Assembly: GCA_035273665.1 (NCBI GenBank) | Contig: DATEOW010000128.1 | Location: 4,609 to 68,608 of the forward strand | DNA: 64,000 nt | Direction of reading: 5' to 3' | Source: Burkholderiales bacterium | GTDB taxonomy: Bacteria > Pseudomonadota > Gammaproteobacteria > Burkholderiales > SG8-39 | In this document: positions 1 to 64,000 of the stretch, piece after piece | How positions within the stretch are numbered: position 1 is the first letter of the stretch | How the letters are laid out: each line of letters begins with the position of its first letter | Translations under genes and position numbers: made by a program | Notes under the pieces: generated by a model | Told to the model about the DNA's origin: nothing | What the model saw: the letters and a program-made list of their open reading frames with translations, nothing else | Databases searched by the model: none

Positions 1-1107
1 CGCGAACTGGCCGACCAGCGGAAGGACCAGTTTCTCGCGACACTAGCGCATGAGCTGCGTAATCCTCTCGCGCCTTTGCGAAACTCGCTCGCGATTTTGC
101 GTCTTGCCAATGCAGGCGCGGCGGAATCGCCGATTTGCGAAATGATGGAGCGACAAGTCAATCACATGGTTCGTCTAGTCGACGATTTGATGGAGGTGTC
201 GCGTATCACGCGAGGCAAGATCGAATTGCGTAAAGAGAATATCGATCTTGGAGCGGTAATCAGTGCCGCCATCGAAACCAGCCGACCATTGATCGATGCA
301 GCCAAGCACGATTTGCAAGTGGCGCTTCCCGAGGAACCGCTGTTTCTCGATGCCGACGCTGTCCGCCTTGCGCAAGTCTTCGCGAATCTACTGAACAACG
401 CCGCGAAGTATACGGATCCAGGCGGCAAGATCCGCATCGAGGCTTCGCAGCAAGACGGATTCGCAGTGGTTTGCGTGAGTGACACCGGTATTGGCATCCC
501 TCGCGATTCGCTTAACAAAGTTTTCGATATGTTCGCGCAAGTCGATTCGCGCGATAGTCGTGCGCAAAGCGGACTCGGTATCGGTTTGACCCTGGTGCGC
601 AGCTTGGTCGAGATGCACGGCGGAACCGTGACGGCACAAAGCGAAGGCCGTGGGAAGGGCTGCCGCTTCGCTGTGCGTTTGCCGATCAGCGCAGTAGAGC
701 GACGGTCGCGTACGGCGCCGTCGCTGCCAGCGAAGGAGGTCGATCCGCTGCAACGTATTCTGGTTGTGGACGACAACCGCGACGGCGCGGATTCTCTCGG
801 CGCGTTGTTGCAAATGCTGGGCGGCGACGTGAAGGTCGTGTACGACGGCAAAAGCGCGCTGGAAACTTTCGTTGCATTTCATCCGGATGTAGTCGTGCTT
901 GATCTGGGCATGCCGGAAATGGATGGCTACGAAGTCGCCCGCCGCATTCGCGAACGAGGCAAAAACGGCAGTACGCTGATCGCCTTAACGGGATGGGGCC
1001 AAGAGAAAGACCGCAATCTGACGCAGGCGGCCGGCTTTGATCATCACTTCATCAAGCCGGTCGACCTCGAAGCGATGCGGGCAGTGCTCGCATCGCTTTC
1101 TCACTGA
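1..1107 (+). CDS. Hybrid sensor histidine kinase, C-terminal part (5' end outside window): HisKA-HATPase-receiver
   Basis: Frame 1 is open from nt 1 (RELADQRKDQFLATLAHELRNPL = H-box). N/G boxes NNAAKYT, DTGIGI, GLGIGL. C-terminal REC (VVDDNRD...VLDLGMPEMDG...KP). The ORF-track start at 76 is internal. Confidence 0.85.
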   Translation, partial: RELADQRKDQFLATLAHELRNPLAPLRNSLAILRLANAGAAESPICEMMERQVNHMVRLVDDLMEVSRITRGKIELRKENIDLGAVISAAIETSRPLIDAAKHDLQVALPEEPLFLDADAVRLAQVFANLLNNAAKYTDPGGKIRIEASQQDGFAVVCVSDTGIGIPRDSLNKVFDMFAQVDSRDSRAQSGLGIGLTLVRSLVEMHGGTVTAQSEGRGKGCRFAVRLPISAVERRSRTAPSLPAKEVDPLQRILVVDDNRDGADSLGALLQMLGGDVKVVYDGKSALETFVAFHPDVVVLDLGMPEMDGYEVARRIRERGKNGSTLIALTGWGQEKDRNLTQAAGFDHHFIKPVDLEAMRAVLASLSH

Positions 1108-1124
1108 TTTCACCCTACGTCGTT

Positions 1125-1160
1125 GGCATGCGGCAAGAGCCGCATGCCTATGCTTATTTG
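1125..1160 (+). terminator. Putative intrinsic terminator of the kinase gene
   Basis: GGCATGCGGC-aaga-GCCGCATGCC 10-bp stem followed by T-rich tatgcttatttgtt, 18 nt after the stop codon. Confidence 0.5.
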
Positions 1161-1178
1161 TTCCTATTGTGGTGATCG

Positions 1179-1256
1179 CCGCGCTCGCCTAAGCTCGCCA
1201 GACTTGTACCGGTGCTACGTAGGCACTGGCGAGTAACTCATCCCTCCTTCGCGCGG
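1179..1256 (+). promoter_or_regulatory. Structured 5' leader of the tungstate-transporter operon (candidate cofactor-sensing RNA, unverified)
   Basis: Nested helices CCGCGC(1179-84)/GCGCGG(1251-56) and CTCGCCAG(1194-1201)/CTGGCGAG(1226-33), plus a CCCTCC tract. The TTG start at 1265 has no visible SD. Confidence 0.2.
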
Positions 1257-1264
1257 TTAGTGTC

Positions 1265-1969
1265 TTGGATAGTCTTTCACTTGCCTTTGAACAAGCCTGG
1301 CTCCTCATTGCCAATGCGGACGCAGATTTGTGGCATATCGTCGCATTGAGTTTGAAAGTGAGTCTTAGCGCCGTGTTGATTGCCGCAGCGATTGGACTGC
1401 CGCTTGGTGCCGCAATCGCAGTAGCGCGGTTTCCGGGACGAAAGAGTGTCGTCGTGATCTTGAACGCGCTGATGGGTTTGCCCCCCGTTGTGGTGGGCCT
1501 ACTCATTTATCTGATGCTCTCTCGCGCCGGCCCCTTAGGGGAATATGGGCTGCTCTTTACACCGACTGCCATGATCATTGCACAGGCAGTCTTGATCGCC
1601 CCGATCATCGCTGCGCTCTCTCGACAAATCATTGAAGATGCCTGGTCGGAATACCGCGAGCAATTGCGCTCGCTCGGCGCCGGCCCGCTGCGAGCCTCCG
1701 TCACGCTTTTATGGGATACACGCTTTTCTCTGCTCACGGCAGTGCTCGCAGGTTTTGGTCGTGCTGCCGCCGAAGTAGGGGCCGTCATGATCGTCGGCGG
1801 CAACATCGACGGCGTCACCCGGGTGATGACTACCGCCATCGCGTTGGAAACGAGTAAAGGAGATTTGCCGCTTGCATTGGGGCTTGGCCTCATTCTTCTC
1901 ACGCTCGTTCTCACGCTCAACGCGTTAGCGTATGTCACGAAAGAAATGGCGCAGCGCCGCTATGGGTGA
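1265..1969 (+). CDS. tupB: Tungstate-type ABC transporter permease (TupB-like)
   Basis: 234 aa multi-TM ABC permease with TTG start. Translationally coupled to an ATPase and a TupA-like binding protein. Confidence 0.7.
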   Translation: MDSLSLAFEQAWLLIANADADLWHIVALSLKVSLSAVLIAAAIGLPLGAAIAVARFPGRKSVVVILNALMGLPPVVVGLLIYLMLSRAGPLGEYGLLFTPTAMIIAQAVLIAPIIAALSRQIIEDAWSEYREQLRSLGAGPLRASVTLLWDTRFSLLTAVLAGFGRAAAEVGAVMIVGGNIDGVTRVMTTAIALETSKGDLPLALGLGLILLTLVLTLNALAYVTKEMAQRRYG

Positions 1970-2672
1970 AAGCATTCTTCCGCTCGAGCTGAAACGCGTC
2001 GGATTCAGTGTTCGAGGGCGTGATCTACTCCGCGATATCTCACTTCGCTTTGAAGCGGGCGTGCGGACCGTTATTCTCGGGCCGAACGGCGCAGGCAAGA
2101 GCCTATTGATGCGCATTTGTCATGGGCTGCTTCAGCCGACGACCGGCCAGGTTCAATGGCAAGGCGATAACCCTCAAGCGAGGCAGGCCATGGTATTTCA
2201 ACGGCCGGTGATGCTGCGCCGTTCGGCCCTGGCCAATGTCCAATACGCGTTGACGCTGCGCGGCGTGAAGGACCAAGCTACACGACGGGCCTTAGAAGCG
2301 TTGAAAGATGTTGGCCTTGAAGCGCTCGCCGCACGCCCTGCACGCGTCATGTCCGGCGGTGAGCAGCAGCGCCTGGCGCTCGCACGTGCCTGGGCCTTGC
2401 GGCCTGAAGTACTTTTTCTCGACGAGCCGACCGCGAATCTCGATCCCGGCGCGAGTGCTGAAGTGGAACGCATCATCCGGGCGATTGACGGGACCGGCAC
2501 CAAGCTGATTATGAGCACGCATAACCTGGGACAGGCGCGTCGTCTCGCGGACGAGATTGTTTTTCTGCACGAAGGCCGGGTATTGGAAATTACGCCGGGG
2601 GATTTATTTTTTCACCATCCTCAAACTGCAGAAGCGTCCGCTTTCATAAAAGGAGAACTGCCGTGGATCTGA
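1962..2672 (+). CDS. tupC: ABC transporter ATP-binding protein (TupC-like)
   Basis: Walker A GPNGAGKS, signature SGGEQQR, Walker B LFLDEP. ATG at 1962 overlaps the permease stop (ATGGGTGA). Alternative in-frame ATG at 1932. Confidence 0.8.
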   Translation: MGESILPLELKRVGFSVRGRDLLRDISLRFEAGVRTVILGPNGAGKSLLMRICHGLLQPTTGQVQWQGDNPQARQAMVFQRPVMLRRSALANVQYALTLRGVKDQATRRALEALKDVGLEALAARPARVMSGGEQQRLALARAWALRPEVLFLDEPTANLDPGASAEVERIIRAIDGTGTKLIMSTHNLGQARRLADEIVFLHEGRVLEITPGDLFFHHPQTAEASAFIKGELPWI

Positions 2673-3496
2673 TACGCAGGAAAATATTTAGGGCGTTGGT
2701 ATTTGCGCTGGCATCAGTTACTGCGCCTGCCATGGCGCAACAGTTCATTACTGTCGCTTCGACGACTTCAACCGAGCAATCGGGCCTCTTCAAGCACATT
2801 CTGCCGATATTCACGGCCAAGACGGGGATCGACGTTCGGGTTGTCGCGCTTGGCACGGGGCAAGCACTCGATATGGCACGACGTGGCGATGCAGATGTCG
2901 TGTTCGTTCACGCCAAAGCGGCAGAGGAAAAATTCGTCAATGAAGGTTTTGGCGTCAGGCGGTATCCCGTGATGTACAACGATTTCGTTATCGTTGGCCC
3001 CCAGAACGATCCGGCCAAGGTGGCCGGCATGAAGGGCGCCGTCGAGGCGCTAAAAAAGATTAAGGCGGCGAGTGTTCCCTTCGTGTCGCGGGGCGATAGG
3101 AGCGGCACACATATCGCCGAACTCTCGCTTTGGAAGGCCGCCGGCATCGATATCGATGAGGCAAAAGGAGGGTGGTATCGCGAAACTGGACAAGGCATGG
3201 GTCCGGCGCTCAATACAGCATCATCGATGAATGCCTACCTGCTTGCTGATCGCGGCACGTGGCTATCATTCAAGAATCGTGGCGATCTAAGGGTGTTGGT
3301 GGAAGGTGATCAGCGTTTGTTCAACCAATACGGCGTGATACTCGTCAGCCCGGCAGAATTCCCTCATGTCAAAGTGCAGCCTGCGCAACGCTTCATTCAA
3401 TGGCTGGTTTCTGACGAGGGCCAGGAGGCGATCGCGGCTTATAAGATCGATGGCCAGCAATTGTTTTTCCCCAATGCCGGTCAGCAGGGCGTGTAG
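2663..3496 (+). CDS. tupA: Tungstate ABC transporter substrate-binding protein (TupA-like)
   Basis: GTG start 6 nt after AAAGGAGA. Signal peptide ending APAMA. TupA-type anion-binding motif VASTTSTEQSGL and SRGDRSGTH. Confidence 0.75.
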   Translation: MDLIRRKIFRALVFALASVTAPAMAQQFITVASTTSTEQSGLFKHILPIFTAKTGIDVRVVALGTGQALDMARRGDADVVFVHAKAAEEKFVNEGFGVRRYPVMYNDFVIVGPQNDPAKVAGMKGAVEALKKIKAASVPFVSRGDRSGTHIAELSLWKAAGIDIDEAKGGWYRETGQGMGPALNTASSMNAYLLADRGTWLSFKNRGDLRVLVEGDQRLFNQYGVILVSPAEFPHVKVQPAQRFIQWLVSDEGQEAIAAYKIDGQQLFFPNAGQQGV

Positions 3497-3514
3497 AACC
3501 AAGCGAGAAAGACC

Positions 3515-4276
3515 ATGCAATACCTATGCTGCTTCCTTGTCTGGCTGCTATTCAGTGTCGTCGCGACGGCTCAAGAAGCCACCATTGCCGCCGCCTCCGA
3601 CCTTAAATTCGCGCTGGATGAGGTCGCCAAAGCATATGCGGCGCAGACGGGCCGCAGCGTTCGCATCAGTTACGGCTCCTCCGGAAATTTTGTCGCGCAA
3701 ATCGCACAGGGCGCGCCTTACGATCTATTCCTCTCCGCTGACGAGTCCTACGTAACCGAACTCTCGAAACGCGGCCTGACGGTGGATGAAGGTGTGCTTT
3801 ATGCGGTAGGTCATGTCGTGCTCTTCGTCCCGAAAGATTCGCCCGTCAAAGCGGATGCCGGTTTACAAGATCTGCGCGTCGCGATTGCGGATGGCCGCCT
3901 GAAAAAGCTAGCTATCGCCAATCCTGAATTTGCACCCTATGGCCGCGCGGCACGCGAAGTCCTGCAAAGGACCAAGCTCTGGGATGCCGTAAGAGATAAG
4001 CTTGTGTTCGGCGAGAACGTTTCCCAGGCCGCACAGTTCGCTGCAAGTGGTTCAGCGCAAGCGGGCATCTTCGCGTTGTCGCTGGCGATGTCGCCGAATT
4101 TCTCGAATGCGGGCGCATATGTCATATTAGCGCCCGAATGGCACGCGCCTTTGCGGCAACGAATGGTGTTGCTCGAGCGCGGGGCCGACAAGGCGCGCGC
4201 TTTCTACGACTACATGCAACAACCGGCGGCGCGCGCCATCTTAAGCCGCTACGGTTTTGCCTTGCCTGGAGATTAG
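3515..4276 (+). CDS. modA: Molybdate ABC transporter substrate-binding protein
   Basis: Signal peptide, then ModA-like AAASDLKFAL...SYGSSG...ANPEFAPYG. Followed by modB and modC. Confidence 0.85.
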   Translation: MQYLCCFLVWLLFSVVATAQEATIAAASDLKFALDEVAKAYAAQTGRSVRISYGSSGNFVAQIAQGAPYDLFLSADESYVTELSKRGLTVDEGVLYAVGHVVLFVPKDSPVKADAGLQDLRVAIADGRLKKLAIANPEFAPYGRAAREVLQRTKLWDAVRDKLVFGENVSQAAQFAASGSAQAGIFALSLAMSPNFSNAGAYVILAPEWHAPLRQRMVLLERGADKARAFYDYMQQPAARAILSRYGFALPGD

Positions 4277-4279
4277 TAA

Positions 4280-4939
4280 TTGGATTGGAGCGCACTCAAG
4301 CTTTCGCTTTGTCTTGCGCTCGCGACCAGTCTCATTCTGCTGCCCTTCGGTGCGCCGCTCGCCCGTTTGCTCGCTTGGTCCGATTTCAAAGGCAAATGGA
4401 TCGCCGAGGCAGCGCTCGCTTTGCCTCTCGTGCTGCCGCCCACAGTGCTCGGCTATTACTTGCTCGTCGCGCTTGGGACCGGTTCGCCGCTTGGCGCCTT
4501 CTATGAAAGCGTCACCGGGCACCCGCTTGCATTTTCTTTCGAAGGACTGGTATTCGCATCGGTGTTGGTCAACATTCCTTTCGCGCTGATTCCCATGCAA
4601 CGCGCGTTCGAAGCCATCCCGCTCGAAGTGCATCAGGCAGCGAAGGTCTGCGGCATGCCCCCGTTGCAGGCTTTCTTCAGGGTGGAATTGCCGCTCGCAT
4701 GGCCGGGCGTACTCTCGGGTTTCATCATGACGGCGGCGCACACTGTCGGCGAGTTTGGCGTTGTACTCATGGTGGGCGGGAACATCCCGGGCGAAACGAA
4801 AACCGTGGCGATCGCCATCTATGATCGTGTGCAAGCTTTCGATATGCAGGCGGCGGGCTGGATGTCCGCCACCTTGCTCGTCTTATCGCTGCTTGCGCTC
4901 GCTTTGACAACGCGCCTTGGTCGCAGAGTGGCGCGCTGA
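4280..4939 (+). CDS. modB: Molybdate ABC transporter permease
   Basis: 219 aa with TTG start, five predicted TM segments, ModB-like GEFGVVLMVGGNIPGETKT. Confidence 0.85.
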   Translation: MDWSALKLSLCLALATSLILLPFGAPLARLLAWSDFKGKWIAEAALALPLVLPPTVLGYYLLVALGTGSPLGAFYESVTGHPLAFSFEGLVFASVLVNIPFALIPMQRAFEAIPLEVHQAAKVCGMPPLQAFFRVELPLAWPGVLSGFIMTAAHTVGEFGVVLMVGGNIPGETKTVAIAIYDRVQAFDMQAAGWMSATLLVLSLLALALTTRLGRRVAR

Positions 4940-6003
4940 TGCTGGCGGTCGTTCTCCACCAAAAACGTCCGATCACGCTCGATGTCGATTTGCGTTGCGA
5001 CCAGGGCGAACTGCTCGCGCTTGTCGGCCCATCCGGTTCCGGTAAATCGACCGTGCTTAAAATCATCGCCGGCTTGCTGCGCGGTGATGTGGGCAGTGTC
5101 CGGATCGATGGGGAGACTTGGTTCGATTCCGAGAAAAAGATCAATGTGCCCGTGCACGAACGGTCGGTCGGGTATGTATTTCAGAGTTACGCGCTTTTTC
5201 CACACATGACGGTGCTGGAAAACCTCATGGCGGCAGGTGGGAGTGAAGCCCGTGCACGCCATTGGATCGAAGCCGTCCGTATGAAGGGCTTGGAACATCA
5301 ACGCCCGCATCAACTGTCCGGCGGCCAGCAACAACGAGCAGCACTCGCACGCGCGCTGGTGCGCGAACCGAAACTCTTGTTGCTCGACGAACCCTTTTCT
5401 GCGGTGGATCAATTGACGAGGGATCGCCTCTACGAGGAACTCGCCGAACTGCGCCGCCGGCTGAATATCCCCGTCATTTTCGTTACGCATTCGCTGACGG
5501 AAGCTCAGCTGCTGGCGGACCGTATGGTGGTGCTACATCGGGGCCGCACGCTGCAAAGCGGCACGCCCGAGGAAGTGTTTCGTGCACCGGCTACACCCGA
5601 TATTGCTCGGTTGGTGGCGCATAAAAATTTGCTGGAAGCGCAGGTGATCGCAGCGGATCAAACGCTTACCTTGCTCGATTGGCGCGGTTTAAGATTGAAT
5701 GCGCCGCCGGGCGCCTTTACATCGGGGGAGAAGGTAGCCTGGCTGATTCCTGCGTTGGACGTGCGGATGAACGGCCCCGACGAGGCGCCGGCGCACGTGG
5801 ACAATCGTTTTGAGGCACAGATTGAAAGCGTCGTTCCTCTGGGCGATCAGGCGACGGTTCGCATCCGGATGCCGAACGGCGAATGTCTAACGCTAAGTGC
5901 CGCCGCGCACATTGTCCGCAAACGGCAACTCGCCGCAGGTCGATCGATCGGCGTGTCCCTCCTTCCTGCCAGCATCCATCTCATGCCTCACGAGCCGCAT
6001 TAG
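4939..6003 (+). CDS. modC: Molybdate ABC transporter ATP-binding protein with C-terminal TOBE/Mop-like domain
   Basis: Walker A GPSGSGKS, LSGGQQQR, LLLDEP. ATG overlaps the modB TGA by 1 nt. About 120-aa C-terminal extension. Confidence 0.85.
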   Translation: MLAVVLHQKRPITLDVDLRCDQGELLALVGPSGSGKSTVLKIIAGLLRGDVGSVRIDGETWFDSEKKINVPVHERSVGYVFQSYALFPHMTVLENLMAAGGSEARARHWIEAVRMKGLEHQRPHQLSGGQQQRAALARALVREPKLLLLDEPFSAVDQLTRDRLYEELAELRRRLNIPVIFVTHSLTEAQLLADRMVVLHRGRTLQSGTPEEVFRAPATPDIARLVAHKNLLEAQVIAADQTLTLLDWRGLRLNAPPGAFTSGEKVAWLIPALDVRMNGPDEAPAHVDNRFEAQIESVVPLGDQATVRIRMPNGECLTLSAAAHIVRKRQLAAGRSIGVSLLPASIHLMPHEPH

Positions 6004-6140
6004 GGATCCGCGAGCAGCGCAGAGTGACATATTGAACGGCGGTCGGCGGGTTTTCTCGCAGCCGTGCTCTTCTTGCCGCTTTGCCGGCCGATATACATGG
6101 TTGAAGCCCACAGTTGCCTTTGCAACAAAAGGTCGCAGCC

Positions 6141-8759
6141 ATGAAAAAAACCCTTTCCAGCGCCCGCTCGCTGATACGCAGTCTCGCGCTCAGCGCAGCG
6201 CTGACGATGGTGACAACGGTGACAACAGGCATCGGTGCGGTACATGCTGCCACGCCGATTTTCGTCCTGCATTCCTACTCGCAGGAATACCCGTGGACGG
6301 CTGGGCAGAACGAAGGCTTCGTCAAGGCAATGAATGAGGCGGATCTTTCGATCGAGCCGGTGCTCAGCACCGAGTATTTGGATACGAAGCGACGCTCCTA
6401 CGATCCAGCCTTCGCGCGGGCGATGGCCGATCACCTTCGCGTCAAGTATGCGGGTTACCAGCCCGCAGCGATCTATGTCAGCGACGACAACGCGCTGCTA
6501 TTCGCCCGAGACTATCTTCGAGATATCTTTCCTGGCGCGCCGGTTTTCTTTTCCGGGGTAAACGACTACGGCATGCGCGGTACGCTCGACCCACGCTATT
6601 TCACAGGCGTGTTCGAGAAAAAAGAGGTGCGCCCAAACTTGGAATGGCTGTTGCGTTTCGACCCGAAACTGCGCGATCTGGTCTTTGTCGGCGACGGGAG
6701 CAACACAGACAAGGCCATCGAAACGGAGGCACGCAAAGACTTGAGCGCCTTTCCTCAAATCCGCGCACGTTTCATCGGTGAAAAGCGCATCGACAGGATT
6801 ATCGCCGCATTGAAAGAAGACAAGGCCGAATACGTCGTGCTGACGACACTCGGTGGTGTGACCGATGCCGAGGGCAGACTGCAACCGCTAGCGCATACCT
6901 TGCGTATGTTGCGCGAAGCGGGCAGACGGATGGTCAGCATGGAAGACGGCTACGTGATGCAAGGCGTAATGGGTGGCTATGTCACGCGCGGGCCGGAGCA
7001 AGGCGCGGGCGCCGCACATCTTTTACTGCAATATCTCAATGGCAGGCTGGTGAACGATTTGCCCGCGGTGCTGAAAAGCCCGAATGCTCATCTTTTCGAC
7101 GACGCCGTTCTTGAGGCGCACGATATGGAGCTGCCGGCGGCCATCGCCGCTCACGCAACACTCTTGAATCCGCGCGTACGTTTCGTGGATACCCACCGCA
7201 CTTTTATTTTAGCGACGCTGTATTTTCTCGCCGCGGCGTTATTCATCGTGCTTTTAAGCGGCTTTTTTGTCGTATCCCGCAAAAATCGCCAGCTACTTGC
7301 GGCGCGTGAAGAGGCCGACTTCGCGAATCAAGCGAAGAGCCATTTCCTCGCCAATATGAGCCATGAGATTCGCACGCCGCTCACATCCATCATCGGCTTC
7401 GCCGATTTGCTCATGCACGACAAGCTCGATGGTTCGCAACGCGCCGAGGCGCTCCCTTCCATTCTTCGCAACGGTCATCATCTATTGGAGCTCATCAACA
7501 ACATCCTCGATCTCGCGAAAATCGAAAACGGCAGCGTCACGCTGGAAAAGCTTCCCCTCAAGACAGGACATCTATTGCGCGAATTGGGCGCTTTGGCGGA
7601 CGTACGCGCCAAAGCCAAGTCGGTGAAATTCGAAATCGTACCGGAGCTTCCGCTGCCGGCGGGTTTTGTTTCCGATCCGGTGCGCCTCAAGCAAATTCTG
7701 GTCAATTTCCTTAGCAATGCAATTAAGTTCACCCCGAAAGGCAAGGTGGAGCTACGCGTCGCGTACAGCGCGCAACCGCCGACACTTATTTTCGCCGTAA
7801 AGGACAGTGGCATCGGCATGACGCCCGAACAAGTCGGCCGACTGTTTCAGCGCTTTGTCCAGGCGGACATTTCCACGACGCGGCGCTTTGGGGGTACGGG
7901 TCTCGGCTTGCATCTGTGCCAACAACTAGCGCAATTGATGGGTGGACGCATCGAGGTGCGCAGCGAGCTGCGCAAAGGCAGTTGTTTCACACTGCATTTA
8001 CCGTTGGAGCAAGTGCCCGAGACAATGATCGAGGACGCGGGTGCATTGCGTTTGGAAAACCTAGTCGATATGCTCCCTGCGTTCGAGGTACCGGTATTGT
8101 CGGGACGTGTGTTGCTCGCAGAAGACGGGCTGGACAATCAACGCCTCATTTCGGCCTATCTGCGGCAGGCCGGAGTTGAAGTGACCGTGGTCGCTAACGG
8201 TCGTCATGCGGTTGAGGCGGCGCTCAGCGAGGATTTTGACTTGGTGCTTATGGATATCCAGATGCCCGAAATGGATGGGGTGACAGCCACAGAAACCCTG
8301 CGCGGCGTCGGCTTTAGCCGCCCGATTGTTGCGCTGACGGCGAACATCATGAAGTCAGAAGTGCAGCACTATCTCGAAATCGGCTGCCAAGAAGTACTGT
8401 CCAAGCCGATCGAACGCGCCAAGTTCTACAGTGCTCTAGCGCAATTGCTCAAAGGTGGGAGCGAACGGCGCCAAGCGCCTGTGGTCAAAGAAGACCCAAC
8501 GCTCGCCATCGCGTTTCGTGCGGGACTGCCTGCACAAGTCGAGACCATCGATCGGGCGCTGGTCGAAAAGAATTGGGCGCGGTTGCGTCAGCAGGCGCAT
8601 CTACTCAAAGGCACGGCGGGTTCCTTCGGTTTTCCGGTGATTACGGAAATCGCGGGGCGGCTTGAGGGCGCTGCGGCCGATTCGGATGTCGAGCACGCCA
8701 CCGCGCTTTGCGACAGCTTACGCGGGCAAGTGCAGGCAGCACTCGGAGAGGCAGCATGA
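6141..8759 (+). CDS. Hybrid sensor histidine kinase (periplasmic ABC-substrate-binding-like sensor, HisKA, HATPase, REC, HPt)
   Basis: ATG at 6141 (MKKTLSS, signal-like) preferred over TTG at 6114. H-box MSHEIRTPL, G boxes DSGIGM and GGTGLGL, REC DLVLMDIQMPEMDG, C-terminal HPt (QAHLLKGTAGSFG). Confidence 0.85.
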   Translation: MKKTLSSARSLIRSLALSAALTMVTTVTTGIGAVHAATPIFVLHSYSQEYPWTAGQNEGFVKAMNEADLSIEPVLSTEYLDTKRRSYDPAFARAMADHLRVKYAGYQPAAIYVSDDNALLFARDYLRDIFPGAPVFFSGVNDYGMRGTLDPRYFTGVFEKKEVRPNLEWLLRFDPKLRDLVFVGDGSNTDKAIETEARKDLSAFPQIRARFIGEKRIDRIIAALKEDKAEYVVLTTLGGVTDAEGRLQPLAHTLRMLREAGRRMVSMEDGYVMQGVMGGYVTRGPEQGAGAAHLLLQYLNGRLVNDLPAVLKSPNAHLFDDAVLEAHDMELPAAIAAHATLLNPRVRFVDTHRTFILATLYFLAAALFIVLLSGFFVVSRKNRQLLAAREEADFANQAKSHFLANMSHEIRTPLTSIIGFADLLMHDKLDGSQRAEALPSILRNGHHLLELINNILDLAKIENGSVTLEKLPLKTGHLLRELGALADVRAKAKSVKFEIVPELPLPAGFVSDPVRLKQILVNFLSNAIKFTPKGKVELRVAYSAQPPTLIFAVKDSGIGMTPEQVGRLFQRFVQADISTTRRFGGTGLGLHLCQQLAQLMGGRIEVRSELRKGSCFTLHLPLEQVPETMIEDAGALRLENLVDMLPAFEVPVLSGRVLLAEDGLDNQRLISAYLRQAGVEVTVVANGRHAVEAALSEDFDLVLMDIQMPEMDGVTATETLRGVGFSRPIVALTANIMKSEVQHYLEIGCQEVLSKPIERAKFYSALAQLLKGGSERRQAPVVKEDPTLAIAFRAGLPAQVETIDRALVEKNWARLRQQAHLLKGTAGSFGFPVITEIAGRLEGAAADSDVEHATALCDSLRGQVQAALGEAA

Positions 8760-9178
8760 ACGAAACGCAGTCCGGCCAGAGCAACACAACCCGGGTCCTG
8801 ATTGTCGATGACGATCAAACGAATCGCGAGCTCTTGCGCAATATGCTGCGGCAGCTCACCACTGCGGAGCTGCATGTCGCCAACGACGGCCGCGCCGGCC
8901 TTGAACTCTTTCGGGAGTTTTTGCCGAAGATGGTGTTTCTCGATATCGATATGCCGGAATTGGACGGCTTTGCCCTGCTCGACCAGATTCATGCGATGGA
9001 CAATAGCGTTTTCGTCGTGATGGTGTCCGGGCATGGCCAAGTCGAAGCGGTGCAAAAGGCGACAAGCCAAGGCGCCAAGGGCTATATTGTTAAACCCTAT
9101 AGCGCCCAGCGCGTATTCGACGCCGTGCACCGCTATGTGAGCGAAACCAACGATCACGGTTTTCTGCGCAATCCTTAG
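8756..9178 (+). CDS. Single-domain CheY-like response regulator
   Basis: ATG overlaps the kinase stop (ATGA). VLIVDDD...FLDIDMPELDG...KP. Confidence 0.85.
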   Translation: MNETQSGQSNTTRVLIVDDDQTNRELLRNMLRQLTTAELHVANDGRAGLELFREFLPKMVFLDIDMPELDGFALLDQIHAMDNSVFVVMVSGHGQVEAVQKATSQGAKGYIVKPYSAQRVFDAVHRYVSETNDHGFLRNP

Positions 9179-11472
9179 TCCTCTCGCTCTATTTCAAAGA
9201 ACGTTGTCGGTGCCCCGATCGATGCCGTATCAATATTCACCCGGAATGCGCCATTCAAGCGTTCTACCGGAATCGTTTGAAAGCTATTGCCCTGTTGGCG
9301 TCGATCGCCGTTTAGATGGAGCGGGTACACCTTATAGCTCTTCTCCGGATCGAGCCGCAGCACAGCCTGTAATGAAATCGTTTCAAGCCGCACGGGCAGC
9401 TCGCCCAAGTCCACGAGCACCGAGCGATTTTCGTCGCTGAACTGCGCGTCGGAATTCAACGCATCGGTCGCGACGATCATCAGTAGCCGTTTGCTCGCGG
9501 AAAGCGAATTGCCGTTGCCATTGGCGTCCGGCTTGTCGATGGAACTCAAGGACACGAGCGCGTCCGTGTCGACGTTTTCCACGACCAGTCGATCCTCCGG
9601 CTTTGCTTGGGGCAGCCGGCCCGCCTGAAAGACGTGCGCTTCGGTCCTGGGTGTGCGAACACTCATCTGATATACGGCTTGAGGTGACAGCGGGTTTTCG
9701 ATATGGGTCACGAGCTGGCCCGTGTCGCTGACGTAGTGCTCGGTACCGACCCCGGCTTGCAGCGTCATATAGCTGGGATTGTTTTTCACGGCCGCTTGCC
9801 ATTTGCCGAAATGCGCCTGCCAAGGTCCGTCCTGATCTGGTCCCGGCGGACCGATGAGACTCGGCGACGGCGTGAAGCTGTACTTCTGTGGTGTCGGCTC
9901 TTTCGCGAAGGTGCGCTTGACCGCAATCTTTGAAAGAAAAGCCAGACGCCCGAGACTGCTTGGCATCGCCTGATTCAGGCTCGATTGATCGTGCAGAAAG
10001 CGATCGCTGTAATTGATCGTGAAGGTATTGGGAGAAGGAGTTACATCGCCCCGGCGGAACAACAGTGCAGCGAGTGTTTCGCCGGCACGGCCGATTGGGT
10101 CCATGCCGATGGAGAAAGGATAGATCCGGTTGGTACGGGGTACATTTTGAATGCCTTCATATTTCAATGTGACCGGGTTCGAATAGCGGCATAAGCCGTC
10201 CCAGTCCTGAAAAGCGGCATAAGCAGGAGCCGCGATTCCGGCCTCACGGCGCCATTTGTTCCAGTAGGGAATATCGTATTCGTCGACGAAGAAGGGCTTG
10301 CCGGTATAGCGATGCGTCGCGAAGTTCTGTAGATAGGTCAGGGAATCGGAGAAGGAGCTGTTGTTCAAACTTTTAGTCGGCCGCGCTTCCGCGTCGTGAT
10401 AACCATGCAGATGGACCGCATGCAGATAATTGCGGGAGGCGACCGTTTGTACAACCTTGCCATTGTTGTAGGCGCTGAGCAGCAGTTCGGGCGATGCGCG
10501 AGTCTGTATGTATTCGCGCATCCATTTCTGCGTGCGTTTTTCCTTATAGCTGAAGAATTCCGGCACGATCGCCGCGTTCGGCGACAGCGGATCGGTGACT
10601 GCGGGAATTTCCTCCCGCGTCAGTGCGACAGGCGGTGTGCGTTTGGTTGCCGCCCAAGCGATGAGTTCGTCCTTCAGTTGGTCGGGTAACTGATCTCCCG
10701 GAAGCCGACGAATGTTGTAGACCAGGTTAAGCTCGTTGAGAAGCGTGACCGAAGCAAGCGCCGGGTCGTGCAATATGCTGCCTGCGGGGCCGGCGCCGTC
10801 GTAATCTTGATCGTACAGGCGTTCAATGATTTCCTTCCAATGGTCCTGATACTGATGAAGATAGTGCACATAAAGCTTGGTGCGAAAATCCGTTCTTTCC
10901 GCGCGATTGCTGCCGACTAATCCCCAGGCGGCCGTGTCGTCCGTCACCATGTCCAGCATCCAGTGGATGCCGTTGGCTTTCAGCACGCGCAAGAAATCAT
11001 AAAAGCGCGCTCGCTTCACGGGATCGAAAGCGAGGTCGTTGTCTTTGTTTTTGTCCACGCCTTCCATCAGCATCGCGTCGACATGATGTAGGCGCGCAAT
11101 GTTGTATCCATGCAGGCGTAGTTGCAGCGCGATGCGTTCTGCCGTTGCCGTGTCGGGAATCTCGCCCCAAGGCCCGGCAAAGTTCATCGCGGCACAAAGA
11201 AAGCGATGTGGCGTCACGCCATCCAAGCTCAGGCGACCGGTAGCTGTTACTTTGACGCGCTTATGCGCCGGGTTGTTGATGTCGAGGTTTACCGGACCGA
11301 AAAGTTCGGAAAAATCGAGTGCGTTGCCGGGAGAGATTTCAAGATTGGTGTCTTGCACATCCGCCCACTGCCCGGCGGCAAGTGCCGTTCCGGTGCAGAA
11401 AAACGCGGCGCTTAAGACGCAGTACATCAGCAGGCGGTTCAAAGCATGCGGTGGCGAGAACAGTGCAGTCAT
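9175..11472 (-). CDS. Secreted 765-aa protein, possibly a clan GH-A-like glycoside hydrolase
   Basis: N-terminal signal peptide (...GTALAAG). The HGYNIARLHHVD segment resembles the N..R..H strand motif of TIM-barrel glycosidases. No firmer family assignment is possible by eye. Confidence 0.45.
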   Translation of the reverse strand: MTALFSPPHALNRLLMYCVLSAAFFCTGTALAAGQWADVQDTNLEISPGNALDFSELFGPVNLDINNPAHKRVKVTATGRLSLDGVTPHRFLCAAMNFAGPWGEIPDTATAERIALQLRLHGYNIARLHHVDAMLMEGVDKNKDNDLAFDPVKRARFYDFLRVLKANGIHWMLDMVTDDTAAWGLVGSNRAERTDFRTKLYVHYLHQYQDHWKEIIERLYDQDYDGAGPAGSILHDPALASVTLLNELNLVYNIRRLPGDQLPDQLKDELIAWAATKRTPPVALTREEIPAVTDPLSPNAAIVPEFFSYKEKRTQKWMREYIQTRASPELLLSAYNNGKVVQTVASRNYLHAVHLHGYHDAEARPTKSLNNSSFSDSLTYLQNFATHRYTGKPFFVDEYDIPYWNKWRREAGIAAPAYAAFQDWDGLCRYSNPVTLKYEGIQNVPRTNRIYPFSIGMDPIGRAGETLAALLFRRGDVTPSPNTFTINYSDRFLHDQSSLNQAMPSSLGRLAFLSKIAVKRTFAKEPTPQKYSFTPSPSLIGPPGPDQDGPWQAHFGKWQAAVKNNPSYMTLQAGVGTEHYVSDTGQLVTHIENPLSPQAVYQMSVRTPRTEAHVFQAGRLPQAKPEDRLVVENVDTDALVSLSSIDKPDANGNGNSLSASKRLLMIVATDALNSDAQFSDENRSVLVDLGELPVRLETISLQAVLRLDPEKSYKVYPLHLNGDRRQQGNSFQTIPVERLNGAFRVNIDTASIGAPTTFFEIERED

Positions 11473-11630
11473 GGCTAGCTCCCTGAAAATGTGTTGTATG
11501 TATGTTTATTGTTGTGCGGGCAGCAGCCTACGCTTCGATCGGCAAGTGAACAACAACTGCATCAGATTATTTAAGCGCTCGCAGCAGGGAATGGCGCTTG
11601 CTCGTCTTAAAGCCCTTTCATGGAGCCGCC

Positions 11631-12452
11631 ATGCAAGCCACTGCCTCCTCGTCGCCCTCCTTTACGCGCAGTTTTGACTGGGGCGCCTATGCGCTGGGAA
11701 TTGCGCTGGGGGGATTTTTCGACGGCATTCTTTTGCATCAGCTGCTGCAGTGGCATCACCTGCTCTCCGCTGTGGATACCGGTATCTTCAGCGACCTGCG
11801 TGGGCAGGTCCTCGCCGACGGCTTATTTCACGCGCTGATGTATCTTGTAGCAGTGGGCGCGCTGTGGGCATTGCTGCGCACCCGCGCTCAGATGGCTCAG
11901 CCCAGTGCAAACCGGCGTCTAACGGCAGGCCTGCTTATCGGCTTTGGTATATGGCATGTGCTGGACGCGGTCCTTTCGCATTGGCTGCTCGGCATCCACC
12001 GCATTCGCGTCGATGTCGCAAATCCGCTGCCTTGGGATATTGCATGGGTGCTAGTGTTTGGCCTCGTGCCGATCGTCATCGGACTATCCATGCGAAAGCG
12101 TGCCGAAAGCACCCCGCCCGATCATGGCGCCGGCGTCTCTTCTGTCACTCTGAGCATATTGCTGGCATTGACCATCACCGCCGGCCTCGTTTCAGCGCGG
12201 CCCATGCCTGACACCGGGACGGGGGGCGCCGGATTGGTGACCGTCGTTCTTCGTCCCGACGTCGGTCCCGCGCAGTGGTTGAATACGTTGAAGGACGATA
12301 GCCGCATCGTCTGGAGCGATCCCGCCGGCGGCGTATGGGTCTTGCAGCCCGGCACTGGCAGCGGAGCGCTCGATTTTTATCGGCACGGCGCGCTATATGT
12401 CAGCGGCAGCCTATTTCCCGCCGGTTGTTTCGGCTGGTTGAAAGCCGCATAG
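11631..12452 (+). CDS. DUF2243-like integral membrane protein
   Basis: ATG 5 nt after GGAG. His-rich TM motifs LLHQLLQWHHLL and HWLLGIHRIR are typical of DUF2243. Confidence 0.55.
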   Translation: MQATASSSPSFTRSFDWGAYALGIALGGFFDGILLHQLLQWHHLLSAVDTGIFSDLRGQVLADGLFHALMYLVAVGALWALLRTRAQMAQPSANRRLTAGLLIGFGIWHVLDAVLSHWLLGIHRIRVDVANPLPWDIAWVLVFGLVPIVIGLSMRKRAESTPPDHGAGVSSVTLSILLALTITAGLVSARPMPDTGTGGAGLVTVVLRPDVGPAQWLNTLKDDSRIVWSDPAGGVWVLQPGTGSGALDFYRHGALYVSGSLFPAGCFGWLKAA

Positions 12453-12519
12453 CGAATAGCCTCCATCAACGGGATCGCGGTATTCTCCGGTCTCACGGCA
12501 TCTGCGCCGACAAAGAAGA

Positions 12520-13416
12520 ATGAATCTCCGCCATCTTTCCTATCTGATCGCCTTGGCGCGCGAAGGCCACTTTGGCCGCGCAGCCGAATCGGTACATGTC
12601 ACTCAGCCGGCGCTTTCCGCGGCCATCAATCAATTGGAAGAAGAACTCGCCGTGCCGCTCGTTACCCGCACGCGGCAAGGGTTTGAAGGCTTCACCGCCG
12701 AAGGCCGCGAAGTGCTTGCCTGGGCACAGCGCATCCAAGCTGATGTCGAATCGCTGAAGCAGACGCTGGGCGAAATGAAAGGGCAGTTGAAAGGTCATCT
12801 GCGCCTGGGCGTTATTCCAACGGCCGAACCGATCATCGCGACGCTCACGCGGGCGCTACACGATCAGCATCCCAATATCACGGTCACGGTGCTGTCCATG
12901 ACCTCGCAAGAGATCGAACGCGGCCTGGAAGATCTTTCCTTGGAGGCGGGCGTCGCCTACCTCGAAGATAAGCGCATGGAAAACTTACGCGGGATGCAGC
13001 TGTATCTCGAGCGCTATGTCGTTATCGGCGCAGCGGCGATGCTCGGTAAGGGAAAATCCATTGCCTGGGCGGAAGCCGCCAAACTCCCGCTTTGTTTACT
13101 CAGCCGCGATATGCACAATCGCGCGCTGATTGATGAGCACTTCGCCGCGGCGGGCGTCGTGCCATCGGTCGTTGCCGAGACGAATACTTTAATGGGTGTG
13201 CTGAGCCATGTGCGGTCCGGCGCGTGGTGCGGTGTGTTGCCCAGAACGGTACTCGGGCTTCTCGATAAGAGCGGAGACCTGCGATGCGTCGCCCTCAGAG
13301 AACCCGATGTCGTGCATCCGGTTGGATTGCTTTACGCGCCGAGGAAACCCTTATCGCCATTGATACAGGCGCTGGTGGAAGCGACGAAGCGGGCAAGCTT
13401 TGCGGAAGCGGTTTGA
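12520..13416 (+). CDS. LysR-family transcriptional regulator
   Basis: N-terminal wHTH MNLRHLSYLIALAREGHFGRAAESVHVTQPALSAAINQLEEEL plus a substrate-binding domain. Confidence 0.9.
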   Translation: MNLRHLSYLIALAREGHFGRAAESVHVTQPALSAAINQLEEELAVPLVTRTRQGFEGFTAEGREVLAWAQRIQADVESLKQTLGEMKGQLKGHLRLGVIPTAEPIIATLTRALHDQHPNITVTVLSMTSQEIERGLEDLSLEAGVAYLEDKRMENLRGMQLYLERYVVIGAAAMLGKGKSIAWAEAAKLPLCLLSRDMHNRALIDEHFAAAGVVPSVVAETNTLMGVLSHVRSGAWCGVLPRTVLGLLDKSGDLRCVALREPDVVHPVGLLYAPRKPLSPLIQALVEATKRASFAEAV

Positions 13417-13640
13417 GACACCCGATACCGTTATCTGAAATGCGCGCCGGAATTTCAGGCCGGCGTCTTAGGTTCCGGAGTGTCGCATCGTCGTTGGCGA
13501 AGCGCTTTCACGAAAGCTTGGTTAGGCAATCGCATCGCTAAAGCGAAAGCCTGATAGGGCTTTCCGATCACCCCCGGTCTTTTTCTCATTTGATCCCGTT
13601 TTCTTCCCCGCGCATCCTTCGTTCATCAACGGAGGACGCC

Positions 13641-15098
13641 ATGAGCAATCTCTCGCAACCCGATAGCAAACTTCTCATCGATGGCCGCTGGATCGACGCG
13701 GAAGCAAAACATCGATTTCCCGTAATCAATCCCGCTACCGAGGAATTGATTTCCATGGTGGCGGAGGCGCGCGCCCCGGACGTGGATGCCGCAGTGCTTG
13801 CCGCACACCGCGCTTTGCATGCAGGGCCTTGGAGTCGCATGAGCGGCGCCGAGCGTGGCCGCATCCTTAACAAGCTTGCGGACCTGATCGAAGCGCAGGG
13901 CGAAGACCTCGTTATTCTCGAAAGCCTTAACGCCGGTAAGCCGCTGAATGCGACGCGTCGTCAAGATGTTGCCGCCGCCATTGATACGCTGCGCTACTAC
14001 GCCGGTTGGGCGGACAAGATCTCGGGCGACATCGTGCCCACGCGCGGTGATGCGCTGACCTATGTCGAACGCGTTCCGGTAGGTGTGGTTGGCGCTATCG
14101 TGCCCTGGAATTTCCCATTGATGAATGCCGTGTGGAAAATCGCGCCCGCCTTGGCTTGCGGAAATACTGTGGTGTTGAAGCCTGCGGAGTTGACGCCGCT
14201 ATCCGCGCTCAAGCTGGGTGAGTTGGCGCTCCAAGCCGGTCTGCCAGCGGGCGTGCTCAATGTCGTGCCGGGCTTTGGTGCGATCGCAGGTCAGGCCTTG
14301 GTGGACCACCCGCTCGTGAATAAGATTTCCTTTACCGGTTCGCCCGCTGTCGGTAAGCACATCATGGCGAGTGCGTCCAAGCACGCCAAACACGTCACGC
14401 TTGAGCTCGGCGGAAAATCGCCGAATGTGGTGTTCGACGATGCAGACCTCGATCTTGCTGTACGCGCTTCAAGCTCCGGTATTTTCTTCAACGCGGGGCA
14501 GGTGTGCTCGGCCGGTTCGCGGATCCTCGTACAGCGTGGCGTGTATGAGCGTTTTGTCGAAGCCTTTGCGAAACGCGCACAAGCTATTCGCATGGGCGAC
14601 CCCTTTGATGCGCAGACGAATATGGGCCCGGTAATTTCGAAGGCGCAACAGCAAAAAATTCTGGGTTACATCGAATCGGGCAAGCTTGAAGGGGCGAGGC
14701 TCGTACAGGGCGGCGCGGCAGGTATCGAGCGCGGGTTCTATGTGCAGCCCACCGTCTTCGCCGATGTGAGCAATGAGATGAGCATCGCGCGCGAAGAAAT
14801 CTTCGGCCCTGTCGCGGCAGTCATTCCTTTCGATAGCGAGGAAGAGGGCGTTCGCATCGCGAATGACAGTCCGTTCAGCTTGGCTGCCGCCTTGTGGACG
14901 CGAGACGTTGGCCGCGCGCACCGTGTCGCGAAAGGTCTGCGTGCCGGCACGGTGTGGATCAACACCTACGGTCATACCGATGCGCGCTTGCCCTGGGGCG
15001 GATTGGGCGGCGACTCGGGCGTGGGCCGCGATCTTGGCCGCGCGGCGATCGACAACTACACCGAGCAGAAAACGATCTGGCTGAACTTGGCGGCCTGA
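13641..15098 (+). CDS. NAD(P)-dependent aldehyde dehydrogenase
   Basis: ATG after GGAGGA. Motifs VPWNFP, ELGGKSP, FFNAGQVCSAGSR (catalytic Cys), EEIFGPV. Confidence 0.9.
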   Translation: MSNLSQPDSKLLIDGRWIDAEAKHRFPVINPATEELISMVAEARAPDVDAAVLAAHRALHAGPWSRMSGAERGRILNKLADLIEAQGEDLVILESLNAGKPLNATRRQDVAAAIDTLRYYAGWADKISGDIVPTRGDALTYVERVPVGVVGAIVPWNFPLMNAVWKIAPALACGNTVVLKPAELTPLSALKLGELALQAGLPAGVLNVVPGFGAIAGQALVDHPLVNKISFTGSPAVGKHIMASASKHAKHVTLELGGKSPNVVFDDADLDLAVRASSSGIFFNAGQVCSAGSRILVQRGVYERFVEAFAKRAQAIRMGDPFDAQTNMGPVISKAQQQKILGYIESGKLEGARLVQGGAAGIERGFYVQPTVFADVSNEMSIAREEIFGPVAAVIPFDSEEEGVRIANDSPFSLAAALWTRDVGRAHRVAKGLRAGTVWINTYGHTDARLPWGGLGGDSGVGRDLGRAAIDNYTEQKTIWLNLAA

Positions 15099-15179
15099 GA
15101 CGACGAAGAGGCGTTCAGTCCATCGGACGCCTCTGCGCTGCGGTGTTTTAAGTGCTGAAATCAAGGCGCGGTTATCTGG

Positions 15180-17687
15180 ATGTCTTATACTGGGTCATCG
15201 GCGCCGCTGTTACGCGCTTTCGCTGTTCTCTACATGCTGAACAAGAAATCTTCTCTTGTTTGCGGTCTCGGCATCTTCATCCTGCTCTTAGGCGGTTGCA
15301 TCGCCGTCGGCTGGTTGATGCAAATCCAAAATGTCGTTCTCCCGGTTCCTGCTTGGGGGTGGATGGCGCTTCCACCCGCGATTTTCTTTTTTCTGGCGGG
15401 GTGCTGGCTGGTCGCGAAACATGGTTTCAACTTGGAATCGCGCTGGCTTGACGGCGCCGTAGGCGGAATCATTCTGGTCTGGGCCGCCGCCACCTTGATC
15501 GAGCATGTTTCCGGGATCGATTTAGGTGTCGATCTTGGGCATCTGCAAACGTGGTTGCAGGCGCCAGATGCCGGAGCCTCTCATCGCATGGCGCCAAACA
15601 CCTGTCTTGCTTTCATACTTGTCGGGTCGCTGATCGCCTTCGCTTCCCGCTTGTCTCAAACGAGAAGGATGCTGTGGCGGCACGCGGCCGTGTATGCACT
15701 CCTCGGCCTGGCATTAGCGGGGCTATTGGGCTACGTGCTGCAACTCGAATGGCTCTACTGGTGGTTCAGCGCTTCAAGGATGGTTGTGCCGACGGCGGTG
15801 GGATTGCTCGCCCTTGGCGTTGCGCTGTGGCTTCACATACATAGACCGCGCGAGCTGAATGCCGCAGGCGAGATTACGCTTTTCAGCATCGTGACCTTGC
15901 TTGCGGTGGCGGCCGTCTCCGGGTTGACGGGCTTCGCAGTGTTGAAAAGCGCGATGGAAGGCAGTTTGGCCCATGATCTGAGCCACACGGCAAGACTGCG
16001 AGCCGAGCTTTTCGAGACAACCTTGCTCAAAGCGCTCAAAACCAGCCGAACGGCCGCCTCGTTCCCTGTCCTGCTTAACAACGTGCAGCGTTTGAATGAG
16101 GTGCCGCAGGATGGTGCCGCACAACGCACACTATTCGAGATCGGTAATAGTTTTCTGCATTTTGGTCTGTCGTCTTTGCAGATATACGACCGCAATGGCG
16201 GGCTTGTCGCCCAATTTGGTCGCTCTGTTGGAGCAGAGCAGCTAAGCGTCGCCGTGAACCTCGACGGCACACCGGCACAGTTGTTGTGGTCCGATGGTTT
16301 CGTGCTGCGTACGCGAATCCCGCTGTTAAAGCGCGGTGAGGCGATGGGCCATCTCATCAGCGAAGAACGGCTGCCGGTGTTGGACTGGGTATTCTTCAGA
16401 GCGGAGGCGATGGGTAAGAGCGGCGAATTTAAAGTATGTGGACGCCGCGAAGACAGGCTCGATTGTTTTCCCAGTAGGCTGGTGCCGCAGGTGCACTTTT
16501 TTCCTTTCTGGGGTGAGAAAGGCGAGCCTTCTTATCCTGTTGCCCGTGCCATCCTCGGGCAAAGCGGTGAGACCAAAGTCCGCGACTTCCGCAACGTCCG
16601 TGTGTTTGCCTCGTATACGCCTATAGGCAATACGAGCTTGGGGCTTGTGGCGAAGATGGATAGCACGGAAATCTACGCGCCGTTGCAAGACCGGCTCGGG
16701 GCGTTGATAGCCTTTCCGCTGACGCTCCTCGTGGTGGCCGTCTATTTGGTGCGTGTGCGCATTGGTCCGCTTGCCGAACGTCTTGTTCGTTCCGAGCAAG
16801 AATGGAAGCTGCGCGAAAAACTGATGCTGGAGCTGGCCGACGCCGTGCCGTCATGGGTCGCTTACGTGGACAGTAAGGAGCGCTACCGTTATTGCAACGC
16901 GCCCTATTTGCAGGCCTTGGGTTTACGGCAAGACGAAATACAAATGAGAACACTCTCTGATGTTCTTGGGCCGGAGATATACAGTTTGGTCAAGCCCTAT
17001 GTGGACCGCGTCCTTCAAGGCGAGATTGTTTCTTTTGAGCGGCCGATCCATACCGCAGCAGGTGATCGCACTGCAGAGGCGCGCTACGTTCCGGACGTTA
17101 CCGCCGAGGGCAGGGTGCGCGGTTTCTACTTGATGTTGTGGGATATCACGGAGCGCCGCAGGACCGAAGCGCAGCTGCGCAGGCAGGTCAGTATCGATAA
17201 TCTGACAGGCTTGCTTAACCGCGCCGCCTTGCTTGAAGTGTTGGAAGCGACGCTAGAAAGCTCACGAGCGGACGGCGGTTCCTTTGCGCTGTTGTTTCTC
17301 GATGTTGACCGGTTCAAGCAGATCAACGATACCCGCGGTCACGCAATCGGCGATGAAGTGCTGATCGAGTTTGGCAGGCGATTGAAAGACACCTTGCGCG
17401 CGACCGATATAGTTGCGCGATTCGGCGGCGATGAATTCGTGGCGCTTTTGCCCAAAGTGCCCAACATCGATGTGGCTCAACGCGTCGGACAGGCGATCAT
17501 CGATGCGATCGCCAAGCCGATGGCGATCGCTGATGGCGACGCGGTCCGAACTTCGACGAGTGTTGGCATTGCGTATATCACCCGCTTCGACATGGCCGTG
17601 AAGGATTTGTTGAATGTCGCGGATGAAGCGCTCTATGACGCCAAGGGCGCGGGACGAAATCGATATATATTGAAACTGGTTGATTAA
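15180..17687 (+). CDS. Membrane-bound diguanylate cyclase (multi-TM sensor, PAS, GGDEF)
   Basis: About 230-aa polytopic N-terminus, a PAS-like region, and a GGDEF domain with RFGGDEF active site and an RxxD-like I-site context. Start uncertain (alternative ATG at 15234). Confidence 0.8.
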   Translation: MSYTGSSAPLLRAFAVLYMLNKKSSLVCGLGIFILLLGGCIAVGWLMQIQNVVLPVPAWGWMALPPAIFFFLAGCWLVAKHGFNLESRWLDGAVGGIILVWAAATLIEHVSGIDLGVDLGHLQTWLQAPDAGASHRMAPNTCLAFILVGSLIAFASRLSQTRRMLWRHAAVYALLGLALAGLLGYVLQLEWLYWWFSASRMVVPTAVGLLALGVALWLHIHRPRELNAAGEITLFSIVTLLAVAAVSGLTGFAVLKSAMEGSLAHDLSHTARLRAELFETTLLKALKTSRTAASFPVLLNNVQRLNEVPQDGAAQRTLFEIGNSFLHFGLSSLQIYDRNGGLVAQFGRSVGAEQLSVAVNLDGTPAQLLWSDGFVLRTRIPLLKRGEAMGHLISEERLPVLDWVFFRAEAMGKSGEFKVCGRREDRLDCFPSRLVPQVHFFPFWGEKGEPSYPVARAILGQSGETKVRDFRNVRVFASYTPIGNTSLGLVAKMDSTEIYAPLQDRLGALIAFPLTLLVVAVYLVRVRIGPLAERLVRSEQEWKLREKLMLELADAVPSWVAYVDSKERYRYCNAPYLQALGLRQDEIQMRTLSDVLGPEIYSLVKPYVDRVLQGEIVSFERPIHTAAGDRTAEARYVPDVTAEGRVRGFYLMLWDITERRRTEAQLRRQVSIDNLTGLLNRAALLEVLEATLESSRADGGSFALLFLDVDRFKQINDTRGHAIGDEVLIEFGRRLKDTLRATDIVARFGGDEFVALLPKVPNIDVAQRVGQAIIDAIAKPMAIADGDAVRTSTSVGIAYITRFDMAVKDLLNVADEALYDAKGAGRNRYILKLVD

Positions 17688-17695
17688 ACTACAGA

Positions 17696-18670
17696 CTACA
17701 GCCACTTCGCTTTGCGAAAACGCATAAACAAATATCCGTCGATCAACGCCATGGTCGCGAGAGAAAACGGATAACCGAAGCGCCAATCGAGTTCGGGCAT
17801 ATGCGCAAAGTTCATCCCGTATATGCCGGCAATCATCGTGGGGACGGCGACAAGCGCGGCATAAGCCGCGAGCCGTTTCGTCACTTCGTTATCCTGGATC
17901 GCAAGCATGGAAAGATTGACCTGAATAGCGGTGGTCAACATCTCACGCGCGCTTTCGATGGATTGATTCAGGCGCGCTAAATGATCGTAGACGTCGCTGA
18001 AATAATCGCGCAGACCCGTGCACAGATAAGGCACTCGTCCACCGAACAGTTTTCCGGTCGCTTCCTGTAGAGGCCCGACAGCATGCTTGAGCTGCATCAG
18101 TTTCTGTTTCAAGGCATACAACGATTCGATACTGTCGCGCGGGTCATGGTCTTCTTGATTGGCAAACAGCCCTTGTTCGATGCCTTCCAGTTCCGTTTCC
18201 AAGGCGTCAAGCACCGGGAAATAGCGATCGACGACCGCGTCCATCAGCGCGTAGAGCACATAGCCCGGCCCGTTTTTCAGCAAAGCCGGTTCGCGCTCGG
18301 TGCGCTTGCGCACGTCGACGAACCCGCGTTCGGAACGGCTACGGACCGAGACAACGTACTTCGGCCCCACGAAAACGTCTACTTCACCGCGCACCAGTTC
18401 GCCGTCGACGTAATCGATCATATGCAGTACGACAAACAATGATTCGCCGTATTCGTCGATCTTGGGTCGTTGGTGACCGTGGTGGGCGTCTTCCACAGCG
18501 AGGGGGTGAAGATCGAAAACCGCCTGGATATCGGCTAATTCCTGCGAATCCGGGTCCTTCAGGGCAACCCAGACGAACGAGTCCTTCCGACTCATGTACT
18601 GGGGAATCTCGTTGATGCTTAGATCCGCCAGCTTGCGGCCGTCCTGATAAGCGACGCAGTTAATAATCAA
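17696..18670 (-). CDS. corA: Magnesium/cobalt transporter CorA
   Basis: 324 aa. C-terminal two TM segments with the YGMNF signature. Confidence 0.9.
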   Translation of the reverse strand: MIINCVAYQDGRKLADLSINEIPQYMSRKDSFVWVALKDPDSQELADIQAVFDLHPLAVEDAHHGHQRPKIDEYGESLFVVLHMIDYVDGELVRGEVDVFVGPKYVVSVRSRSERGFVDVRKRTEREPALLKNGPGYVLYALMDAVVDRYFPVLDALETELEGIEQGLFANQEDHDPRDSIESLYALKQKLMQLKHAVGPLQEATGKLFGGRVPYLCTGLRDYFSDVYDHLARLNQSIESAREMLTTAIQVNLSMLAIQDNEVTKRLAAYAALVAVPTMIAGIYGMNFAHMPELDWRFGYPFSLATMALIDGYLFMRFRKAKWL

Positions 18671-18709
18671 AACACGCTCTCCGTCAATCGAAGTTGCGGC
18701 ACTCTACTC

Positions 18710-18725
18710 TGGCAATTGCGCTGCG
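18710..18725 (+). promoter_or_regulatory. Weak sigma54-like motif upstream of mobB (possibly fortuitous)
   Basis: TGGCAAttgcgCTGCG with correct GG-N10-GC spacing, about 63 nt upstream of the mobB ATG. Confidence 0.2.
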
Positions 18726-18786
18726 CCAAGGTCACAACTTGACGGCGGTCAGCCTTTCCCGGGTAGGGGCCTGTTAAAATCGACAA

Positions 18787-19287
18787 ATGAAAATCTTCGG
18801 CTTCGCCGGCTGGTCAGGCAGCGGTAAAACGACCCTTATCGAACAACTCATTCCGCGCTTCGTTCAGGCCGGCCTGAGAGTCTCGCTGATCAAGCACGCA
18901 CACCATAACTTCGATGTCGACCAACCAGGCAAGGATTCCTACCGCCATCGAGAGGCCGGCGCGCAAGAAGTGCTCGTTTCCTCGGCCAAGCGCTGGGTGC
19001 TCATGCACGAACTGCGCGATGAGGACGAGCCGCGTCTTGACGAAATGATCGCGCGCGTGGCCCCTTGCGACCTGCTGCTGATCGAGGGCTATAAAAAATA
19101 TCCGCTCCCCAAACTGGAAGTTTTTCGTACGGGCAACAACAAAGCCTTTCTTCACCCGGAAGACCCGCACATTGTCGGTATCGCAAGCGATGTGCCGGTG
19201 CAAACGAAACTGCCGCAATTTGATCTAAACGATTACGACGGGGTTGCGGCTTTCATCATGCAACATAACGGTTTACAGCGCGGTTAA
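18787..19287 (+). CDS. mobB: Molybdopterin-guanine dinucleotide biosynthesis adapter protein MobB
   Basis: Walker A GWSGSGKTT. Adjacent to moeA. Confidence 0.85.
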   Translation: MKIFGFAGWSGSGKTTLIEQLIPRFVQAGLRVSLIKHAHHNFDVDQPGKDSYRHREAGAQEVLVSSAKRWVLMHELRDEDEPRLDEMIARVAPCDLLLIEGYKKYPLPKLEVFRTGNNKAFLHPEDPHIVGIASDVPVQTKLPQFDLNDYDGVAAFIMQHNGLQRG

Positions 19288-20507
19288 TGAACGCCAACCT
19301 CCTGACCGTCGATGACGCCTTGGCGCGCTTGCTCCAAGGCGTTATTCCCGTCCGCGAGCAGGAGAGCGTCGCAACGCTCGACGCATTGGGCCGTGTCCTG
19401 GCCGTATCTCAGCGGTCAACGATCGATGTGCCGCCAATGGACAACAGCGCGATGGATGGTTATGCCGTACGCGTAGTGGATTGTGCGGGCGGTGCCAAAC
19501 TTAGAATCTCCCAACGTATTGCCGCAGGCGATCGGCCGCAGCCGCTTGCTGCAGGCACGGCTGCTCGCATATTCACGGGCGCCCCCATTCCACCGGGGGC
19601 CGATGCCATTGTGATGCAGGAATTTTGCAGCGTGGAAGGTGACACTGTGCTGGTCAATGCGCCGCCGCGTTTAGGACATTGGGTGCGTAAACGCGGCGAA
19701 GATGTTCCGGCAGGGGGCGTTATCCTCTCTGCAGGACGAAAGTTGCAACCACAAGATATCGGTCTTGCTTCCTCTGTCGGCCTCGCGAGCTTGCCGGTGT
19801 TCCGACGCCTGAAAGTGGGCGTTTTCTTTACGGGGAGCGAACTCGTAATGCCCGGCGAGCCGCTGCCCGAAGGCGCGATCTACAACTCCAATCGCTTCAC
19901 GCTGAATAGTCTATTGCAGCGCATGGGTTGCGAAGTGATGGATCTGGGAATCGTTCCGGATACTCTAGAGGCCACGCGCGCAGCCTTCCGCAAGGCGGCC
20001 GCGGCCAGCGATCTCGTCATTACCAGCGGCGGCATGTCGGTCGGCGAGGAGGACCACGTCAAACCGGCGGTGGAAGCGGAAGGCCGTCTCGATATGTGGC
20101 GCATCGCCATGAAACCGGGCAAGCCCTTGGCCTTCGGTTTCTTACGCAAAGACTCAGGGGGTGGTGAAGCTGCCTTCATCGGGCTGCCCGGCAACCCGGT
20201 GTCGACTTTCATTTGTTTTCTCATTTTTGTGCGCCCTTATATTCTTCGCGCACAAGGCGTGGAGGAGATCGCGGCGAAAGTTTTTTCGCTCGAAGCCGAT
20301 TTCGACTGGGTTCAGCCCGACGCTCGGCGGGAATTCTTGCGCGTGCGAGTAAACGTACACGGCAAACTCGAGCTTTTTCCGAATCAAAGCTCCGCAGTGC
20401 TAACGTCCTGCGTGTGGGGCGACGGATTGATCGATAATCCCCCTAAGCAACCTATTGCAAAAGGGCAGCACGTGCCCTATCTACCTTTCAATGCGCTGTT
20501 CGATTGA
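19287..20507 (+). CDS. moeA: Molybdopterin molybdenumtransferase MoeA
   Basis: 406 aa. MoeA motifs PPMDNSAMDGYA, TGAPIP.GADAVV, ITSGGMSVGEEDH, GLPGNPVS. Confidence 0.9.
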   Translation: MNANLLTVDDALARLLQGVIPVREQESVATLDALGRVLAVSQRSTIDVPPMDNSAMDGYAVRVVDCAGGAKLRISQRIAAGDRPQPLAAGTAARIFTGAPIPPGADAIVMQEFCSVEGDTVLVNAPPRLGHWVRKRGEDVPAGGVILSAGRKLQPQDIGLASSVGLASLPVFRRLKVGVFFTGSELVMPGEPLPEGAIYNSNRFTLNSLLQRMGCEVMDLGIVPDTLEATRAAFRKAAAASDLVITSGGMSVGEEDHVKPAVEAEGRLDMWRIAMKPGKPLAFGFLRKDSGGGEAAFIGLPGNPVSTFICFLIFVRPYILRAQGVEEIAAKVFSLEADFDWVQPDARREFLRVRVNVHGKLELFPNQSSAVLTSCVWGDGLIDNPPKQPIAKGQHVPYLPFNALFD

Positions 20508-20514
20508 GGGACCG

Positions 20515-20769
20515 ATGATTAAGCTCGTCTTTTTTGCCAGATTGCGAGAAGACCTCGGCGTCGCCGATGAGCAATTGCAATTGCCTGAACACGTGAAGAC
20601 GGTCGACGCTTTGCGGCGTCATCTGATCGGACGAGGCGGCCGGTGGGAAGAGATCCTGGCGCCGAATAAATCGCTGCGCGTCGCGGTCAATCAAGAGATG
20701 GCGAAGGGCGAGACGACTGTGCAAGCGGGTGACGAAGTCGCGTTTTTCCCGCCGGTGACAGGCGGCTAA
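20515..20769 (+). CDS. moaD: Molybdopterin synthase sulfur-carrier subunit MoaD
   Basis: 84 aa starting MIKLVFFARLRE and ending in the Gly-Gly tail (PPVTGG). The ORF-track start at 20455 is an upstream extension overlapping moeA. Confidence 0.85.
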   Translation: MIKLVFFARLREDLGVADEQLQLPEHVKTVDALRRHLIGRGGRWEEILAPNKSLRVAVNQEMAKGETTVQAGDEVAFFPPVTGG

Positions 20770-20771
20770 GC

Positions 20772-21236
20772 GTGCGTCTAAGCGTCCAGACCGAGGACTT
20801 CGATGTGAGCGCCGAAATCCGTGCGCTTCGAGAAGGCCGGCCTGAGGTCGGCGCGGTGGCCAGTTTCATCGGCATCGTTCGCGACATGAACGAGGGCGAC
20901 CAGGTCAGCACGATGACCCTTGAACACTATCCCGGCATGACGGAAAAGGCGCTTGGCGCCATAGTGGAAGAGGCGAAACAACGCTGGCAATTTATCGATG
21001 CAACGGTGATTCATCGCATCGGCGAGTTGAAGCCACTTGATCAAATCGTGCTTGTCATCGTCGCGGCGGCACATCGCGGCGCAGCCTTCGCCGCTTGCGA
21101 ATTCATCATGGATTATCTGAAAACGCGCGCACCTTTCTGGAAAAAAGAAAGTACACCCCATGGTCAGCGCTGGGTGGAGGCAAGAGCGGGCGATGACGCG
21201 GCAGCCGAACGCTGGCAAAGCGGCGACGAGACATGA
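20772..21236 (+). CDS. moaE: Molybdopterin synthase catalytic subunit MoaE
   Basis: GVVASFIG.VRD...LEHYPGMTEKAL...HRGAAF. GTG start 2 nt after the moaD stop. Confidence 0.9.
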   Translation: MRLSVQTEDFDVSAEIRALREGRPEVGAVASFIGIVRDMNEGDQVSTMTLEHYPGMTEKALGAIVEEAKQRWQFIDATVIHRIGELKPLDQIVLVIVAAAHRGAAFAACEFIMDYLKTRAPFWKKESTPHGQRWVEARAGDDAAAERWQSGDET

Positions 21237-21619
21237 ACGGCGGCGCTTTTCTCGCCGTGGGTGTCGGTGCGGTATTGGGCGCTTATGGGCGCTGGGGCTT
21301 GAGCGCTTGGTTGAACCCCTCGAGCCCCAATGTGCCGACGGGAACCTTGCTCGCAAACGCGATCGGCGGCTATCTCGTGGGACTCGCCATCGGTTGGTTC
21401 GCGCAACATCCGGAGGCGTCGCCCGAGCTGCGGTTGTTCGTGATAACCGGTTTCCTCGGCGCGCTGACGACCTTCTCGACCTTTTCCGCGGAAGCCGTAG
21501 CGCTCTTGATCCGGGCCCAGTATCTGACGGCGTTCGTGCACATCGGCCTGCATTTAATCACCTCGCTCTTGCTAACCGTAGGGGGGCTGTATACGGTAAA
21601 TTTATTGGCACGCCAGTAA
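21233..21619 (+). CDS. crcB: Fluoride channel CrcB/FluC
   Basis: 128 aa with 4 TM segments and a CrcB-like GFLGALTTFSTF motif. Start overlaps the moaE stop (ATGA). Confidence 0.85.
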   Translation: MNGGAFLAVGVGAVLGAYGRWGLSAWLNPSSPNVPTGTLLANAIGGYLVGLAIGWFAQHPEASPELRLFVITGFLGALTTFSTFSAEAVALLIRAQYLTAFVHIGLHLITSLLLTVGGLYTVNLLARQ

Positions 21620-21630
21620 CGGAGGCAACC

Positions 21631-21966
21631 ATGTCCAAAGGCATGCGAGTCGAGTTGTTTTTTCCCGAGGACGAGAAGCACAAGCATGTGCTGATCGAAA
21701 AATGGATTTTCGAAGCGGCGCGCTGGGCCGGGATTCCGGGCGGGGCGATTTACCGTGCGCATGCCGGCTATGGGCGGCATGGCGAATTGCGCGACGAAGG
21801 CATTTTCGATATGGATCGGGCTCATCCCATGATGGCTTCCTTCATTACCAACCCGGCAACGGCGCAGAAGTTTCTGGACTACCTCGCCAAGGAGGGGTTG
21901 GACGTGTTCTACACTCGGTCCGAAGTGGAATACGGCCGCGTGGGCGAGCATCCGCTTCGGACTTGA
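21631..21966 (+). CDS. DUF190 domain protein (frequent crcB partner)
   Basis: ATG after GGAGG. 111 aa. The ORF-track ORF 21160..21966 is an artefactual 5' extension across crcB. Confidence 0.7.
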   Translation: MSKGMRVELFFPEDEKHKHVLIEKWIFEAARWAGIPGGAIYRAHAGYGRHGELRDEGIFDMDRAHPMMASFITNPATAQKFLDYLAKEGLDVFYTRSEVEYGRVGEHPLRT

Positions 21967-21980
21967 ATTAGTATCGGCCC

Positions 21981-22307
21981 ATGCGCAAGCACTCCCGCTC
22001 CTTCCTCCTATTTCTCGCGATCCTATTGGCGCTGCCCATGCAGGCTTACGCTTTCTATGCGGCGAGCGATTGCCCCATGGCGGCGGCGCATCTGGACGGC
22101 TCCATGCCGATGGACGATTGCGAAGGCTGCGAGGCGGGTGGCGCCTGCGGGTTGATGAACTTCTGCCAGAGTTTGCAGCCGGGCGTCTTGTCTTTCACCG
22201 ACGCAGCGGTCGCCATGTCCGCTTTAGGGCTCCACTTCCTTGTCACCGCTGCAGATTTTCGCACCCGCGCGCTCGCGCCGCCACACGAACCGCCTCGAAC
22301 TCTCTGA
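21981..22307 (+). CDS. Small secreted Cys/Met-rich protein (putative periplasmic metal-binding)
   Basis: Signal peptide (...PMQAYA), then CPMAAAHLDGSMPMDDCEGCEAGGACGLMNFC. Confidence 0.5.
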   Translation: MRKHSRSFLLFLAILLALPMQAYAFYAASDCPMAAAHLDGSMPMDDCEGCEAGGACGLMNFCQSLQPGVLSFTDAAVAMSALGLHFLVTAADFRTRALAPPHEPPRTL

Positions 22308-22358
22308 AAAATAGCGCTGCGTTCCTAGACGCGGCTTTCTTATTTTTCGGAGAAGATC

Positions 22359-23015
22359 ATGAAAATTTTCTACGCGCTGGTGTGCAGCTTCACGCTGTTC
22401 GCGGCCGGCACTGCCCATGCAGGATTATTCATCCCCAAGGGCAGCCATATGAGCATGGCGATGTACTCGCCGGATAGCCAGTCGGTCGAACTGGCGCATG
22501 GCTTCACGCGGGATTGGAGCGGTTCGGTCGGCTATCACCGTTATCTGAGCGATGACGAGCAGATCGAACGCGAGTTCTACACCCTGCAGGCGAGTTATCT
22601 TGCGCTGCGTCTCTTTCAGGACGACGGCATCGCCAACGTCTATGTTTTGGGCGGTCCCTTGCTCGCGCATAGCCAGGAATCGTCCGACGACAAGCTTGGT
22701 TTTCAGACCGGCTTATGGGCGGACTACGAAACACGCCGCATCTACACGCGCGCATCGGTGCAAACGCACTGGACGAGCGCCTTTAGTCAAACCGTGATGA
22801 CGGGCCAAGCACTTTGGGCACCCTATGCGGCGGATTACGAAGATGTGGCGACCTGGATCGGCTTGCAGGTCGAGAGACGCAATGGTCTCTCGAACGCGAC
22901 GCAAGTGACGCCCTTGCTGCGGTTCTTCCAACGCAGTTGGTGGGTGGACGGCGGTGTGAGCGTGAACAGCAAGCATCGCGGCGACGTCTTCATCAATCTC
23001 ATGCTTTTATTTTGA
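22359..23015 (+). CDS. Putative small outer-membrane beta-barrel protein
   Basis: Signal peptide (...GTAHAG), alternating amphipathic strands, C-terminal aromatic residue (..LMLLF). Confidence 0.5.
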   Translation: MKIFYALVCSFTLFAAGTAHAGLFIPKGSHMSMAMYSPDSQSVELAHGFTRDWSGSVGYHRYLSDDEQIEREFYTLQASYLALRLFQDDGIANVYVLGGPLLAHSQESSDDKLGFQTGLWADYETRRIYTRASVQTHWTSAFSQTVMTGQALWAPYAADYEDVATWIGLQVERRNGLSNATQVTPLLRFFQRSWWVDGGVSVNSKHRGDVFINLMLLF

Positions 23016-23026
23016 AGGACAATCCA

Positions 23027-23356
23027 ATGAAGAAATTTATTGTTTTATTACTGCTGAGTTTCGCGCTGCCGGCCGCCGCGGAGACGATCAAACTGCGAGT
23101 GGACGGGCTCGTCTGCGCCTTTTGCGCTTCATCCATCGACAAAAAACTGCGTACCAATGCTGCCACGGAAGATGTCTTCGTCAGTTTGGAACATAAGCTC
23201 GTCGCCATCGCGCTCAAGGATGGCCAGACCATCAGCGACGAAACGCTCAAGACACAAATCGTCGACGCGGGCTATGAGGTAAAGAGTATTGAACGCACGC
23301 AAGAATCGCTTAGCGATATCCGCGCGGCGATCAAAGCGAAGAAAGCGGGGCAGTGA
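23027..23356 (+). CDS. Periplasmic heavy-metal-associated (HMA, MerP/CopZ-like) protein
   Basis: Signal peptide MKKFIVLLLLSFALPAAA, then an HMA fold with GLVCAFC (variant of GMTCxxC). Confidence 0.7.
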   Translation: MKKFIVLLLLSFALPAAAETIKLRVDGLVCAFCASSIDKKLRTNAATEDVFVSLEHKLVAIALKDGQTISDETLKTQIVDAGYEVKSIERTQESLSDIRAAIKAKKAGQ

Positions 23357-23733
23357 TGGATACCGGTACGACTGACCGGGGAATGGCATGGTTCAGCATC
23401 TTCACCAGCGCTTCAACGCTCGTGTGCTGCGCCTTGCCGGCATTATTGGTCAGCGTCGGCGCAGGCGCAGCACTGGTTTCGTTGACCAGCAATTTCCCGC
23501 AGCTCATCTGGCTATCCGAGCATAAGCCAGGTGTTTTTGGACTGGCGGGTGGGATGCTGCTCGCGGTGGGGCTATTGCAATGGCGTTCGCGCCGTCTGCC
23601 TTGCCCCATTGACACCGCGCTCGGGAGAGCCTGTATGCGACAACGTCGTGTGTCGATACGAATCTATTGCGTTTCTGTGGCGATCTATGCGATCGGTACG
23701 TTTTTCGCCTTCGTCGCGCCGTATTTACTATGA
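23356..23733 (+). CDS. MerT-like metal-transport membrane protein
   Basis: ATG overlaps the HMA stop (TGATG). First TM carries a vicinal Cys pair (LVCCALPALL). Second Cys-containing loop (LPCP...GRAC). 3-4 TM segments. Confidence 0.45.
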   Translation: MDTGTTDRGMAWFSIFTSASTLVCCALPALLVSVGAGAALVSLTSNFPQLIWLSEHKPGVFGLAGGMLLAVGLLQWRSRRLPCPIDTALGRACMRQRRVSIRIYCVSVAIYAIGTFFAFVAPYLL

Positions 23734-25026
23734 GTTCACGCCGGCGAGCTTGGCGTTTGCCTGGCTTAGCCGGTCGATGAGCATGCGCATGAATGCTTTT
23801 TGGAAACCGCTCTGACAATTGGCGCTCGCGCCACGCAACGCTCCGCTTTTGATTTCGAGCACCACTATTTCGGTATTCGCTTTGATCGTGGTGCTGCGCT
23901 GCGTGTGGCGGTCGTGGAAATAAAGCAGTTCCCCGAAAATGGCACCGGACCCGAGCGTGTTGATGCTTTTCTCGCCGAGCGAGACGTCGACTTCGCCTTG
24001 CACCAGAAGAAAAAAGCTGTCGCCGTGTTCGCCTTCGCGAATGATGACCGTGCTCTTTGGAACGGTGCGCCACGCGCCGATGCGCAGTGCTTCCCATAAA
24101 TTGACGTCGTCGAAATCCGAGAAGAATGACAGGCCGCGCAGTTCAGTGAATTTTTCTGAATCCGACAGCGTCTCGCCTTGCAGACGCAAGGCGCCGAAAG
24201 CGCGCGACAAATCCTTGCCGAATTCGAACCAGCTCTGATAACGCCTTGCCGGCTCTTTTTGCATCGCCTTGAGGCAGATCTGGTCGAGGAGCTTCGGCAG
24301 GTCGGGGCGGGCGGATGAAGGCGGGGGCGGATTGACGTTGAGGATTTCGTAAGTCAAGGAGAGCTGGTTCGATGCATTAAAAGGAAGACGCCCGGTGAGG
24401 AGCTTGTACATCATCACGCCGAGCGAGTAGATGTCGGTCTGATGCGTCACGTCCTCGAGGCGGATCTGCTCGGGCGACATGTACGCCGGGGAGCCGATAC
24501 CGCTGATCTGGGTCGTCTGATCCACGAGCGCCTCCTGGAAGGAAGCCCCAAAATCGCTCACCTTGATATCGCCTGTTTGACTATAAAGAATATTGCCGGG
24601 CTTGATGTCTCGGTGGATCACGCCCATCTGGAAGGCGTAGTCCAGCGCGCGGATGCACTTAAAGATGATCTCCACCACCTTGCCGAGCGGGAGCAGGTTA
24701 TCGACTTCGCAAAAATTTTCCAATGTCGTGCCCGGGACATGCTCCATAACGATGTAGCTGTACTCCGGCTCGTTCACCGCATCGTAGATTTCGACAATAT
24801 GCGGGTGGATCAGACGCCCGGCGAGCGATTGTTCGGCCATGAAGCCCTTGCGCATCAGGCGGGCATCCCGTTCACCCAAATGATCTTCGTGAAAGAAAAC
24901 CTTGATCGCGACATCCCGTTCCGCGAAGGGGTCCCGGCTAAGATAGACGCGACTTGTCGCCCCCCGGCCGATTTCGCGGATGATGCCGTACTTGCCGATG
25001 CGCTCCTCGAGTTCGAATTTCAACAT
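23728..25026 (-). CDS. Eukaryotic-like Ser/Thr protein kinase fused to a C-terminal cyclic-nucleotide-binding domain
   Basis: Start MLKFELEE at 25026. The longer ORF-track start at 25176 would cover the clpB promoter. Kinase motifs GRGATSRVY, VAIK, HRDIKPGNIL, DFG, SPEQ. cNMP domain FGELLYF...RSTTIKA. Confidence 0.8.
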   Translation of the reverse strand: MLKFELEERIGKYGIIREIGRGATSRVYLSRDPFAERDVAIKVFFHEDHLGERDARLMRKGFMAEQSLAGRLIHPHIVEIYDAVNEPEYSYIVMEHVPGTTLENFCEVDNLLPLGKVVEIIFKCIRALDYAFQMGVIHRDIKPGNILYSQTGDIKVSDFGASFQEALVDQTTQISGIGSPAYMSPEQIRLEDVTHQTDIYSLGVMMYKLLTGRLPFNASNQLSLTYEILNVNPPPPSSARPDLPKLLDQICLKAMQKEPARRYQSWFEFGKDLSRAFGALRLQGETLSDSEKFTELRGLSFFSDFDDVNLWEALRIGAWRTVPKSTVIIREGEHGDSFFLLVQGEVDVSLGEKSINTLGSGAIFGELLYFHDRHTQRSTTIKANTEIVVLEIKSGALRGASANCQSGFQKAFMRMLIDRLSQANAKLAGVNS

Positions 25027-25139
25027 GAGGCGGCGGCGCCTGCGGGCGTGTGGGACGGCATGAAGATGGCTGCGGATGAAAGAAAGCAGGAGTTTAACGC
25101 AAGCTATGCAAGCGGCATAAAGGCCGAACGACTGCGGGC

Positions 25140-25167
25140 CTTGAAAACCGGACTTTCGGCCGCATTT
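25140..25167 (+). promoter_or_regulatory. RpoH (sigma32)-type heat-shock promoter of clpB
   Basis: CTTGAAA-13 nt-CCGCATTT against the consensus CTTGAAA-N13-15-CCCCATNT, about 30 nt upstream of the clpB ATG. Confidence 0.5.
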
Positions 25168-25197
25168 CCAGGCCAACCAGGATAAAGGAAGGCTGTG

Positions 25198-27807
25198 ATG
25201 CGTTTAGATAAACTGACCACGAAATTTCAGCAGGCGCTGGCAGATGCCCAAAGCCTGGCGGTGGGCGCGGACAATTCCTTCATCGAGCCACCGCATTTGA
25301 TGTTGGCGCTTCTGCAACAGCAAGACGCCGGAAGCAGTTCCCTGCTCCAGCGCGCTGGGGTGAACCTCGTCAAATTACAAGAAGAGCTAAAACGCCAGAT
25401 CGAGCGGTTGCCCAAAGTAGAAGGGACGGGCGGTGAGGTGAGTATTTCTCGCGGCTTGGCTAACCTGCTGAACATCACCGACAAAGAATCGCAGAAGCGA
25501 GGCGACCAGTTCATCGCCTCCGAGATGTTTTTACTCGCCGCCACAGAGGACAAAGGCGACTTAGGCCGTGCGCTGCGAGAAGCGGGCGGGACTCGCAAAG
25601 CGATCGAGCAGGCGATTAACACCGTACGCGGCGGCGAGTCGGTGGGTAGCGCCGAAGCCGAGGGCCACCGCGAAGCGCTAAAAAAATACACTTTGGACCT
25701 AACGGAGCGCGCGCGTATCGGGAAGCTCGATCCCGTGATTGGCCGCGACGACGAAATCCGTCGCACCATTCAGATTCTGCAGCGCCGCACGAAAAACAAT
25801 CCTGTGCTCATCGGCGAGCCGGGTGTGGGGAAAACCGCGATCGTCGAGGGACTGGCACAGCGCATCGTCAACGGCGAAGTCCCGGAAACGCTAAAAAACA
25901 AGCGGGTGTTATCGCTCGACATGGCGGCGCTGCTCGCGGGCGCGAAATATCGTGGCGAATTCGAAGAACGCCTCAAGGCCGTACTCAACGAGCTGTCGAA
26001 AGATGAAGGTCAAACCATCGTCTTCATCGACGAGCTGCATACGATGGTAGGCGCCGGCAAAGCCGAAGGCGCCATGGACGCCGGCAACATGCTCAAGCCT
26101 GCGTTGGCCCGCGGGGAACTGCATTGCGTGGGCGCAACGACGCTTGACGAATACCGCAAGTACATCGAAAAAGATGCGGCGCTCGAACGCCGTTTCCAAA
26201 AAGTGCTCGTGGATGAACCGTCGGTGGAAGCGACTATCGCAATTCTCCGCGGTTTGCAGGAAAAATACGAAGTCCATCACGGGGTCGACATCACCGATCC
26301 CGCGATTGTCGCCGCCGCGGAACTCTCGCATCGGTACATCACCGATCGCTTTTTACCGGACAAAGCCATCGACTTGATTGACGAAGCGGCCGCACGGATA
26401 AAAATGGAGATCGATTCAAAGCCAGAGGCGATGGACCGGCTCGACCGCCGTTTGATACAGCTAAAAATCGAACGCGAGGCAGTCAAGAAAGAAAAAGACG
26501 AAGCCTCTCAGAAACGGTTGACGCTGATCGAAGGGGAAATTGAGCGCCTCGAAAAAGAGTATGCGGATCTGGAAGAAGTGTGGAAGGCGGAGAAGGCGGC
26601 CGTACACGGGTTCCAGCACGTCAAGGAAGCGCTGGAGAAAGCCAAGCTGGATATGGATACCGCCAAACGCAAAGGCGATTGGCAGAAGATGTCCGAGCTA
26701 CAGTACGGGACAATTCCGCAGCTCGAAGCACAGTTGAAGAAGGTTGAAAACGCGGATCAAGCGCCCAAGCCGAAACTGCTGCGTACCGAAGTAGGCGCGG
26801 AAGAGATCGCCGAAGTGGTATCGCGCGCCACTGGCATCCCGGTATCGAAAATGATGCAGGGCGAGCGCGACAAGTTGCTGGCGATGGAAGCCAAGTTGCA
26901 CGAACGCGTCGTCGGCCAGGACGAAGCGGTGCGGCTCGTCGCTGACGCGATCCGCCGTTCCCGCGCAGGCTTGTCCGATCCGAACAGACCTTATGGTTCG
27001 TTCCTGTTCCTGGGCCCCACCGGCGTCGGAAAGACAGAGTTGTCCAAGGCGCTTGCGAGCTTCCTCTTCGATTCTGAAGACTATCTCGTGCGTATCGACA
27101 TGTCCGAATTCATGGAGAAACATTCGGTCGCGCGTCTTATTGGCGCGCCCCCCGGCTACGTGGGCTATGAAGAGGGCGGTTATCTGACCGAGGCAGTGCG
27201 CCGTAAACCGTATTCGGTCATCTTGCTGGACGAGGTCGAAAAAGCGCATCCCGACGTTTTCAATGTGTTGCTTCAGGTGTTGGACGATGGCCGCATGACG
27301 GACGGTCAAGGCCGAACGGTGGACTTCAAGAACACGGTGATTGTGATGACCTCGAATCTCGGTTCGCCGATGATCCAGTCCATGGCGGGCGACGATCCTG
27401 CATTGATCAAACTCGCGGTGATGGCGGAGGTGAAAACGCATTTTCGGCCGGAATTTATCAACCGTGTGGATGAAATCGTTGTTTTCCACGCTCTGGACGA
27501 GAAGCACATCGCCGGCATTGCACGTATTCAGCTGCGCGGCCTGGAAGACCGGCTAGCGAAGATGGAAATGAAACTCGACGTGAGCGACGCGGCACTCAGA
27601 GAGCTGGCGAGTATCGGTTTTGACCCGGTGTTCGGGGCGCGGCCGCTTAAGCGTGCCATTCAGCAGCAGATCGAAAATCCGCTGGCCAAGCAGATTCTCG
27701 AAGGACAATTCGGCCCGAAAGATCTTGTGTATGTCGATTACAGCGGCGGCGCGATGCGTTTTGCCAAGACTGCGCCTAACGCGCCCTTGCGGGAAGCGGC
27801 GCGTTAA
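25198..27807 (+). CDS. clpB: Chaperone disaggregase ClpB
   Basis: [12 protein letters not shown]-terminus, two AAA+ modules ([16 protein letters not shown]), middle coiled-coil. 869 aa. Confidence 0.97.
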
Positions 27808-27875
27808 GCCCACGCATTGACGCTGCGCCGCTTTTTGGGGCAAGCTGCGGTAAGACATGTTTGTGGAGGCGGCGC

Positions 27876-28313
27876 GTGTATAAAAAGATTCTGCTGGCCT
27901 ACAACGGTACTTCCGAGGGGCGCTCGGCGTTACTTGCCTGTGCCGAATTGGCCGCCTTCGTGAAAGCGGAGACGCATTTGCTGTCCGTTGCCAGCTTGCC
28001 CTCGAGTATGTTCCTCACCGAGGGTTTTCTCCCGGAGGAGATCATCGAGGAAGAAAAAAAACGGATGCAACTCATCCTCGATGAGGGACTTGCCGGCTTG
28101 ACCGAGAAGGGATTTAGCGTCACGGGCCATCTCGCGGTGGGTGAGCCGGTAGAAGAAATCTCGCGTATTGCGACTGAACTCGGTTGTGATTTGATCGTGG
28201 TGGGGCACCGGCAGAAACAATCTTTCGGACAGCGCTGGTGGCGCGGTTCGGTGGGGGCCTCGTTACTCGATTTTTCCCCCTGCAGCATTCTCGTTGCGCG
28301 CTCGCGCGACTAA
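27876..28313 (+). CDS. Universal stress protein (UspA family)
   Basis: GTG start 7 nt after GGAGG (the track's TTG at 27861 is less likely). YKKILLAYNGT...DLIVVGHR...GSV motif. Confidence 0.75.
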   Translation: MYKKILLAYNGTSEGRSALLACAELAAFVKAETHLLSVASLPSSMFLTEGFLPEEIIEEEKKRMQLILDEGLAGLTEKGFSVTGHLAVGEPVEEISRIATELGCDLIVVGHRQKQSFGQRWWRGSVGASLLDFSPCSILVARSRD

Positions 28314-31300
28314 CGCAGGGTAAATTCGACGCGCGTCGGCGCGCCGTCCTTCAGCTCGGATGTGTCGAGACTCGACGCGACGAGATAAATCCTATCGCCG
28401 GGAGCGTCGCGCGAGACGAGCCATTCACGTGCCGCGTGCGCGCGGGCGTTGGCCAAGCTGCGCAATTGTTCTTCGTCAACCTTGATTGCGGCGAGCAGCA
28501 ACTTTTCCATCTCGGCAGGCGGGATATCCTTGGGAATCCCAATGAAGTTGCGTGGCTTGGCGACGTCGCTCGCCTTGTAGGCGAGCGCCAGATATTTGTC
28601 GCGTTCGTGGGCTGCGATTTCAACTTCGTCCAAGTTCCGAGCGCCGGTCTCGGTCGCTTTCTGTGCTTTCATGAGTTGCAACAATCCAAGGCGTTGCAAG
28701 CCTTCGCGGTCACGCGAGGGATCGGCGTAGCCGGCGATGTCCAGGCGTAGCGCGGGGCGCTCGCGCAGCGCCGCGGCGAGCTTGTCGAGTTTTTCCTTGT
28801 CACCGTCGTCTAGTCTGCTTTCGCCGGCTTCGAATTCAACGTAGGAAAGTTCGCCGCTTTCGCCACCGCCGAACATCGAGCCGATCAGCGCGAAGGGCGA
28901 GGTGACGACCTTGAGCACTAGATTGACGAACATGCGGCCGATGAGCCCGCCGAGACTGAACTGCGGGTCGTCAAGCGAACCACTGATCGGCAAATTGAGA
29001 TTGATCACGCCATTGCGATCCTTGAGTAGCGCGACAGCGAGGTGTACGGGTAAGTTAGGTCCCTGTTCACCCGCGCGTTCGCCGAAAACCAATTGATCCA
29101 GCGTTAACTGGTTTTCTGCGCTGAGCTGGCGGTTCTCCAACACGTAATGCACCCGAAAAGACAGTTTGCCCCGCTCGATGCCATAGCCGGCGTATTTGAT
29201 GGTGTAGGGCGATAAGGTTGGCAGATCGACGCCGCGCGCAGAGGCATGCAAGTCCAGAAAAAGCTCTTTGGAAAGCGGATTGATCAAGCCCTCGATGTTG
29301 ACCGGCGCGCTGTTATTCAAGGCGGCTCTGATGTCGACCTGCCCCGGCTTGCCGGGGCTGATTTCGGATACGGTGCCTGCCACCTTGTTCAGTTCCGCGG
29401 AGTAGTTCGGCTTGACGAAAAAATCGGCGAAGCTCACGCGTCCCTCGCGCAATTCGATGCCACCGATCTGAACGACTCGTTTAGGCGCTTCGGGGACCGG
29501 CGCGGAGGGTGTTGCATCCGCTTCTGTGGGGCTCGAGGGCACGCGCAGGCTTTGTACATTGAGTTTCCCGTCGGCCTGCAAAACCAATCTTGAATAAAAA
29601 TCGCTTAGCGTAATGCGCTCGATGGCCGCCTTGAAAGGTGCGGACTGAAAGTTGACATTGCGCAAAAACAAGGAGCGCCAGCGCAGCAGATCACCGTCCG
29701 AAGCGCGGTCCGCCGCGTGAACATTAGCAAGCCGCACATTCCCTTTGAACGCAATGGCGGATTCACCTTGGCCGGGATTGAAATTGAATTGACCCCGGGT
29801 GCCTATTACGCCGCGCTTGAGGTCGAAGTTGACCCGATCACGCCAGTAAGGCTCGAACTGAACGAGGTCGATGCCGCGCGCTTCCGCATCGAGCGTTCCG
29901 CGTAGCGGATTGATCCCGAGAGGGCCGCTTAGCGAGAGGGTTCCTGTCTTGTTGATCATCGCCTTGAGGGAAACCGGGGCAGTCCCTTCCGATCCGAATT
30001 TTTCGGCGGTGAAATCGATTGCCGTCGCGCTCACTTTCACTGGTTGAACGGAGGCCCGATCCTCGTAATCCAGTGCGAAGCCCTGGATCGCCAGCCGCCC
30101 GATGGTTGTGTGCCACGGTTTGGTTGGATCTTGAGGCGCGGCCTTTGTTTGCGATGGTGAGGCCAGTTGCAATCCGCCTTCCTTGAGCCGAACAATGCGG
30201 CCCTTCCCTTTGAGTGCACGCAATTCGCCCATTTCCAAGCGGCGTTCGCCGAAATCGACAGTAGCATCGCGCACATCCAATTGAGGAAACAGAAAGAGCG
30301 CATCGCGCTCACCCGTCATACCCAATTGACCGTTACGCAGCGCGGCTTGCAGGGCAGTGAAGCGAAACTTGCCCCGATCGCCACCCGTATATTCAAAATG
30401 GGTTTGTCCGTCGAGCAGCCCGTCGCGAATTTCAAGTCGGGTTTTATCGGCGTAGAGCGGTAGGAAGCGCTTGATTTGCACCGCGCGCAATTTGAGATCG
30501 CCTTCCGCTTGCAATGGCGCGAGCGCGATTTTTCCTTCGCCCGCCGCCGCTTCGCCCGCATCGGAATCGAAAGCTGCTTGCCAAGTACCGGATTGGCCCG
30601 TGCCGATGTTCGCCAGTTTGATACCGACGTTCTTGAGTGCAGCTTGGTAAATCTTTGCGTTATACAGATCGCGATACTGCAAACTGCCCTGGCGCACTTC
30701 GCTCTGCCGCAAATGAAATCGGAAGGGCGGCCTCGGCGGTGCCGCGGTCGAAGGGGCGGAGCGAGCAGGAGATTCGACTCGAGCCGATGGTGTTTGGACG
30801 GGCGCGGCCGAGAGCGCGACGAAATTGAAGCGGCCGTCCTTGTAGCGCGTCAGCTGCATCGACGGTTGGTCCATTGTCAAATGGCTTATCAGCAGCTCAT
30901 TACGCATCAGGTCATAAGCTTCCAAGGCGAGTTGCATGGAAGGGACAGCGAGAATGCGGTCGCCGCTTAGCTGCTGCAATTCCAATCCCTGCATCGACGC
31001 CGTGCCCGAAAGCTTGAGCGCTTTTAATTGGCCCTGCGCCGTACTCAGCTTCAGTTGTAATTCGCCGTCAATAGCGCCGGCAGCGACATGAAAGTGCAAA
31101 CGCAGAGGCAAGTAGTCGACGTATTTGGCCAGCTGCAGCTTGTCTAGGCGCATTCGGAGCGTGGTCTCCTGCGTGTCATTGAAAGGCTGCGTCTCGCCTT
31201 GGATAAGCAAGGGGGCGCCGTTGATCAGCGCCGATAAAGAGGGCTGGACCTTGACCTCGGCTTCTTGAGGCAAGTTCGACAAGAATGGAATGCCAATATT

Positions 31301-31876
31301 GAGCGCAGTAATCCGGTGCTGCTCCTTGGTGTAGTCGTCATCGAAGTCGATGGCACCGTCTTTCACTTCGAGATCGTTCAATGTGAACAGCGCCGGATCG
31401 CTTTCCGGTCTGTTGCGCCACTCGTCAATGAGATCTTGAATGTTATAGCGCCGATCTTCGTTACGGCGCAGACGGAGATGAGGCCGGACGATGCGCACGC
31501 TCTCCAGGACAGGTACGCCCCGCAGGAGGGGGCCAAAAGAAACATTGGCGTAGATCTCTTCGGCGGTGAAAAGCGGGTCGCCCGCTTTCCCGGGCCCCTG
31601 AACGATACGCACGTTCCTGAGCGCGGTCGAAAACGCAAAGGGATTGAAATAAAGTTTCTCGACGGTTGCCTCGCGTCGCAGCGCGGCGCTGAAAGCTTGC
31701 TCCAGCTGAGGATGTAGATACCGTGGTAGGACGACGAAGCCGAGCAGCGCATAAAGACCCACAAGTATCGCGGTGGCGATCAGCAGATATTTCCCCGTCC
31801 GGCGCCTGAAAAAAGCGGCAATCCGCATTGTTGCGGTTCGCGCGCGATGGAGAGCCGACCGGAGGCTGGGGTGCAT
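28310..31876 (-). CDS. DUF748/AsmA-like giant envelope protein (1188 aa)
   Basis: N-terminal TM anchor, a long repetitive beta-rich body typical of DUF748/AsmA-like proteins, and a C-terminal OmpA-like segment (LRLDIAGYADPS). Confidence 0.6.
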   Translation of the reverse strand: MHPSLRSALHRARTATMRIAAFFRRRTGKYLLIATAILVGLYALLGFVVLPRYLHPQLEQAFSAALRREATVEKLYFNPFAFSTALRNVRIVQGPGKAGDPLFTAEEIYANVSFGPLLRGVPVLESVRIVRPHLRLRRNEDRRYNIQDLIDEWRNRPESDPALFTLNDLEVKDGAIDFDDDYTKEQHRITALNIGIPFLSNLPQEAEVKVQPSLSALINGAPLLIQGETQPFNDTQETTLRMRLDKLQLAKYVDYLPLRLHFHVAAGAIDGELQLKLSTAQGQLKALKLSGTASMQGLELQQLSGDRILAVPSMQLALEAYDLMRNELLISHLTMDQPSMQLTRYKDGRFNFVALSAAPVQTPSARVESPARSAPSTAAPPRPPFRFHLRQSEVRQGSLQYRDLYNAKIYQAALKNVGIKLANIGTGQSGTWQAAFDSDAGEAAAGEGKIALAPLQAEGDLKLRAVQIKRFLPLYADKTRLEIRDGLLDGQTHFEYTGGDRGKFRFTALQAALRNGQLGMTGERDALFLFPQLDVRDATVDFGERRLEMGELRALKGKGRIVRLKEGGLQLASPSQTKAAPQDPTKPWHTTIGRLAIQGFALDYEDRASVQPVKVSATAIDFTAEKFGSEGTAPVSLKAMINKTGTLSLSGPLGINPLRGTLDAEARGIDLVQFEPYWRDRVNFDLKRGVIGTRGQFNFNPGQGESAIAFKGNVRLANVHAADRASDGDLLRWRSLFLRNVNFQSAPFKAAIERITLSDFYSRLVLQADGKLNVQSLRVPSSPTEADATPSAPVPEAPKRVVQIGGIELREGRVSFADFFVKPNYSAELNKVAGTVSEISPGKPGQVDIRAALNNSAPVNIEGLINPLSKELFLDLHASARGVDLPTLSPYTIKYAGYGIERGKLSFRVHYVLENRQLSAENQLTLDQLVFGERAGEQGPNLPVHLAVALLKDRNGVINLNLPISGSLDDPQFSLGGLIGRMFVNLVLKVVTSPFALIGSMFGGGESGELSYVEFEAGESRLDDGDKEKLDKLAAALRERPALRLDIAGYADPSRDREGLQRLGLLQLMKAQKATETGARNLDEVEIAAHERDKYLALAYKASDVAKPRNFIGIPKDIPPAEMEKLLLAAIKVDEEQLRSLANARAHAAREWLVSRDAPGDRIYLVASSLDTSELKDGAPTRVEFTLR

Positions 31877-31908
31877 TGTTATAGGAATTGCGAGGAAGGG
31901 GCCGCCGA

Positions 31909-31924
31909 AGCATAACGGTGCCCA
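31909..31924 (-). promoter_or_regulatory. Weak sigma54-like motif upstream of the DUF748 gene
   Basis: Minus strand TGGGCACCGTTATGCT. GG-N10-GC spacing is correct but the -24 box is shifted. -12 is about 34 nt from the ATG at 31876. Confidence 0.3.
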
Positions 31925-31961
31925 TGATCCATTTCAATGCTCACGCTTCAACCCTATTCGG

Positions 31962-32222
31962 TCATTGGGCGCGGCGTTTATTTCGGAGGAACAGCCCTTG
32001 GCCAATCAGCGCGCTGATGAAAATGAACGCATTCGTGGCAACAAACACCCAGTTCTCCACGAGATAGCTGTACACCGTGAACCCGGCCGCCGCAATGGTC
32101 TGGCCGATGAATAGCGATGCGGACACGCCTTCAACATGTGTATCCGTCCATTGTTTCTGCACCTGCCGGACGATGGTATAGAGCAGAATCGCCGCGCTCC
32201 CCCAGCCGATCGCTTCAGTCAT
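31962..32222 (-). CDS. Small 3-TM membrane protein, PQ-loop/SemiSWEET-like
   Basis: 86 aa from MTEAIGW (AAAGGTGA RBS). Three TM helices. The ORF-track start at 32501 is an artefactual extension across the promoter region. Confidence 0.4.
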   Translation of the reverse strand: MTEAIGWGSAAILLYTIVRQVQKQWTDTHVEGVSASLFIGQTIAAAGFTVYSYLVENWVFVATNAFIFISALIGQGLFLRNKRRAQ

Positions 32223-32252
32223 CGTTTCACCTTTTGTTCGCGAGTCCAGGGC

Positions 32253-32268
32253 GGCAAGCCCTGTGCCC
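32253..32268 (-). promoter_or_regulatory. sigma54 -24/-12 promoter (SemiSWEET-like gene)
   Basis: Minus strand gGGCACagggcTTGCc. -12 is about 32 nt upstream of the ATG at 32222. Nearly identical to the PRC-barrel promoter at 41851-66. Confidence 0.7.
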
Positions 32269-32286
32269 GCGACCTGTGGACGCGGT

Positions 32287-32302
32287 GGGCATGGGTGCTG
32301 CA
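32287..32302 (+). promoter_or_regulatory. sigma54 -24/-12 promoter (isochorismatase-family gene)
   Basis: gGGCATgggtgCTGCA, back-to-back with the promoter at 32253-68. The predicted TSS at about 32312 favours ATG 32323, which is preceded by GGAG. Confidence 0.55.
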
Positions 32303-32322
32303 GCAAGCGCGCCATGGAGAAA

Positions 32323-32898
32323 ATGGCAAAACGGCTGCACGGCGCGAAACCGACGAAACATCGATATGCGTTGCTGCTCATCGATTTCATCAATGATCTC
32401 GACTTTCCGAGCAGTGCACGATTGCTGCCGCAAGCGATTGCGGCCGCCAGGGAGACGGCCGCGCTGAAAGCCCGCGCTAGCCGAGCGGGGGTCCCGGTCA
32501 TTTACGTCAATGACAATTTCGGCCGTTGGCAATCGCATTTCGAACAGGTCGTCGCGCATTGCCTTCGTAAAGGGACTAAGGGCCGTGAAGTGACTGCTCT
32601 GGTAAAACCGCGCAAGGATGACTACTTCATTCTCAAACCGCGGCATTCCGCGTTCTATCAGACGCCATTACCCTTGCTGCTTGAGGATTTGGGGGCAAAG
32701 AATCTGATTCTCACCGGCGTATTGACCGATTCCTGCGTTCTGTTCAGTGCCAACGATGCTTATCTGCGCGGCTACAAGATTTTCGTTCCGGAGGATTGCG
32801 TGGCTTCTCTTGAAGCGCAGCATACGGAAGAGGCGCTCGACTATATGCGCCGTTCGCTGAAAGCCGATACGAGAGCTGCGGCGAACATCGCCCTTTAA
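32323..32898 (+). CDS. Isochorismatase-family cysteine hydrolase
   Basis: ALLLIDFINDLDF (catalytic Asp region), K in FILKPRHSAF, nucleophile Cys in GVLTDSCVLFSA. Start chosen from promoter geometry (alternatives 32314 and 32263). Confidence 0.75.
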   Translation: MAKRLHGAKPTKHRYALLLIDFINDLDFPSSARLLPQAIAAARETAALKARASRAGVPVIYVNDNFGRWQSHFEQVVAHCLRKGTKGREVTALVKPRKDDYFILKPRHSAFYQTPLPLLLEDLGAKNLILTGVLTDSCVLFSANDAYLRGYKIFVPEDCVASLEAQHTEEALDYMRRSLKADTRAAANIAL

Positions 32899-32908
32899 GC
32901 CAGTCTCG

Positions 32909-32924
32909 GGGCATGGGTATTGCA
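32909..32924 (+). promoter_or_regulatory. sigma54 -24/-12 promoter (Pro-rich protein gene)
   Basis: gGGCATgggtaTTGCA, 11 nt after the isochorismatase stop. -12 is about 70 nt upstream of the ATG at 32993. Confidence 0.7.
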
Positions 32925-32992
32925 CATTGGAGATCAATGCGGCTCAGTGAACATGTGCGCGCCAGTTCCGCATTGCCGACGCGAGAGGAAGA

Positions 32993-33358
32993 ATGATGAC
33001 CACGACACATCCTGACGATCCGGTCGAAATCAAAGATCCGCCGACTAATCCGCAAATCCCGATGAGCGCACCAGTGGATAGCCAGCCGGGCGCGCAAGGC
33101 GATACTGAATGGCAGCGCCCTTATCAAGACAGCCCTGGGCCCGATACGCTTGCGCAGACTCCCGGACCCTTCGAGCCCGAGCGGAAGCATGATTCGCCCG
33201 GGAAGATTCCCATGCAGCCGCCGGCGGAGCCGCCGAATCCCAACCCCGTGCACGTGCCAAGCACGCCGCCGACTCCTGGCGATCTTCCTTCGAGTAATCC
33301 GGATGTGGTCGGCGAGCGGGCGCTTAACGACAGCCGACCGAAAGAAACGACGGAATAA
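32993..33358 (+). CDS. Proline-rich low-complexity hydrophilic protein (hypothetical)
   Basis: 121 aa, about 25% Pro, no TM or signal peptide. GAGAGGAAGA RBS and its own sigma54 motif. Confidence 0.5.
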   Translation: MMTTTHPDDPVEIKDPPTNPQIPMSAPVDSQPGAQGDTEWQRPYQDSPGPDTLAQTPGPFEPERKHDSPGKIPMQPPAEPPNPNPVHVPSTPPTPGDLPSSNPDVVGERALNDSRPKETTE

Positions 33359-33369
33359 ATCGATGCTGC

Positions 33370-34104
33370 TTAGCCCATCGCTGGAATTGCTTCGCGCGCG
33401 CGCTTAGCGGCGGCTGCGACATCTTCAACTAGCATTTTGTAGGCAACTTCCGATTCGCCGCCCCGTAGACGCAGCACGTACGCCGGATGAATGGTCACCA
33501 TGGTAGGAATTCCTGTTGCCGTTTTAAGCGTATGACCGCGATGTTCGCCGACGCGAACCGTGGCGCCGATAACCGCTTTAGCCGCGGTTGCTCCCAGACA
33601 GAGGATGACATGCGGTGCGACCAACTCGAGCTCTGCATCGAGCCAGGGTAAGCAAGCGGAGATTTCGCGCTGCACCGGTGTTTTATGCATGCGGCGTTTT
33701 CCGCGCAATTCCCACTTGAAGTGCTTCACCGCGTTGGTCAGATAAATCATGTCGCGAGAAACGCCTGCCATGGCTAAGGCTTTTTCGAGCAGTTGGCCCG
33801 CGGGACCAACGAAGGGATGGCCTTCCAAGTCCTCGTTGTGACCAGGCTGTTCACCGACGACGAATAGAGGCGCGTGTTTGCCGCCTTCGCCGAAAACGGT
33901 CTGCGTCGCCCCGCGCCAGAGCGGACACGCGCGACAACCCATCGCAGTGTCGCGCAGAACCTCGAGGGACACTCGCGAATGCGGTGGCGCCGCTTCTCGC
34001 ACTTCAGGGCCTGGCGCGCGTTGGGGCGGCGCATCAAAGCGGAAATGCTTGAGCGGGTTCTCGCTAACGCTACCGGGGGTCGCGCCGCGGCGGGATGGGG
34101 GCAT
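33370..34104 (-). CDS. Family-4-type uracil-DNA glycosylase of the UdgX subclass
   Basis: Motif A GEQPGHNED (UdgX-type GEQPG, not GEAPG), PFVGPAG, loop insertion GKRRMH (compare the KRRIH loop of UdgX), motif B HPAYVLR, Fe-S Cys ligands (GCRACPLW, SACLPW). ATG at 34104 preferred over the track's TTG at 34116. Confidence 0.65.
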   Translation of the reverse strand: MPPSRRGATPGSVSENPLKHFRFDAPPQRAPGPEVREAAPPHSRVSLEVLRDTAMGCRACPLWRGATQTVFGEGGKHAPLFVVGEQPGHNEDLEGHPFVGPAGQLLEKALAMAGVSRDMIYLTNAVKHFKWELRGKRRMHKTPVQREISACLPWLDAELELVAPHVILCLGATAAKAVIGATVRVGEHRGHTLKTATGIPTMVTIHPAYVLRLRGGESEVAYKMLVEDVAAAAKRAREAIPAMG

Positions 34105-34138
34105 GATGTGAGCCAAGCAAAAAAATTGCTAAGGCGGC

Positions 34139-34154
34139 TGCAAGCGCTAGGCCT
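34139..34154 (-). promoter_or_regulatory. sigma54 -24/-12 promoter (UdgX-like gene)
   Basis: Minus strand aGGCCTagcgcTTGCA. It lies 16 nt downstream of the AI-2E gene stop codon. -12 is about 36 nt from the ATG at 34104. Confidence 0.55.
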
Positions 34155-34169
34155 GAGTAGGACAAAGAG

Positions 34170-35315
34170 TCAGGCCTTGCCGATTATTTCCGCAAGCGGA
34201 CGCATGTTCTCGATTTGGCTGGCGCAGATACGTAAAGCCACAAGTAGCGGTACGGCGATGAGTACACCGATGGCGCCGCCAAGCCAACCCCATATCAATA
34301 CCCAGACAAAGATGACGACCGGATTAATCGAGAATCGGTCGCCCATGATCAGCGGCTCGGCGACTTGCCCCTCGAGAAAATGCAAGACGAGGAAAACGGC
34401 GGGCGGTGCCATGATGGCGCCGGGCTGATCGAAAGTGAATAAAGCGACGAGAGTGATCACCGCTAGCGCGATGATCGGACCTAAGTAAGGAACGAAGTTC
34501 AGCAAAGCCGCCATGACGCCCCAAAGTAAAGGCGTGGGCATTCCCAGGGCCCACATCGCGAGGCTAGTCGCAATGCCGAGGCCGATGCTCAAAAAAGTGA
34601 TTGTCAAAAAGTAACGGCCGATTTCAGTTTGTATTTCGCGCGCGATCTCGACGACCCGGATCTTGTCGCGCAATCTCGGCATGATGCGAACGGTCTTGCG
34701 CAAAAACGTATCACCCGAGGCGAGCAGGAAGTACGCAAGCATCAATGTGGTCAAGAGGGTGAAGATACTTTCTTGTGCGCTCAGAACCATGTCAAACGAG
34801 CCGCCGCGTTCCACCACAACTTCACGCTTTTTACTCATATCCGTCGGCGAAGCGATTTGAGCGACCTTGTCCGCGACTTCTTGCATCGACTGCATCGGTT
34901 TCACGAAGGCGCGCAGCTTTCGTTCGATCATGCGCAAGTCGGAAGGTCCGAAGCTCGCCCATTTTTGCACCGGTTCATACAAGTTTGCAGCCAACCCTCC
35001 AACCAGCCCGATGACGCTCAGCATGACAATCGCGGCCGCGAGCACTTGGGGGATGCGCACTCGCACCAATGCTTTCACTGCCGGGGCCAGCAATAGCGCG
35101 AGCAAAGCGGCGACGACTATGGAAAGGATCAATCCTGTCGCTGCGTGCACGGCATACGCAACGCCCACAATCAGTGCGGCCCAACCGATGCGGCTCACTG
35201 CAACGTTCGTCGTCACAAGAGGCGGTTGGGTCGGTACGTCGACGGCGCGTACTTCGTCCTCGTCGATAGGGTCGGCGGCGGAAAGGCCGCCGCTATAAGG
35301 CGGTTGAGCGGCCAT
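34170..35315 (-). CDS. AI-2E family transporter (PerM/UPF0118)
   Basis: Eight-TM protein with a C-terminal AI-2E-like region (NFVPYLGP). ATG 35315 chosen because GTG 35345 lies upstream of the TSS predicted from the motif at 35349-64. Confidence 0.75.
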   Translation of the reverse strand: MAAQPPYSGGLSAADPIDEDEVRAVDVPTQPPLVTTNVAVSRIGWAALIVGVAYAVHAATGLILSIVVAALLALLLAPAVKALVRVRIPQVLAAAIVMLSVIGLVGGLAANLYEPVQKWASFGPSDLRMIERKLRAFVKPMQSMQEVADKVAQIASPTDMSKKREVVVERGGSFDMVLSAQESIFTLLTTLMLAYFLLASGDTFLRKTVRIMPRLRDKIRVVEIAREIQTEIGRYFLTITFLSIGLGIATSLAMWALGMPTPLLWGVMAALLNFVPYLGPIIALAVITLVALFTFDQPGAIMAPPAVFLVLHFLEGQVAEPLIMGDRFSINPVVIFVWVLIWGWLGGAIGVLIAVPLLVALRICASQIENMRPLAEIIGKA

Positions 35316-35348
35316 GAGCGGTGTGCGAAATCGAGATGAGTCCACCTA

Positions 35349-35364
35349 GGCAAGCGGAGTGCCG
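35349..35364 (-). promoter_or_regulatory. sigma54 -24/-12 promoter (AI-2E transporter gene)
   Basis: Minus strand cGGCACtccgcTTGCc. -12 is about 35 nt upstream of the ATG at 35315. Back-to-back with 35397-412. Confidence 0.65.
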
Positions 35365-35396
35365 GGGTGCATTGCAATGTCGGCAAGTCCCGACGT

Positions 35397-35412
35397 CGGC
35401 ATGTGTCTTGCA
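35397..35412 (+). promoter_or_regulatory. sigma54 -24/-12 promoter (DUF1328 small-protein gene)
   Basis: cGGCATgtgtcTTGCA. -12 is about 65 nt upstream of the ATG at 35476. Confidence 0.7.
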
Positions 35413-35443
35413 CCGCACGGGCGCGGTACCGCACGGGCGCGGT
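35412..35443 (+). repeat. Tandem 2 x 16-bp unit, each internally palindromic, in the DUF1328 5' UTR
   Basis: ACCGCACGGGCGCGGT twice in tandem (ACCGC/GCGGT arms), starting at the -12 element. It is followed by GCGGTAGCTCG, which recurs at 35701-11 upstream of the next gene. Confidence 0.8.
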
Positions 35444-35475
35444 AGCTCGACCTTTTCCCAGTCGACGAGGGCAGC

Positions 35476-35637
35476 ATGTTTTTTTATGCGTTGTTGTTTT
35501 TCATCATCGCTGGCGTTGCTGCACTCGTCGGCTTCAACGATGTCGCGCCGGACCTGCGCGTTGTGGGCAGACTGGTGTTCTATGGTTTTCTGATTGGCGG
35601 TTTCGCCTTTCTTCTGTTTGGCCTTTCCAAACGTTAA
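35476..35637 (+). CDS. DUF1328 (UPF0391) small membrane protein, 53 aa, absent from the ORF track
   Basis: My translation is MFFYALLFFIIAGVAALVGFNDVAPDLRVVGRLVFYGFLIGGFAFLLFGLSKR. It has two TM helices typical of DUF1328 and its own sigma54 motif. It falls below the 60-aa track cut-off. Confidence 0.65.
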   Translation: MFFYALLFFIIAGVAALVGFNDVAPDLRVVGRLVFYGFLIGGFAFLLFGLSKR

Positions 35638-35646
35638 GCCTCACCA

Positions 35647-35662
35647 AGGCACGGGGGTTGCT
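35647..35662 (+). promoter_or_regulatory. sigma54 -24/-12 promoter (Gln/Ser/Gly-rich protein gene)
   Basis: aGGCACgggggTTGCT. -12 is about 80 nt upstream of the ATG at 35741. The -12 box overlaps the small hairpin GTTGCT-cct-AGCAAC. Confidence 0.7.
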
Positions 35663-35740
35663 CCTAGCAACCCGGGCGCTTGTTTCGCGCGCGCATACGT
35701 GCGGTAGCTCGCGTGGGGGATAACTCGAAAGGAGTTTTCT

Positions 35741-36106
35741 ATGTCGAAGCAAGATCAAAACTTCAGCAAACAGCAAGGTCAACAAGGTCGATCGAGTCAA
35801 TCGAGTCAATCGGGTCAATCGAGTGGCCAACAATCGCAAGCAGGCGGTAGTGGTCAGCAGGGTTCCTCCAGCGGCCAACGTAACAGCCAGCAAGGACAAA
35901 GCGGTCTACCGCATCAGGGCCAGCAGGGCAGGTCCTCAAGCCAAGCCGGGATCGGTCAACAAAGTCAGGAAGGGCGCTCGGGACAAATGGGCGGCCAACC
36001 GAAACGTTCCAACCAACAACAAGAAGGCCGTTCGCGCGATTCGAGTTTGGATGATGAAGAGTCTTCCCTCGGTTCATCGTCGAAGGGTTCTTCGATCAAG
36101 GAGTGA
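35741..36106 (+). CDS. Gln/Ser/Gly-rich intrinsically disordered hydrophilin-like protein
   Basis: 121 aa, no hydrophobic core (SKQQGQQGRSSQSSQSGQSSGQQSQAGGSGQQG...). AAAGGAG RBS, followed by a strong terminator. Confidence 0.6.
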   Translation: MSKQDQNFSKQQGQQGRSSQSSQSGQSSGQQSQAGGSGQQGSSSGQRNSQQGQSGLPHQGQQGRSSSQAGIGQQSQEGRSGQMGGQPKRSNQQQEGRSRDSSLDDEESSLGSSSKGSSIKE

Positions 36107-36124
36107 CACGGCCACATGTCGTCG

Positions 36125-36153
36125 AAAAGCCCGGGCGTGCCCCGGGCTTTTTA
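36125..36153 (+). terminator. Intrinsic terminator
   Basis: AAAAGCCCGGG-cgtg-CCCGGGCTTTTT, 19 nt after the stop codon. Confidence 0.85.
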
Positions 36154-36381
36154 TGAGCTTTAAAAGCGTGCCGGAGCGCAAATGGAAAAACAACAGAAGC
36201 AACCGCCCGCCGAAAATAAGAACGGCGAACAAGGTGATCGAAATGGCGCACGACCGCCAGAAGCGGGACGTCGTCGTCGCGGGCCTTATGGACCGATACG
36301 CCCCAATCGAGGCAAGCGCGATCGCGGCAGTGGTGAGGCACCCTAATTATTAAAACGAGTAAAGAGAATAAGAGGATAAAA

Positions 36382-37773
36382 ATGCGTGACAGGGGACATC
36401 GCGGAGCGTTTAAAAAATCCAAATGGGCCTTAAGCGTTTCGCTTCTATGGTTGGGCGCCTGCAGTTTGCCGCCCATCCCGGAGACGGTCGCGGCCGCCCC
36501 CTCATCGGCGAATACCATACCGGTCGTACGCGATGCGAGCGGCATTCTCTCCGTTGAACAAGCTAAACGGGTTTATGCGTCGCTCGCACGCGAAGGCGAT
36601 ACCGATCTTTTACGTCGTCATTTGCGTTCCGCGGAGGGCAGCGAGGCCAGCCCCCTAGTCGTCGGGAACTCGGCGAAACTACTGATCGACGGGCCGGCTA
36701 CTCACAACGCGATGTTCGCAGCGATCGCCGCGGCTCGCGATCATGTGAATTTGCAAAGCTATATCGTTTCGGATGACGAGGCGGGCGCACGTTTAGTGAA
36801 GGCCTTAAGCGCGAAGCGTGCGCAGGGCGTGAAGGTGAATCTGCTTTATGACAGCGTCGGGTCGATGGACACCCCGAAAGAGTATTTCGAAAGCCTTAGA
36901 CAACAAGGCATCTCGGTTTGCGAGTTCAATCCGGTCAATCCCCTCAAGGCCAAAGGCGATTGGCAGATCAACAATCGCAATCATCGAAAGATATTGGTGG
37001 TCGATGGTCGCGTCGCCTTCACAGGCGGAATCAATATCAGCGGCGTTTATTCCGCCGGCTCTGCCGGCAGTGGGCGCAAGACCGCAGAAGAAGGCTGGCG
37101 CGATACGCATATCCGCATTGCCGGTCCGATCGCGGCTGAAGCGCAAAAATTGTTTGAGGCGGATTGGGCGCGTTATTGCGGCGCCATGGAAAAGGCCGCT
37201 TATTTTCCCAAGGTTGAACCCGCCGGTTCACTGGTCATGCGCATGACCGGCGGCGTCCCGAATCAGGGCAATGAAATCTATGGCGCATTGTTATCGGCCG
37301 TCGAGCACGCCGAGCGTAGTGTTCATCTCACCTATGGATATTTTGTTCCAGATCCACGTACGGTAGATACCTTGAAAGCCGCTGCGGCGCGCGGTGTCGA
37401 TGTGGTCCTGATGCTGCCCGGGTTCAGCGATTTCTGGGCGCCTTTATATGCAGGCCGTTCGTACTACGATGACTTGTTGGCAGCAGGCATCAAGATATAC
37501 GAACGACCCGATGCATTGCTGCATGCGAAAACCGCTGTAGTCGATGGCGTATGGTCTTCCATCGGATCAACGAATTTAGATTGGCGAAGTCTTGTGCACA
37601 ACTATGAAGCTGATGTCATCGTTTACGGCGATGAGTTCGGTGGACGCATGGAAGAACTATTCAGTAACGATTTGAATGTCTCGCGTCAGATCACACTTGA
37701 TCAATGGCGCGATCGTGGCGCGGTCAGTCGTTTCAAAGAATGGTTTGCCCGACGCTGGGGTTATCTCTTGTAG
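36382..37773 (+). CDS. Phospholipase D / cardiolipin synthase family lipoprotein (ClsB-like)
   Basis: Lipobox LWLGAC. Two HKD motifs (HRKILVVDGRVAFTGGINI and HAKTAVVDGVWSSIGSTNLD). Confidence 0.85.
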   Translation: MRDRGHRGAFKKSKWALSVSLLWLGACSLPPIPETVAAAPSSANTIPVVRDASGILSVEQAKRVYASLAREGDTDLLRRHLRSAEGSEASPLVVGNSAKLLIDGPATHNAMFAAIAAARDHVNLQSYIVSDDEAGARLVKALSAKRAQGVKVNLLYDSVGSMDTPKEYFESLRQQGISVCEFNPVNPLKAKGDWQINNRNHRKILVVDGRVAFTGGINISGVYSAGSAGSGRKTAEEGWRDTHIRIAGPIAAEAQKLFEADWARYCGAMEKAAYFPKVEPAGSLVMRMTGGVPNQGNEIYGALLSAVEHAERSVHLTYGYFVPDPRTVDTLKAAAARGVDVVLMLPGFSDFWAPLYAGRSYYDDLLAAGIKIYERPDALLHAKTAVVDGVWSSIGSTNLDWRSLVHNYEADVIVYGDEFGGRMEELFSNDLNVSRQITLDQWRDRGAVSRFKEWFARRWGYLL

Positions 37774-37800
37774 GCGATATGACCCGCTACATGCGAAGCG

Positions 37801-37816
37801 GGGCACGGGCTTTGCA
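37801..37816 (+). promoter_or_regulatory. sigma54 -24/-12 promoter (OsmB-like lipoprotein gene)
   Basis: gGGCACgggctTTGCA. -12 is about 38 nt upstream of the ATG at 37853. Confidence 0.75.
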
Positions 37817-37852
37817 GTACCTAAGGTGCAAACACACTATTAGGAGATAGTC

Positions 37853-38071
37853 ATGCGAAAGACTTTATTTGTCACGGTGTTGCTTGTTGGCGGCTTGAGC
37901 GGTTGCAGTACTTGGGACAATTTGTCGAGCCGTGAGAAGAGCGCCGCGATTGGTGCGGGCGTGGGCGGCGTAGCAGGCGCAGCTGTCACCAACGGAAGCG
38001 TGCTTGGAACCGCAGGTGGTGCCGCTGTAGGCGGTATCGTCGGTAACGAAGTGGGCAAGCGTCGCGACTAA
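37853..38071 (+). CDS. Glycine-zipper lipoprotein (OsmB-like)
   Basis: 72 aa. Lipobox GGLSGC. Gly-zipper GAGVGGVAGAAV...GGAAVGGIVG. Confidence 0.8.
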   Translation: MRKTLFVTVLLVGGLSGCSTWDNLSSREKSAAIGAGVGGVAGAAVTNGSVLGTAGGAAVGGIVGNEVGKRRD

Positions 38072-38085
38072 GCAACAGGTCGGGC

Positions 38086-38119
38086 AAAAAAACGGCGCCG
38101 AATGGCGCCGTTTTTTTTT
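38086..38119. terminator. Bidirectional intrinsic terminator between convergent genes
   Basis: AAAAAAACGGCGCC-gaat-GGCGCCGTTTTTTTTT, with an A-run on one side and a T-run on the other. Confidence 0.85.
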
Positions 38120-38131
38120 GGTCTCGCCGTT

Positions 38132-38482
38132 TTACTTGTACAGCCCTTCCGCGCGAGCAGCGTGAGTTTCGCGCTCACAGTTGCGCCGTTCCTCTGCCAT
38201 CAAGCTTCGGCATAGCGCTAAGTCCGACTTGAATTCGGCAGCCGCTTCGGCCTTGCTGCGCGGCGGCATCGAGGTTGGGACCGGGGTGTCTGTCCTACGC
38301 GTCTGGGAAGTCGAGGCGCCTATGGACCCGGACATCTGGCCGCTCGAAGGGGTGGCCGATTGCGTCGTCGAAGCGCCTACGGAACCGGAGGTTTGTGACG
38401 AGCTTGCTGGGGTCGGTAAATTTTCCGCGTTTGCGAGGCCTGTTGCGAGCAGTAAGGACAAGGCGGCGAGGGGTGCTCTCAT
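38132..38482 (-). CDS. Secreted Ser/Thr-rich hypothetical protein
   Basis: Signal peptide (...GLANA), an S/T/Q-rich disordered middle, and a C-terminal helix with two Cys. AGGAGA RBS. Confidence 0.55.
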   Translation of the reverse strand: MRAPLAALSLLLATGLANAENLPTPASSSQTSGSVGASTTQSATPSSGQMSGSIGASTSQTRRTDTPVPTSMPPRSKAEAAAEFKSDLALCRSLMAEERRNCERETHAARAEGLYK

Positions 38483-38517
38483 GGCGATTTCTCCTGTGTG
38501 TTAAGGCCCTTGCGTCA

Positions 38518-38533
38518 AGCAGCCGGCATGCCG
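38518..38533 (-). promoter_or_regulatory. sigma54 -24/-12 promoter (secreted S/T-rich protein gene)
   Basis: Minus strand cGGCATgccggCTGCT. -12 is about 37 nt upstream of the ATG at 38482. Back-to-back with the rpoN promoter. Confidence 0.5.
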
Positions 38534-38541
38534 ATGCAAAC

Positions 38542-38557
38542 TGGCATAGGTCTTGCG
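38542..38557 (+). promoter_or_regulatory. sigma54 -24/-12 promoter upstream of rpoN itself
   Basis: TGGCATaggtcTTGCG. -12 is about 74 nt upstream of the rpoN ATG at 38630. Confidence 0.75.
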
Positions 38558-38585
38558 AACCCTCGCGCATTGGTTGTGATGCGTG

Positions 38586-38608
38586 CCTTTTGCGCGCAAC
38601 GCAAAAGG
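38586..38608 (+). other. 9-bp stem hairpin in the rpoN 5' UTR
   Basis: CCTTTTGCG-cgcaa-CGCAAAAGG, with no U-tract, 21 nt upstream of the rpoN ATG at 38630 and 12 nt upstream of its GGAGGG RBS. Confidence 0.6.
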
Positions 38609-38629
38609 GTTCCGAACTTTGGAGGGAAT

Positions 38630-40096
38630 ATGGCTATTGCACTAGAAATGAGGCAAAAACAGCAGCTCGCCCTAACACCGCAGCTGCAACATGCCTTGAA
38701 GCTTCTCCAACTTTCCGCGCTGGAATTCGCGCAGGAAATGGGCGAGGCGATGAACAATAATCCTTTCATTGAGGAAGTCCCTCAAACCAAGACGGCGACC
38801 GCGGAAGTGCCGTTAGGCGTCCCTTCCGCCCCTGCGGCTGAAGTGCCGGTTGAGAGCGTTGTTTCACCGAGCGGCGCGACCACCGACATGGAAGGCGATC
38901 ACGATGGCGAAGAGCGCCTGGGCTACGAGTCCGCAACCTTTTCCAGCAACGGTTCCAGCGACGGCGACGGCGATTGGACGGACTGGAGTGAGCCGGAACC
39001 GACGCTACATGCCCACCTGCGCGAACAATTGCTGCTGTCGCAGCTTGGCGAACGCGACCGCGCCTTGGCGCATTTCATTGTCGATGCGCTCGACGACGAT
39101 GGTTATATCAAGCAGGAACTTGATGAGCTCGTAGACATCACACTTTCTGAACACGGTGTCACGGTTGACGATTTGCGCATGGCCCTTAAGTTGGTCCAGA
39201 CCCTGGATCCTCCGGGGATCGGCGCACGCAATTTAGAGGAGTGCCTCATGTTGCAACTCAACAATCACAAGGACAACCCGCGTGTGCACGAGGCTGCGAG
39301 CAAAATCGTGCAGAAACACCTGCAGGTGCTGGGCGCGCATGAGTTAGGCAAGCTGCAACAGCTCGTCGGTTGCGACGAAGACACCTTGCACAATGCGGTC
39401 GCGCTCATCCGCTCCCTCGATCCCAAGCCGGGATTGCGGTTTGGATCCGGCGAAGCGCGTTTCGTCGTGCCTGACGTCATGGTGAACAAGATTCGCGGCA
39501 AGTGGACAGTCACAATGAATCCCGCGGTGATGCCGCGTTTGCGAATCAACCGGAGCTACGCCGAAGCGCTGGCCGGCGGACAAAACAGCTATCTCACTAA
39601 ACAGCTCCACGAAGCGCGTTGGCTCTTGCGCAGCATGGAGCAGCGCTTCGTGACCATCCAGCGTGTTGCAGAAGCAATCGTTTCCCGCCAGAAGCTCTTT
39701 TTTGAATACGGCGAAGTCGCGATGAAGCCGATGGCGCTTAAACATGTCGCCGCGCAATTGGGCGTCCACGAATCCACGGTCTGCCGTGTGACAAATAATA
39801 AGTTCATGGCGACGCCTCGCGGTGTTTTCGAGTTCAAACATTTCTTCTCCCGTACGCTTTCCACGGACGCAGGTGGAGCGGCATCGGCCACGGCGGTGCG
39901 CGCTTTGTTGAAGGAAATGATCAATACGGAAAGTCCGACGCAGCCCTTGTCGGATGCACGCCTAGCGACTTTATTGTCTGAGCAAGGACTGCGGGTCGCC
40001 CGGCGCACCATAACCAAGTACCGCACGTTGATGCGGGTGCCTAGCGTCGAGGTCCGCCGTGCGCTCGGTAAACAAGCCGCCCGTGCCGCGGCCTGA
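38630..40096 (+). CDS. rpoN: RNA polymerase sigma-54 factor (RpoN), non-canonical genomic context
   Basis: ATG after GGAGGG. Region I MRQKQQLALTPQLQHALKLLQLS, an acidic region II, a core-binding region, an HTH, and the RpoN box ARRTITKYR. No lptB, hpf or ptsN neighbours. Confidence 0.92.
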   Translation: MAIALEMRQKQQLALTPQLQHALKLLQLSALEFAQEMGEAMNNNPFIEEVPQTKTATAEVPLGVPSAPAAEVPVESVVSPSGATTDMEGDHDGEERLGYESATFSSNGSSDGDGDWTDWSEPEPTLHAHLREQLLLSQLGERDRALAHFIVDALDDDGYIKQELDELVDITLSEHGVTVDDLRMALKLVQTLDPPGIGARNLEECLMLQLNNHKDNPRVHEAASKIVQKHLQVLGAHELGKLQQLVGCDEDTLHNAVALIRSLDPKPGLRFGSGEARFVVPDVMVNKIRGKWTVTMNPAVMPRLRINRSYAEALAGGQNSYLTKQLHEARWLLRSMEQRFVTIQRVAEAIVSRQKLFFEYGEVAMKPMALKHVAAQLGVHESTVCRVTNNKFMATPRGVFEFKHFFSRTLSTDAGGAASATAVRALLKEMINTESPTQPLSDARLATLLSEQGLRVARRTITKYRTLMRVPSVEVRRALGKQAARAAA

Positions 40097-40107
40097 AAGG
40101 AAAAAAC

Positions 40108-40701
40108 ATGTCTCAAATCGTTGCAGGTTGGTTTTCCACGCATGACCAAGCCGAGGAAGCGATGGCTGCGCTTGCTCGCGCCGGGTTTGTCGCCAGTGAA
40201 TACGAGTCCTTTTATCTCGCGCCGCCCGGACAACACGGCAGCGTTCCTTTTGGAGACGAAGTTCACCACGACGAAGGCGCCAGCGAAGTAGGCGGTGGAG
40301 CAGTCAAAGGTGCAGCTGTAGGCGGTGTCCTCGGCCTCGCAGCGGGTGCGGCCGTCGCGGCCGCAACCGCGCCTTTAGGTCCGGCCGCTGTCGTCGCGGG
40401 GGCCGGCATCGGTGCCTACGTGGGTTCGCTCGCAGGCGCTGTGAACAAAACCCATGACGGTGAGTTAGAGGAAGCAAGCGTTGAGGAGCCGGTCGAAAGA
40501 CCCGCCGGCGCACTCGTCGCAGTCTGTGTAGACCGCGGCGGCAGCGAGGCGCAGGCCATTGCCACGTTGCGCGCACAGGGCGCAGGCGGCGTCGAGAAAG
40601 CAGAAGGTGAATGGCGCGACGGACATTGGCAGGACTTCGATGCACGTGTGCCGCCGCATGTCTTGGGTGGAGGCGATCTGCCGCGCCCGGGTGCGTATTA
40701 A
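40108..40701 (+). CDS. Gly/Ala-rich stress protein with YflT/GSP17M-like N-terminal domain (hypothetical)
   Basis: The N-terminus IVAGWFSTHDQAEEAMAALARAGF resembles the general-stress-protein-17M fold. Starts 11 nt after the rpoN stop, so it is probably co-transcribed. Confidence 0.4.
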   Translation: MSQIVAGWFSTHDQAEEAMAALARAGFVASEYESFYLAPPGQHGSVPFGDEVHHDEGASEVGGGAVKGAAVGGVLGLAAGAAVAAATAPLGPAAVVAGAGIGAYVGSLAGAVNKTHDGELEEASVEEPVERPAGALVAVCVDRGGSEAQAIATLRAQGAGGVEKAEGEWRDGHWQDFDARVPPHVLGGGDLPRPGAY

Positions 40702-40721
40702 GCAGCTTACCGATCCTAAAC

Positions 40722-40750
40722 AAAAGGGCGGCATTGCCGCCCTTTTTCTT
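40722..40750. terminator. Bidirectional intrinsic terminator
   Basis: AAAAGGGCGGC-att-GCCGCCCTTTTT between convergent genes. Confidence 0.8.
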
Positions 40751-40774
40751 GCTGATGCGCGGCGCCGGAGGTGT

Positions 40775-41242
40775 TCAGGCCCAGTAAGGTTGCGTGCCGT
40801 AGTAACTGTAAACGCTCTGCGCCCAACTGCTATCGGCCATGCTCGGCCAACTATCCTTATCGAAGCCGGGTGCGTTCTCGAGCCGTTCCTTGTCGATATC
40901 CAGGACGAAGCACTCGCGTTCGACGTCAAGCGTCAACGCATTCCACGGAATCGCAAATAGCTTGTCCCCCATTCCCAATAGTCCGCCCGAAGCAAGCACG
41001 GCATACGCAATTTTCCCCGCGCTGACGTCGAGCATGATTTCGTCGATGCTTCCCAGCTTCTCGCCGGCGCTATTGACGACCTCATCGCCCTCGAGCGTGC
41101 TGGCGGCCATGATCCGCGGACCAGGCCCGGCGTCGAGACGATCTTCGTCGTCGATACCGACGATGCGTGCACCTGCACCGCTACCCGATCCCAAGGTCAG
41201 GGTGGAATCGCTATTGGGATCGTTCTGGAATTGAATGGCCAT
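40775..41242 (-). CDS. PRC-barrel domain protein
   Basis: VVNSAGEKLGSIDEIMLDVSAGKIAYAVL...FAIPWNAL...ERLENAPGFD. Confidence 0.8.
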   Translation of the reverse strand: MAIQFQNDPNSDSTLTLGSGSGAGARIVGIDDEDRLDAGPGPRIMAASTLEGDEVVNSAGEKLGSIDEIMLDVSAGKIAYAVLASGGLLGMGDKLFAIPWNALTLDVERECFVLDIDKERLENAPGFDKDSWPSMADSSWAQSVYSYYGTQPYWA

Positions 41243-41281
41243 AATGAACTCCTATCTCTGTTGAATTTAGTTCCGAAGGTC

Positions 41282-41779
41282 TCAGCGAGGAGTGAGGCCG
41301 ATCCGATTGCCTTCATAACGCTGGCCGTAATAGGCGTGCACATCGTTATTCCACTGTGCATTGGCCATATCGGGCCATCGGTCGACGTCGAAGGCCGGTG
41401 CGCTTTTTAACCTTTCCCGATCGACATCCAGGACGAAGTTGTTCTTTGTTGTGTCCAGCTTCAAGGCTTTCCAAGGCACAGCGAATAATTTATCGCCCAT
41501 TCCCATCACGCCCCCGAACGAAATGACCGCATAGGAAATGTCACCGCTGCCAGGATCCAAAACCAACTCTTTGATATCGCCCAAGTCTTCGCCTTGGCGA
41601 TTCAAGACATCGGTGCCGATAATCTTGCTGGCACGATGGGTTCGCTCCCAAAGCTCCTTTGTGCCGGAAACGTTGCGGGTATCGCTTAAGAGCGACGGTC
41701 TGGTTTCCGCTCTTACGGCCAGGGCGCCTAAGGAAAGACCCAGTGCGGTGCTCAGCATCAGCGCTTGATGGGGTGTCAT
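41282..41779 (-). CDS. Secreted PRC-barrel domain protein
   Basis: Start MTPHQALM after GGAG, with a signal peptide. VLNRQGEDLGDIKELVLDPGSGDISYAVI...FAVPWKAL. The ORF-track start at 41923 runs through the promoter. Confidence 0.8.
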   Translation of the reverse strand: MTPHQALMLSTALGLSLGALAVRAETRPSLLSDTRNVSGTKELWERTHRASKIIGTDVLNRQGEDLGDIKELVLDPGSGDISYAVISFGGVMGMGDKLFAVPWKALKLDTTKNNFVLDVDRERLKSAPAFDVDRWPDMANAQWNNDVHAYYGQRYEGNRIGLTPR

Positions 41780-41850
41780 ACGACTCCTCTGAAGAGACAA
41801 ATATATGGCCCGCTGTCGTCCGCGACGCGCGCGAGTCCACATGTTGGGCG

Positions 41851-41866
41851 GGCAAGCGCTGTGCCC
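41851..41866 (-). promoter_or_regulatory. sigma54 -24/-12 promoter (PRC-barrel gene pair)
   Basis: Minus strand gGGCACagcgcTTGCc. -12 is about 73 nt upstream of the ATG at 41779. Confidence 0.7.
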
Positions 41867-41889
41867 GTGTGCGCGCCTCGTGACAACGC

Positions 41890-41905
41890 AGGCATGGCGA
41901 GTGCA
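41890..41905 (+). promoter_or_regulatory. sigma54 -24/-12 promoter (PA2169-family...topoisomerase IB operon)
   Basis: aGGCATggcgaGTGCA. -12 is about 54 nt upstream of the ATG at 41958. Back-to-back with 41851-66. Confidence 0.5.
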
Positions 41906-41957
41906 ATAAGTGGTGGACAGCATTTTTTAAAAATAAGCTTTGAAGGAGTGACGGGGA

Positions 41958-42443
41958 ATGAACCGCAAGAACGTGGGCGCAATCCTGGAAGAGTTAAGCA
42001 ACGCATGCCAGGAAAGCCATGATCTTTTTTCGACCTGGGCAGACAAAAGCACTGAGGAGGAAGAGCGTCAGTTGTTGTCCTACCGTGCGAACCGATACGC
42101 TGATAATCAAGACGAACTCGAGCAAATGCGGGAACGCTTTGGCGACATGAGTTGCAACGGCCCGGAGCTACAGGCCTCGCCGGAATCACGCTGGGCCGTC
42201 TTGCGCAAGCGGATCGCCGGCATGGCTAAACGCGACGTATTGCGAGCCTGCGAAGCGCAGGATTCCCGCGTCCTCGTCATGTATCGCGATAGTTTCGAAT
42301 ACGAGTTGCCGGTACCGGTCGCGTTTTGCGTCGCCCGTCAATTCGGTGAACTCATCGATCATCATGCGCGCTTGCAGCGGCTTCAAGCCGCTGCGACGCC
42401 ATCGACGCCCGCCGGCAGATTGGCCCTGAGTGCTCAGGTCTGA
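41958..42443 (+). CDS. PA2169-family (DUF2383) four-helix-bundle protein
   Basis: ILEELSNACQESHDLF... and ...VLRACEAQDSRVLVMYRDSFEYELP...HHARLQRL align with the ferritin-like PA2169-family pattern. Confidence 0.55.
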   Translation: MNRKNVGAILEELSNACQESHDLFSTWADKSTEEEERQLLSYRANRYADNQDELEQMRERFGDMSCNGPELQASPESRWAVLRKRIAGMAKRDVLRACEAQDSRVLVMYRDSFEYELPVPVAFCVARQFGELIDHHARLQRLQAAATPSTPAGRLALSAQV

Positions 42444-42491
42444 CTGCGAGAACGGGTTTTTACGCTTCCGGACAACTTAAGGAGAACAACG

Positions 42492-42698
42492 ATGGATCAA
42501 ACTGAACTGCAACAATCGACATCGAAGGTGAGCGAACAACTGCAAGGTCTGCTGGGAAAAGGTCAGCAATATGCGTCGCAGTTTGGCACGCGTGCGCAAG
42601 AGCAGCTGCGCGAACGACCACTCGTTGCTGTTTTCGGCGCGCTCGCTTTCGGCGTCATCGCCGGCGCTTTACTGGGACGCTATTCCCGCAAGCACTGA
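42492..42698 (+). CDS. ElaB/YqjD/DUF883-like membrane-anchored protein (short)
   Basis: 68 aa. A helical hydrophilic N-terminus plus the C-terminal anchor RPLVAVFGALAFGVIAGALLGR. Confidence 0.6.
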   Translation: MDQTELQQSTSKVSEQLQGLLGKGQQYASQFGTRAQEQLRERPLVAVFGALAFGVIAGALLGRYSRKH

Positions 42699-42724
42699 AG
42701 CAGATTCCACTGAAGGAGATTCTT

Positions 42725-43312
42725 ATGCAAACCCGAAACTTTGCCATCTCCGCGCTGGCGCTGGGGTTATTGGCCTTAAGCGGTTGCGAAAGAAAAGAGG
42801 AAACGGTGGTGACGCCGGCGTCACCACCTCCAGCCACCGCGCCGGCCGCACCGGCGGCGCCCAGCGTCGCGGTGCCGCAGACGGATAGCGATTTCGCCAT
42901 GAAGGCAGCCGCGAGCGGTTTGGCGGAGGTCGAAGCCAGCCGGGCCATTAGCGAAAAAACCGCAAGCGAGCCGATCCGCCAATTCGCGCAAATGATGATC
43001 ACCGATCACACCGCTGCGAATCAAGAACTCATGACGATCGCTCAAACGAAGCAGCTGACGCTCCCAACTGCGCCGGATACGACGCATCAGGAAGCATTGG
43101 GACGTTTGAAAACGGCAATGGGTGCTGAGGGCGATCGAATTTATGTGCAGGAATTTGGGATCAAGGCGCATCAGGATGCAGTTGCGCTATTTGAGCGGGA
43201 AGCCAACGAAGGTACGGATCCCGAATTGAAGGCGTTCGCCGCTAAAACGCTCCCCACCCTTAAAACTCATCTGGAGCATGCACAGCGCACCGCTGACGCC
43301 TTGCCGAAGTAA
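42725..43312 (+). CDS. DUF4142 domain lipoprotein
   Basis: Lipobox LALSGC. DSDFAMKAAASGLAEVEASRAI...MITDHTAANQEL...FAAKTLPTLKTHL. Confidence 0.8.
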   Translation: MQTRNFAISALALGLLALSGCERKEETVVTPASPPPATAPAAPAAPSVAVPQTDSDFAMKAAASGLAEVEASRAISEKTASEPIRQFAQMMITDHTAANQELMTIAQTKQLTLPTAPDTTHQEALGRLKTAMGAEGDRIYVQEFGIKAHQDAVALFEREANEGTDPELKAFAAKTLPTLKTHLEHAQRTADALPK

Positions 43313-43314
43313 AG

Positions 43315-44427
43315 ATGGTCGACCAGGCCCTGGCCGACGCGGGTTTATGCTTTAGCTCGGACAACGATCCGGGTATCCGGCGTAAACGGAGCGGCCGGGG
43401 TTTTTCATACGTGGACGAGAATGGCGTGCGGATCGAGGACGAATCGGTTCTGCAACGCATTCGTTCACTCGCCATTCCACCGGCCTACAAAGAGGTGTGG
43501 ATTTGCACCAAGGCCAATGGTCATCTGCAAGCGACCGGGATCGATGCACGAGGGCGCAAACAATACCGCTATCACCCAGACTGGCGTGCGGTGCGCGATG
43601 CGGATAAATTCGCGCGCCTTTGCGATTTCGGGCGTGCATTGACCCGAATACGCAAGCGCGTCAGTGCAGATCTGAAGCTCCCGGGTTTGGCACGTGACCG
43701 TGTGATCGCGACCGTCGTACGGCTGTTGGATCGCACTTCTATTCGCATCGGCAACGAACAGTACGCACGCGAGAATAAGTCTTACGGCCTCACGACCTTG
43801 CGCACGCGCCATGTCCGCCTGCGCGGAAACCTTATCCAATTTGAGTTCCGGGGCAAGTCAGGCGTACTCCATTCGATTTCAGTGACGGACCCGCTGGCCG
43901 CAGAGGTGGTGAGAGGCTGTCTTGATTTGCCTGGGCAAGAACTTTTTCAATACCTCGACGACACGGGCGCACGACGCACGGTGACGTCTTCGGATGTCAA
44001 CGCCTATTTATGCGCGGCAGGGGGGCAGGATTTCAGTGCAAAGGACTTCCGCACTTGGTATGCGACCATGGATGCGCTGGAGATGCTCAGCGCTTTGCAG
44101 TTCGAGACGCAGCGGGAAGCGAAGGCGCACATTAAGGAAAGTCTTCATCGCATCGCACAACGCCTGGGAAACACGCCGACGATGTGCCGCAAGGCCTACG
44201 TCCATCCGGGAGTGTTGCAGGCTTTTATGGAAGGTCGTTTAAGCAGCGTCGTGCGCGCTGGCCGGCGCAATAAACGGGAACAGCTCTTGCAACTTTTGCA
44301 GGACCTCTCTCGGGGCGCGTCGCGGCTCGCCAAGCAACCAAAAAAAACAAGAAGCTCGGCCCGTCCGGCAGTCCCGAAGGCAAGAGCTTTTAACCTATCG
44401 CAAGTAAAGGAGCAGATATGGCTGTAG
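43315..44427 (+). CDS. DNA topoisomerase IB (poxvirus/eukaryote-like bacterial TopIB)
   Basis: IPPAYKEVWI...ATGIDARGRKQYRYHP, RIGNEQYARENKSYGLTTLR, FRGKSG, FSAKDFRTW, and the catalytic-Tyr motif CRKAYVHP. Confidence 0.85.
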   Translation: MVDQALADAGLCFSSDNDPGIRRKRSGRGFSYVDENGVRIEDESVLQRIRSLAIPPAYKEVWICTKANGHLQATGIDARGRKQYRYHPDWRAVRDADKFARLCDFGRALTRIRKRVSADLKLPGLARDRVIATVVRLLDRTSIRIGNEQYARENKSYGLTTLRTRHVRLRGNLIQFEFRGKSGVLHSISVTDPLAAEVVRGCLDLPGQELFQYLDDTGARRTVTSSDVNAYLCAAGGQDFSAKDFRTWYATMDALEMLSALQFETQREAKAHIKESLHRIAQRLGNTPTMCRKAYVHPGVLQAFMEGRLSSVVRAGRRNKREQLLQLLQDLSRGASRLAKQPKKTRSSARPAVPKARAFNLSQVKEQIWL

Positions 44428-45170
44428 AAATCTCAACTGCGCAACGGCGCATGTTCTTTCAGCCGATTTCCTGGGCGGCGATCTTTGCTGCGCTTGCAGT
44501 CGGCATTGCAGTGCAAATGCTCTTGATGCTTCTTGGGCTGGCCTTTGGCGCGTCTGTTGTCGAGCCCGTTGAAACCAGTGCTCGCGAAGTATCACTGAGC
44601 GCAACGACTTGGAGTACCGGCAGCATGATTATCGCCGCCTTCATCGGCGGATATGTCGCCTCCCGTTCATCGGGTCTCCGGCGAAAGGGTGACGGCATGC
44701 TGCACGGCGCCGTAGCGTGGGCTGCTACGACTTTGTTGTATGCGGTCCTTGCGTCGACAGTCCTCGGCCAAGCAACCGCGGGCGTGTTCGGCGCGCTACG
44801 TCCGCTCGTAGTGAGTTCATTGCCCGCTACCGGCGAGATTGCACAGAGCGCGCAAAGCGGTGAGCAGGCGCGTGCTGAAGTGCAACGTTCGCTAGAATCG
44901 GCCGGACTCACGAGTGAGCAGGCGCTGAACATTGTGGATCAGATGGCCGCCGTGTCGGGTGATCCACAAGCTTCTCCCGAGTCGCAAGCGCGTGCTGAAG
45001 AGGCCGCTGACCGGGTGGGCACCGCGACGGGATGGTTGAGCGCGGCAGTATTACTTTCCCTGTTGGCAGGCGTATTGGGCGGTCTTGTCGGTACAGTTGC
45101 GCAACGCCGCGTCACGACACGACAAGCGGATTATGGGGACGGACGCGTGCTCTCGCGCACAACTATTTAA
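44418..45170 (+). CDS. Integral membrane protein (hypothetical)
   Basis: 250 aa with about 5 TM segments. Overlaps the TopIB stop by 10 nt, so it is the last gene of that operon. Confidence 0.6.
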   Translation: MAVEISTAQRRMFFQPISWAAIFAALAVGIAVQMLLMLLGLAFGASVVEPVETSAREVSLSATTWSTGSMIIAAFIGGYVASRSSGLRRKGDGMLHGAVAWAATTLLYAVLASTVLGQATAGVFGALRPLVVSSLPATGEIAQSAQSGEQARAEVQRSLESAGLTSEQALNIVDQMAAVSGDPQASPESQARAEEAADRVGTATGWLSAAVLLSLLAGVLGGLVGTVAQRRVTTRQADYGDGRVLSRTTI

Positions 45171-45177
45171 GGACAAT

Positions 45178-46203
45178 TTATCGTTGTGCAGCAGATCCCC
45201 GCCCTTTACGCGGGGATTTGTTTTTGGGCGTAGCGAAAGCGCGGGGCAACGGTTCTTCCAGTCGTTCGCAGAAATAAGCCACGGTACGTTGCAAGCCTGC
45301 ATCGAGTTCGACAATGGGATTCCATTCCAGAGCGCGCGCCGCAAGTGAGATGTCGGGACAGCGCTGCATCGGATCATCGGCCGGCAAGTCGCGATAGACC
45401 AACTCGGAATCGGAGCCGGTCAACGCAATAATCTGCTCGGCCAGCTCCCCGATGGTGGATTCGCATGGATTCCCCAGATTGACCGGGCCGATGAAATCTT
45501 CCGGGGTCGCCATCAACCGCACCAGTCCTTCGATCAAGTCGGTGACATAACAGAACGAGCGAGTTTGTTCGCCGCGTCCGTAAATTGTTATCGGTGCACC
45601 GCGCAAGGCTTGCACAATGAAGTTGGACACGACCCGACCGTCGTCGGCCTGCATGCGCGGGCCATAAGTGTTGAAGATACGCGCGATCTTTACTTTGACG
45701 CGATGCTGCCGGTGATAGTCGAAGTAAAGCGTCTCTGCGCAACGCTTGCCTTCGTCATAGCATGCGCGTGGGCCGATCGGATTCACATGTCCCCAATAAT
45801 GCTCAGGCTGAGGATGGAGTTTTGGATCGCCGTACACCTCGCTCGTGGAGGCTTGCAGGATGGGTACTTTCAACCGCTTTGCCAGACCCAGCATGTTAAT
45901 GGAACCATGCACGCAGGTTTTGAGCGTTTGAACGGGATCGTTCTGATAGTGAATCGGTGAAGCGGGGCAGGCGAGGTTATAGATCTGATCCACTTCGACA
46001 TACAGCGGGAAGGTGATGTCATGGCGCAACAGTTCGAAGCGCGGGTGGCGCAGGAGATGTACGATGTTCTCGCGGTCGCCTGTATAGAAGTTGTCCACAC
46101 ACAGCACTTCGTCCCCGTTTTGCAAGAGACGCTCGCATAGATGCGAGCCGAGAAATCCGGCGCCGCCGGTCACCATCACGCGTTGAGGTCCGCTTCTTTT
46201 CAT
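45178..46203 (-). CDS. UDP-glucuronate decarboxylase (UDP-xylose synthase)-like SDR
   Basis: [14 protein letters not shown], YxxxK (YDEGKR), and strong UXS-like blocks ([31 protein letters not shown]). About 25-aa basic C-terminal tail. Confidence 0.8.
45195..45225 (+). terminator. Intrinsic terminator of the 41958-45170 operon
   Basis: ATCCCCGC-cctttac-GCGGGGAT followed by TTGTTTTT. It lies inside the 3' tail of the convergent UXS ORF. Confidence 0.7.
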
Positions 46204-46214
46204 CTTTGCTCCAA

Positions 46215-47162
46215 TCAGGCGCAAACGCGCCGAAAGACCGCCAGCCAGTCGGCAACAAAGCGATCGATATGAAAACGCTCACACGCCAATTCCCGCGCGG
46301 TCCGGCCAAGGGCTCTCGCTTCATCCGGGTTGTGCAGCAGCGCCTGCATGCATTCGACGAGTCGCTCGACCCGGGTGTCGATATAACCGCTTTCCCCATC
46401 GCGAATGACCGCGCTCATTTCCGTCGTGGCAAGGGCAACAATCGGCAAACCCACCATCATTGCCTCGATCACCGCGAGCCCCATGCTGGTCCAGCGAATG
46501 GGATTGAAGAAAAAACGATAACGCGCCATGGCTGCCGGTAAAGCATTGTTTTCGATTTCACCCAAACCGCCGACGCGTTCCGCATCCATACCCACAAGGT
46601 CAAGCGGTACACGTTCGCGCACCGTGTGGAAGACATCCGCGCCCAGCCGTCTGCCTCGGCGCGGCAAGTTATTGACCACCACAATGCCGCGTTCCAACTC
46701 GCCGCTGTATTGGGCGGCGCTCAGCGGTTTTACGCCGTGCTCCACGACCGTGGTCGGCGTGCGTCCGCTATCCCACATGAGCCGATTGAAATGCGTGCAA
46801 TGCACGAGTAGGGCATTCGCGTCATCCACCCAATGACGGGTGTCCGTGGGGTGCTCTTGCGGCGGATCATGTTCGAGATAAATGGCGGGTAAACGACGCT
46901 GTGCATCGGAGAGTAGATTCAACCGATCTTTTTCCCACCCTTGCTTGTGCTGGTAGAGCACACAATCGAAGGCCTGCTCGCGCACATGTTCGATGGGGAG
47001 ATCAATAAGGTTGTCTCCCCAAGGGAGCGTGCCGGTTCTGCCGGCATAGCCCGGGGACCGCATTGCGTCGGCAATGACGTAGAAGTCATGGGGCACTTGC
47101 GATAGGTAATACAGATAATTGCCGTGTACATGCCAGGTCAAGATGCGGAGGCGTTTTGCCAT
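46215..47162 (-). CDS. Glycosyltransferase (GT-B fold, GT1/GT4-like)
   Basis: 315 aa. C-terminal EX7E-like region ([15 protein letters not shown]). Confidence 0.7.
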
Positions 47163-47177
47163 GCTGACTCCAGAAGG

Positions 47178-48227
47178 TTAGGCCGCAAGACTGCTGTGCT
47201 GTCTGAGCATTCGCAGCGCGGTATTCGTCACTTCGGCGACCGTGACGCCGCGCGCACATTCGTGTTCGGTCGGGCAGGTGTGATACGCACAGGGACGGCA
47301 GGGCACGTCGCGCCACAACACCGGGTGTTTGCCGGTATCCAAGGGCGCCCAGCGACGCACGTCAGCGCCGGAAGACACCACGACACTGGGTGTGCCGACC
47401 GCCGTTGCGATATGCGAGATCCCTGTGTCGTTGCACACGACCAGGCGCGCCTCTGCGACCAGCGCAGCGGAAGCGCCCATGCTGGTACGGCCGACGAGAT
47501 TGCGCGCCGGGTGGCGCATGCGTCTTTGTAGCGTCTCGCCGATTTCGCGTTCTTCGCCGCTACCGGTCAACACGATTTCAAAGCCGAGATCGGCGATGGC
47601 ATCGGCGACCGCTGCGAAGGCATCTACAGGCCAACGGCGCGAGGGCAATCTCGCGCCTGCATGGACGCATACATAGGGACGAACAATATTGGATTCGGTA
47701 GCCAAAACCGCTGCGAGCTCCTCGCGTTCAGGCGGATGAATCGGAAACTCCAACGCCGTTCCGCATGAAGCAATACCCATCGCTTCCATGAGCTGGAGGT
47801 AAATCAAAATCTCGTGAGTTCCTGTTGGCCATACCGGGAAATGCGCAGGTACTGCCGCAGGATCGGGGCGATAGCCAAAAACAGCCTTCGCCCCGAGACT
47901 GCCGACAATGAGATTCACAATGCCTCCCGAGCCATGCATTTGAATGGCCAAATCGAACTGCCGCATTTGCGCATCAATAAAAAAATCAGGTAGTGCATCC
48001 AGGTCGGGTTCCCGTTCCGGCAGACCAGGGAAGCCGGGAAACGCCATGAGTTCGTCGACATAGGGGAAGCGGCGAACGAAATCGGCGGCCCAGGGCAGGC
48101 CGATTAATGTGATGCGCGCCGCCGGATAAGCAGCCCGCAACGCCCGCATGGCTGGCACAGTGCAAAGCAGATCGCCCAATTGCAGCGCGCGAAAGACTGC
48201 GATGTTGCGAATGCTTTCGCTGGGCAT
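47178..48227 (-). CDS. Glycosyltransferase family 9 (heptosyltransferase-like)
   Basis: Start MPSESIRNIAVFRALQLGDLLCTVPAMRAL (GT9 N-terminal motif). CNDTGISHIATAVGTP near the C-terminus. Confidence 0.8.
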   Translation of the reverse strand: MPSESIRNIAVFRALQLGDLLCTVPAMRALRAAYPAARITLIGLPWAADFVRRFPYVDELMAFPGFPGLPEREPDLDALPDFFIDAQMRQFDLAIQMHGSGGIVNLIVGSLGAKAVFGYRPDPAAVPAHFPVWPTGTHEILIYLQLMEAMGIASCGTALEFPIHPPEREELAAVLATESNIVRPYVCVHAGARLPSRRWPVDAFAAVADAIADLGFEIVLTGSGEEREIGETLQRRMRHPARNLVGRTSMGASAALVAEARLVVCNDTGISHIATAVGTPSVVVSSGADVRRWAPLDTGKHPVLWRDVPCRPCAYHTCPTEHECARGVTVAEVTNTALRMLRQHSSLAA

Positions 48228-48235
48228 TGCCGTTC

Positions 48236-49237
48236 TCAAAATGTGCTCCGGTAGAGCGAGCAAGTGCGGCAAATCTGCGGCGGTAGGTCGGTCGCCAGGG
48301 CATGGCGGAAGTTTCCATAGGCAGGGCCGTTCCACACTTCTTCCACCCCTTGCGCGAGCATGTTGCCGAGGTTGACGCGATCGGCGGTCACCATGCAACA
48401 AGGCACCGCGTCGCCGCGATAATTCAGATAGGCACCGCGTAAGGGCCAGTCGCAACCGGGCGCACGCAAAGGCGCATCGCCTTCAAGCGCCGGCAGCCGT
48501 AGCCTGATACCCAATTCCGCCGCTCGATCGCGTGCAGCCGAAAAGGCGGTAGCGATGAGACTGCGATCTGCCGACAGCAAGCTTTGTGTGCCGTAGAAAT
48601 TGCGCATCGGAATATAAGAAGGAGGAAGCTCGGTTTCGCCAAAATCATGCGCGAGATGCTGGACGAAGATCGAGTCGATGCTCAACTCGTGTGCGAGCCC
48701 CACGAGCGCGCTGAGTTGATCAAGATTCGCCCGCATAACGACCGTCACAATGCGCAATTCCGGCGTTGCGGAACCCGTTTCGCGCTTGGCCTGAACGATG
48801 CGACGGATATTGCGCAATACCTTGACGAAGGAAGCGCCGCGACGAATGTTTTCATAGACTTCGGCTGTCGCGGCATCGAGCGAAATGTGTAGTGCACCCA
48901 ATCCGCTTTTCACGCACTCGTGAGCGCGTTCTTCGGTCAGCAAGGTCAGGTTGGAATTTGTCGAAACGAAAAGCCCGCGTGCGACGGCATGACGCACCAT
49001 GCGGAAAAATTCCGGATGCAATAGCGGTTCGCCCAGGCCTTGGAGATGGAGTTCGTCCGCGTCCGAGAACCCATCCAATAGGCGGCAAAAATCGTCGAAG
49101 CTCAAATGCGCGGGTTGACCGTCAGTCGGCAGATCTTTACGTAAATCGATCGCGCACATCGCGCAATGCAGATTGCATTGCCCCACCGGTTCGATCTGGA
49201 CAAAACGTGGCAGCGGAATATCGGCGCGTGCGTTCAT
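48236..49237 (-). CDS. Radical SAM enzyme with C-terminal SPASM-like Cys cluster
   Basis: CNLHCAMC (CX3CX2C) at the N-terminus. C-terminal CDWP...VPCCMV...CRTCSLY. ATGA overlap with the upstream GT2 stop. Confidence 0.8.
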   Translation of the reverse strand: MNARADIPLPRFVQIEPVGQCNLHCAMCAIDLRKDLPTDGQPAHLSFDDFCRLLDGFSDADELHLQGLGEPLLHPEFFRMVRHAVARGLFVSTNSNLTLLTEERAHECVKSGLGALHISLDAATAEVYENIRRGASFVKVLRNIRRIVQAKRETGSATPELRIVTVVMRANLDQLSALVGLAHELSIDSIFVQHLAHDFGETELPPSYIPMRNFYGTQSLLSADRSLIATAFSAARDRAAELGIRLRLPALEGDAPLRAPGCDWPLRGAYLNYRGDAVPCCMVTADRVNLGNMLAQGVEEVWNGPAYGNFRHALATDLPPQICRTCSLYRSTF

Positions 49238-50223
49238 GCGAAACGCACTCGAAACTTGAAAGCGCCGGCGATGCGCCAAAAGACGGCGACCGGCGGAATG
49301 AGAGCGGAGGTCACCAGCATTTCGGCAATGTGCCGCCATGAGCGCTGCGTATGGCGTAGACGCCGATAGGTGAAATGCGCCGTCCATGTCGCCCACGCGA
49401 GCAATGCAAAGCCGGCGAGGGATTCAGTGTCCGCGATCAGGCCGATGAGGGCGAGTCCCAGCAAGAAAACGGCGAAGTAGTATGACCATGGCCCATGCGA
49501 TGCGATTCGGTGACGATAGAGCGCCGGATGTTTTTTGAAAAGCAGCGCCTCAAAGAAATTGTTCTTTTGCGTTTTGAGACTCACGCCCCAAGGCGCGGGG
49601 CGCACGGGATGCAATACGAGAGCCTCGGGCGCGGTGCCGATATATTGGCCCGATCGCAACAACGAGAATTGCAGATCGGAGTCTTCACGCCATGGCCGCC
49701 GAAAGCGCTCGTCGAAGCCGTCGACCAATTCCAGCGCGGTACGTCGGACGAAACAGTTAGCGGTCACAAATTCCGCAGTATCGAGGCCGGCCGTATTGAG
49801 TTCCCAGTCTGTCGGTTCAGGCGGAAGCGGGACCTTCACTTTGCCGGTCACGGCCGCATGCTGGGCTTGCATCGCTTTCAGGCCTTCGGCTAACCAGTTT
49901 CGCGACGGCACCGTGTCGTCATCGGTGAATGCGATGACGTCTGCTTGCGCCTTTCTCCAGCCCACATTGCGCGCAGCCGCCGGTCCGCCCCGCGGGGAGG
50001 GGCTGCGCAAGTAACGTATAAAGGTCTGGGCCGATTCCCTGGCCATGCGTGTGACGAGTGCAAGCGTATCGTCGGACCAACCATCATCCACCACAATGAT
50101 TTCGTATTCGGCGGCGGGCAGACGTTGATGCCGCAGGGCGATCAAACATCGCTGCAATAGAACCGGCCGCCCGCAAGTGGGAACAACGACGGAAACTCGG
50201 GGCGTGAAGTCGTCAGTCTTCAT
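49234..50223 (-). CDS. Glycosyltransferase family 2 with C-terminal TM helices
   Basis: VSVVVPTCGR...IVVDDG...FTDDD (DxD). Hydrophobic C-terminal third. Confidence 0.8.
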   Translation of the reverse strand: MKTDDFTPRVSVVVPTCGRPVLLQRCLIALRHQRLPAAEYEIIVVDDGWSDDTLALVTRMARESAQTFIRYLRSPSPRGGPAAARNVGWRKAQADVIAFTDDDTVPSRNWLAEGLKAMQAQHAAVTGKVKVPLPPEPTDWELNTAGLDTAEFVTANCFVRRTALELVDGFDERFRRPWREDSDLQFSLLRSGQYIGTAPEALVLHPVRPAPWGVSLKTQKNNFFEALLFKKHPALYRHRIASHGPWSYYFAVFLLGLALIGLIADTESLAGFALLAWATWTAHFTYRRLRHTQRSWRHIAEMLVTSALIPPVAVFWRIAGAFKFRVRFA

Positions 50224-51986
50224 GCCACGGCCCGAACCGCGTTTTGCGAAAACTCACCAGCGGCAACCGCTTGTGAACGCTTGCTCAACACATAGGAGCC
50301 CATTACCAGCGCATCGATCGGGGTGCTATAGAAGGCCTCGATAGCGTCGCGGGGACTACAGACGATCGGTTGGCCACGGCTGTTGAACGAGGTGTTCACC
50401 AACACGGGCACACCGGTCCGCCGCTCGAACGCCTTGAGCAGATTGTAATAAGCCGGGTTATGTTTGCCGTCTACGGTCTGCACGCGCGCGGTACGATCCA
50501 CGTGCGTCGCGGCGGGAATATGCGACAACTTTTCTTCGCGGACGTCGTAGATGAATAGCATGAAGGGCGCCTTGCGCGTCGCCTTGCCGCGCACGAACCA
50601 GTCATCGAAACGCTCTTCGAGCACTACCGGCGCGACAGGGCGAAAATCTTCGCGGTCTTTCAGCTCATTCAAACGGGCCTTCATATCCGGATTGATGGGG
50701 GAGGCGAGAATCGATCGTGCCCCCAAGGCGCGCGGGCCGAATTCCATTCGCCCCTGGAACCAGCCGATGATCTGGTCTTGTGCGAGCAACGCTGCGGTTT
50801 CTTCCGCCGGATCCTCCATGCGGCGAAATGGAATCTTGCTCCATTGGAGTAGCGCTTCAATGTCCTCGTCGTCATAGGCTGGGCCGAGATAAGCGTGATC
50901 CATCTGCCAAGCCCTCGGGCCATGCCGTTCACGCAAATCTACCCATAGCGCGGCGCCGAGTGCCGTGCCAGCGTCGCCTGCGGCGGGTTGTACCCATACT
51001 TCATCGAAGAGTCCGGCATCGCGGATTCGCGCGTTCATGACGCAATTGAGGGCAACACCGCCGGCCATTGCGAGTTTGGTCTCGCCACTTCGATGGCGTA
51101 ACCACGTTGCCAATTTGACGGCACTTTCTTCCAAGGCCTTTTGCAAGGAGGCGGACACGTCGAAATGACGCGCATCGAAGCGGCCTCCGCGTGGCCGCGC
51201 AGGCCCAAAATGCTTTTCCAAATCGGCATCGACGAGGCGATAACCGCCTTCATTATCGATTTGCAGCATCTTGCGGAACTTGTCGAGATATCGAGGTGTA
51301 CCGTAGGAGGCAAGCGCCATGACTTTGTATTCATCCGAAGAATGCAGAAAGCCTAGCCATCTTGTCGTGTCCTCATAGAGCATGCCGAGCGAATGCGGCA
51401 TATCAACCTGCTTGATGCGCTGGAGTTGTCCATCTCGCCAAATGCCATAAGTGGTGGTCGCCGCTTCGCCCCGGCCGTCGAGGGTCATGACGGCGCAATG
51501 CTCGAAAGGCGCGGCGAGGCATGCGCTTGCCTCGTGGGCGAGGTGATGCTCCACGTAATGCCATGCATATCGCAACTGTCCTTCGAAGCGTGCGCGCAAA
51601 TGTAAGGGTGCGCCGTCCGCCAACTGGCGCGAAGCATTGTGTACGTATAGATAGAAGAGGGGGTCCCAAGGACCTGCGCCTTCCGCTGAAGGCGCGGAAG
51701 GATGCAGCGGTAGGTTGATCGCATGATGATCGGAAGGTTGGTAAGCCAATTCCCGTGGATCGAGAGAGTAAGCGACATGGTCCACGTCGGAGAGCTTGAT
51801 GCCCGCTTCACGCAAGCAGTAATCAATCGCGTTGAAAGGCAATTCCCACACGGTGAACGGTACGGGTCGCTTGGCATGCTTGATCCGACTGAAACGTTCT
51901 TCTTCGGCCGCCGCGAGCACGACCCCGTCGCGCACTAGGCAAGCGGCACTATCGTGGAACGCAGCGTTGATTCCCAATGTATACAT
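50220..51986 (-). CDS. Carbamoyltransferase (NodU/CmcH family)
   Basis: MYTLGINAAFHDSAACLVRDG...EEERFSRIKH...HHLAHEASA...GGVALNC. 588 aa from ATG 51986. Confidence 0.85.
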   Translation of the reverse strand: MYTLGINAAFHDSAACLVRDGVVLAAAEEERFSRIKHAKRPVPFTVWELPFNAIDYCLREAGIKLSDVDHVAYSLDPRELAYQPSDHHAINLPLHPSAPSAEGAGPWDPLFYLYVHNASRQLADGAPLHLRARFEGQLRYAWHYVEHHLAHEASACLAAPFEHCAVMTLDGRGEAATTTYGIWRDGQLQRIKQVDMPHSLGMLYEDTTRWLGFLHSSDEYKVMALASYGTPRYLDKFRKMLQIDNEGGYRLVDADLEKHFGPARPRGGRFDARHFDVSASLQKALEESAVKLATWLRHRSGETKLAMAGGVALNCVMNARIRDAGLFDEVWVQPAAGDAGTALGAALWVDLRERHGPRAWQMDHAYLGPAYDDEDIEALLQWSKIPFRRMEDPAEETAALLAQDQIIGWFQGRMEFGPRALGARSILASPINPDMKARLNELKDREDFRPVAPVVLEERFDDWFVRGKATRKAPFMLFIYDVREEKLSHIPAATHVDRTARVQTVDGKHNPAYYNLLKAFERRTGVPVLVNTSFNSRGQPIVCSPRDAIEAFYSTPIDALVMGSYVLSKRSQAVAAGEFSQNAVRAVA

Positions 51987-51987
51987 G

Positions 51988-53139
51988 TCAATCCTGCGGC
52001 AAAAGAAAATCCGGTTGTGTGTGCGGAGCGATGTCGTGCAGCAGCTCCTGCGCTGCGGCACATACTTGTGCGGGAGCGACTCCGCGAAGACATTGATGGT
52101 GGCCTTGCTCGCAGACGCTCCGATAGCAGAAACGGCAAGGGACATCCGTGTAAAGCACGCGTTGCGGAACCTGCCATGGACGATGCTGGGGATTGGTCAA
52201 GGCGTACAAATCCACGACCGGCGTGCCCAGGGCCGCAGCCAGGTGCGCCGGACCCGTGTTATTGGCAATGACCAATTTCGCATCGGCGATTAGCGCTGCG
52301 AGTTCGCCAAGGGAAAACATCCCTGCGAGCGGCCAAGCGCCATTGTGATTTCCAGCAACGCGATGGACGAGCGCCGCTTCATCCTCGCCGCCCGTCACGA
52401 GAACTTGATGGCCGGTCTCGCGGATCAAAGACTGCACGACCGCATGGAAATGTTCGGGCGGATAACGACGAGAGGCGGCGGTAGCGCCCGGATGGACCAC
52501 GATCCAAGGACGCTGCAAATCTACGCCGAGCGCGTTTAGCTTGGATAGCGTTTGTTCGATCTCGCTGCGTTTTAAGCGAAATGAAAGTTTTTCGTTGGCC
52601 GTTTCGCAACCGATGCTGGCGACAAGATCGAGTTGTCTGCGCGCTTCGTGACGCACTCGGGTATGCGGTTCGATCTCCGGTTCCCAATCACTTAGAAGGT
52701 GATAGGGATTTTCTCGTGCGTGTGCAAGCCGCAGCGGAATGCCCGCCTGCCAACATAAGAGGGCGGCAGGCAAGGCGCTTTGGCTATATACGGTGAAAAT
52801 TACAGCCGCATCGAAGCGCCTCGTTCTTAGCGTTTCCACCAGTGCCTGCATTTGGCGCTGATGTGCAGCCGACTCGTGTTTCATCCATGGCGCGCTGTAG
52901 ACCAGGCAATCTTCGAGTTCCGGCACATAAGGAACGATCGCGGCGCCGGAAGTCGAGGTGAGTAAGGTCAGCTGCTTTCCGGCGACGCCGCTTTCCTTCA
53001 GTGCGCGAAAGGCCGGTGTCGTCATGAGCACATCACCCATCGCGTCCAGGCGCACGCACAAAATGCGGCGCGCACCGCGCCAGAAATCGCTGCTCACATG
53101 CACCGCTCGCGGGACCAAGGGGACGAGCGGCGCGTTCAC
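51988..53139 (-). CDS. Glycosyltransferase family 9 (heptosyltransferase-like)
   Basis: GTG start overlapping the phosphatase stop (GTGA). ILCVRLDAMGDVLMTTPAFRAL and NNTGPAHLAAALGTP. Confidence 0.75.
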   Translation of the reverse strand: MNAPLVPLVPRAVHVSSDFWRGARRILCVRLDAMGDVLMTTPAFRALKESGVAGKQLTLLTSTSGAAIVPYVPELEDCLVYSAPWMKHESAAHQRQMQALVETLRTRRFDAAVIFTVYSQSALPAALLCWQAGIPLRLAHARENPYHLLSDWEPEIEPHTRVRHEARRQLDLVASIGCETANEKLSFRLKRSEIEQTLSKLNALGVDLQRPWIVVHPGATAASRRYPPEHFHAVVQSLIRETGHQVLVTGGEDEAALVHRVAGNHNGAWPLAGMFSLGELAALIADAKLVIANNTGPAHLAAALGTPVVDLYALTNPQHRPWQVPQRVLYTDVPCRFCYRSVCEQGHHQCLRGVAPAQVCAAAQELLHDIAPHTQPDFLLPQD

Positions 53140-53699
53140 TGACGCATCCCCAGAATATGCGCTGTCACCCCATCCAGATCGCGGGCGATATGGTCGGGTG
53201 TACGAAGACTCGAAGCAATCCATTCGGTTTCGGAACCCACGTCCAATAAGATACTGCGGCACCCCGCTCGATGACCTGCCTCGACATCATCGAGAATGTC
53301 ACCGACCATCCATGAAGCTTCAAGATCGATGCCGCGCTCTTGCGCGGCGCGGGTCAACATACCCGCCGCAGGTTTGCGGCAATCGCAGGCAATGGCATAG
53401 GGTGCGACTTGCCCCTCGGGATGATGTGGGCAGTAGTAGAAGGCATCCAACCGTGCGCCTTCTTCGCTTAGCAAGGATTGCAAACGAGTCCATACAAACT
53501 GAAGCGCGTCTTCGTCAAAACGGCCAAGGGCGACACCCGCCTGGTTGCTCACCAGCACAAGCTCGTAGTTGTGTTCACCGAGCCGCCGCAACGCGTCTCC
53601 GACGCCTTCTCGCAGACGGATCTGCGAGGGGTCGACATTGAAAGCGACGTCATGAACGAGCGTTCCGTCTTTGTCGATGAAGACAGCCGCTTTTTTCAT
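53136..53699 (-). CDS. HAD-IIIA sugar-phosphate phosphatase (GmhB / D,D-heptose-1,7-bisphosphate phosphatase-like)
   Basis: FIDKDGTL, SNQAGV, Zn motif YYCPHHPEG...CDCRKP, GDILDDVEAG. Confidence 0.8.
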   Translation of the reverse strand: MKKAAVFIDKDGTLVHDVAFNVDPSQIRLREGVGDALRRLGEHNYELVLVSNQAGVALGRFDEDALQFVWTRLQSLLSEEGARLDAFYYCPHHPEGQVAPYAIACDCRKPAAGMLTRAAQERGIDLEASWMVGDILDDVEAGHRAGCRSILLDVGSETEWIASSLRTPDHIARDLDGVTAHILGMRQ

Positions 53700-54970
53700 C
53701 CTTCGCTTTGCACCTGTTCACCCAGAGTAGATGCCCACACCGGCCCTTTGATCACGCGCTTGTAGACCGGCTGTAGTTCTTGAGCAATTTTTTGCCAGGT
53801 ATAACGGCTGCGCACATGACGAATACCGGCGCGACCGAATGCGCGTCCCAGTTCCGGGTTGCGATAAAAACACGCAAGTCGATTCGCCAGTGCCTCCGGG
53901 TGCTGAGGAGGCACCAGGTAACCGGTGACTGAATCGACGACGCTGCTTTTGATTCCCCCGACTGAAGCGCCCACGACCGGTGTGCCGCAAGCCATCGCCT
54001 CGAGGGGCGTAATACCGAAGGGCTCATACCACGGCGTCGTCACAAACACGTTCGCCGCCGAGTAGTAATACTTGAGTTCGTTGCGGGGCCGCTGGCCGAA
54101 GAATTGAACCTGCTCCCAAACGCCTTCTTGTCGCGCAATCTCGATCAATCGTCCAATTTCCGGTGTCGCGGCGGGATCAGGTTCGGGAGTGTTGCCGCCG
54201 ACGATCAACAGGCGCGCGCGAATACCGTGGTCCCGCGCGAGGTGACCGATGGCACGAATGACGTTGTCGATGCCTTTACGGGGAACCAGCCGTCCAAGTT
54301 GCAGAACAATGAACTCGTTCGGCGATAGCCCTAACTTCTCGCGTGCGTTGGCCATCCCCATCGTGGCCATTTCCGTCGTGTCGATGCCGCATCCCACGAT
54401 GTCGATCTTTGCTTCATCGGCGCCATATAAATGGATCAAGTCGTCTCGATCTTGGGGGCACTCGGCCACAATCCGATCGGCTAGTTGGACCAGCTCTTCT
54501 TCGATTTGCACTCGGCTTGAAGGAAAACGATCAGCTTCTTGCTGATGGGCGCGTCGCACTTTTCCAAGGGCGTGAAAGGTGATAACGAATGGCAAGCCCA
54601 GGTACTCACGCAGACGTGCCGCGACTAATCCAGACATGAAGAAATTGGCGTGGGCAACATGAAACTGCCGTGTCGCGGCCGCGCAATGCGCGCCCATGCG
54701 CACAGCGAACTCCTGCATGTACGGAAGCAGCCGTTCCTTCTCGATAAATTTCGCCGGTCCGGCGCGAACGTGGACGACGCGAACGTTCGGACCCAAAGCA
54801 ACGATGTCCGGTGAGACCTCATCATCACGGCGGGTAAACACATCCACCTGATGTCCCATCTGTCCTAGTTGTCGAGCAAGCTGCGCCACATAAACATTTT
54901 GTCCTCCGCTATCGACGCCTCCAAGGGCTGCGAGTGGCGACGCGTGTTCGCTGATGAGGGCGATGTTCAT
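53696..54970 (-). CDS. Glycosyltransferase family 4 (sucrose-phosphate-synthase/MshA-like N-terminus)
   Basis: Start MNIALISEHASPLAALGGVDSGGQNVYV. C-terminal EPFGITPLEAMACGTPVV. First gene of the operon. Confidence 0.8.
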   Translation of the reverse strand: MNIALISEHASPLAALGGVDSGGQNVYVAQLARQLGQMGHQVDVFTRRDDEVSPDIVALGPNVRVVHVRAGPAKFIEKERLLPYMQEFAVRMGAHCAAATRQFHVAHANFFMSGLVAARLREYLGLPFVITFHALGKVRRAHQQEADRFPSSRVQIEEELVQLADRIVAECPQDRDDLIHLYGADEAKIDIVGCGIDTTEMATMGMANAREKLGLSPNEFIVLQLGRLVPRKGIDNVIRAIGHLARDHGIRARLLIVGGNTPEPDPAATPEIGRLIEIARQEGVWEQVQFFGQRPRNELKYYYSAANVFVTTPWYEPFGITPLEAMACGTPVVGASVGGIKSSVVDSVTGYLVPPQHPEALANRLACFYRNPELGRAFGRAGIRHVRSRYTWQKIAQELQPVYKRVIKGPVWASTLGEQVQSEG

Positions 54971-55008
54971 CTGGAAGGTTTCATGGCGTTGAAGTTTTGC
55001 TTCCTGCC

Positions 55009-55024
55009 TGCAACCCCTATGCCG
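55009..55024 (-). promoter_or_regulatory. sigma54 -24/-12 promoter of the nine-gene glycosylation operon
   Basis: Minus strand cGGCATaggggTTGCA. -12 is about 40 nt upstream of the ATG at 54970. An AT-rich tract (55030-55075) lies between it and the palindrome at 55162-88. Confidence 0.7.
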
Positions 55025-55161
55025 CTTCACGAAGAAAAAATATCGCGTTCACACTTAAGAAATTTTTCTCAGTACTAGTAGACGCGTAGGACTTGCAGAG
55101 AAGAAACGGATGCAAACGCTCGATTGAATTATTCAAGCGGCTTGAAGCGCATAGATGTTAA

Positions 55162-55188
55162 GCCGATGTGTCTGTCAGACACATCGGC
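55162..55188. repeat. 27-bp perfect palindrome (candidate enhancer/UAS)
   Basis: GCCGATGTGTCTG-T-CAGACACATCGGC. Its centre is about 150 bp upstream of the -24 box at 55023 and about 85 bp upstream of the -24 box at 55259. Confidence 0.85.
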
Positions 55189-55259
55189 AAGATGTCTAGC
55201 GGCAAGATGTGTAGCGGCAAGATGTCTAGCGGCGCGGTGTCTAGCGGCGCGGTGTCTAG
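55185..55259. repeat. Five contiguous 15-bp direct repeats
   Basis: CGGCAAGATGTCTAG / CGGCAAGATGTGTAG / CGGCAAGATGTCTAG / CGGCGCGGTGTCTAG / CGGCGCGGTGTCTAG. The array abuts the palindrome on the left and the -24 GG of the SDR promoter on the right. Confidence 0.9.
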
Positions 55260-55273
55260 GTATGCGCCTTGCG
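55258..55273 (+). promoter_or_regulatory. sigma54 -24/-12 promoter (SDR gene)
   Basis: aGGTATgcgccTTGCG. -12 is about 33 nt upstream of the ATG at 55305 (GGAG RBS). Confidence 0.55.
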
Positions 55274-55304
55274 GCGCGAGGGGCAAACTTTTGGAGCGCA
55301 CCTC

Positions 55305-56153
55305 ATGACACAACGCCCCCCGCAGGAACAAGATCAACAACCCGGCCGAGAAACGGAAATGCGTCCCGCGCCGCGTTCGTTTGCCGAAGGCTACATCGGG
55401 ACAGCCCGGTTGAAAGGGCAAGTAGCATTCATCACCGGCGCGGATAGCGGTATCGGTCGGGCCGCAGCGGTAATGTTGTCGAAAGAGGGTGCGGACATTT
55501 CGATTGTTTATCTGGAGGAACATGAGGACGCACAGTTGACCAAGCGCGCAATCGAAGCCGCCGGCCAACGTTGCTTGCTCATCGCGGGTGACGTCGGTGA
55601 CGAGCGCTTTTGCCGCGAAGCAATCGGTCGAACGATTGCGGAGTTTGGCCGCATCGATGTACTCATCAATAATGCCGCGGAGCAACATGAACAAGAAGAT
55701 CCCGCGAATATCACCGGCGAGCAACTGCGCCGGACTTTTGCGACCAACATCTTCTCGATGTTCTATTGCATCACCGCCGCACTGCCGCATCTTAAAAGCG
55801 GCGCGCGCATCATCAATACGACTTCGGTGACCGCTTACAAAGGAAATCCCGTTCTTATCGATTACGCATCTACGAAGGGTGCGATCGTTGCGCTCACCCG
55901 CTCACTAGCGCTAGCCCTCGTGAAACGCGGCATCAGGGTCAACGCTGTTGCGCCCGGTCCGATTTGGACCCCGCTCATTCCCGCCAGCTTCGACGCCGAG
56001 AAGGTGGCGAAGTTTGGCGAACAAACGCCGATGGGGCGCGCCGGGGAGCCGGACGAGGTGGCGCATTGTTTTGTCTTTCTCGCGACAGAGGCCTCTAGTT
56101 ATATGAGTGGCCAAGTTCTGCACCCGAACGGAGGGGAGGTTGTAAACGGCTAG
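55305..56153 (+). CDS. SDR-family oxidoreductase (YghA / general-stress-protein-39 YdaD-like)
   Basis: FITGADSGIGRA, NNAA, YxxxK (YASTKGA), with the N-terminal hydrophilic extension typical of the YghA/YdaD group. Confidence 0.85.
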   Translation: MTQRPPQEQDQQPGRETEMRPAPRSFAEGYIGTARLKGQVAFITGADSGIGRAAAVMLSKEGADISIVYLEEHEDAQLTKRAIEAAGQRCLLIAGDVGDERFCREAIGRTIAEFGRIDVLINNAAEQHEQEDPANITGEQLRRTFATNIFSMFYCITAALPHLKSGARIINTTSVTAYKGNPVLIDYASTKGAIVALTRSLALALVKRGIRVNAVAPGPIWTPLIPASFDAEKVAKFGEQTPMGRAGEPDEVAHCFVFLATEASSYMSGQVLHPNGGEVVNG

Positions 56154-56161
56154 CGCAAAGC

Positions 56162-56177
56162 TGGCCCGATTGCTGCG
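56162..56177 (+). promoter_or_regulatory. Possible sigma54 -24/-12 promoter upstream of the activator gene
   Basis: TGGCCCgattgCTGCG, 8 nt after the SDR stop and about 119 nt upstream of the ATG at 56295. Confidence 0.4.
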
Positions 56178-56294
56178 TTAGAACGCCCGGATAGCACTTT
56201 TGGCCCCTCAAGGGGTCTAAAATGAGTAAAAATTACTTAGTTCGGCAAAGCTTGCCGGTCGAACCGGGTTTAAATTGTTCTTGCGGAGGAATGT

Positions 56295-57695
56295 ATGCCC
56301 CACGTTTTGCTCGTCGATGACGATCCAGAAACCCTGGAATGGATGTCCGAATTTGCGAAGGCTGAAGGTTTTACCGTGGCCAAAGCGGGTTCTTTGCGCG
56401 CTGCGCGTATACAGCTTGCGCAAAAGAAACCCGATGTGTTGATCGCCGACTTGCAACTGCCCGACGGAGAAGGGGTGGAACTGGCCACGGATTTGGAGGA
56501 ACTCGAAGGTGTCGAGTTCGTCATGGCCACCGGCCACGCGACGGTAGAAAGCGCGGTGAACGCCTTGCGGCTGGGCGCAACCGATTATCTGACCAAACCG
56601 GTCGACCTAGATCGTTTGCGCGCCATTCTTCAGCGTGTTCCGGGCACCACAGAATTGCGCGAAGAGATCGGCGAGTTGCGTCAAGAACTGCGCGGACTCG
56701 GCCGCTTCGGCCACATCCTCGGCAATTCGCCGGTGATGCACAAACTTTATGATCAACTCGGTCGCGTGGCGCCTACTTCCGCAACGGTGCTGCTAATCGG
56801 CGATAGCGGTACAGGTAAAGAACTTGCGGCACAGACCATCCATGACTTGAGCCGTCGCAAAAAACATCCCTTCCTGCCGCTTAACTGCGGCGCAATGTCC
56901 CCCAATCTGATCGAAAGCGAACTTTTCGGCCATGAAAAGGGCAGTTTCACGGGTGCAGACCGGCAGCATGTCGGCTTTTTTGAACGCGCGAACGGTGGAA
57001 CTTTATTTCTCGACGAAATCACCGAAATGCCCATCGAGCTGCAAGTCAAATTGCTCCGCGTCCTCGAAACGGGTGCCTTCATGCGAGTCGGGACCAACAC
57101 ACCGATCGCGACGGATGTCCGTGTGATTGCAGCAACGAACCGCAGTCCGATGAAAGCGGTGGCTGACGGGAAATTGCGTGAAGACCTTTATCACCGCTTA
57201 AACGTATTCCCGATCAATATGCCGCCACTGCGCGAACGCGGGACGGATATCGAATTTCTGGCGCAGCATTTCTTGGATAAGCTCAATCGTGACGAGGGTT
57301 CACAAAAAGCTTTTTCGCCCGCTGCGCTCGCCGCTCTTTACGCGCATAGCTGGCCGGGCAATGTGCGCGAATTGAAAAACTATGTACAGCGCGTCTACAT
57401 TCTGGCCGATCGTCTAATCGATGTTGAATTCGCACCGCGCATTTTTGCCGATCCTGACCCGAAACCGATTTTGACCGTGCGAGTCGGCAGTACGCTGGAA
57501 GAGGTTAATCGCCGACTGGTCGAAGCGACCATGGCCGAATGCGGCAACGTCCGACGCAAAGCTGCCGAAATGCTCGGCATCAGTCTTAAGACGCTGTATA
57601 ACCGCCTCGCTCAATACAACGCAGAAAAAAATGGCGGGGCAATCGAACCGCTTGAAGACGAGGACATGTACGAGCCGAGCGAAGCACGCTCTTAA
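56295..57695 (+). CDS. sigma54-dependent response regulator (NtrC family: REC-AAA+-Fis HTH), no adjacent kinase
   Basis: REC (LLVDDD...LIADLQLPDG...KP). AAA+ with Walker A GDSGTGKE, sigma54-contact loop GSFTGA (variant of GAFTGA), Walker B LFLDEI. C-terminal HTH AAEMLGISLKTLYNRL. Confidence 0.92.
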   Translation: MPHVLLVDDDPETLEWMSEFAKAEGFTVAKAGSLRAARIQLAQKKPDVLIADLQLPDGEGVELATDLEELEGVEFVMATGHATVESAVNALRLGATDYLTKPVDLDRLRAILQRVPGTTELREEIGELRQELRGLGRFGHILGNSPVMHKLYDQLGRVAPTSATVLLIGDSGTGKELAAQTIHDLSRRKKHPFLPLNCGAMSPNLIESELFGHEKGSFTGADRQHVGFFERANGGTLFLDEITEMPIELQVKLLRVLETGAFMRVGTNTPIATDVRVIAATNRSPMKAVADGKLREDLYHRLNVFPINMPPLRERGTDIEFLAQHFLDKLNRDEGSQKAFSPAALAALYAHSWPGNVRELKNYVQRVYILADRLIDVEFAPRIFADPDPKPILTVRVGSTLEEVNRRLVEATMAECGNVRRKAAEMLGISLKTLYNRLAQYNAEKNGGAIEPLEDEDMYEPSEARS

Positions 57696-57704
57696 GGAGG
57701 TCTC

Positions 57705-57720
57705 CGGTACACGGCTTGCA
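57705..57720 (+). promoter_or_regulatory. sigma54 -24/-12 promoter (GlsB/YeaQ-like gene)
   Basis: cGGTACacggcTTGCA, 10 nt after the activator stop. -12 is about 34 nt upstream of the ATG at 57753. Confidence 0.6.
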
Positions 57721-57752
57721 ACTTGGTTGCGGCTTGTACAGGGAGAATAAAA

Positions 57753-58025
57753 ATGAGCCTTGAACTGGTTTTGAGTTGGGTTGCTCTGGGCATGGCTGCC
57801 GGGTTATTCGGCAACTTGTTGCGGAGCAAGCGGCTTCCCCTCTGGGATGTGATCAGCTTTGCCGTGCTTGGCGCGATTTTGTGCGGATTGATCGCTTGGG
57901 CGCTTCACCTGTCCGGTTGGGCAACTTTCCTTGCGCTGCTCGGCGCGATTGCAGGCAGTTATATGACGCCGCAGTACATCGCCCCAAGCGCAAAGCGCAA
58001 ACGCCACTCCTGGTTCACCGCGTAA
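57753..58025 (+). CDS. GlsB/YeaQ/YmgE-family stress membrane protein
   Basis: 90 aa from MSLELVLSWVALGMAAGLFG (GGGAGA RBS), with three Gly-rich TM helices. Confidence 0.7.
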   Translation: MSLELVLSWVALGMAAGLFGNLLRSKRLPLWDVISFAVLGAILCGLIAWALHLSGWATFLALLGAIAGSYMTPQYIAPSAKRKRHSWFTA

Positions 58026-58036
58026 AATGAATGAGC

Positions 58037-58069
58037 AAAAAAAAGGGCGCCTCGGCGCCCTTTTTTTTG
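58037..58069. terminator. Bidirectional intrinsic terminator
   Basis: AAAAAAAAGGGCGC-ctcg-GCGCCCTTTTTTTT between convergent genes. Confidence 0.85.
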
Positions 58070-58076
58070 TTGCCTT

Positions 58077-58637
58077 TTAGTTGGTCGTGCGTGAGCGCCG
58101 GTGTTCGGACGCGGAACCGTTGCGCGCGTAGGCCGCATCGTCCTCTTCGAACTCTTCGTCGATCTCTCCGAGTTCATCGAGTAGATCTTCCTTGCGCGCC
58201 TGCATTTCGTCGCCCAGTTCGCCGAGATCGAGATCCTTGAGCTTCCGCACAAGCGGAAACATCTGTTTTTCTTCTTCCTTGACGTGGTGTTCGACATATT
58301 CGGCCAACACCGAGAAGTGCGCCTTGTACATTGGATCTTCCGGTTCGAGCGCCGTGATTTTGTCGATGAGGCCTTCGACGGTGTCATGTTCCACGTCAGC
58401 TTCTTGCAGCTGTTCGAGCAAAGCTCCGTCGGCGCGGGAGCGGACCGCCGGATAGAAAATTTCAAGTTCCAAGAGGCTGTGCAGCTTGAGTTCCGCGCAG
58501 GCACTTTCAACCACGAGTGCAAGTTCTTCCTCAGCGCCGCCGTTTTTCAGCTTATCGAACTCCTTGAACAGCTTGGCGACGCGTTGGTGATCGGCGATCA
58601 ACAAGTCAATCGCGTCCTGGTTCTGGCTTAAAGACAT
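58077..58637 (-). CDS. Hemerythrin-domain protein
   Basis: Start MSLSQNQDAIDLLIADHQRVAKLF (GGAGAG RBS). His/Glu ligand pattern (DH..., HSLLELE, EHD, H..EEE). Confidence 0.75.
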   Translation of the reverse strand: MSLSQNQDAIDLLIADHQRVAKLFKEFDKLKNGGAEEELALVVESACAELKLHSLLELEIFYPAVRSRADGALLEQLQEADVEHDTVEGLIDKITALEPEDPMYKAHFSVLAEYVEHHVKEEEKQMFPLVRKLKDLDLGELGDEMQARKEDLLDELGEIDEEFEEDDAAYARNGSASEHRRSRTTN

Positions 58638-58687
58638 GCAAACTCTCCTCGAATGCGGGTGCGGAATACAGCCGCGTCCATCGGCTC

Positions 58688-58703
58688 TGCAATGCCTATA
58701 CCC
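58688..58703 (-). promoter_or_regulatory. sigma54 -24/-12 promoter (hemerythrin gene)
   Basis: Minus strand gGGTATaggcaTTGCA. -12 is about 52 nt upstream of the ATG at 58637. Confidence 0.55.
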
Positions 58704-58716
58704 GGGGGCGATGCGC

Positions 58717-58732
58717 TGGTATGCCTTATGCA
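58717..58732 (+). promoter_or_regulatory. sigma54 -24/-12 promoter (58761 hydrophilic protein gene)
   Basis: TGGTATgccttATGCA. -12 is about 30 nt upstream of the ATG at 58761. Back-to-back with 58688-703. Confidence 0.5.
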
Positions 58733-58760
58733 TCTAAGCAGCAAGACAAAGGAGAGCGAT

Positions 58761-59042
58761 ATGGCCGAGCCGCGCACGCAAGCGAAGCATCAAGTTCCTG
58801 TGCAAGGAAGCACCGGAATCGAAGACGAAATTCACGAAGAAACCCGGAATACGAAATTCCGGCAGCCGAACGACCGCGATGAAGCGCCGGATGGCGGTCA
58901 AACCGGCACAGACCGCGATACCGATCAGTTACAGCGCGAAATCCCACAGGCACACGCTGACATCGAACGAGGATTGGTGGACACCGATCGACGCGGCGTA
59001 CCTTCGGATGTGCCTTCTCGTAAAGGTAATGAGGCGCCATGA
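58761..59042 (+). CDS. Acidic hydrophilic disordered protein (hypothetical)
   Basis: 93 aa from MAEPRTQAKH (AAAGGAGAG RBS). D/E/T/R-rich with no hydrophobic segment. Confidence 0.5.
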   Translation: MAEPRTQAKHQVPVQGSTGIEDEIHEETRNTKFRQPNDRDEAPDGGQTGTDRDTDQLQREIPQAHADIERGLVDTDRRGVPSDVPSRKGNEAP

Positions 59043-59043
59043 C

Positions 59044-59059
59044 GGGCACGTGCCTTGCG
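59044..59059 (+). promoter_or_regulatory. sigma54 -24/-12 promoter (elaB/yqjD-yqjE-yqjK-like operon)
   Basis: gGGCACgtgccTTGCG, starting 2 nt after the upstream stop. -12 is about 63 nt upstream of the ATG at 59121. Confidence 0.7.
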
Positions 59060-59120
59060 TAACCAAGCGGAGCGGCAGTTGCCGTTCCATCTGTTTCAAT
59101 CATCATAAGGAGTCCTCACT

Positions 59121-59426
59121 ATGCAAAATCCCGGCATGCAATCTACCGGTACTGGTTCTGCCGCCGATATCGAGGCCGCGCGAGACCGTACTCAGCAAGG
59201 CATCGACCGCGCAGCGGCGTCGGCTCATCAGACCGTCGACAAGCTCGCTTCCGCAGCGCTATCGACCAAGGACCGTCTGCTCTCTACCGGTGAGCAGTGG
59301 TATTCGCAATCGCAACGCGGCGTGGAATACACGCGCGAATGCGTCCGCACTCATCCGCTGGCATCCATCGGGATCGCTTTGGCCGCTGGGATGCTGATCA
59401 GCCGTCTTACTTCGTCCCGTCACTAA
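59121..59426 (+). CDS. ElaB/YqjD/DUF883 membrane-anchored ribosome-associated stress protein
   Basis: 101 aa. Helical N-terminus plus C-terminal HPLASIGIALAAGMLISRL. Confidence 0.75.
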   Translation: MQNPGMQSTGTGSAADIEAARDRTQQGIDRAAASAHQTVDKLASAALSTKDRLLSTGEQWYSQSQRGVEYTRECVRTHPLASIGIALAAGMLISRLTSSRH

Positions 59427-59435
59427 GAGATTCTT

Positions 59436-59849
59436 ATGGCCGTTACGGCGGAAGACCTGCGTGCACAGCAAGAAGCTGTGCACGCGGACTCGGGATCGTT
59501 CCGAGGCCTCCTGCGCAGTGGACAGCAGCTTGTCCACAGCTATGCGCTGCTCGCAGTGCTGGATATGCGCCGTGCCACCGTTCAACTCGCGTGGCTCATT
59601 GCCTCCGGCGTGCTCATCGCAGTCCTCGTGGTGACCGCCTGGCTCGGGCTGATCACTGCTTTAGTCACGTGGCTTGCCGGTCAAGAGTTTTCCTGGCCCG
59701 TCATTTTGCTGATTGCTGCCGGCTTGAATCTGGTATTCGCCGGTTTGCTTGGTTGGCGCATGAAGGACTTGATTACTGAAATGCCTTTTGCGGCGACGCT
59801 CCGCCAACTCAAAGGCGATTCGCCGCAACCGCCGGATGCTTCATCATGA
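59436..59849 (+). CDS. YqjE-like (phage-holin-family/DUF1469) membrane protein
   Basis: 137 aa with two central TM helices. Position is immediately after the DUF883 gene, as in E. coli yqjD-yqjE-yqjK. Confidence 0.5.
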   Translation: MAVTAEDLRAQQEAVHADSGSFRGLLRSGQQLVHSYALLAVLDMRRATVQLAWLIASGVLIAVLVVTAWLGLITALVTWLAGQEFSWPVILLIAAGLNLVFAGLLGWRMKDLITEMPFAATLRQLKGDSPQPPDASS

Positions 59850-60265
59850 ATTTACGCTTGAGCGCTCTCGACGAAGAAATCTACTTGGCCGAACAACTTA
59901 TCGGTTTGCGTCGTCAGGCTTTTGAAGAATCGGTGGTGGCATCGGCACATCGTGCACGAGAGAAGGCTCGCGACACGATCAGCTCGCCGATGTTTTTGAT
60001 CGGTATGGTGGGTGTGGGAACCGTGATCGGGTATTTGGTGTCTGGAAAACCGCGCCGCGCTGTTTCGGAAACGACGGCAGAGGTGAAGAAGAAAAGTATC
60101 TTAGGCATGTTAGGCGCAGCGGCCTTTTCTATTGCGCAAGCCCGCTTTGGCGGTCCCGTAGGTCTTGCCCAGTGGGTGGCGAGCAAGATCGCAACGCGGC
60201 AAAAAAAACAGGTCGACGCTGTTGTGGAAGGCATGCAGTATCAAGGCGCCCCCGTCGAGTTCTAA
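59846..60265 (+). CDS. YqjK-like membrane protein
   Basis: 139 aa. ATGA overlap with the previous gene, a coiled N-terminus and one TM segment. Confidence 0.4.
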   Translation: MNLRLSALDEEIYLAEQLIGLRRQAFEESVVASAHRAREKARDTISSPMFLIGMVGVGTVIGYLVSGKPRRAVSETTAEVKKKSILGMLGAAAFSIAQARFGGPVGLAQWVASKIATRQKKQVDAVVEGMQYQGAPVEF

Positions 60266-60273
60266 TTCACCAT

Positions 60274-62202
60274 CTACTGTTTCGTTCCCTTGACACCTTC
60301 GCCCCGTGCGATTTTTGCGAAGGCGGCGCAATCGCTATTTTCACCAGGTCCCGTTTCGATCAAGGGTATGAGCGCCAATAACGGGTTCACCAATCCGAGC
60401 GCCACGGCGGCCCCGCCGCGCGCCACGAGCGGCCCCGCCTGCGGTCTTACTTTCGGGTCATTGAAGTGGCCTGTCACCATCAGTGGTGTACGGGCGACGA
60501 GAACGCTGCGGTCTTTGGGCTGCGGCACGACCCGCAGATCGAGCGCTTCCTGATCCAGATCAACTTTTCCTTCGAGAATAAACACAGTGTCGACGGTATC
60601 GATCACCGCAATTTCAGGAACGGCTTGCCCGCTCTTGAGGTTGAAGTCGGCGATGGCGCACCGAAGCGGTACGGGTTTATCTCCGCGAGAAAAGAGAATG
60701 GCGAGCGCCTCGCCGGCGTCCAATCCCGCGAGCTCGAGTAGCAGCGCGCTCATATGACCGCCGTTAACCATTAACGTCACTTCACCGTTTGACGTTGCGG
60801 CCATTCTTGCGATGGATGCGCCTCGCGCATCAAGCTTGACGCGGCCAAACAGTTTCCCCGCCGCTGCGCGCTGTTGATCGAGCTTGGGAAACATTTGGGC
60901 GAGCTCGAGTTTGTCGATGGTGAAGGAAGCAAGCGCCCGCGGTGGGGATTCCTTGCCTTCAATGGAGATATCCGAGCGGATGGTTCCGCTCGCCATCTCG
61001 AAATTGAGCGGTTGCAAACTCAGTTTGGAGTCGTCGATTTTCAAGTGCGCGCTCAACGCATTAATAGGCACCGCATTCGAACGCTTCACACGGTCCGCAC
61101 GAAAGCGGACGTCCGCATCCATTCTTGGCCATTTATCGATTCCGAGTGGTTTGCTCGGTAACACACGGTCGGTGGCGGCCACTTGTCGCGCTTGTGCTTT
61201 TTGCTCCGGAGATGCGGTTTCCCCCGCTTTGGTTTTTGGCGGGGCGCCGACGAGCGGGCCCAAATCGTCGAAGTCGAGTAAATGCGAATAGAGATCCGCA
61301 CGTAGAAGCGGTCGCGGGTCTCGCTTTACATAGGCCAATTGCCCATTGATGTCGCTATCTCCGATGCGTCCCTCAAACGGTGAGAAGTCCCAAGTGTTAT
61401 TGGCAAAAGCCAAGCGGCCACGTAATTTATAGGGCGGCGTACCCGGTAGATTGATGCCCAGTTGATTGAGCTCGGCAAGATCGTCACCGGCCAAACCCAA
61501 TTGCACGTCCATACCCTCGAAACCGAGCTCGCGCAGATACCCAACCGCTACGGCCGTGGTATGACCGAGCGTCGCGGCCGCGGAAACACGGGTAGGCGAA
61601 GCAGGGCTCGGCAGTTGCGCCGGCGTGCTTAAAACAACCCGCATCGGCGCATCGCGGAACTTGCCCTCGGCTTGCACATGCACCTCGTCGCCGCCGCCCA
61701 CACCGCCGAAGACATCCACGTCCATCTCGGTTTTTTCGTCACGGTCGCGGTAATACACGCTGGTGTCGACGATACTGATATGACGCGCGCGAACGCGGCT
61801 TGGGCCGTCGTCCTCTTCTTTTTCATCCATTTCCCAGGTGACGCGATCGCCCTCGCGCTCCAGACCAAGTCGCGTCGCTTCCACGCGTGCCTCTTTGAAA
61901 TCCAGACGTCCGATGAAAAGCGGAAGCCAGGCGGCGCAACCGCTCAAACTACGACTATCGACAAGTGCCGGAGTTTTGGCCCAACCAGGGTTTGTGATGC
62001 GCACATCTTCGGCACCCAGATACAGGCAACTACCCACGCGTATTTCGATGTTTCCGATGTGCGCCTCGCGACCGGTATCGGCGGCAATTCGCCGTTCCAC
62101 AAAGCGCTCAAGCCAATTCGCATCGGCGAGGAGGGCGACACACGCGACGATAGCGGCGAGGACAAGGATGCTGCCGAGCAAGAGCTTATGCGCGCGCTTC
62201 AT
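60274..62202 (-). CDS. AsmA-family envelope protein
   Basis: Start MKRAHKLLLGSILVLAAIVACVALL (N-terminal anchor). AsmA-like beta-rich body and C-terminal AsmA_2-like region. Overlaps the yihY-like stop, so it is in the same operon. Confidence 0.7.
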   Translation of the reverse strand: MKRAHKLLLGSILVLAAIVACVALLADANWLERFVERRIAADTGREAHIGNIEIRVGSCLYLGAEDVRITNPGWAKTPALVDSRSLSGCAAWLPLFIGRLDFKEARVEATRLGLEREGDRVTWEMDEKEEDDGPSRVRARHISIVDTSVYYRDRDEKTEMDVDVFGGVGGGDEVHVQAEGKFRDAPMRVVLSTPAQLPSPASPTRVSAAATLGHTTAVAVGYLRELGFEGMDVQLGLAGDDLAELNQLGINLPGTPPYKLRGRLAFANNTWDFSPFEGRIGDSDINGQLAYVKRDPRPLLRADLYSHLLDFDDLGPLVGAPPKTKAGETASPEQKAQARQVAATDRVLPSKPLGIDKWPRMDADVRFRADRVKRSNAVPINALSAHLKIDDSKLSLQPLNFEMASGTIRSDISIEGKESPPRALASFTIDKLELAQMFPKLDQQRAAAGKLFGRVKLDARGASIARMAATSNGEVTLMVNGGHMSALLLELAGLDAGEALAILFSRGDKPVPLRCAIADFNLKSGQAVPEIAVIDTVDTVFILEGKVDLDQEALDLRVVPQPKDRSVLVARTPLMVTGHFNDPKVRPQAGPLVARGGAAVALGLVNPLLALIPLIETGPGENSDCAAFAKIARGEGVKGTKQ

Positions 62203-63154
62203 TGCCGTCTCTTTCATTGATGTGCTGTTGTCGTTCGGCAGTATTGCCGGCGTTTTCCGCGATTCGGTCTGCACGTACCTTGTTGTATTCGGCGCCAATC
62301 AACAATGCTTGGCTGCAGTAGTAGACCCACATCAGAACGATGACGAGCGATCCCGCCGCACCGTAGGCGTCGGTGAAGCCTTCGCGGCCCAGGTAAAGCC
62401 CGACGAGGTGTTTGCCCACGACGAAAAGTATCGCGCTGAGCAAAGCGCCCGGCCAAAGTGAGACGCGGCGCGGCTGAATACTAGGCAACCACCGCAGTAG
62501 CATCATGAAGAGACCGGAGATAATGGCGAGGGAAACCAGGGTGTCTAGCACGAGCACGACGGTTGCGAGCACCGGCATCGTGTCGCCCAACCAGGCCGCG
62601 AAAGCCGATAAGGCCGCGCTCAGCGCGAGCGATACAAGCGCCACAAAACCCACTGCGAGGACCAATGCAAAGGAAATCAGTCTTGCCTTGACCATCCAAG
62701 AAAGGCCATGTTTGATTTCCGTCGATTCCTTGTTGATGGTGTCGAGCGCATTGCGCAACTCTAGGAACACGCCGGTTGCGCCGACGAAAAGCGTCACAAA
62801 ACCCACGATGGCGCCCGTCCACTGACGTGTTTCGCTGACCATCGCTGTATCCAGCATGTTCTCGATGGTGTCGGCGCTACCGGACCCAATCAGTCCGCCA
62901 ACTTGTGAAACGATTTGGGAGCGTGCCGCATCGACGCCGAAAGCAATCCCCGCGACCATGACAGCCATGGCCAATAGGGGCGCCAAGGAGAAAATCGAGT
63001 AGAACGCGATGGACGCGCCTAAGCGTAGGCATTGATCGTTGCTCCATGCAGACAGTACCGCTAAAGGCGTTCGCGCCTTATGCTTCAGCCTTCCCAAAAG
63101 GGAACGTGGAGGGGAAGTCTGCGCTGGTAGGGCTGATGCCATAGGATGGGGCAT
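62186..63154 (-). CDS. YihY/BrkB-family membrane protein
   Basis: Start MPHPMASAL. LGASIAFYSIFSLAPLL and six TM helices characteristic of YihY. Confidence 0.75.
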   Translation of the reverse strand: MPHPMASALPAQTSPPRSLLGRLKHKARTPLAVLSAWSNDQCLRLGASIAFYSIFSLAPLLAMAVMVAGIAFGVDAARSQIVSQVGGLIGSGSADTIENMLDTAMVSETRQWTGAIVGFVTLFVGATGVFLELRNALDTINKESTEIKHGLSWMVKARLISFALVLAVGFVALVSLALSAALSAFAAWLGDTMPVLATVVLVLDTLVSLAIISGLFMMLLRWLPSIQPRRVSLWPGALLSAILFVVGKHLVGLYLGREGFTDAYGAAGSLVIVLMWVYYCSQALLIGAEYNKVRADRIAENAGNTAERQQHINERDGNEARA

Positions 63155-63207
63155 GACGCGCCGGGCGCGCACACTCTGGGGTTCTTGTTCTAGACAGAGC
63201 AGGTTTT

Positions 63208-63223
63208 TGCAAGGCACATGCCT
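63208..63223 (-). promoter_or_regulatory. sigma54 -24/-12 promoter (yihY-asmA operon), overlapping its partner on the opposite strand
   Basis: Minus strand aGGCATgtgccTTGCA. -12 is about 55 nt upstream of the ATG at 63154. Confidence 0.65.
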
Positions 63224-63227
63224 TGCC
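63212..63227 (+). promoter_or_regulatory. sigma54 -24/-12 promoter (polytopic membrane protein gene at 63256)
   Basis: aGGCACatgccTTGCc. -12 is about 30 nt upstream of the ATG at 63256. It shares 12 of its 16 bp with the minus-strand promoter. Confidence 0.65.
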
Positions 63228-63255
63228 ATAAGTACAAACAAGCAGGCCAAGAACA

Positions 63256-64000
63256 ATGAAAGAAATCGTACTGCCGCATTTCACCGAGGAAGGCGCGCCG
63301 GAAGCGGAGGATGTTGCCGCGCGGCGGGCTGTGCTCGTCCGCACCTTCACCGCTAGCGCTTATGTCGCCGCATTACTCGCTTGCGGTCTTGCGATTGCGG
63401 CATTGCTTGCTGACGTTTCCGGTTATTACCTTGTGCTTGCCCGCTGGGACGGCTGGCCCCATGTGAGGTTGCTCGACGCAGCCTGCGTGCTGCTCTCCTC
63501 GGTTTCAGTGCTCATGCAACAACGAAGGGATCCGGCGAGGCGCATTTGGGCACCTATTCTTTTTGCGCTCACTGTCCTGATCCTGTTACTGGTTTTGCTT
63601 TGGCCGGGGATTCACGGCGGCATGCTCGAACATGCAATGGCCCGTTACCCCGCAGTAGCCTTGTTGACCCTTCAGGTGGCGTTGATCGGCGGCTATCTGG
63701 CCGGTGACTGGGGGCGCATGATCGCGCGCGTTTTCGGCGCGGCAGTCGCGGTACTCGGTTTTTGCGGTCTGCTTGGCGTCGGATTCCGGCTCTCGCTCGG
63801 GATGCCGCCGCTGATGCAACTCTCCTTCCCCGGCGGCATCGCGCTCATCTTGCTGGGTTACAGCATGTTGGTGGGCCGCTCCGACCGTTGGCTGGCGGAA
63901 CAGCTCACCAGTACGCGGCCGTCCGCAATTCTCATTCGCCGTCTGTTGCCGGTCGTCGTCGTACTGCCGGTGTTGTTGGCGGTCGTTCGTGTCTGGGCAC
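63256..64000 (+). CDS. Polytopic membrane protein, N-terminal part (3' end outside window); possibly the sensor module of a signalling protein
   Basis: My translation of frame 1 from ATG 63256 is open to the window end (MKEIVLPHFTEEGAPEAEDVAARRAVLVRTFTASAYVAALLACGLAIAALL...). It has at least 6 hydrophobic helices and resembles the N-terminus of the GGDEF protein at 15180. It is not in the ORF track because there is no stop in the window. Confidence 0.55.
   Translation, partial: MKEIVLPHFTEEGAPEAEDVAARRAVLVRTFTASAYVAALLACGLAIAALLADVSGYYLVLARWDGWPHVRLLDAACVLLSSVSVLMQQRRDPARRIWAPILFALTVLILLLVLLWPGIHGGMLEHAMARYPAVALLTLQVALIGGYLAGDWGRMIARVFGAAVAVLGFCGLLGVGFRLSLGMPPLMQLSFPGGIALILLGYSMLVGRSDRWLAEQLTSTRPSAILIRRLLPVVVVLPVLLAVVRVWA

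Follow-up and report, generated by a model that had tools for sequence, protein, structure and literature searches.

The analysed window, a stretch of 64,000 nucleotides from a soil Burkholderiales genome, contains a region of ~35 kb in which ~21 predicted sigma-54-type promoters are combined with a second-copy sigma-54 gene and the genes of an activator and a sensor kinase (Table 1). The genes behind these promoters are small stress, envelope, and DNA-repair genes, which form ~20 short transcription units with predicted promoters almost exclusively of the -24/-12 type; in the range of 31.8-45.3 kb, two sigma-70-like promoters were found compared to 5.2 expected. The limits of 31900 and 63260 assigned to this region in the first-pass annotation are too narrow. 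On the left, the island probably extends to 28310 and includes an AsmA/DUF748 gene (28310-31828), which is probably transcribed by read-through from the promoter at 32254-32267; the order of promoter, small gene, and AsmA/DUF748 is the same in the related locus L084. On the right, the island runs past the end of the window.

Table 1. Predicted sigma-54-type promoters, regulatory genes, and terminators (positions in the window; L numbers denote related loci)
Feature	Position	Strand	Remarks
Promoter of 86-aa membrane protein gene (31962-32222)	32254-32267	-	exact motif
Site GGCATGGGTGCTGC before isochorismatase-family hydrolase gene (32314-32898)	32288-32301	+	one mismatch; L084 ortholog 5066
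Promoter of 120-aa proline-rich hydrophilic protein gene (32996-33358)	32910-32923	+	exact motif
Site GGCCTAGCGCTTGC before UdgX-family gene (33370-34104)	34140-34153	-	one mismatch; relaxed scan
Promoter of AI-2E family transporter gene (34170-35315)	35350-35363	-	exact motif
Promoter of DUF1328 small membrane protein gene (35476-35637)	35398-35411	+	orthologs L084 6661, L090 510
Promoter of 121-aa Gln/Gly/Ser-rich hydrophilin gene (35741-36106)	35648-35661	+	exact motif
Terminator after hydrophilin gene	36129-36152
Promoter of OsmB-like glycine-zipper lipoprotein gene (37853-38071)	37802-37815	+	orthologs L003 427, L084 8836
Terminator after OsmB-like gene	38093-38119
Site GGCATGCCGGCTGC before 116-aa secreted protein gene (38132-38482)	38519-38532	-	one mismatch; divergent from rpoN
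rpoN's own promoter cTGGCATAGGTCTTGCg	38543-38556	+	exact motif; canonical T at -26
rpoN paralog, sigma-54, 488 aa	38630-40096	+	identical to HKO88429.1 (Burkholderiales MAG)
197-aa protein, glycine-zipper middle	40108-40701	+	co-transcribed with rpoN
Terminator after 197-aa gene	40726-40747
Promoter of two PRC-barrel genes (41282-41779, 40775-41242)	41852-41865	-	orthologs L003 11081, L084 19502
Site GGCATGGCGAGTGC before five-gene operon (41958-45170)	41891-41904	+	one mismatch; L084 ortholog 19539; alignment A2
Internal site GGAACAGCTCTTGC in TopIB 3' end	44277-44290	+	128 nt before 250-aa gene
Promoter of 9-gene operon (54970 down to 45178)	55010-55023	-	exact motif
Site GGTATGCGCCTTGC before YghA/YdaD-like SDR gene (55305-56153)	55259-55272	+	one mismatch
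Degenerate sigma-54-like site cTGGCCCGATTGCTGC before activator gene	56162-56175	+	weak, two mismatches; T at -26
NtrC-type enhancer-binding protein (activator)	56295-57695	+	Pfam REC, AAA+, HTH_8; GSFTGA loop; Asp52
Site GGTACACGGCTTGC before 90-aa membrane protein gene (57753-58025)	57706-57719	+	one mismatch
Terminator after 90-aa gene	58045-58068
Site GGTATAGGCATTGC before hemerythrin-domain gene (58077-58637)	58689-58702	-	one mismatch; L086 ortholog 18245
Weak site GGTATGCCTTATGC before 93-aa hydrophilic protein gene (58761-59042)	58718-58731	+	two mismatches, low confidence
Promoter of operon ElaB/YqjD-like DUF883, YqjE-type, 139 aa (59121-60265)	59045-59058	+	exact motif
YihY/BrkB gene (start revised to 63154) and second AsmA-family gene	60274-63154	-	promoter 63209-63222 (-)
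Two overlapping back-to-back promoters, palindrome GCAAGGCACATGCCTTGC	63209-63226	both	+ faces kinase, - faces YihY-AsmA
PAS-HisKA-HATPase-REC hybrid kinase, membrane, 1107 aa; 5' part	63256-64000	+	continues past window

Most gene identities proposed in the first-pass annotation are confirmed by Pfam or NCBIfam, namely AsmA/DUF748, UdgX (258 bits with model TIGR03914), AI-2E, the PLD/cardiolipin-synthase-like protein, the glycine-zipper protein, both PRC-barrel proteins, DUF4142, TopIB, the SDR (PRK06701), hemerythrin, DUF883, the YqjE-type protein, and YihY. Matches to PA2169/DUF2383 and DUF1328 are slightly under the curated cut-offs, and YeaQ/GlsB was not confirmed. The proposed likeness of this cargo to targets of RpoS, SigB, and EcfG is supported. 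The five-gene operon encodes a DUF2383/PA2169-like protein, a 68-aa ElaB-like protein, DUF4142, TopIB, and a 250-aa membrane protein. The 9-gene operon, which spans 10 kb and is absent from the first-pass gene list, encodes GT4, HAD, GT9, carbamoyltransferase, GT2, radical-SAM/SPASM, GT9, GT1, and epimerase proteins. For the genes of a 54-aa protein and the PLD/cardiolipin-synthase-like protein (36182-37773), no promoter was found. Upstream of the SDR site, a 15-nt sequence is repeated five times in tandem (55185-55259), and an inverted repeat is present at 55165-55185.

The motif GGCAY-N5-TTGC has 13 matches on both strands of the window compared to 2.06 +/- 1.32 expected from 100 dinucleotide shuffles, in which the highest count was 6. 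Twelve of the 13 lie beyond 31.9 kb (32254-63226) and correspond to the twelve exact motifs recognized earlier, with coordinates shifted by +1. The remaining match, on the minus strand at 19183-19196, lies within mobB but on the strand opposite to this ORF and was rejected as a promoter. The left part of the window is nearly motif-free, as had been noted; in the left 28 kb, no convincing site was found, and the sole candidate is GGAAT-N5-TTGC at 11588. A relaxed scan of 28.3-64 kb, requiring GG-N10-GC and at least four of the five other consensus bases, yielded 19 intergenic matches in ~2 kb of gaps versus eight weak ones in 33.7 kb of coding sequence, corresponding to a ~40-fold enrichment in gaps. 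All 19 intergenic matches are oriented toward a gene start, which lies 13-98 nt downstream of the -12 GC; for the YihY promoter, this requires that the gene starts at 63154 (MPHPM...) and not at the called position 62968. At 32288-32301, the distance to the called start is just 13 nt, which makes either this start or the site uncertain. Three extra sites (44277-44290, 58718-58731, and 56162-56175) were admitted solely for their conserved geometry. This recount of about 21-22 sites agrees with the 22 claimed before, and all of them face start codons as claimed, at a spacing of 13-128 nt compared to the 22-119 nt given before. Only the TopIB-internal site is located outside gaps, and it is retained in L084 (21044, 125 nt) and L086 (14046, 120 nt). 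As a control, 79 acidobacterial rpoN loci contained 35 exact motifs in 1.416 Mb (0.25 per 10 kb), compared to 3.7-4.7 per 10 kb in the right half of the window and the related islands.

Eight related loci, with RpoN proteins 56-77% identical to the local one, have these promoters at orthologous positions. The sites are conserved in L003 and L084 (77% identity; genomic GC content of 69% compared to 58% here), and they recur at identities of 61-68% (L086, L089, L091, L096) and 56-58% (L088, L090, L097). Orthologs of the site at 38519-38532 are found in L084 (9882) and L003 (1460), and a sigma-54 site precedes the UDG gene in L084 (6611) and Burkholderia multivorans (L093, 31142). Intergenic placement, orientation toward gene starts, and conservation at orthologous positions support the view that these sites behave as genuine sigma-54 promoters.

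The sigma-54 gene reported earlier encodes a complete protein with all three Pfam domains (Sigma54_AID, CBD, and DBD), of which residues 4-478 align to Klebsiella sigma-54 structures. It is flanked by the genes of the 116-aa and 197-aa proteins, not by lptB, hpf, or ptsN, and this context together with homology suggests that it is a second copy. Judged by sequence identity, its closest studied relatives are the RpoN2 proteins of Ralstonia (50%) and Burkholderia (43-49%), compared to 37% for E. coli RpoN. Its RpoN box is ARRTITKYR; Thr variants of this box are common, as 150 neighbouring cluster representatives include 28 with ARRTVTKYR and eight with ARRTVSKYR. Upstream of rpoN, a five-genome alignment that includes Ralstonia (A1) has the promoter core as its sole invariant block. 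The 197-aa protein has no family match, and its gene also directly follows rpoN in L084, L088, L089, L090, L091, and L097.

The presence of an NtrC-type activator was borne out by its Pfam domains, while no NCBIfam equivalog reaches its cut-off. The degenerate site before its gene lies 51 nt ahead of a GTAA-N3-TTAC palindrome, a spacing also found in the activator promoters of L086, L088, L090, L091, and L097. The activator had been described as an orphan. This does not hold because the PAS hybrid histidine kinase gene, preceded by a motif of its own, begins at 63256, and kinases related to its product are encoded in the Ralstonia, B. pyrrocinia, B. multivorans, L084, and L090 islands. This kinase, whose complete gene was read in L002, is likely the sensor for the activator. 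The genes for RpoN, activator, and PAS kinase occur together in Ralstonia (L083), B. pyrrocinia (L094), and the sufficiently long MAG loci. Dyad and k-mer searches revealed no shared upstream activator site, so that control of all promoters by this one activator can only be inferred.

A T at -26 is present in 8 of 11 rpoN or activator promoters versus 2 of 77 cargo promoters (Fisher p = 1e-7, a value that overstates independence because the loci compared are related). Locus L096 conforms to this pattern and L097 only in part. This split, newly observed here, suggests a two-tier cascade; it may also be an effect of how strong the promoters are and not of sigma specificity.

Altogether, the sigma-54 promoter island is real and conserved and, as a putative regulon, apparently undescribed. 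Novelty lies in the clustered regulon, for which no earlier description was found in the literature, in line with the first-pass annotation; the sigma factor itself belongs to the known RpoN2 group. We consider it fairly probable that this is one conserved Burkholderiales island in which an RpoN2-type sigma-54 and a dedicated two-component activator control ~20 cargo units in a two-tier cascade that protects the non-growing cell. A signal, probably linked to stasis, envelope, or redox state, would cause phosphorylation of the activator via the membrane PAS kinase, and the activator would open sigma-54 closed complexes. The two regulator genes (sigma paralog and activator), with canonical TGGCA promoters, would be switched on first, probably via the housekeeping sigma-54, comparable to Ralstonia rpoN2, which has a TGGCACAGCCTTTGCA promoter and loses its expression in an rpoN1 mutant (PMC4371752). 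Subsequently, the extra sigma-54 and the activator would act on cargo promoters with G, C, or A at -26. The cargo would shield the non-growing cell with small membrane or hydrophilic stress proteins (OsmB-like, ElaB/YqjD-like, DUF1328, PRC-barrel, and hydrophilins), with envelope remodelling by two AsmA-family proteins, the cardiolipin-synthase-like PLD, YihY, and the 9-gene glycosyltransferase operon, with DNA maintenance by UdgX and TopIB (Ku in relatives), and with redox functions of hemerythrin (ferritin, SOD, and AhpC in relatives). The earlier reading as a sigma-54-driven general stress regulon is partly supported, namely for promoters, regulators, and cargo, while the labels 'general stress' and 'master factor' derive from gene content only. 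The single published link behind the former is the loss of stationary-phase katE expression in a B. pseudomallei rpoN2 mutant (PMC4745423).

A more tentative possibility is a specialised programme for dormancy, desiccation, or low-oxygen survival, or a surface-polysaccharide/envelope switch, which would respond to one specific signal via the PAS kinase. The single dedicated two-component pair and the prominence of envelope genes, including the 10-kb glycosyltransferase operon, fit this, the latter also in view of the published role of sigma-54 as controller of the cell exterior (PMC3162934). Sensing of oxygen or redox state is suggested by the hemerythrin and PAS domains, relatives contribute Ku and TopIB, and trehalose and glycogen genes are found beside the B. 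pyrrocinia island. However, the cargo of relatives spans proteostasis (HSP20, FtsH, M48 peptidase), oxidative defence (ferritin, SOD, AhpC), and osmotic-type functions (OsmB-like, BON, MscS), and such breadth is typical of general stress regulons.

Rather unlikely is that the housekeeping sigma-54 reads the promoters, with the local rpoN being a back-up or dosage member of the activator's regulon. This reading draws on a 744-kb replicon of B. multivorans, where a homolog of the glycosyltransferase operon (49-65% identity) adjoins an activator pair in an island with six exact motifs, with promoters lacking T at -26, and with no rpoN within the 31 kb examined. The local sigma factor may therefore be dispensable and the activator the more constant core, and in a plasmid collection the activator had matches in 64 Burkholderia records and RpoN in 7. 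Furthermore, Thr-type RpoN boxes are not rare, and Ralstonia RpoN2 reads ordinary promoters, as follows from its complementation of an E. coli rpoN mutant (PMC4676750). Against this stand the tight co-conservation of rpoN and the 197-aa gene with the island in nine MAG loci, Ralstonia, and three Burkholderia replicons, the retention of T at -26 in regulator promoters and its avoidance in cargo promoters, and the dependence of B. pseudomallei katE on RpoN2 despite the presence of RpoN1 (PMC4745423).

It is improbable that the region is a mosaic of independent sigma-54 units with different activators encoded elsewhere, its density resulting from gene accretion. Gene content and order do differ among related islands, and the searches above revealed no common upstream activator sequence, but only one activator gene is present in 35 kb and is co-conserved with the island, many gaps (57-100 nt) are too short for separate enhancers, and overlapping back-to-back promoter pairs recur. 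That the motif is another regulator's binding site or a chance or compositional effect is hardly credible, as a few palindromic sites (63209-63226) are opposed by 0 of 100 shuffles reaching 13 matches, by the strict GG-N10-GC geometry with consistent orientation, start distance, and gap enrichment, and by conservation that takes in the experimentally supported Ralstonia rpoN2 promoter.

Among known systems, RpoN2 of R. solanacearum (RSp1671; activators RSp1667/RSp1668) resembles the island in being a second sigma-54 outside lptB-rpoN-hpf with a TGGCA..TTGC promoter, in its adjacent REC-AAA+-HTH activator (63% identical), and in a neighbourhood with a related PAS hybrid kinase, BrkB/YihY, DUF883, and small hypothetical proteins, several of them behind sigma-54 motifs. 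In contrast, the Ralstonia locus is much smaller, with ~4-5 motifs in 31 kb, lies on a megaplasmid, and has a canonical ARRTVAKYR box, a second, truncated activator, and an RpoN of just 50% identity. Ralstonia rpoN2 mutants had no phenotype in the tests done (PMC4676750). The Burkholderia RpoN2 proteins (B. pseudomallei chromosome 2; large secondary replicons of B. pyrrocinia, B. arboris, and B. stagnalis) are likewise second sigma-54 factors with a Thr-type box (ARRTVTKYR), flanked by an activator pair, a kinase, and PRC-barrel, DUF1328, and DUF4142 genes behind sigma-54 motifs. They differ in their identity (43-49%) and in part of the cargo, as an encapsulin/DyP pair and genes for trehalose and glycogen lie nearby; katE is their sole published target, and no regulon has been described. 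The island recurs in Ralstonia and Burkholderia, which hints at a role for the unexplained RpoN2 proteins of these genera.

Rhodobacter sphaeroides (RpoN1-4), Xanthomonas (RpoN1/2), and Bradyrhizobium sp. DOA9 (RpoNc/RpoNp) also have several sigma-54 copies with separate gene sets, encoded beside their targets and activators, and the Rhodobacter paralogs tell promoters apart. However, their roles are in nitrogen fixation, flagella, or pili, or their targets are diffuse, and none has been described with a dense island of ~20 stress-protein promoters. For DOA9, a connection with stress adaptation has been made for the plasmid-borne copy (PMC13207237).

RpoS (Gammaproteobacteria and Betaproteobacteria), SigB (Bacillota), and EcfG (Alphaproteobacteria) control overlapping cargo types, such as OsmB, ElaB/YqjD-YqjE, YtjA/DUF1328, YghA-type SDR, PRC-barrel, BON, Dps/ferritin, Ku, catalase, and hydrophilins. 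These factors belong to the sigma-70 family, need no ATP-driven activator, are regulated by partner switching or proteolysis, and have scattered target genes, whereas the island is clustered and its predicted -24/-12 promoters would strictly need an enhancer-binding ATPase. Finally, PspF-psp, RtcR-rtcBA, and the sigma cascade Rrp2-RpoN-RpoS of Borrelia resemble the island in that sigma-54 and a dedicated activator answer envelope, RNA, or host stress, but each of these modules comprises one or two promoters and a single housekeeping sigma-54.

Within the 64-kb window, 13 matches to the exact motif GGCAY-N5-TTGC were counted, versus 2.06 ± 1.32 in dinucleotide-preserving shuffles, none of which (0/100) reaches 13 matches. 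As the GC content of the window is flat (0.55-0.60), this enrichment is not compositional. Twelve of the 13 matches lie in the right part of the window, at the positions of the first-pass annotation shifted by +1, while the remaining one is found within the mobB ORF. Gene calls were carried over from two metagenome contigs (L001 and L002) with 99.4-99.7% identity to the window. A relaxed scan of the region 28.3-64 kb, in which GG-N10-GC and at least four of the five other consensus bases were required, yielded 19 matches in about 2 kb of intergenic DNA versus 8 weaker ones in 33.7 kb of coding DNA. All 19 intergenic matches are oriented toward a start codon 13-98 nt downstream when the YihY start is set at 63154, a shift that is backed by comparison with the 324-aa BrkB of Ralstonia. 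Three additional sites were counted solely for their conserved geometry. The total amounts to about 21-22 sites (12 exact and about nine near-exact) with starts 13-128 nt away, all but one of which are intergenic; their GG and GC elements are 10 nt apart, upstream of and facing a gene, as is typical of sigma-54 promoters. Sigma-70-like promoters are sparse in the region 31.8-45.3 kb (2 found versus 5.2 expected), and several units end with hairpin-plus-T-run terminators. The cluster of 22 motifs claimed in the first-pass annotation is confirmed, and it is strengthened by comparative evidence.

In the left half of the window, which encodes ordinary chromosomal functions (ClpB, MoeA/MobB, a tungstate ABC transporter, kinases, and CorA), no convincing sigma-54 site was found. 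The sole plausible one is a GGAAT-N5-TTGC sequence upstream of a gene for a DUF2243 membrane protein; GGAAC/GGAAT variants are also found in related islands, ahead of genes for entericidin and M48 peptidase. A minus-strand site within a 765-aa ORF is probably due to chance. The region upstream of the AsmA/DUF748 gene was rejected as a sigma-54 site, as the GGCAC register puts the -12 GC one base too close and the flanking consensus bases misfit in the GG-N10-GC register; it carries a sigma-70-like TTGAAA-17-TATGCT instead. As a control for motif density, 79 acidobacterial rpoN loci (1.416 Mb), which were distant matches of the same genome scan, were analyzed both with the exact motif and in a weight-matrix version. 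The exact motif occurs at 0.25 per 10 kb in these loci (35 matches), versus 3.7-4.7 per 10 kb in the right half of the window and in the island loci. For the 5.8-Mb genome of Ralstonia GMI1000, Ray et al. reported 79 consensus matches, 40 of which are upstream of genes (PMC4371752). That transcription would begin some 12 nt past the GC and depend on sigma-54 and an activator ATPase is supported by homology, via the rpoN2 promoter of Ralstonia (PMC4371752).

Related loci from metagenome-assembled genomes (MAGs) can be grouped by the identity of their RpoN proteins to that of the window, with 77% for L003, L084, and L085, 61-68% for L086, L089, L091, and L096, and 56-58% for L088, L090, and L097. 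The genome GC content of the 77% group is 69% versus 58% in the window's genome. In all three groups, 10-18 intergenic sites per about 21 kb face gene starts, and they often precede the same families as in the window, namely rpoN, OsmB-like lipoprotein, PRC-barrel, DUF2383, DUF1328, UDG, AI-2E, and hemerythrin genes. In a five-genome alignment of the rpoN upstream regions (window, three MAG loci, and Ralstonia solanacearum), GGCA..G...TTGC is the only invariant block. This conservation is the strongest evidence for the predicted sites being functional elements. In the window and in three of the related loci, pairs of divergent sigma-54 promoters are arranged back to back and overlap, with both -24/-12 cores making one palindrome. 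Two holoenzymes can probably not occupy such overlapping promoters at once, which suggests that the divergent units compete or alternate.

The rpoN gene of the island encodes a full sigma-54 protein, for which PF00309, PF04963, and PF04552 were all matched and of which residues 4-478 (of 488) align to Klebsiella sigma-54 structures (E = 3.5e-106). Its sequence is that of HKO88429.1 (100% identity), a protein of a Burkholderiales MAG that also contains HKO88448.1. Its relatives are abundant in soil metagenomes (7738 proteins at E <= 1e-60), the best 120 of which are 54-100% identical to the query. The identity to RpoN2 proteins of Ralstonia and Burkholderia is 43-50%, versus 37-38% when the gammaproteobacterial housekeeping proteins of E. 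coli, Aeromonas, and Acinetobacter are compared. A 3.17-Mb record of B. stagnalis was considered as a source of RpoN1 and carries another RpoN2-type locus. In a plasmid collection, the best match was RpoN2 from the Ralstonia megaplasmid with 50% identity. Because of the higher identity to RpoN2 and the absence of lptB, hpf, and ptsN around the gene, which has its own sigma-54 promoter and an RSp1667-type activator gene nearby, the protein is placed in the known, functionally obscure RpoN2 group. We infer that the gene is a second, paralogous copy in this genome. It is directly followed, as in at least six related loci, by a gene for a 197-aa protein that matches no family and has a homolog (36% identity) in the island of B. 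multivorans; this gene takes the position of hpf in housekeeping rpoN operons.

The RpoN box of the protein reads ARRTITKYR, and ARRT[IV]TKYR is found in the best 120 of the 7738 homologs and in Burkholderia RpoN2 proteins, whereas Ralstonia RpoN2, Klebsiella, and the 79 acidobacterial RpoN proteins have ARRTVAKYR. A unique threonine signature was rejected since the variant is also common in other sigma-54 clusters: of the 150 nearest representatives of 50% clusters, 28 have ARRTVTKYR and 8 have ARRTVSKYR, and the nearest one has alanine. Accordingly, the threonine variant alone is no evidence of changed specificity.

The island also encodes an NtrC-class activator with the domains REC, AAA+, and HTH_8 (Pfam Response_reg, Sigma54_activat, and HTH_8), a DDD motif at residues 8-10, Asp52, and a GSFTGA variant of the GAFTGA loop, features of an enhancer-binding protein of this class. 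Among NCBIfam equivalogs none reaches the cut-off, and the subfamily is unnamed. YelR (BPSL1887) of B. pseudomallei was rejected as an ortholog, as it is a different regulator encoded beside pilus genes on chromosome 1. At the right end of the window, a gene for a 1107-aa membrane-bound PAS-HisKA-HATPase-REC hybrid kinase begins, which runs past the window end and is the likely cognate partner of the activator. A hybrid kinase of this type may require an Hpt protein, and none was observed. The first-pass annotation had proposed a sigma-54-driven regulon with its own rpoN and an orphan activator. This interpretation is partly supported: the reading as a sigma-54 regulon island that includes genes for a sigma paralog and an activator stands, and the domains of both regulators were matched, but the activator is not an orphan, given the likely cognate kinase.

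Neither an exact dyad search (half-sites of 4-6 nt, spacers of 0-15) in 19 window promoters nor a 7/8-mer enrichment in 88 promoters from seven loci revealed a shared activator site beyond the partner promoters of divergent pairs. Many gaps of the island are just 57-100 nt long, and several contain overlapping back-to-back promoters. Short gaps and the lack of a shared enhancer sequence suggest that activator sites may be in coding DNA, degenerate, or few. An Rfam search of the window found no known RNA elements. A GTAA-N3-TTAC palindrome is located 60-120 nt before the activator start in six of six related loci with an activator gene. In the five relatives with a recognizable activator promoter, the distance from the -12 element down to the palindrome is about 50 nt, as it is from the weak activator site in the window. 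The palindrome possibly acts as an operator or as a leader element. Before the SDR gene, five tandem 15-nt repeats with the unit CGGCAAGATGTCTAG, degenerating to CGGCGCGGTGTCTAG, come after the inverted repeat GATGTGTCTG/TCAGACACATC; the array abuts the SDR promoter, with its end at the first base of the -24 element, and might serve as an enhancer or operator array. No counterpart was found in the inspected activator-upstream regions of the relatives. The 16-20-nt element CGCACGGGCGCGGTA(G/C)CTCG is present as a tandem pair in the DUF1328-unit leader and as one copy in that of the next unit (121-aa hydrophilin), and it was not found in the L084 counterparts of these units.

The non-regulatory cargo genes behind the promoters encode an 86-aa membrane protein (probably together with AsmA/DUF748), an isochorismatase-family hydrolase, four low-complexity hydrophilic proteins (120, 121, 54, and 93 aa), UdgX, an AI-2E transporter, DUF1328, a cardiolipin-synthase-like PLD, an OsmB-like glycine-zipper lipoprotein, two PRC-barrel proteins, a YghA/YdaD-type SDR, a 90-aa membrane protein, a hemerythrin-domain protein, and YihY/BrkB with a second AsmA-family protein. 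One operon encodes a DUF2383/PA2169-like protein, a 68-aa ElaB-like protein, DUF4142, TopIB, and a 250-aa membrane protein, another one DUF883 (ElaB/YqjD), a YqjE-type protein, and a 139-aa protein. A third, 9-gene operon encodes glycosyltransferases, HAD, carbamoyltransferase, radical-SAM, and epimerase proteins. Related islands additionally carry genes for HSP20, FtsH, entericidin, ferritin/Dps-like proteins, M48 peptidase, BON proteins, SOD, AhpC-glutaredoxin, MscS, Usp, Ku, and a DksA-like protein. We take this cargo to resemble the content of RpoS, SigB, and EcfG regulons, and a "general stress" regulon would be a reasonable reading of the gene content.

The island extends beyond the right end of the window, as indicated by the AAGGTACGCCGCTTGC motif in L002, and its left border is probably the AsmA/DUF748 gene, which adjoins a Usp gene. 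ClpB and Usp genes directly at this edge suggest that the stress theme may reach past the sigma-54 units. A gene for a Ser/Thr kinase with a cyclic-nucleotide-binding-like C-terminus ends close to the ClpB start. A mobile genomic island is unsupported, as the GC content is flat without a shift, no integrase was seen among the scanned proteins, and the single tRNA call by ARAGORN, probably a false positive, lies inside the AsmA/DUF748 ORF.

Coordinates of features in the window and, where a locus is named, in related loci
Feature	Position	Remarks
Minus-strand site	11391	inside signal-peptide coding part of 765-aa ORF
GGAAT-N5-TTGC	11588-11601	30 nt before in-frame ATG (11631) of DUF2243 protein
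13th exact match	19183-19196 (-)	within mobB ORF, opposite strand
Ser/Thr kinase	23728-25195 (-)	ends 18 nt from ClpB start
AsmA/DUF748 gene (-)	28310	probable left border
tRNA-Thr(tgt) call	28541-28625 (+)	85 nt
AsmA/DUF748 upstream region	31829-31961	sigma-70-like
Twelve exact matches	32254-63226	
CGCACGGGCGCGGTA(G/C)CTCG, tandem pair	35414-35449	DUF1328-unit leader
CGCACGGGCGCGGTA(G/C)CTCG, one copy	35692-35711	121-aa hydrophilin-unit leader
Terminators	36129, 38093, 40726, 58045	
rpoN promoter	38543-38556	
rpoN	38630-40096	
197-aa protein	40108-40701	
Site counted for geometry	44277-44290	TopIB 3' end, 128 nt before 250-aa gene; counterparts in L084 (125 nt) and L086 (120 nt)
9-gene operon	45178-54970	
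9-gene operon counterpart	L093 6981-13566 and 20426-22788	B. multivorans
Inverted repeat and 15-nt repeats	55165-55259	before SDR promoter
Site counted for geometry	56162-56175	before activator gene
GTAA-N3-TTAC	56226-56236	single copy in window, 69 nt before activator start codon
GTAA-N3-TTAC in relatives	L086 15942; L088 5124 and 5145; L090 2558; L091 19425; L096 20525; L097 1404	
Activator	56295-57695	
Site counted for geometry	58718-58731	before 93-aa gene
Overlapping divergent promoters	63209-63226; L088 5200-5218; L090 2614-2632; L097 1460-1478	
Hybrid kinase start	63256	
AAGGTACGCCGCTTGC	L002 11872	14 nt before 85-aa gene

At most island sites, G, C, or A stands in place of the T of the canonical TGGCAC. 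Among 56 aligned promoters from the window and three relatives, obtained with a scan that set no requirement at -26, the base before GG is T in 5 and G in 28. When 88 promoters from seven loci were sorted by target gene, T at -26 was found in 8 of the 11 promoters of regulator genes (rpoN and activator) versus 2 of the 77 cargo promoters (Fisher p = 1e-7, a value that is inflated because the loci are related). The pattern persists although the surrounding promoter sequence has diverged, and the rpoN2 promoters of Ralstonia and B. pyrrocinia also have T at -26. L096 fits the pattern as well. In L097, the activator promoter has T, as does one whose -12 GC lies 520 nt before the rpoN start, but so do three cargo promoters. 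The island promoters of B. multivorans also are without T at -26, with no rpoN nearby, which argues for caution.

Together with the published dependence of Ralstonia rpoN2 expression on rpoN1 (PMC4371752), the split at -26 suggests a natural sigma-54 cascade of two tiers, each with its own promoter class, a tentative reading that we consider possible but rather doubtful. In the first tier, the housekeeping sigma-54 would transcribe the paralog and activator genes from canonical TGGCA promoters. In the second tier, cargo promoters without T at -26 would be used only after the paralog has accumulated, either because the paralog prefers their variant -24 element or because these weak sites need a higher total level of sigma-54. 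The split offers a simple experimental handle on two sigma-54 proteins sharing one cell. It is also a potential source of naturally insulated sigma-54/promoter pairs for synthetic biology, a field that already employs engineered variants of the RpoN box (PMC12096077).

In Ralstonia and Burkholderia, second sigma-54 genes were described more than ten years ago, and no clear role has been assigned to them since. Ralstonia RpoN2 complements an E. coli rpoN mutant, whereas rpoN2 mutants of Ralstonia have no metabolic or virulence phenotype (PMC4676750). RSp1667 and RSp1668 are listed as neighboring activators. The Ralstonia locus contains an activator gene whose product is 63% identical to that of the window, a truncated second activator gene, a related PAS hybrid kinase gene, BrkB, DUF883, and small hypothetical genes, and a TGGCACAGCCTTTGCA promoter upstream of rpoN2. 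Burkholderia and Paraburkholderia activators are 56-60% identical to that of the window, and homologous islands are located on large secondary replicons of Burkholderia. In B. pyrrocinia, the island comprises rpoN2, an activator pair, a kinase gene, and sigma-54 motifs before PRC-barrel, CBS, DUF1328, and DJ-1 genes, and it adjoins trehalose and glycogen genes. In B. stagnalis, rpoN2 is accompanied by PRC-barrel and DUF4142 genes. The 744-kb replicon of B. multivorans encodes an activator pair, an SDR (59% identity), DUF4142, UdgX, and BON proteins, and it carries six exact motifs and a counterpart of the 9-gene operon (49-65% protein identity) beside the activator pair; no rpoN was found within the 31 kb examined.

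The sole published Burkholderia target is katE, the stationary-phase expression of which is lost in a B. pseudomallei rpoN2 mutant and which is preceded by a putative RpoN box (PMC4745423). The low-oxygen-activated (lxa) locus of B. cenocepacia was considered as the same island, but search matches gave no sigma-54 link. A search of open-access papers and bioRxiv found no RpoN2 regulon or sigma-54 stress island, in agreement with the first-pass annotation, which knew of no such clustered regulon. The closest concept in print concerns the plasmid-encoded RpoNp of Bradyrhizobium sp. DOA9, which is said to fine-tune stress responses (PMC13207237).

The window represents the fullest version of the RpoN2 neighborhood and provides a concrete candidate regulon of stress, envelope, and DNA-maintenance genes together with a candidate sensor. 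If confirmed, a general-stress-like program would operate on the activator-dependent sigma-54 mechanism. This mechanism has essentially no basal leak and would thus suit a costly dormancy or protection state. Should the cascade hold true, a function would be assigned to RpoN2 of Ralstonia and Burkholderia, and the island would be the first sigma-54-based counterpart of the general stress responses governed by RpoS, SigB, and EcfG.

Follow-up and report, generated by a model that had tools for sequence, protein, structure and literature searches.

The window (the whole 64,000-nt stretch of DNA that was analysed), from an uncultured Burkholderiales bacterium of soil, encodes a sigma-54 factor that fits an rpoN2-type paralogue, orthologous in kind to Ralstonia solanacearum RSp1671. 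The gene appears to be transcribed from its own sigma-54 (-24/-12) promoter. About eighteen similar promoters surround it, in front of stress-protection genes, and a sigma-54 activator is encoded nearby. We put the probability of this explanation as a whole (rpoN2-type paralogue, sigma-54 operon promoter, stress-promoter island, activator and proposed circuit) at about 0.65. The features are listed in Table 1. Related loci carry L numbers.

Table 1. Features of the rpoN region and the surrounding island. Promoters are predicted; positions are those of the window.
Feature	Position	Strand	Basis or context
rpoN2-type sigma-54 gene, 488 aa	38630..40096	+	Three Pfam sigma-54 domains, alignment, neighbour-joining grouping
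Sigma-54 type -24/-12 promoter of the rpoN operon, TGGCATaggtcTTGCG	38542..38557	+	Read in sequence, conserved in relatives
Divergent sigma-54 type promoter CGGCATgccggCTGCT, back to back with the rpoN promoter	38518..38533	-	Conserved in 2 loci
116-aa Ser/Thr-rich secreted protein, 3' of the divergent promoter	38132..38482	-	RBS and ATG 35 nt past the motif
9-bp inverted repeat CCTTTTGCG cgcaa CGCAAAAGG in the rpoN 5' leader	38586..38608	+	Arms 38586-38594 and 38600-38608, 5-nt loop
197-aa Gly/Ala-rich membrane-type protein, uncharacterised family, probably co-transcribed with rpoN	40108..40701	+	11-nt gap with AAGGA
Terminator-like hairpin GGGCGGC-att-GCCGCCC then TTTTTCTT, end of the rpoN operon	40726..40750	+	Read from sequence
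Sigma-54 type promoter GGGCACgggctTTGCA	37801..37816	+	Before glycine-zipper lipoprotein gene 37853-38071; conserved in L088, L081
Sigma-54 type promoter	35647..35662	+	Before 121-aa ORF 35741-36106, then PLD gene 36382-37773; conserved in L088 at 7230
Sigma-54 type promoter	35397..35412	+	Before DUF1328 gene 35476-35637; conserved in L088, L081, L087
Sigma-54 type promoter	35349..35364	-	Before AI-2E transporter gene (ATG about 35315, down to 34170); L088 6965->6950
Sigma-54 type promoter	32909..32924	+	Before 121-aa ORF 32993-33358
Sigma-54 type promoter	32253..32268	-	Before 86-aa membrane ORF (32222->31962) and DUF748/AsmA gene (31876->28310)
Sigma-54 type promoter	41851..41866	-	Before two PRC-barrel genes (41779->41282, 41242->40775); conserved in L081, L088, L084, L171
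Weaker sigma-54 type motif AGGCATggcgaGTGCA	41889..41904	+	Before DUF2383 gene starting 41958; L081 counterpart AGGCATgccggCTGCA
Sigma-54 type promoter	55009..55024	-	Before GT4 glycosyltransferase gene (ATG about 54970); L087 counterpart at 4551
Degenerate sigma-54 type motif TGGCCCgattgCTGCG	56162..56177	+	Before activator gene
NtrC-family response-regulator enhancer-binding protein (REC, AAA+, HTH_8), GSFTGA loop	56295..57695	+	Pfam
Sigma-54 type motif GGGTATaggcaTTGCA	58688..58703	-	Before hemerythrin gene; counterparts in L084, L172
Sigma-54 type promoter	59044..59059	+	Before DUF883-like gene (59121-59426), then holin-X-like gene and 139-aa ORF
Sigma-54 type promoter	63212..63227	+	Before ORF starting 63256; overlaps reverse-strand copy 63223->63208

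The 488-aa ORF is a complete sigma-54 of the RpoN family, with all the hallmarks that the first-pass annotation had read from it. Sigma54_AID (PF00309) covers residues 5 to 49 (E 3e-14), and Sigma54_CBD (PF04963) and Sigma54_DBD (PF04552) each match at about E 2e-59. Region I, the activator-interacting domain, aligns with E. coli RpoN. Region II is acidic, and the RpoN box ARRTITKYR is encoded at 39999-40025.

The closest named relative of the protein is Ralstonia RpoN2. It is 50% identical to this megaplasmid-encoded protein versus 37 to 39% identical to enterobacterial RpoN (E. coli, Salmonella). A phylogeny of RpoN paralogues had been proposed as a check on the rpoN2-type assignment. In a neighbour-joining tree, built without bootstrap and without a labelled Burkholderiales RpoN1, a split of 26 leaves contains the window RpoN and Ralstonia RpoN2 and excludes E. 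coli RpoN. Together with the orthologous activator and the DUF1328 gene in common with Ralstonia, the identities and the tree support the assignment. Scans of genome and metagenome contigs with the RpoN protein returned nearly all Acidobacteria at 30 to 38% identity, and the only close matches were L001, L090, and L091. The RpoN-box substitution A459T (ARRT[IV]TKYR) occurs in 120/120 homologues. We rejected it as a clade-specific specificity determinant, since it is also found in about 34 of 150 diverse sigma-54 representatives.

The motif TGGCATaggtcTTGCG has exact GG-N10-GC spacing and fits TGGCAC-N5-TTGC. It is above chance and ends 72 nt from the rpoN ATG; the motif itself had been correctly picked out, at a distance then given as 74 nt. 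It is kept before rpoN in L088, L081, L084, L171, L172, L091, and the Ralstonia locus (L089). Counting sites before rpoN or its operon, a -24/-12 motif is present in 10 loci plus Ralstonia, and the spacers and flanks have diverged. Most relatives examined (50 to 89% protein identity) have the same -24/-12 motif before the orthologous gene or its operon. Conservation across loci of 58 to 71% G+C supports the reading as a sigma-54 promoter. In line with this explanation, a consensus scan of 38000-40800 gave no sigma-70-like promoter. The divergent motif CGGCATgccggCTGCT (38533->38518) lies 8 bp from the rpoN motif, as first described, and 35 nt before the 116-aa ORF. Its counterparts are at 9901->9886 in L088 and 9883->9868 in L081. 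The 116-aa protein has no Pfam match.

We infer that a housekeeping rpoN lies elsewhere in this genome. The gene could instead be the sole sigma-54, moved away from lptB/hpf, with most of its transcription coming from a sigma-70 promoter that went undetected. In that case, the -24/-12 site would be only autoregulatory, positively or, by occupancy, negatively. In other bacteria, rpoN is known to be negatively autoregulated. All 120 homologues of the window RpoN come from metagenomes or MAGs, with no cultured member, which leaves room for this alternative. So does the crudeness of the consensus scan for sigma-70 promoters. However, the tree places the protein with Ralstonia RpoN2, which is a proven second copy and has the same activator and neighbourhood. 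None of the 10 loci contains housekeeping sigma-54 targets or canonical neighbours. A sole sigma-54 gene with no promoter but a sigma-54 one would stay off once its product was lost. We consider a relocated sole sigma-54 unlikely and retain the rpoN2-type paralogue.

The rpoN leader contains the 9-bp stem that the first-pass annotation described, but the significance attached to it found no statistical or comparative support. It is unlikely that the stem is a regulatory RNA element acting on translation or stability of the rpoN mRNA. The repeat is perfect, has a 5-nt loop, and lies between the promoter and the RBS; small hairpins also occur in the leaders of L084, L171, and L172. Against such a role, the fold is not significantly stable (z-score -1.89, with 8/200 shuffles folding equally well), and the minimum-energy structure pairs differently. 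The stem is absent from L088, the 89% identical relative, where the leader has a z-score of +0.10. Leaders of seven other loci range from +0.31 to -1.93. Neither the position nor the sequence of the stem is conserved, the rpoN leader has no Rfam match, and the stem does not sequester the RBS. No U-tract follows it. A role as an activator-binding site was also rejected, with no similar copies of the repeat found elsewhere in the window. The repeat is probably incidental.

The rpoN gene and the 197-aa gene are predicted to form a two-gene operon transcribed from the sigma-54 promoter. The second ORF starts 11 nt past the rpoN stop, and the same gene follows rpoN in L081, L086, L087, L088, L170, and L171. 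It had been called a Gly/Ala-rich YflT-like gene. Its ORF, composition, and spacing were as given, but the YflT (general stress protein 17M) label was dropped: the protein matches no Pfam family even at E<=1. A PDB profile search gave no meaningful match. All 105 homologues are annotated as hypothetical, and none has a Pfam domain except one with Gly-zipper_Omp. The homologue in a Candidimonas MAG is not linked to rpoN, which makes it probable that the 197-aa protein is one more stress protein rather than a sigma-54 partner. The terminator-like hairpin downstream is absent from the consensus scan listing.

The rpoN context is noncanonical in the window and in 9/9 related loci (56 to 89% identity). 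As the first reading had it, stress-type genes flank rpoN, and lptB, hpf, and ptsN are absent around it in the window. The neighbours encode a glycine-zipper protein, PLD, an AI-2E transporter, UDG, two PRC-barrel proteins, DUF2383, DUF4142, and topoisomerase IB. The strict pattern GGCAY-N5-TTGC occurs 13 times in the window versus 2.17 +/- 1.38 expected (200 dinucleotide shuffles). All but one of the 13 lie between 32 and 63 kb, and 11 of these 12 face the RBS and start codon, 30 to 100 nt away, of a stress-type gene. The relatives have 4 to 10 strict motifs per locus (8 to 21 kb) versus 0.2 to 0.7 expected, and motif density in the nine related loci is the same as in the window.

The region thus described appears to be a genomic island, with a separate sigma-54 type promoter for almost all of its transcription units. 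The products of these units are small membrane and glycine-zipper proteins, DUF1328, PRC-barrel, DUF2383, DUF4142, and the DUF883/holin-X group. They also include hemerythrin, PLD, the AI-2E transporter, UDG, and the GT4 glycosyltransferase. The DUF1328 gene of Ralstonia is preceded by CGGTAC..TTGCT. The regions upstream of 54 promoters gave no convincing common k-mer or palindrome that might act as a shared activator sequence. That the motifs are another transcription factor's sites or chance matches is very improbable: several sites have GGCATGCC-like palindromes (38526-38533, 63208-63227), and a search with a loose consensus (two mismatches allowed) shows no enrichment (40 matches versus 36 expected), but the strict pattern is six-fold above expectation in the window and 10- to 50-fold above it in relatives, GG to GC is always 10 nt, the island motifs point to nearby start codons, and the same island encodes both a sigma-54 and a sigma-54 activator.

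The activator shares 77 to 83% identity with its island counterparts in relatives and 63%, over its full length, with the activator beside Ralstonia rpoN2. It is orthologous to the latter. The GSFTGA loop is present in all copies, including that of Ralstonia. The activator gene is 16 kb from rpoN in the window and 4.6 kb away in L084. The motif TGG(C/T)NC-N5-(T/C)TGCG is conserved 117 to 151 nt before the activator ATG in 6/6 loci. A GTAA-N3-TTAC palindrome is found only in the leader of the activator gene.

These parts may form a feed-forward and positive-feedback circuit. A stress signal would lead to phosphorylation of the GSFTGA activator. The activator would then remodel the sigma-54 holoenzyme at two promoters, its own and that of rpoN2, the only ones in the island to retain the canonical TGG. 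An increase in RpoN2 would in turn drive the structural stress promoters. The base before GG (position -26) may bear on which sigma-54 reads which promoter. The canonical T is kept in 9/11 rpoN promoters versus 2/66 other island promoters, the latter counted across ten loci. G replaces this T before rpoN in L170 and at one of the two L086 sites. It is possible, and we offer it tentatively, that this is a two-tier sigma-54 cascade amounting to a general-stress-type response. The TGG promoters would be read by the housekeeping sigma-54, and the non-T structural promoters preferentially by RpoN2 with the GSFTGA activator. If true, this would be a natural division of promoter space between sigma-54 paralogues at position -26, and the enigmatic Burkholderiales RpoN2 would gain a function.

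The best known counterpart is rpoN2 (RSp1671) of R. solanacearum. Like the window gene, it encodes a second-type sigma-54, is not part of the lptB-hpf locus, and has a sigma-54 promoter 63 to 75 nt upstream. Ray et al. (2015, PMC4371752) gave TGGCACAGCCTTTGCA as a site 63 nt before it and found by experiment that it depends on rpoN1 for expression and that minimal medium induces it. The first-pass annotation had thought a sigma-54 promoter before a sigma-54 gene unusual. Since both the promoter and the rpoN1 dependence were published for Ralstonia in 2015, the window gene and its promoter are not a new arrangement. Both neighbourhoods contain a REC-type GSFTGA activator and DUF1328. GSFTGA was reported in RSp1667 and RSp1668, listed as candidate rpoN2 regulators (Lundgren 2015, PMC4676750). 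DUF2334 and a PAS kinase are common to the Ralstonia locus and relatives of the window's clade. Unlike the window, the Ralstonia locus has 3 strict motifs versus 1.26 expected and no large stress-gene block. The dense regulon is thus a feature of the uncultured clade and is not seen in the cultured Ralstonia. Ralstonia RpoN2 also differs in its RpoN box (ARRTVAKYR), and its gene is not followed by the 197-aa gene.

RpoN2 of Burkholderia pseudomallei, on chromosome 2, is likewise a second sigma-54. It is dispensable for nitrogen or amino-acid use, and the mutant has reduced expression of the stress catalase gene katE (PMC4745423). Unlike the window gene, it is not known to have a sigma-54 stress island.

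Other paralogues are more distant. RpoN1 to RpoN4 of Rhodobacter sphaeroides and rpoN2 of Rhizobium etli are, as proposed for the window gene, sigma-54 paralogues that each prefer certain promoters and have cognate activators. The R. etli rpoN2 gene is in turn reportedly under the control of sigma-54 and NifA. Unlike the window gene, these paralogues have regulons for flagella and nitrogen fixation, and they are not close relatives; the R. etli plasmid RpoN is 34% identical to the window RpoN. The position that discriminates among the R. sphaeroides paralogues is -11, as cited in PMC3162934 and PMC4676750. The plasmid RpoNp of Bradyrhizobium sp. DOA9 is an accessory sigma-54 to which a role in stress adaptation has been assigned, and its predicted sites have TGG changed to CGG before the -24 GG (PMC13207237). 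Both sigma factors of that strain bound the same promoters in gel shifts (PMC13207237). RpoNp differs from the window RpoN in being alphaproteobacterial, encoded on a symbiotic plasmid, and distant. The Bradyrhizobium plasmid RpoN is about 38% identical to the window RpoN over part of its length.

Mutant studies of RpoN2 in Ralstonia and Burkholderia gave no clear phenotype, and its role has been called enigmatic. In the uncultured clade, the rpoN2 module sits amid dense, conserved sigma-54 promoters that front genes found in general stress regulons elsewhere. These encode DUF1328, glycine-zipper, PRC-barrel, BON, CsbD-like, ferritin, Ku, topoisomerase IB, and HSP20 proteins. The sigma-54 promoters before such genes suggest what this poorly understood paralogue controls. 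We predict a response for survival of stress, desiccation, or stationary phase, under the control of RpoN2 and the GSFTGA activator. The split between T and non-T at -26 is a simple entry to how two sigma-54 factors might divide promoters. An rpoN2 with a sigma-54 promoter was already known from Ralstonia, and the surroundings of the window gene are more interesting than the gene itself.

The rpoN gene encodes a 488-aa protein with all three sigma-54 domains in Pfam (activator-interacting, core-binding, and DNA-binding). Region I is normal in the alignment, region II is acidic, and the RpoN box is ARRTITKYR, as the first-pass annotation had claimed. The ORF is open upstream as far as GTG 38498. 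The start is ATG 38630, which has GGAGGG ahead of it and at which the homologues also begin. A protein neighboring RpoN carries the locus tag VJU83_07930.

The gene was described as flanked by stress genes rather than by lptB, hpf, or ptsN, and the Pfam scan bears this out. None of the three was found among the ORFs scanned (all at ~23.4 to 48.5 kb and most elsewhere in the window). Upstream of rpoN are genes for Usp, a DUF748/AsmA protein, isochorismatase, UDG, an AI-2E transporter, DUF1328, a PLD-type enzyme, a glycine-zipper lipoprotein, and a secreted 116-aa protein. Downstream are a 197-aa Gly/Ala-rich protein, two PRC-barrel proteins, DUF2383, DUF4142, and topoisomerase IB. SDR, an NtrC-type enhancer-binding protein (the activator), hemerythrin, and a DUF883/holin-X group lie beyond a glycosyltransferase block.

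That block of LPS and sugar genes (including epimerase, GT1, GT9, GT2, carbamoyltransferase, and GT4) breaks up the island, and only its last GT4 gene has a sigma-54 motif ahead of it. GT4-DUF2334-GT4-PAP2 genes come directly after rpoN in relatives. The topoisomerase IB gene is followed by a conserved ~250-aa membrane ORF with no Pfam family. Ku comes next in several relatives, immediately ahead of the activator gene. The topoisomerase IB and Ku genes give the island a DNA-repair and dormancy flavor. Farther away, a gene for a Ser/Thr protein kinase fused to a cyclic-nucleotide-binding domain is divergent from clpB, and a Usp gene then follows; this area contains no strict sigma-54 motif. Pfam returned nothing at E<=0.001 for a 765-aa ORF. 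Two adjacent ORFs, both without a Pfam match, have a near-identical stretch, (T/C)GGC(G/A)CTGCCCATGCA, in common and may be paralogues.

Coordinates of features in the window and in related rpoN loci (L numbers; L089 is the Ralstonia locus)
Feature	Window	Related loci
rpoN	38630-40096 (+)	
Sigma-54 motif ahead of rpoN	38542-38557	
Leader inverted repeat	38586-38594 / 38600-38608	
Terminator-like hairpin	40726-40750	
Activator gene	56295-57695 (+)	
Divergent promoter pairs	32253-32302, 35349-35412, 38518-38557, 41851-41904, 63208-63227	
GTAA-N3-TTAC	56232-56242	L084 15948, L086 5151, L087 2564, L171 19431, L172 18990, L088 16871, L089 19343
Small ORF ahead of rpoN		L086 9584-9830, L087 9506-9760
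Topoisomerase IB and membrane ORF	43315-45170	L084 13024-15875
LPS and sugar block	45178-55030	
Kinase gene	23728-25176 (-)	
clpB	25195-27807 (+)	
765-aa ORF	9175-11472 (-)	
Adjacent ORFs	21981-22307, 22359-23015	
Stretch common to adjacent ORFs	22027-22042, 22406-22421	

The motif TGGCATaggtcTTGCG precedes rpoN with exact sigma-54 spacing. It lies 72 nt ahead of the ATG (the first-pass annotation gave 74 nt). A promoter scan found no sigma-70-like promoter between 38000 and 40800. A loose sigma-54 consensus was not enriched in the window (40 matches versus 36 expected). The strict core GGCAY-N5-TTGC was enriched, with 13 matches versus 2.17 +/- 1.38 expected from 200 dinucleotide shuffles (maximum, 7). 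Twelve of the 13 lie within 32.2 to 63.3 kb, and 11 of these 12 face an RBS and start codon 30 to 100 nt off. A relaxed scan added sites ahead of the isochorismatase, UDG, DUF2383, SDR, hemerythrin, small membrane protein, and activator genes, for about eighteen candidate sigma-54 promoters in the island altogether.

Some of these form back-to-back divergent pairs 8 to 32 bp apart, with one pair overlapping to form a palindrome. These pairs are also present in L081 and in L088, the closest relative. Two holoenzymes could hardly bind one pair simultaneously, and the gap between paired promoters is too short to hold an upstream enhancer serving both.

Relatives of the RpoN protein (56 to 89% identity) were found on long contigs. 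All of them are encoded in islands of this kind, and lptB or hpf never adjoins the gene. A -24/-12 motif lies ahead of rpoN in L088, L081, L084, L086, L170, L171, L172, and L091. The motif in L087 and a second site in L086 front a small ORF immediately upstream of rpoN. Motif spacers and flanks vary from locus to locus. Related loci have 4 to 10 strict motifs each versus 0.2 to 0.7 expected, at G+C contents of 58% to 71%. We consider this conservation and density strong comparative evidence that the island motifs would act as functional promoters.

L086 and L087 are the two most distant relatives. Their small ORF (MRLLDPRF...), which has its own TGGCAC promoter, separates rpoN from the divergent gene. 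No promoter belonging to rpoN itself lies within 220 nt in L087, where the gene may thus be cotranscribed with this ORF.

The 9-bp stem annotated between promoter and RBS exists as an inverted repeat, and its significance as a structure did not hold up. The predicted minimum-energy fold of the leader uses other pairing. The fold z-score was -1.89, and 8 of 200 shuffles folded equally well; seven other loci gave +0.31 to -1.93. The stem is missing from the closest relative, and an Rfam search with the leader hairpin returned no match. We treat the stem as incidental.

The 197-aa ORF does begin 11 nt past the rpoN stop codon, as annotated, and a terminator-like hairpin lies downstream of it. It comes after rpoN in six relatives; a copy in a Candidimonas MAG does not adjoin rpoN. 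Its YflT-like label is without support: Pfam gave no match for the protein at E<=1, a PDB search found no relative, and all 105 homologues are annotated as hypothetical. The simplest reading is that it is one more membrane stress protein.

The strict pattern leaves the base ahead of the -24 GG free. Across ten nonduplicate loci, T occupies this position in 9 of 11 rpoN operon promoters and in just 2 of the 66 others in the islands (G in 36, C in 18, and A in 10; Fisher p = 1.8e-8, uncorrected for shared ancestry). A TGG-type motif ahead of the activator gene is likewise conserved (6 of 6 loci). TGGCA is the canonical form of the -24 element (PMC12096077). Promoters of sigma-54 paralogues are reported to differ at position -11 for Rhodobacter sphaeroides and position -12 for Bradyrhizobium japonicum (PMC3162934), and the plasmid RpoN of Bradyrhizobium DOA9 is reported to have a TGG-to-CGG shift (PMC13207237). 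Judged from these motifs, the regulators could be read by a housekeeping sigma-54 and the remainder by RpoN2. The regulator promoters could equally be merely stronger. The clade's variant of the RpoN box is widespread and therefore does not favor either reading.

The best match in the plasmid collection was the RpoN2 of the Ralstonia solanacearum megaplasmid (49 to 50% identity). Identity was 37 to 39% to enterobacterial RpoN and ~34% to rhizobial plasmid copies. A simple neighbor-joining tree, with no support values and no labeled Burkholderiales RpoN1 in its sampling, placed the window clade and Ralstonia RpoN2 in one 26-leaf group that leaves out E. coli RpoN and 119 other representatives. 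We infer a second, housekeeping rpoN in the same genome.

Each locus has about one copy of an AT-rich palindrome, GTAA-N3-TTAC, in the leader of the activator gene; the Ralstonia copy lies ~110 bp upstream of the RSp1674-type promoter. This palindrome may bind a regulator. A search of the sequences upstream of the promoters found no activator-binding site common to the island promoters.

The Ralstonia rpoN2 locus contains two sigma-54 activators, DUF1328, DUF2334, and a PAS kinase. The window activator shares 63% identity with the REC-type activator of Ralstonia across the full protein. GSFTGA replaces the usual GAFTGA loop in it (residue 216), in all of its orthologues, and in both Ralstonia activators adjoining rpoN2. 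Lundgren et al. reported GSFTGA in RSp1667 and RSp1668, which they listed as candidate rpoN2 regulators (PMC4676750). Its presence in all hints at a dedicated sigma factor-activator pairing. Ray et al. gave TGGCACAGCCTTTGCA 63 nt upstream of Ralstonia rpoN2, found its expression dependent on rpoN1, and termed its role enigmatic (PMC4371752). The central idea of the first-pass annotation, a paralogue with its own sigma-54 promoter, is thus right yet already published for the orthologous gene. The gene and promoter belong to the known Ralstonia-type rpoN2 kind. The value of the locus is in its surroundings, a conserved stress-type island that has a high density of sigma-54 promoters and encodes a dedicated GSFTGA activator. 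These surroundings give RpoN2 a testable function.

Follow-up and report, generated by a model that had tools for sequence, protein, structure and literature searches.

A nine-gene glycosylation operon behind a sigma-54-type promoter, related to a multi-phylum gene cluster with a putative heptose-containing product

What does a tightly packed set of nine glycosylation genes make in a Burkholderiales genome, and when is it switched on? We addressed this question in a 64,000-nucleotide stretch of contig DATEOW010000128.1 (the window, meaning the whole stretch analyzed). With moderate confidence, we read the locus as a sigma-54-dependent operon, a trimmed member of a multi-phylum cluster, that would build a heptose-containing oligosaccharide, exported or membrane anchored, for use under stress.

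Gene content of the operon

Gene content and domain identities were observed directly. ORF and domain analysis placed nine closely packed genes on the minus strand between 45178 and 54970, with the domains given in the preliminary description:

53696..54970, minus strand: gene 1, retaining GT4 glycosyltransferase, SPS/MshA-like, 424 aa (Pfam, NCBIfam)
53136..53699, minus strand: gene 2, HAD-IIIA phosphatase, GmhB-like, 187 aa (top NCBIfam match GmhB, 146.5 bits; cutoff, 178)
51988..53139, minus strand: gene 3, GT9 heptosyltransferase-like protein (GT9a), 383 aa, GTG start (Pfam PF01075)
50220..51986, minus strand: gene 4, NodU/CmcH/TobZ-family O-carbamoyltransferase, 588 aa (Carbam_trans_N and Carbam_trans_C)
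49234..50223, minus strand: gene 5, GT2, predicted to be membrane embedded, 329 aa (Pfam; three long C-terminal helices)
48236..49237, minus strand: gene 6, radical SAM enzyme, 333 aa (C-terminal domain of the twitch type, a truncated SPASM)
47178..48227, minus strand: gene 7, second GT9 (GT9b), 349 aa (PF01075, 105 bits)
46215..47162, minus strand: gene 8, GT-B glycosyltransferase, 315 aa (N-terminal half divergent; only the C-terminal Glycos_transf_1 half recognized)
45178..46203, minus strand: gene 9, UDP-glucuronate decarboxylase (UDP-xylose synthase, UXS), 341 aa (human UXS1, 408 bits, E = 2e-121)

In gene order, the junctions are ATGA, GTGA, a 1-nt gap, ATGA, ATGA, and gaps of 8, 15, and 11 nt, which agrees with the four 4-nt overlaps and four gaps of 1 to 15 nt described before and supports a single translationally coupled operon. 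Independent calling on an identical metagenome contig (L001) gave the same gene starts, including the GTG of gene 3. All enzyme functions were assigned by homology, from Pfam and NCBIfam profiles and PDB matches, with NCBIfam scores that mostly lie below the curated cutoffs.

The best solved relatives of the GT4 are Thermosynechococcus Tll1590 (249 bits), which we take to be a sucrose-phosphate synthase (SPS), and Corynebacterium MshA (210 bits), while the NCBIfam profiles give 287 bits for MshA (cutoff, 462) and 146 bits for SPS (cutoff, 576). Both SPS and MshA use phosphorylated acceptors. Of the four phosphate-binding positions of MshA, two differ in the GT4, which has Phe for Tyr and Ala for Thr. 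The HAD gene directly follows, as in systems that pair SPS or MshA with a phosphatase, but here the phosphatase is of the GmhB type and seven more enzymes are encoded. Its best PDB match is Escherichia coli GmhB (112 bits), and both the catalytic DxDGT and the Zn-loop CPHHP...CDCRKP motifs are kept. GT9a passes the heptosyltransferase II cutoff (TIGR02195, 147.9 versus 134.6) and matches WaaF and WaaC in the PDB, whereas GT9b falls under every NCBIfam heptosyltransferase cutoff. Gene 8 ranks among the genes most strongly conserved between the operon and its closest relatives (identities of 76% in L003, 73% in L004, and 75% in L005).

The carbamoyltransferase has both the N- and C-terminal domains of its family and matches NovN (330 bits), GdmN (298 bits), and TobZ (261 bits). 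These enzymes and NodU serve antibiotic or Nod factor pathways, whereas the operon enzyme, with a NodU score of 189 against a cutoff of 1000, would act on a glycan. The GT2 models as a membrane-embedded enzyme similar to PcManGT and cellulose synthases: its AlphaFold model (pLDDT 94.7) has PcManGT (6YV7, a minimal cellulose-synthase-like membrane GT2) as best whole-fold match (TM 0.66), followed by hyaluronan and cellulose synthases (TM 0.56 to 0.61). A GT-A domain is followed by interface and transmembrane helices in PcManGT and MftF as well, but identity to PcManGT is only about 20%, there are just three C-terminal helices, and the best NCBIfam match, MftF, stays below its cutoff (129 versus 280).

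In the radical SAM enzyme, the CX3CX2C cysteines (C21/C25/C28) are invariant, and so are C262, C280, C323, and C326; the latter align with the four twitch-region cysteines of BtrN. Its nearest solved relatives are BlsE, BtrN, PqqE, and DesII, most of which modify sugars, and for the core the best matches are BlsE and DesII. This similarity reaches only 40 to 46 bits, however, and C108 and C281 are extra invariant cysteines. BtrN, BlsE, and DesII belong to antibiotic pathways, in contrast to the widespread conserved cluster in which the operon enzyme is found. The chemistry of BtrN has been described (PMC9012708).

A cluster shared by many phyla

A synteny comparison, as proposed in the preliminary description, found five or more of the nine together in 45 of 80 sampled related loci, from about eight phyla, with the full set in 10 loci. 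Conservation of the nine-gene set is far above chance. We found no paper describing this cluster, whose product would contain heptose and be carbamoylated.

In Chloroflexota, Cyanobacteria, and Planctomycetota, the HAD is accompanied by HldE (379 bits) and by GmhA, the latter fused to the GT4 orthologue (TIGR00441, 205.7 bits). As the HAD is GmhB-like and GmhA and HldE lie in the relatives' clusters, the simplest reading is that it helps to supply ADP-heptose to the two GT9 enzymes. The preliminary description had taken the leading synthase and phosphatase for a compatible-solute pair, which is not supported, given the type of phosphatase, its association with GmhA and HldE, and a conserved SDR that separates the GT4 from the HAD in most relatives (37 loci).

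The earlier observation that export and polymerization genes are missing stands for the window. Wzx/Wzy, priming phosphoglycosyltransferase, and lipid A/core domains are absent among about 40 ORFs scanned (those at 1 to 6, 11.5 to 13.6, 20.5 to 23.7, and 32 to 36 kb lie outside this set), and tblastn over the whole window gave no match orthologous to the ABC exporter found with the cluster elsewhere. It does not stand as a reading of the pathway, since MsbA-like ABC exporters (398 bits to MsbA) are encoded within the cluster in L086, L087, and 13 other loci, and the GT2 is predicted to be membrane embedded. The window operon also lacks the SDR and a GH1-like gene, which, together with the missing exporter, may mean a different or truncated product or reliance on genes elsewhere.

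Sigma-54 control and stress setting

The elements and genes that bear on regulation are the following:

55009..55024, minus strand: sigma-54-type -24/-12 element cGGCATaggggTTGCA (GGCAT-N5-TTGCA), 39 nt before the GT4 ATG at 54970
55132..55146, no strand: perfect palindrome TTCAAGCGGCTTGAA, some 110 bp 5' of the -24 element
55162..55259, no strand, divergent intergenic region: perfect palindrome with 13-nt arms (55162-55188) leading into five tandem 15-bp CGGCAAGATGTCTAG units (55185-55259)
56295..57695, plus strand: NtrC-family sigma-54-dependent response regulator (Response_reg, Sigma54_activat, HTH_8)
38570..40096, plus strand: rpoN, encoding sigma-54 (three sigma-54 domains; NF009118, 590 bits against a cutoff of 396)

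Sigma-54 control, as proposed in the preliminary description, is well supported in silico. Promoter conservation is a direct observation: upstream of the GT4 gene, the sequences of 17 betaproteobacterial loci cannot be aligned except for the -24/-12 element, their sole conserved block. The same motif precedes the ABC-GT4 operon of the Bradyrhizobium-labelled L086 and separate cluster modules in Noviherbaspirillum. In the window, GGCAY-N5-TTGC occurs 13 times against 2.06 expected, a count reached in none of 100 shuffles, and the copies lie mostly 30 to 80 nt 5' of start codons and mostly precede stress-type genes. No sigma-70-like promoter was found between 44300 and 55400, the operon with its upstream region, where 4.5 were expected.

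The adjacent NtrC-type regulator is likely the activator. In L084, an orthologous activator gene and the GT4 gene are immediate divergent neighbors, and the L086 cluster is flanked by two activator genes. A candidate upstream activator site, by inference, is the palindrome TTCAAGCGGCTTGAA; this 15-mer occurs only once as an exact match in the window and recurs in L004/L084 at a nearly equal distance from the GT4 ATG (182 versus 176 nt). The longer palindrome with its CGGCAAGATGTCTAG array was not found in relatives and possibly binds a regulator. The rpoN gene, starting at 38570 or later (the start codon is uncertain), is itself behind a -24/-12 motif (38543-38556). Its neighborhood is noncanonical.

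The stress-linked setting proposed earlier fits the surrounding genes, which in the window code for PRC-barrel, DUF2383, DUF4142, hemerythrin, ClpB, cardiolipin synthase, AsmA, and BrkB proteins. L084 has the same stress-type neighbors, HSP20, MscS, and Ku genes are among those found in Noviherbaspirillum, and L055 has TreS-maltokinase nearby.

Possible product and alternative readings

For substrates, order of steps, acceptor, cellular destination, and inducing signal, we infer the following pathway. The neighboring response regulator would probably switch on the operon within its stress island, and the oligosaccharide would be assembled on the cytoplasmic side of this cell's inner membrane. 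The HAD, as a GmhB-type heptose-1,7-bisphosphate phosphatase, would lead to ADP-heptose for both GT9 transferases, and UXS would make UDP-xylose, with the GT-B enzyme encoded next to it as the probable user. More sugars would come from the GT4 and the membrane-embedded GT2, unless these begin the chain, on an acceptor that is either phosphorylated or bound to the membrane. The carbamoyltransferase would O-carbamoylate a sugar hydroxyl, and the BtrN-like twitch enzyme would carry out a radical oxidation, decarboxylation, or epimerization of a sugar. The final glycoconjugate, a glycolipid or a periplasmic or envelope oligosaccharide, would probably be exported or membrane anchored and act in desiccation, osmotic, or stationary-phase stress, the inducing stress being guessed from neighboring genes only.

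Of the product first proposed, the composition stands, as a likely reading of the sequences (heptose, xylose, O-carbamoylation, and radical SAM modification), and the compatible solute is not supported. The membrane-embedded GT2 and the relatives' ABC exporters favor an exported or membrane-linked glycoconjugate over a cytoplasmic solute, and the evidence agrees better with the alternative given in that proposal, an envelope glycan modified conditionally. We regard as quite unlikely a soluble, stress-protective glycoside that stays in the cytoplasm, with the GT4 and HAD working together as synthase and phosphatase in the manner of SPS/SPP or OtsA/OtsB: the GT4 would glycosylate a sugar phosphate, possibly heptose or sedoheptulose 7-phosphate, the HAD would dephosphorylate it, and the remaining enzymes would decorate the result. 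The phosphorylated acceptors of SPS and MshA fit this, as do the stress island, the GT4-HAD overlap in the window, and the adjacency of both genes in Gemmatimonadota and Elusimicrobiota, and the GT4-GmhA fusion of several phyla could mean that the GT4 uses the isomerase product. Betaproteobacteria also keep the HAD although an LPS GmhB is expected there already, which is why it may have a second role in them. However, the phosphatase is not of the SPP or OtsB type, the SDR splits the pair, the ADP-heptose pathway is completed by GmhA and HldE from these very clusters, two of the four MshA phosphate-binding positions are changed, and five glycosyltransferases, a membrane-embedded GT2, and in-cluster exporters misfit a small cytoplasmic solute.

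The ADP-heptose pathway of LPS (GmhA-HldE-GmhB with WaaC/WaaF) is the closest known system for the Zn-loop HAD and the GT9 pair, and the operon could alternatively modify the LPS inner core under stress, with heptoses added to the lipid A-core, 7-O-carbamoyl-heptose formed, and side branches attached. The GT9a score, the WaaF/WaaC matches, the resemblance of the relatives' exporter to MsbA, and the nearby envelope genes (AsmA, BrkB, and cardiolipin synthase) agree with this, and the core of Pseudomonas aeruginosa contains 7-O-carbamoyl-heptose. LPS core is nevertheless an unlikely target. Neither the cluster nor the window has Kdo, lipid A, or Waa genes, the GT4 resembles soluble-acceptor enzymes, GT9b fails the LPS cutoffs, and carbamoyltransferase, radical SAM enzyme, membrane GT2, UXS, and sigma-54 control are additions to the known pathway. 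Furthermore, loci with the labels Chloroflexota/Ktedonobacteria, Actinomycetota, and Cyanobacteria carry orthologous clusters with 50 to 60% identity and their own GmhA, HldE, and GmhB, although such labels of metagenome-assembled genomes can be wrong. These groups are not known to have LPS or, where they do, core heptose.

A mycofactocin-like or protein glycosylation system, in which a peptide or protein would be modified by the radical SAM/SPASM enzyme and glycosylated by the MftF-like GT2 together with the remaining transferases, appears very improbable. It would account for MftF as the best NCBIfam match of the GT2, for a methyltransferase added to some relatives' clusters, and for the radical SAM profile matches (predicted metalloenzyme maturase, 132 bits; tungsten-cofactor maturase, 126; MftC, 66; PqqE, 52), and the GT9 family includes protein O-heptosyltransferases such as TibC. 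Those scores are far below the cutoffs (400, 380, and 265 for the first three), though, and TibC-type matches reach just E = 1e-4. The operon leaves no space for a precursor-peptide gene and has no MftB-, MftD-, or MftE-like genes, and the auxiliary domain is a four-cysteine twitch as in BtrN, not a full seven-cysteine SPASM, with mostly sugar-acting solved relatives. The radical SAM gene can also stand alone, being solitary in Nitrospira, Thermodesulfobacteriota, and others and missing from the L086 cluster, so this enzyme is not strictly tied to the glycan.

Organization and predicted sigma-54 control of the operon

The operon is genuine, is probably under sigma-54 control, and belongs to a widely conserved but uncharacterised cluster predicted to make a heptose glycan. 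The preliminary description is thereby confirmed, and its interpretation is right in part. The source is a Burkholderiales bacterium assembled from metagenome data. The operon comprises nine consecutive ORFs on the minus strand (45178-54970), with start codons identical to those of independent gene calls on an identical metagenome contig. Pfam and NCBIfam scans of the nine proteins recovered every domain named in the preliminary description, with most NCBIfam family scores below the curated cutoffs. The junctions also match it exactly (in order, ATGA, GTGA, 1 nt apart, ATGA, ATGA, then 8, 15, and 11 nt apart).

Products of the operon in gene order
GT4, glycosyltransferase with Glyco_transf_4 and Glycos_transf_1 domains (top NCBIfam match, MshA)
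HAD, HAD-IIIA phosphatase (top NCBIfam match, GmhB)
GT9a, the first of two GT9 glycosyltransferases
CT, two-domain carbamoyltransferase of the NodU/CmcH type
GT2, the single GT2 glycosyltransferase
rSAM, protein with Radical SAM and SPASM domains
GT9b, the second GT9 glycosyltransferase
GTB, GT-B protein, recognizable only in its C-terminal half
UXS, UDP-xylose synthase, an extended SDR (408 bits against human UDP-glucuronate decarboxylase)

Regulatory features in and near the operon
38543-38556, -24/-12 motif upstream of rpoN
about 38570-40096, rpoN
54970-54987, five-codon upstream ORF (ATG AAA CCT TCC AGA TGA)
55009-55024, minus, sigma-54 element cGGCATaggggTTGCA
55132-55146, perfect palindrome TTCAAGCGGCTTGAA
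55162-55259, palindrome with 13-nt perfect arms (GCCGATGTGTCTG/CAGACACATCGGC), then five tandem 15-bp repeats (CGGCAAGATGTCTAG)
55305-56153, YghA-like SDR gene, oriented away from the operon and lying shortly before the activator gene
56295-57695, NtrC-family response regulator (enhancer-binding protein) gene

The short upstream ORF overlaps the GT4 start codon by ATGA, which may be a coincidence; a clear ribosome-binding site was not seen at the GT4 start. When the identical radical SAM protein was looked up for its neighborhood, it led only to a short contig, with no additional flanks.

The sigma-54 promoter proposed earlier was confirmed in its position, with 39 nt from the end of the core to the ATG at 54970. 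It has GG at -24 and GC at -12 with the spacing of the consensus TGGCAC-N5-TTGCW, on the correct strand upstream of GT4. The window contains 13 copies of the motif GGCAY-N5-TTGC, where 2.06 were expected and no more than 6 arose in any of 100 shuffles. About 10 of the 13 sites are on the matching strand, 30 to 80 nt ahead of a start codon that is preceded by a ribosome-binding site. Among the relatives, GG[CT]AY-N5-TTGC was found 35 to 120 nt before the orthologous GT4 start in 17 betaproteobacterial loci, and the element was the sole conserved block in an alignment of seven upstream regions. The loci tested from Gemmatimonadota, Planctomycetota, Cyanobacteria, Chloroflexota, and Elusimicrobiota did not yield it, nor did five betaproteobacterial ones (L032, L047, L074, L077, and L081). 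The element is present as well ahead of separate cluster modules in Noviherbaspirillum massiliense and ahead of the ABC-GT4 operon of a Bradyrhizobium-labelled locus (L086) with two flanking sigma-54 activators. A search of 44300-55400 gave no sigma-70-like promoter, where 4.5 were expected, and terminator-like hairpins were at chance level in the region scanned. We consider this putative promoter to be as well supported as sequence alone allows.

Activator genes also adjoin the cluster in L084, a syntenic relative, and in L086, where both activators come after the cluster and one of them has no receiver. As the rpoN gene of the window is not in the usual lptB-rpoN-hpf setting, being preceded by a cardiolipin synthase gene and a small lipoprotein gene, it is probably a second, specialised copy, and the -24/-12 motif in front of it suggests that this specialised sigma-54 is autoregulated. 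The palindrome TTCAAGCGGCTTGAA is found at the same distance in L004 and L084 and is a candidate activator site. The palindrome-repeat block, which lies between the operon and the divergent SDR gene, has no second copy in the window and was absent from the upstream regions examined in relatives. Neither the 21-nt and 15-nt palindromes nor the tandem-repeat unit had convincing extra copies near the other sigma-54 sites of the window, so no shared activator site can be defined for the whole island.

Distribution and gene content of the cluster

Homologs of the radical SAM protein number more than 2,300 at an E value of ≤1e-10, many of them 55 to 64% identical. The genome scan yielded 351 loci, and the best 80 were searched by tblastn with the nine window proteins. 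The co-occurrence and synteny proposed as a check in the preliminary description were found, with at least five genes present in 45 of these best 80 loci. Within the same best 80 of 351, all nine genes occur in 10 betaproteobacterial loci (Casimicrobiaceae, Rhodocyclaceae, and Nitrosomonadales), colinear in all except L047, where UXS is inverted, and loci of Gemmatimonadota, Planctomycetota, and Elusimicrobiota have eight, arranged as GT9b-GTB-GT4-HAD-GT9a-CT-GT2-rSAM. The invariant core of the cluster is CT-GT2-rSAM.

Relatives commonly have three genes that are missing here, for an SDR, a GH1-like protein, and an ABC exporter. A classical SDR gene, located between GT4 and HAD in 37 loci, is missing from the window, and the GH1-like gene that precedes UXS in relatives is absent from the operon, as are the extra GT2 and the methyltransferase of the clusters in Cyanobacteria and Chloroflexota. 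The divergent SDR at 55305-56153 was considered as the missing in-cluster gene and rejected: cluster SDRs share 62% identity between a cyanobacterium and Noviherbaspirillum, whereas the divergent protein reaches only 31%, and it is therefore not an orthologue.

The radical SAM gene is solitary in Nitrospira, Thermodesulfobacteriota, and other loci, and it is missing from one otherwise complete cluster. Four loci (L085, L025, L044, and L061) carry a radical SAM orthologue (54 to 57% identity) without any glycosylation genes; its neighbors in L085 are a small methyltransferase gene and a LigD primase-polymerase gene. In Nitrospiraceae, the solitary gene is often beside proteins matching an SRPBCC(Polyketide_cyc)+HSP20 fusion query. 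A search of the plasmid database with the radical SAM protein retrieved only 30%-identical Methylobacterium genes, and the database names of the radical SAM and GT2 homologs are all generic. Full-text searches of the incomplete searchable literature gave no relevant publication on the gene combination or the stress-island gene set.

Proposed heptose supply, tailoring enzymes, and likely destination of the product

The ADP-heptose pathway consists of GmhA, HldE, and GmhB. Among solved structures, HAD is closest to Escherichia coli GmhB (112 bits). It has both the DxDGT nucleophile motif and the CPHHP...CDCRKP zinc loop, and its score against NCBIfam GmhB is 146.5 (cutoff, 178). In Chloroflexia, cyanobacterial, and planctomycete loci, the GT4 orthologue is fused to a GmhA domain (TIGR00441, 205.7 bits), and HAD is followed by a bifunctional HldE (379 bits), whose adenylyltransferase domain exceeds its cutoff. 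Clusters that combine GmhA, HldE, and GmhB also code for two or three GT9 enzymes, which would use the ADP-heptose, and HAD is most simply read as part of its supply. No GmhA, HldE, or exporter orthologues were detected in the window by tblastn. We infer that the betaproteobacterial clusters lost GmhA and HldE, as both are supplied by the LPS pathway of these bacteria, and the window organism presumably relies on its LPS copies.

This predicted function of HAD bears on the earlier proposal that GT4 and HAD are the synthase and phosphatase of a compatible-solute pathway. In its favor, the solved proteins nearest to GT4, sucrose-phosphate synthase and MshA, both act on phosphorylated acceptors, and Betaproteobacteria have retained HAD. 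Of the four residues that we take to be the phosphate ligands of MshA, Lys and Arg are kept in GT4, and Tyr and Thr are replaced. Against the pairing, HAD is of the GmhB type and co-occurs with GmhA and HldE in relatives, and an SDR lies between GT4 and HAD in 37 of them. We regard it as improbable that the operon is a compatible-solute synthase/phosphatase system. A second possibility is that the heptose is destined for the LPS core. GT9 heptosyltransferases are known chiefly from LPS cores, with other cases in protein heptosylation and a few antibiotics. GT9a scores above the cutoff of TIGR02195 (147.9 versus 134.6) and GT9b below it (96.3). LPS core genes (Kdo, lipid A, or Waa) were found neither in the cluster nor in those ORFs of the window that were scanned. 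Loci assigned to Chloroflexota/Ktedonobacteria, Actinomycetota, and Cyanobacteria contain the cluster together with its own heptose-supply genes. LPS or core heptose is, to our knowledge, absent from these groups, and assignments of metagenome-assembled genomes may err. This distribution makes the LPS core an unlikely general acceptor, and the operon is probably not an LPS-core module.

The preliminary description had also remarked on the lack of export genes. This holds for the window, where neither the ORFs scanned (no priming phosphoglycosyltransferase, flippase/polymerase, or ABC exporter) nor the exporter tblastn revealed any, but not for the relatives, whose clusters carry MsbA-like ABC exporters that the window operon lacks. 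In Oxalobacteraceae, an MsbA-related exporter precedes GT2-rSAM-GTB; one planctomycete has two MsbA-related half-transporters after the radical SAM gene; and in L086 (987-3758) the leading MsbA-like exporter is fused to a response-regulator receiver domain (923 amino acids [aa]). In the high-confidence GT2 model (pLDDT 94.7), interface helices and three long helices come after a GT-A domain. Compared over the whole chain, the model is closest to the membrane mannosyltransferase PcManGT (TM 0.66), with hyaluronan and cellulose synthases next. Judging from this fold and these matches, GT2 is predicted to act at the membrane. The exporters of the relatives, together with a membrane GT2, favor an exported or membrane-anchored glycoconjugate as the product. 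A diacylglycerol or polyprenyl-phosphate anchor is speculation, with which the missing priming phosphoglycosyltransferase fits.

The carbamoyltransferase scores 260 to 330 bits against the O-carbamoyltransferases NovN, GdmN, and TobZ. The cysteines C21/C25/C28 (CX3CX2C), C262, C280, C323, and C326 of the radical SAM protein do not vary among 21 sequences, which is the pattern of a truncated SPASM (twitch) domain. The four outside CX3CX2C line up with the four twitch-region cysteines of BtrN, a twitch-domain enzyme that oxidises an aminocyclitol and whose auxiliary cluster has four Cys ligands (PMC9012708). The best alignment to the radical SAM core is that of BlsE, and DesII is also among the nearest. 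Since the matches to solved relatives are weak (40 to 46 bits), we only infer that the substrate may be a carbohydrate. A mycofactocin-type pathway (MftA-F) is very unlikely, as the operon proteins score below the NCBIfam cutoffs for MftC (66 versus 265) and MftF (129 versus 280) and the operon has no small ORF, precursor peptide, or MftB/D/E genes.

Stress-related setting

The neighbors of the operon code for PRC-barrel proteins, DUF2383, DUF4142, topoisomerase IB, hemerythrin, a Holin-X-like protein, two AsmA-like proteins, BrkB, ClpB, cardiolipin synthase, and several small hydrophilic or membrane proteins, many with sigma-54 motifs upstream. The same neighbors are found in a relative at 62 to 68% identity. 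In Noviherbaspirillum, HSP20, MscS, Ku, and hemerythrin genes are interspersed with the cluster, and in a Chloroflexia locus the cluster adjoins a trehalose synthase-maltokinase gene. These stress-type neighbors, here and in relatives, support a stress-linked use of the operon, which would be a concrete output of a sigma-54 stress island carrying its own rpoN and activator.

The identity of 50 to 65% between proteins of Betaproteobacteria and those of Cyanobacteria, Chloroflexota, and Planctomycetota implies an overlooked common envelope or secreted glycoconjugate. The cluster also offers a radical SAM enzyme of the twitch type that probably acts on a carbohydrate, a kind with few examples. 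A joint reading, which we offer tentatively as possible rather than probable, is that the product belongs to an undescribed class of exported, heptose-based, O-carbamoylated glycolipids or oligosaccharides, protecting soil bacteria of at least eight phyla, both diderm and monoderm, from desiccation or osmotic stress. It would involve a radical SAM sugar step unknown outside antibiotic pathways, and in Proteobacteria its expression would have been captured by a dedicated sigma-54/activator circuit. As the cluster has cultured carriers (N. massiliense, N. denitrificans, and N. aridicola), the product is open to direct search.

Most of the thirteen motif sites, within a sigma-54 island at 32254-63226, are ahead of small stress-type genes. 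Genes preceded by the motif include those for a 53-aa membrane protein (35476), a hydrophilic 121-aa protein (35741), a 72-aa lipoprotein (37853), and a PRC-barrel protein (41842). ARAGORN called an 85-nt tRNA-Thr(TGT) at 28541-28625 (plus), inside a 1188-aa DUF748/AsmA-like gene on the minus strand; Rfam detected no RNA element anywhere in the window, so this call is probably wrong. The gene for a bacterial type IB topoisomerase (43315-44427) lies between the stress genes and the operon and is missing at the equivalent place in L084. Last, two overlapping, mutually complementary sigma-54 motifs (AGGCATGTGCCTTGCA / AGGCACATGCCTTGCC) at 63209-63226 point outward, one toward BrkB on the minus strand and the other toward a plus-strand ORF that begins at 63256, and are a possible bidirectional promoter pair.
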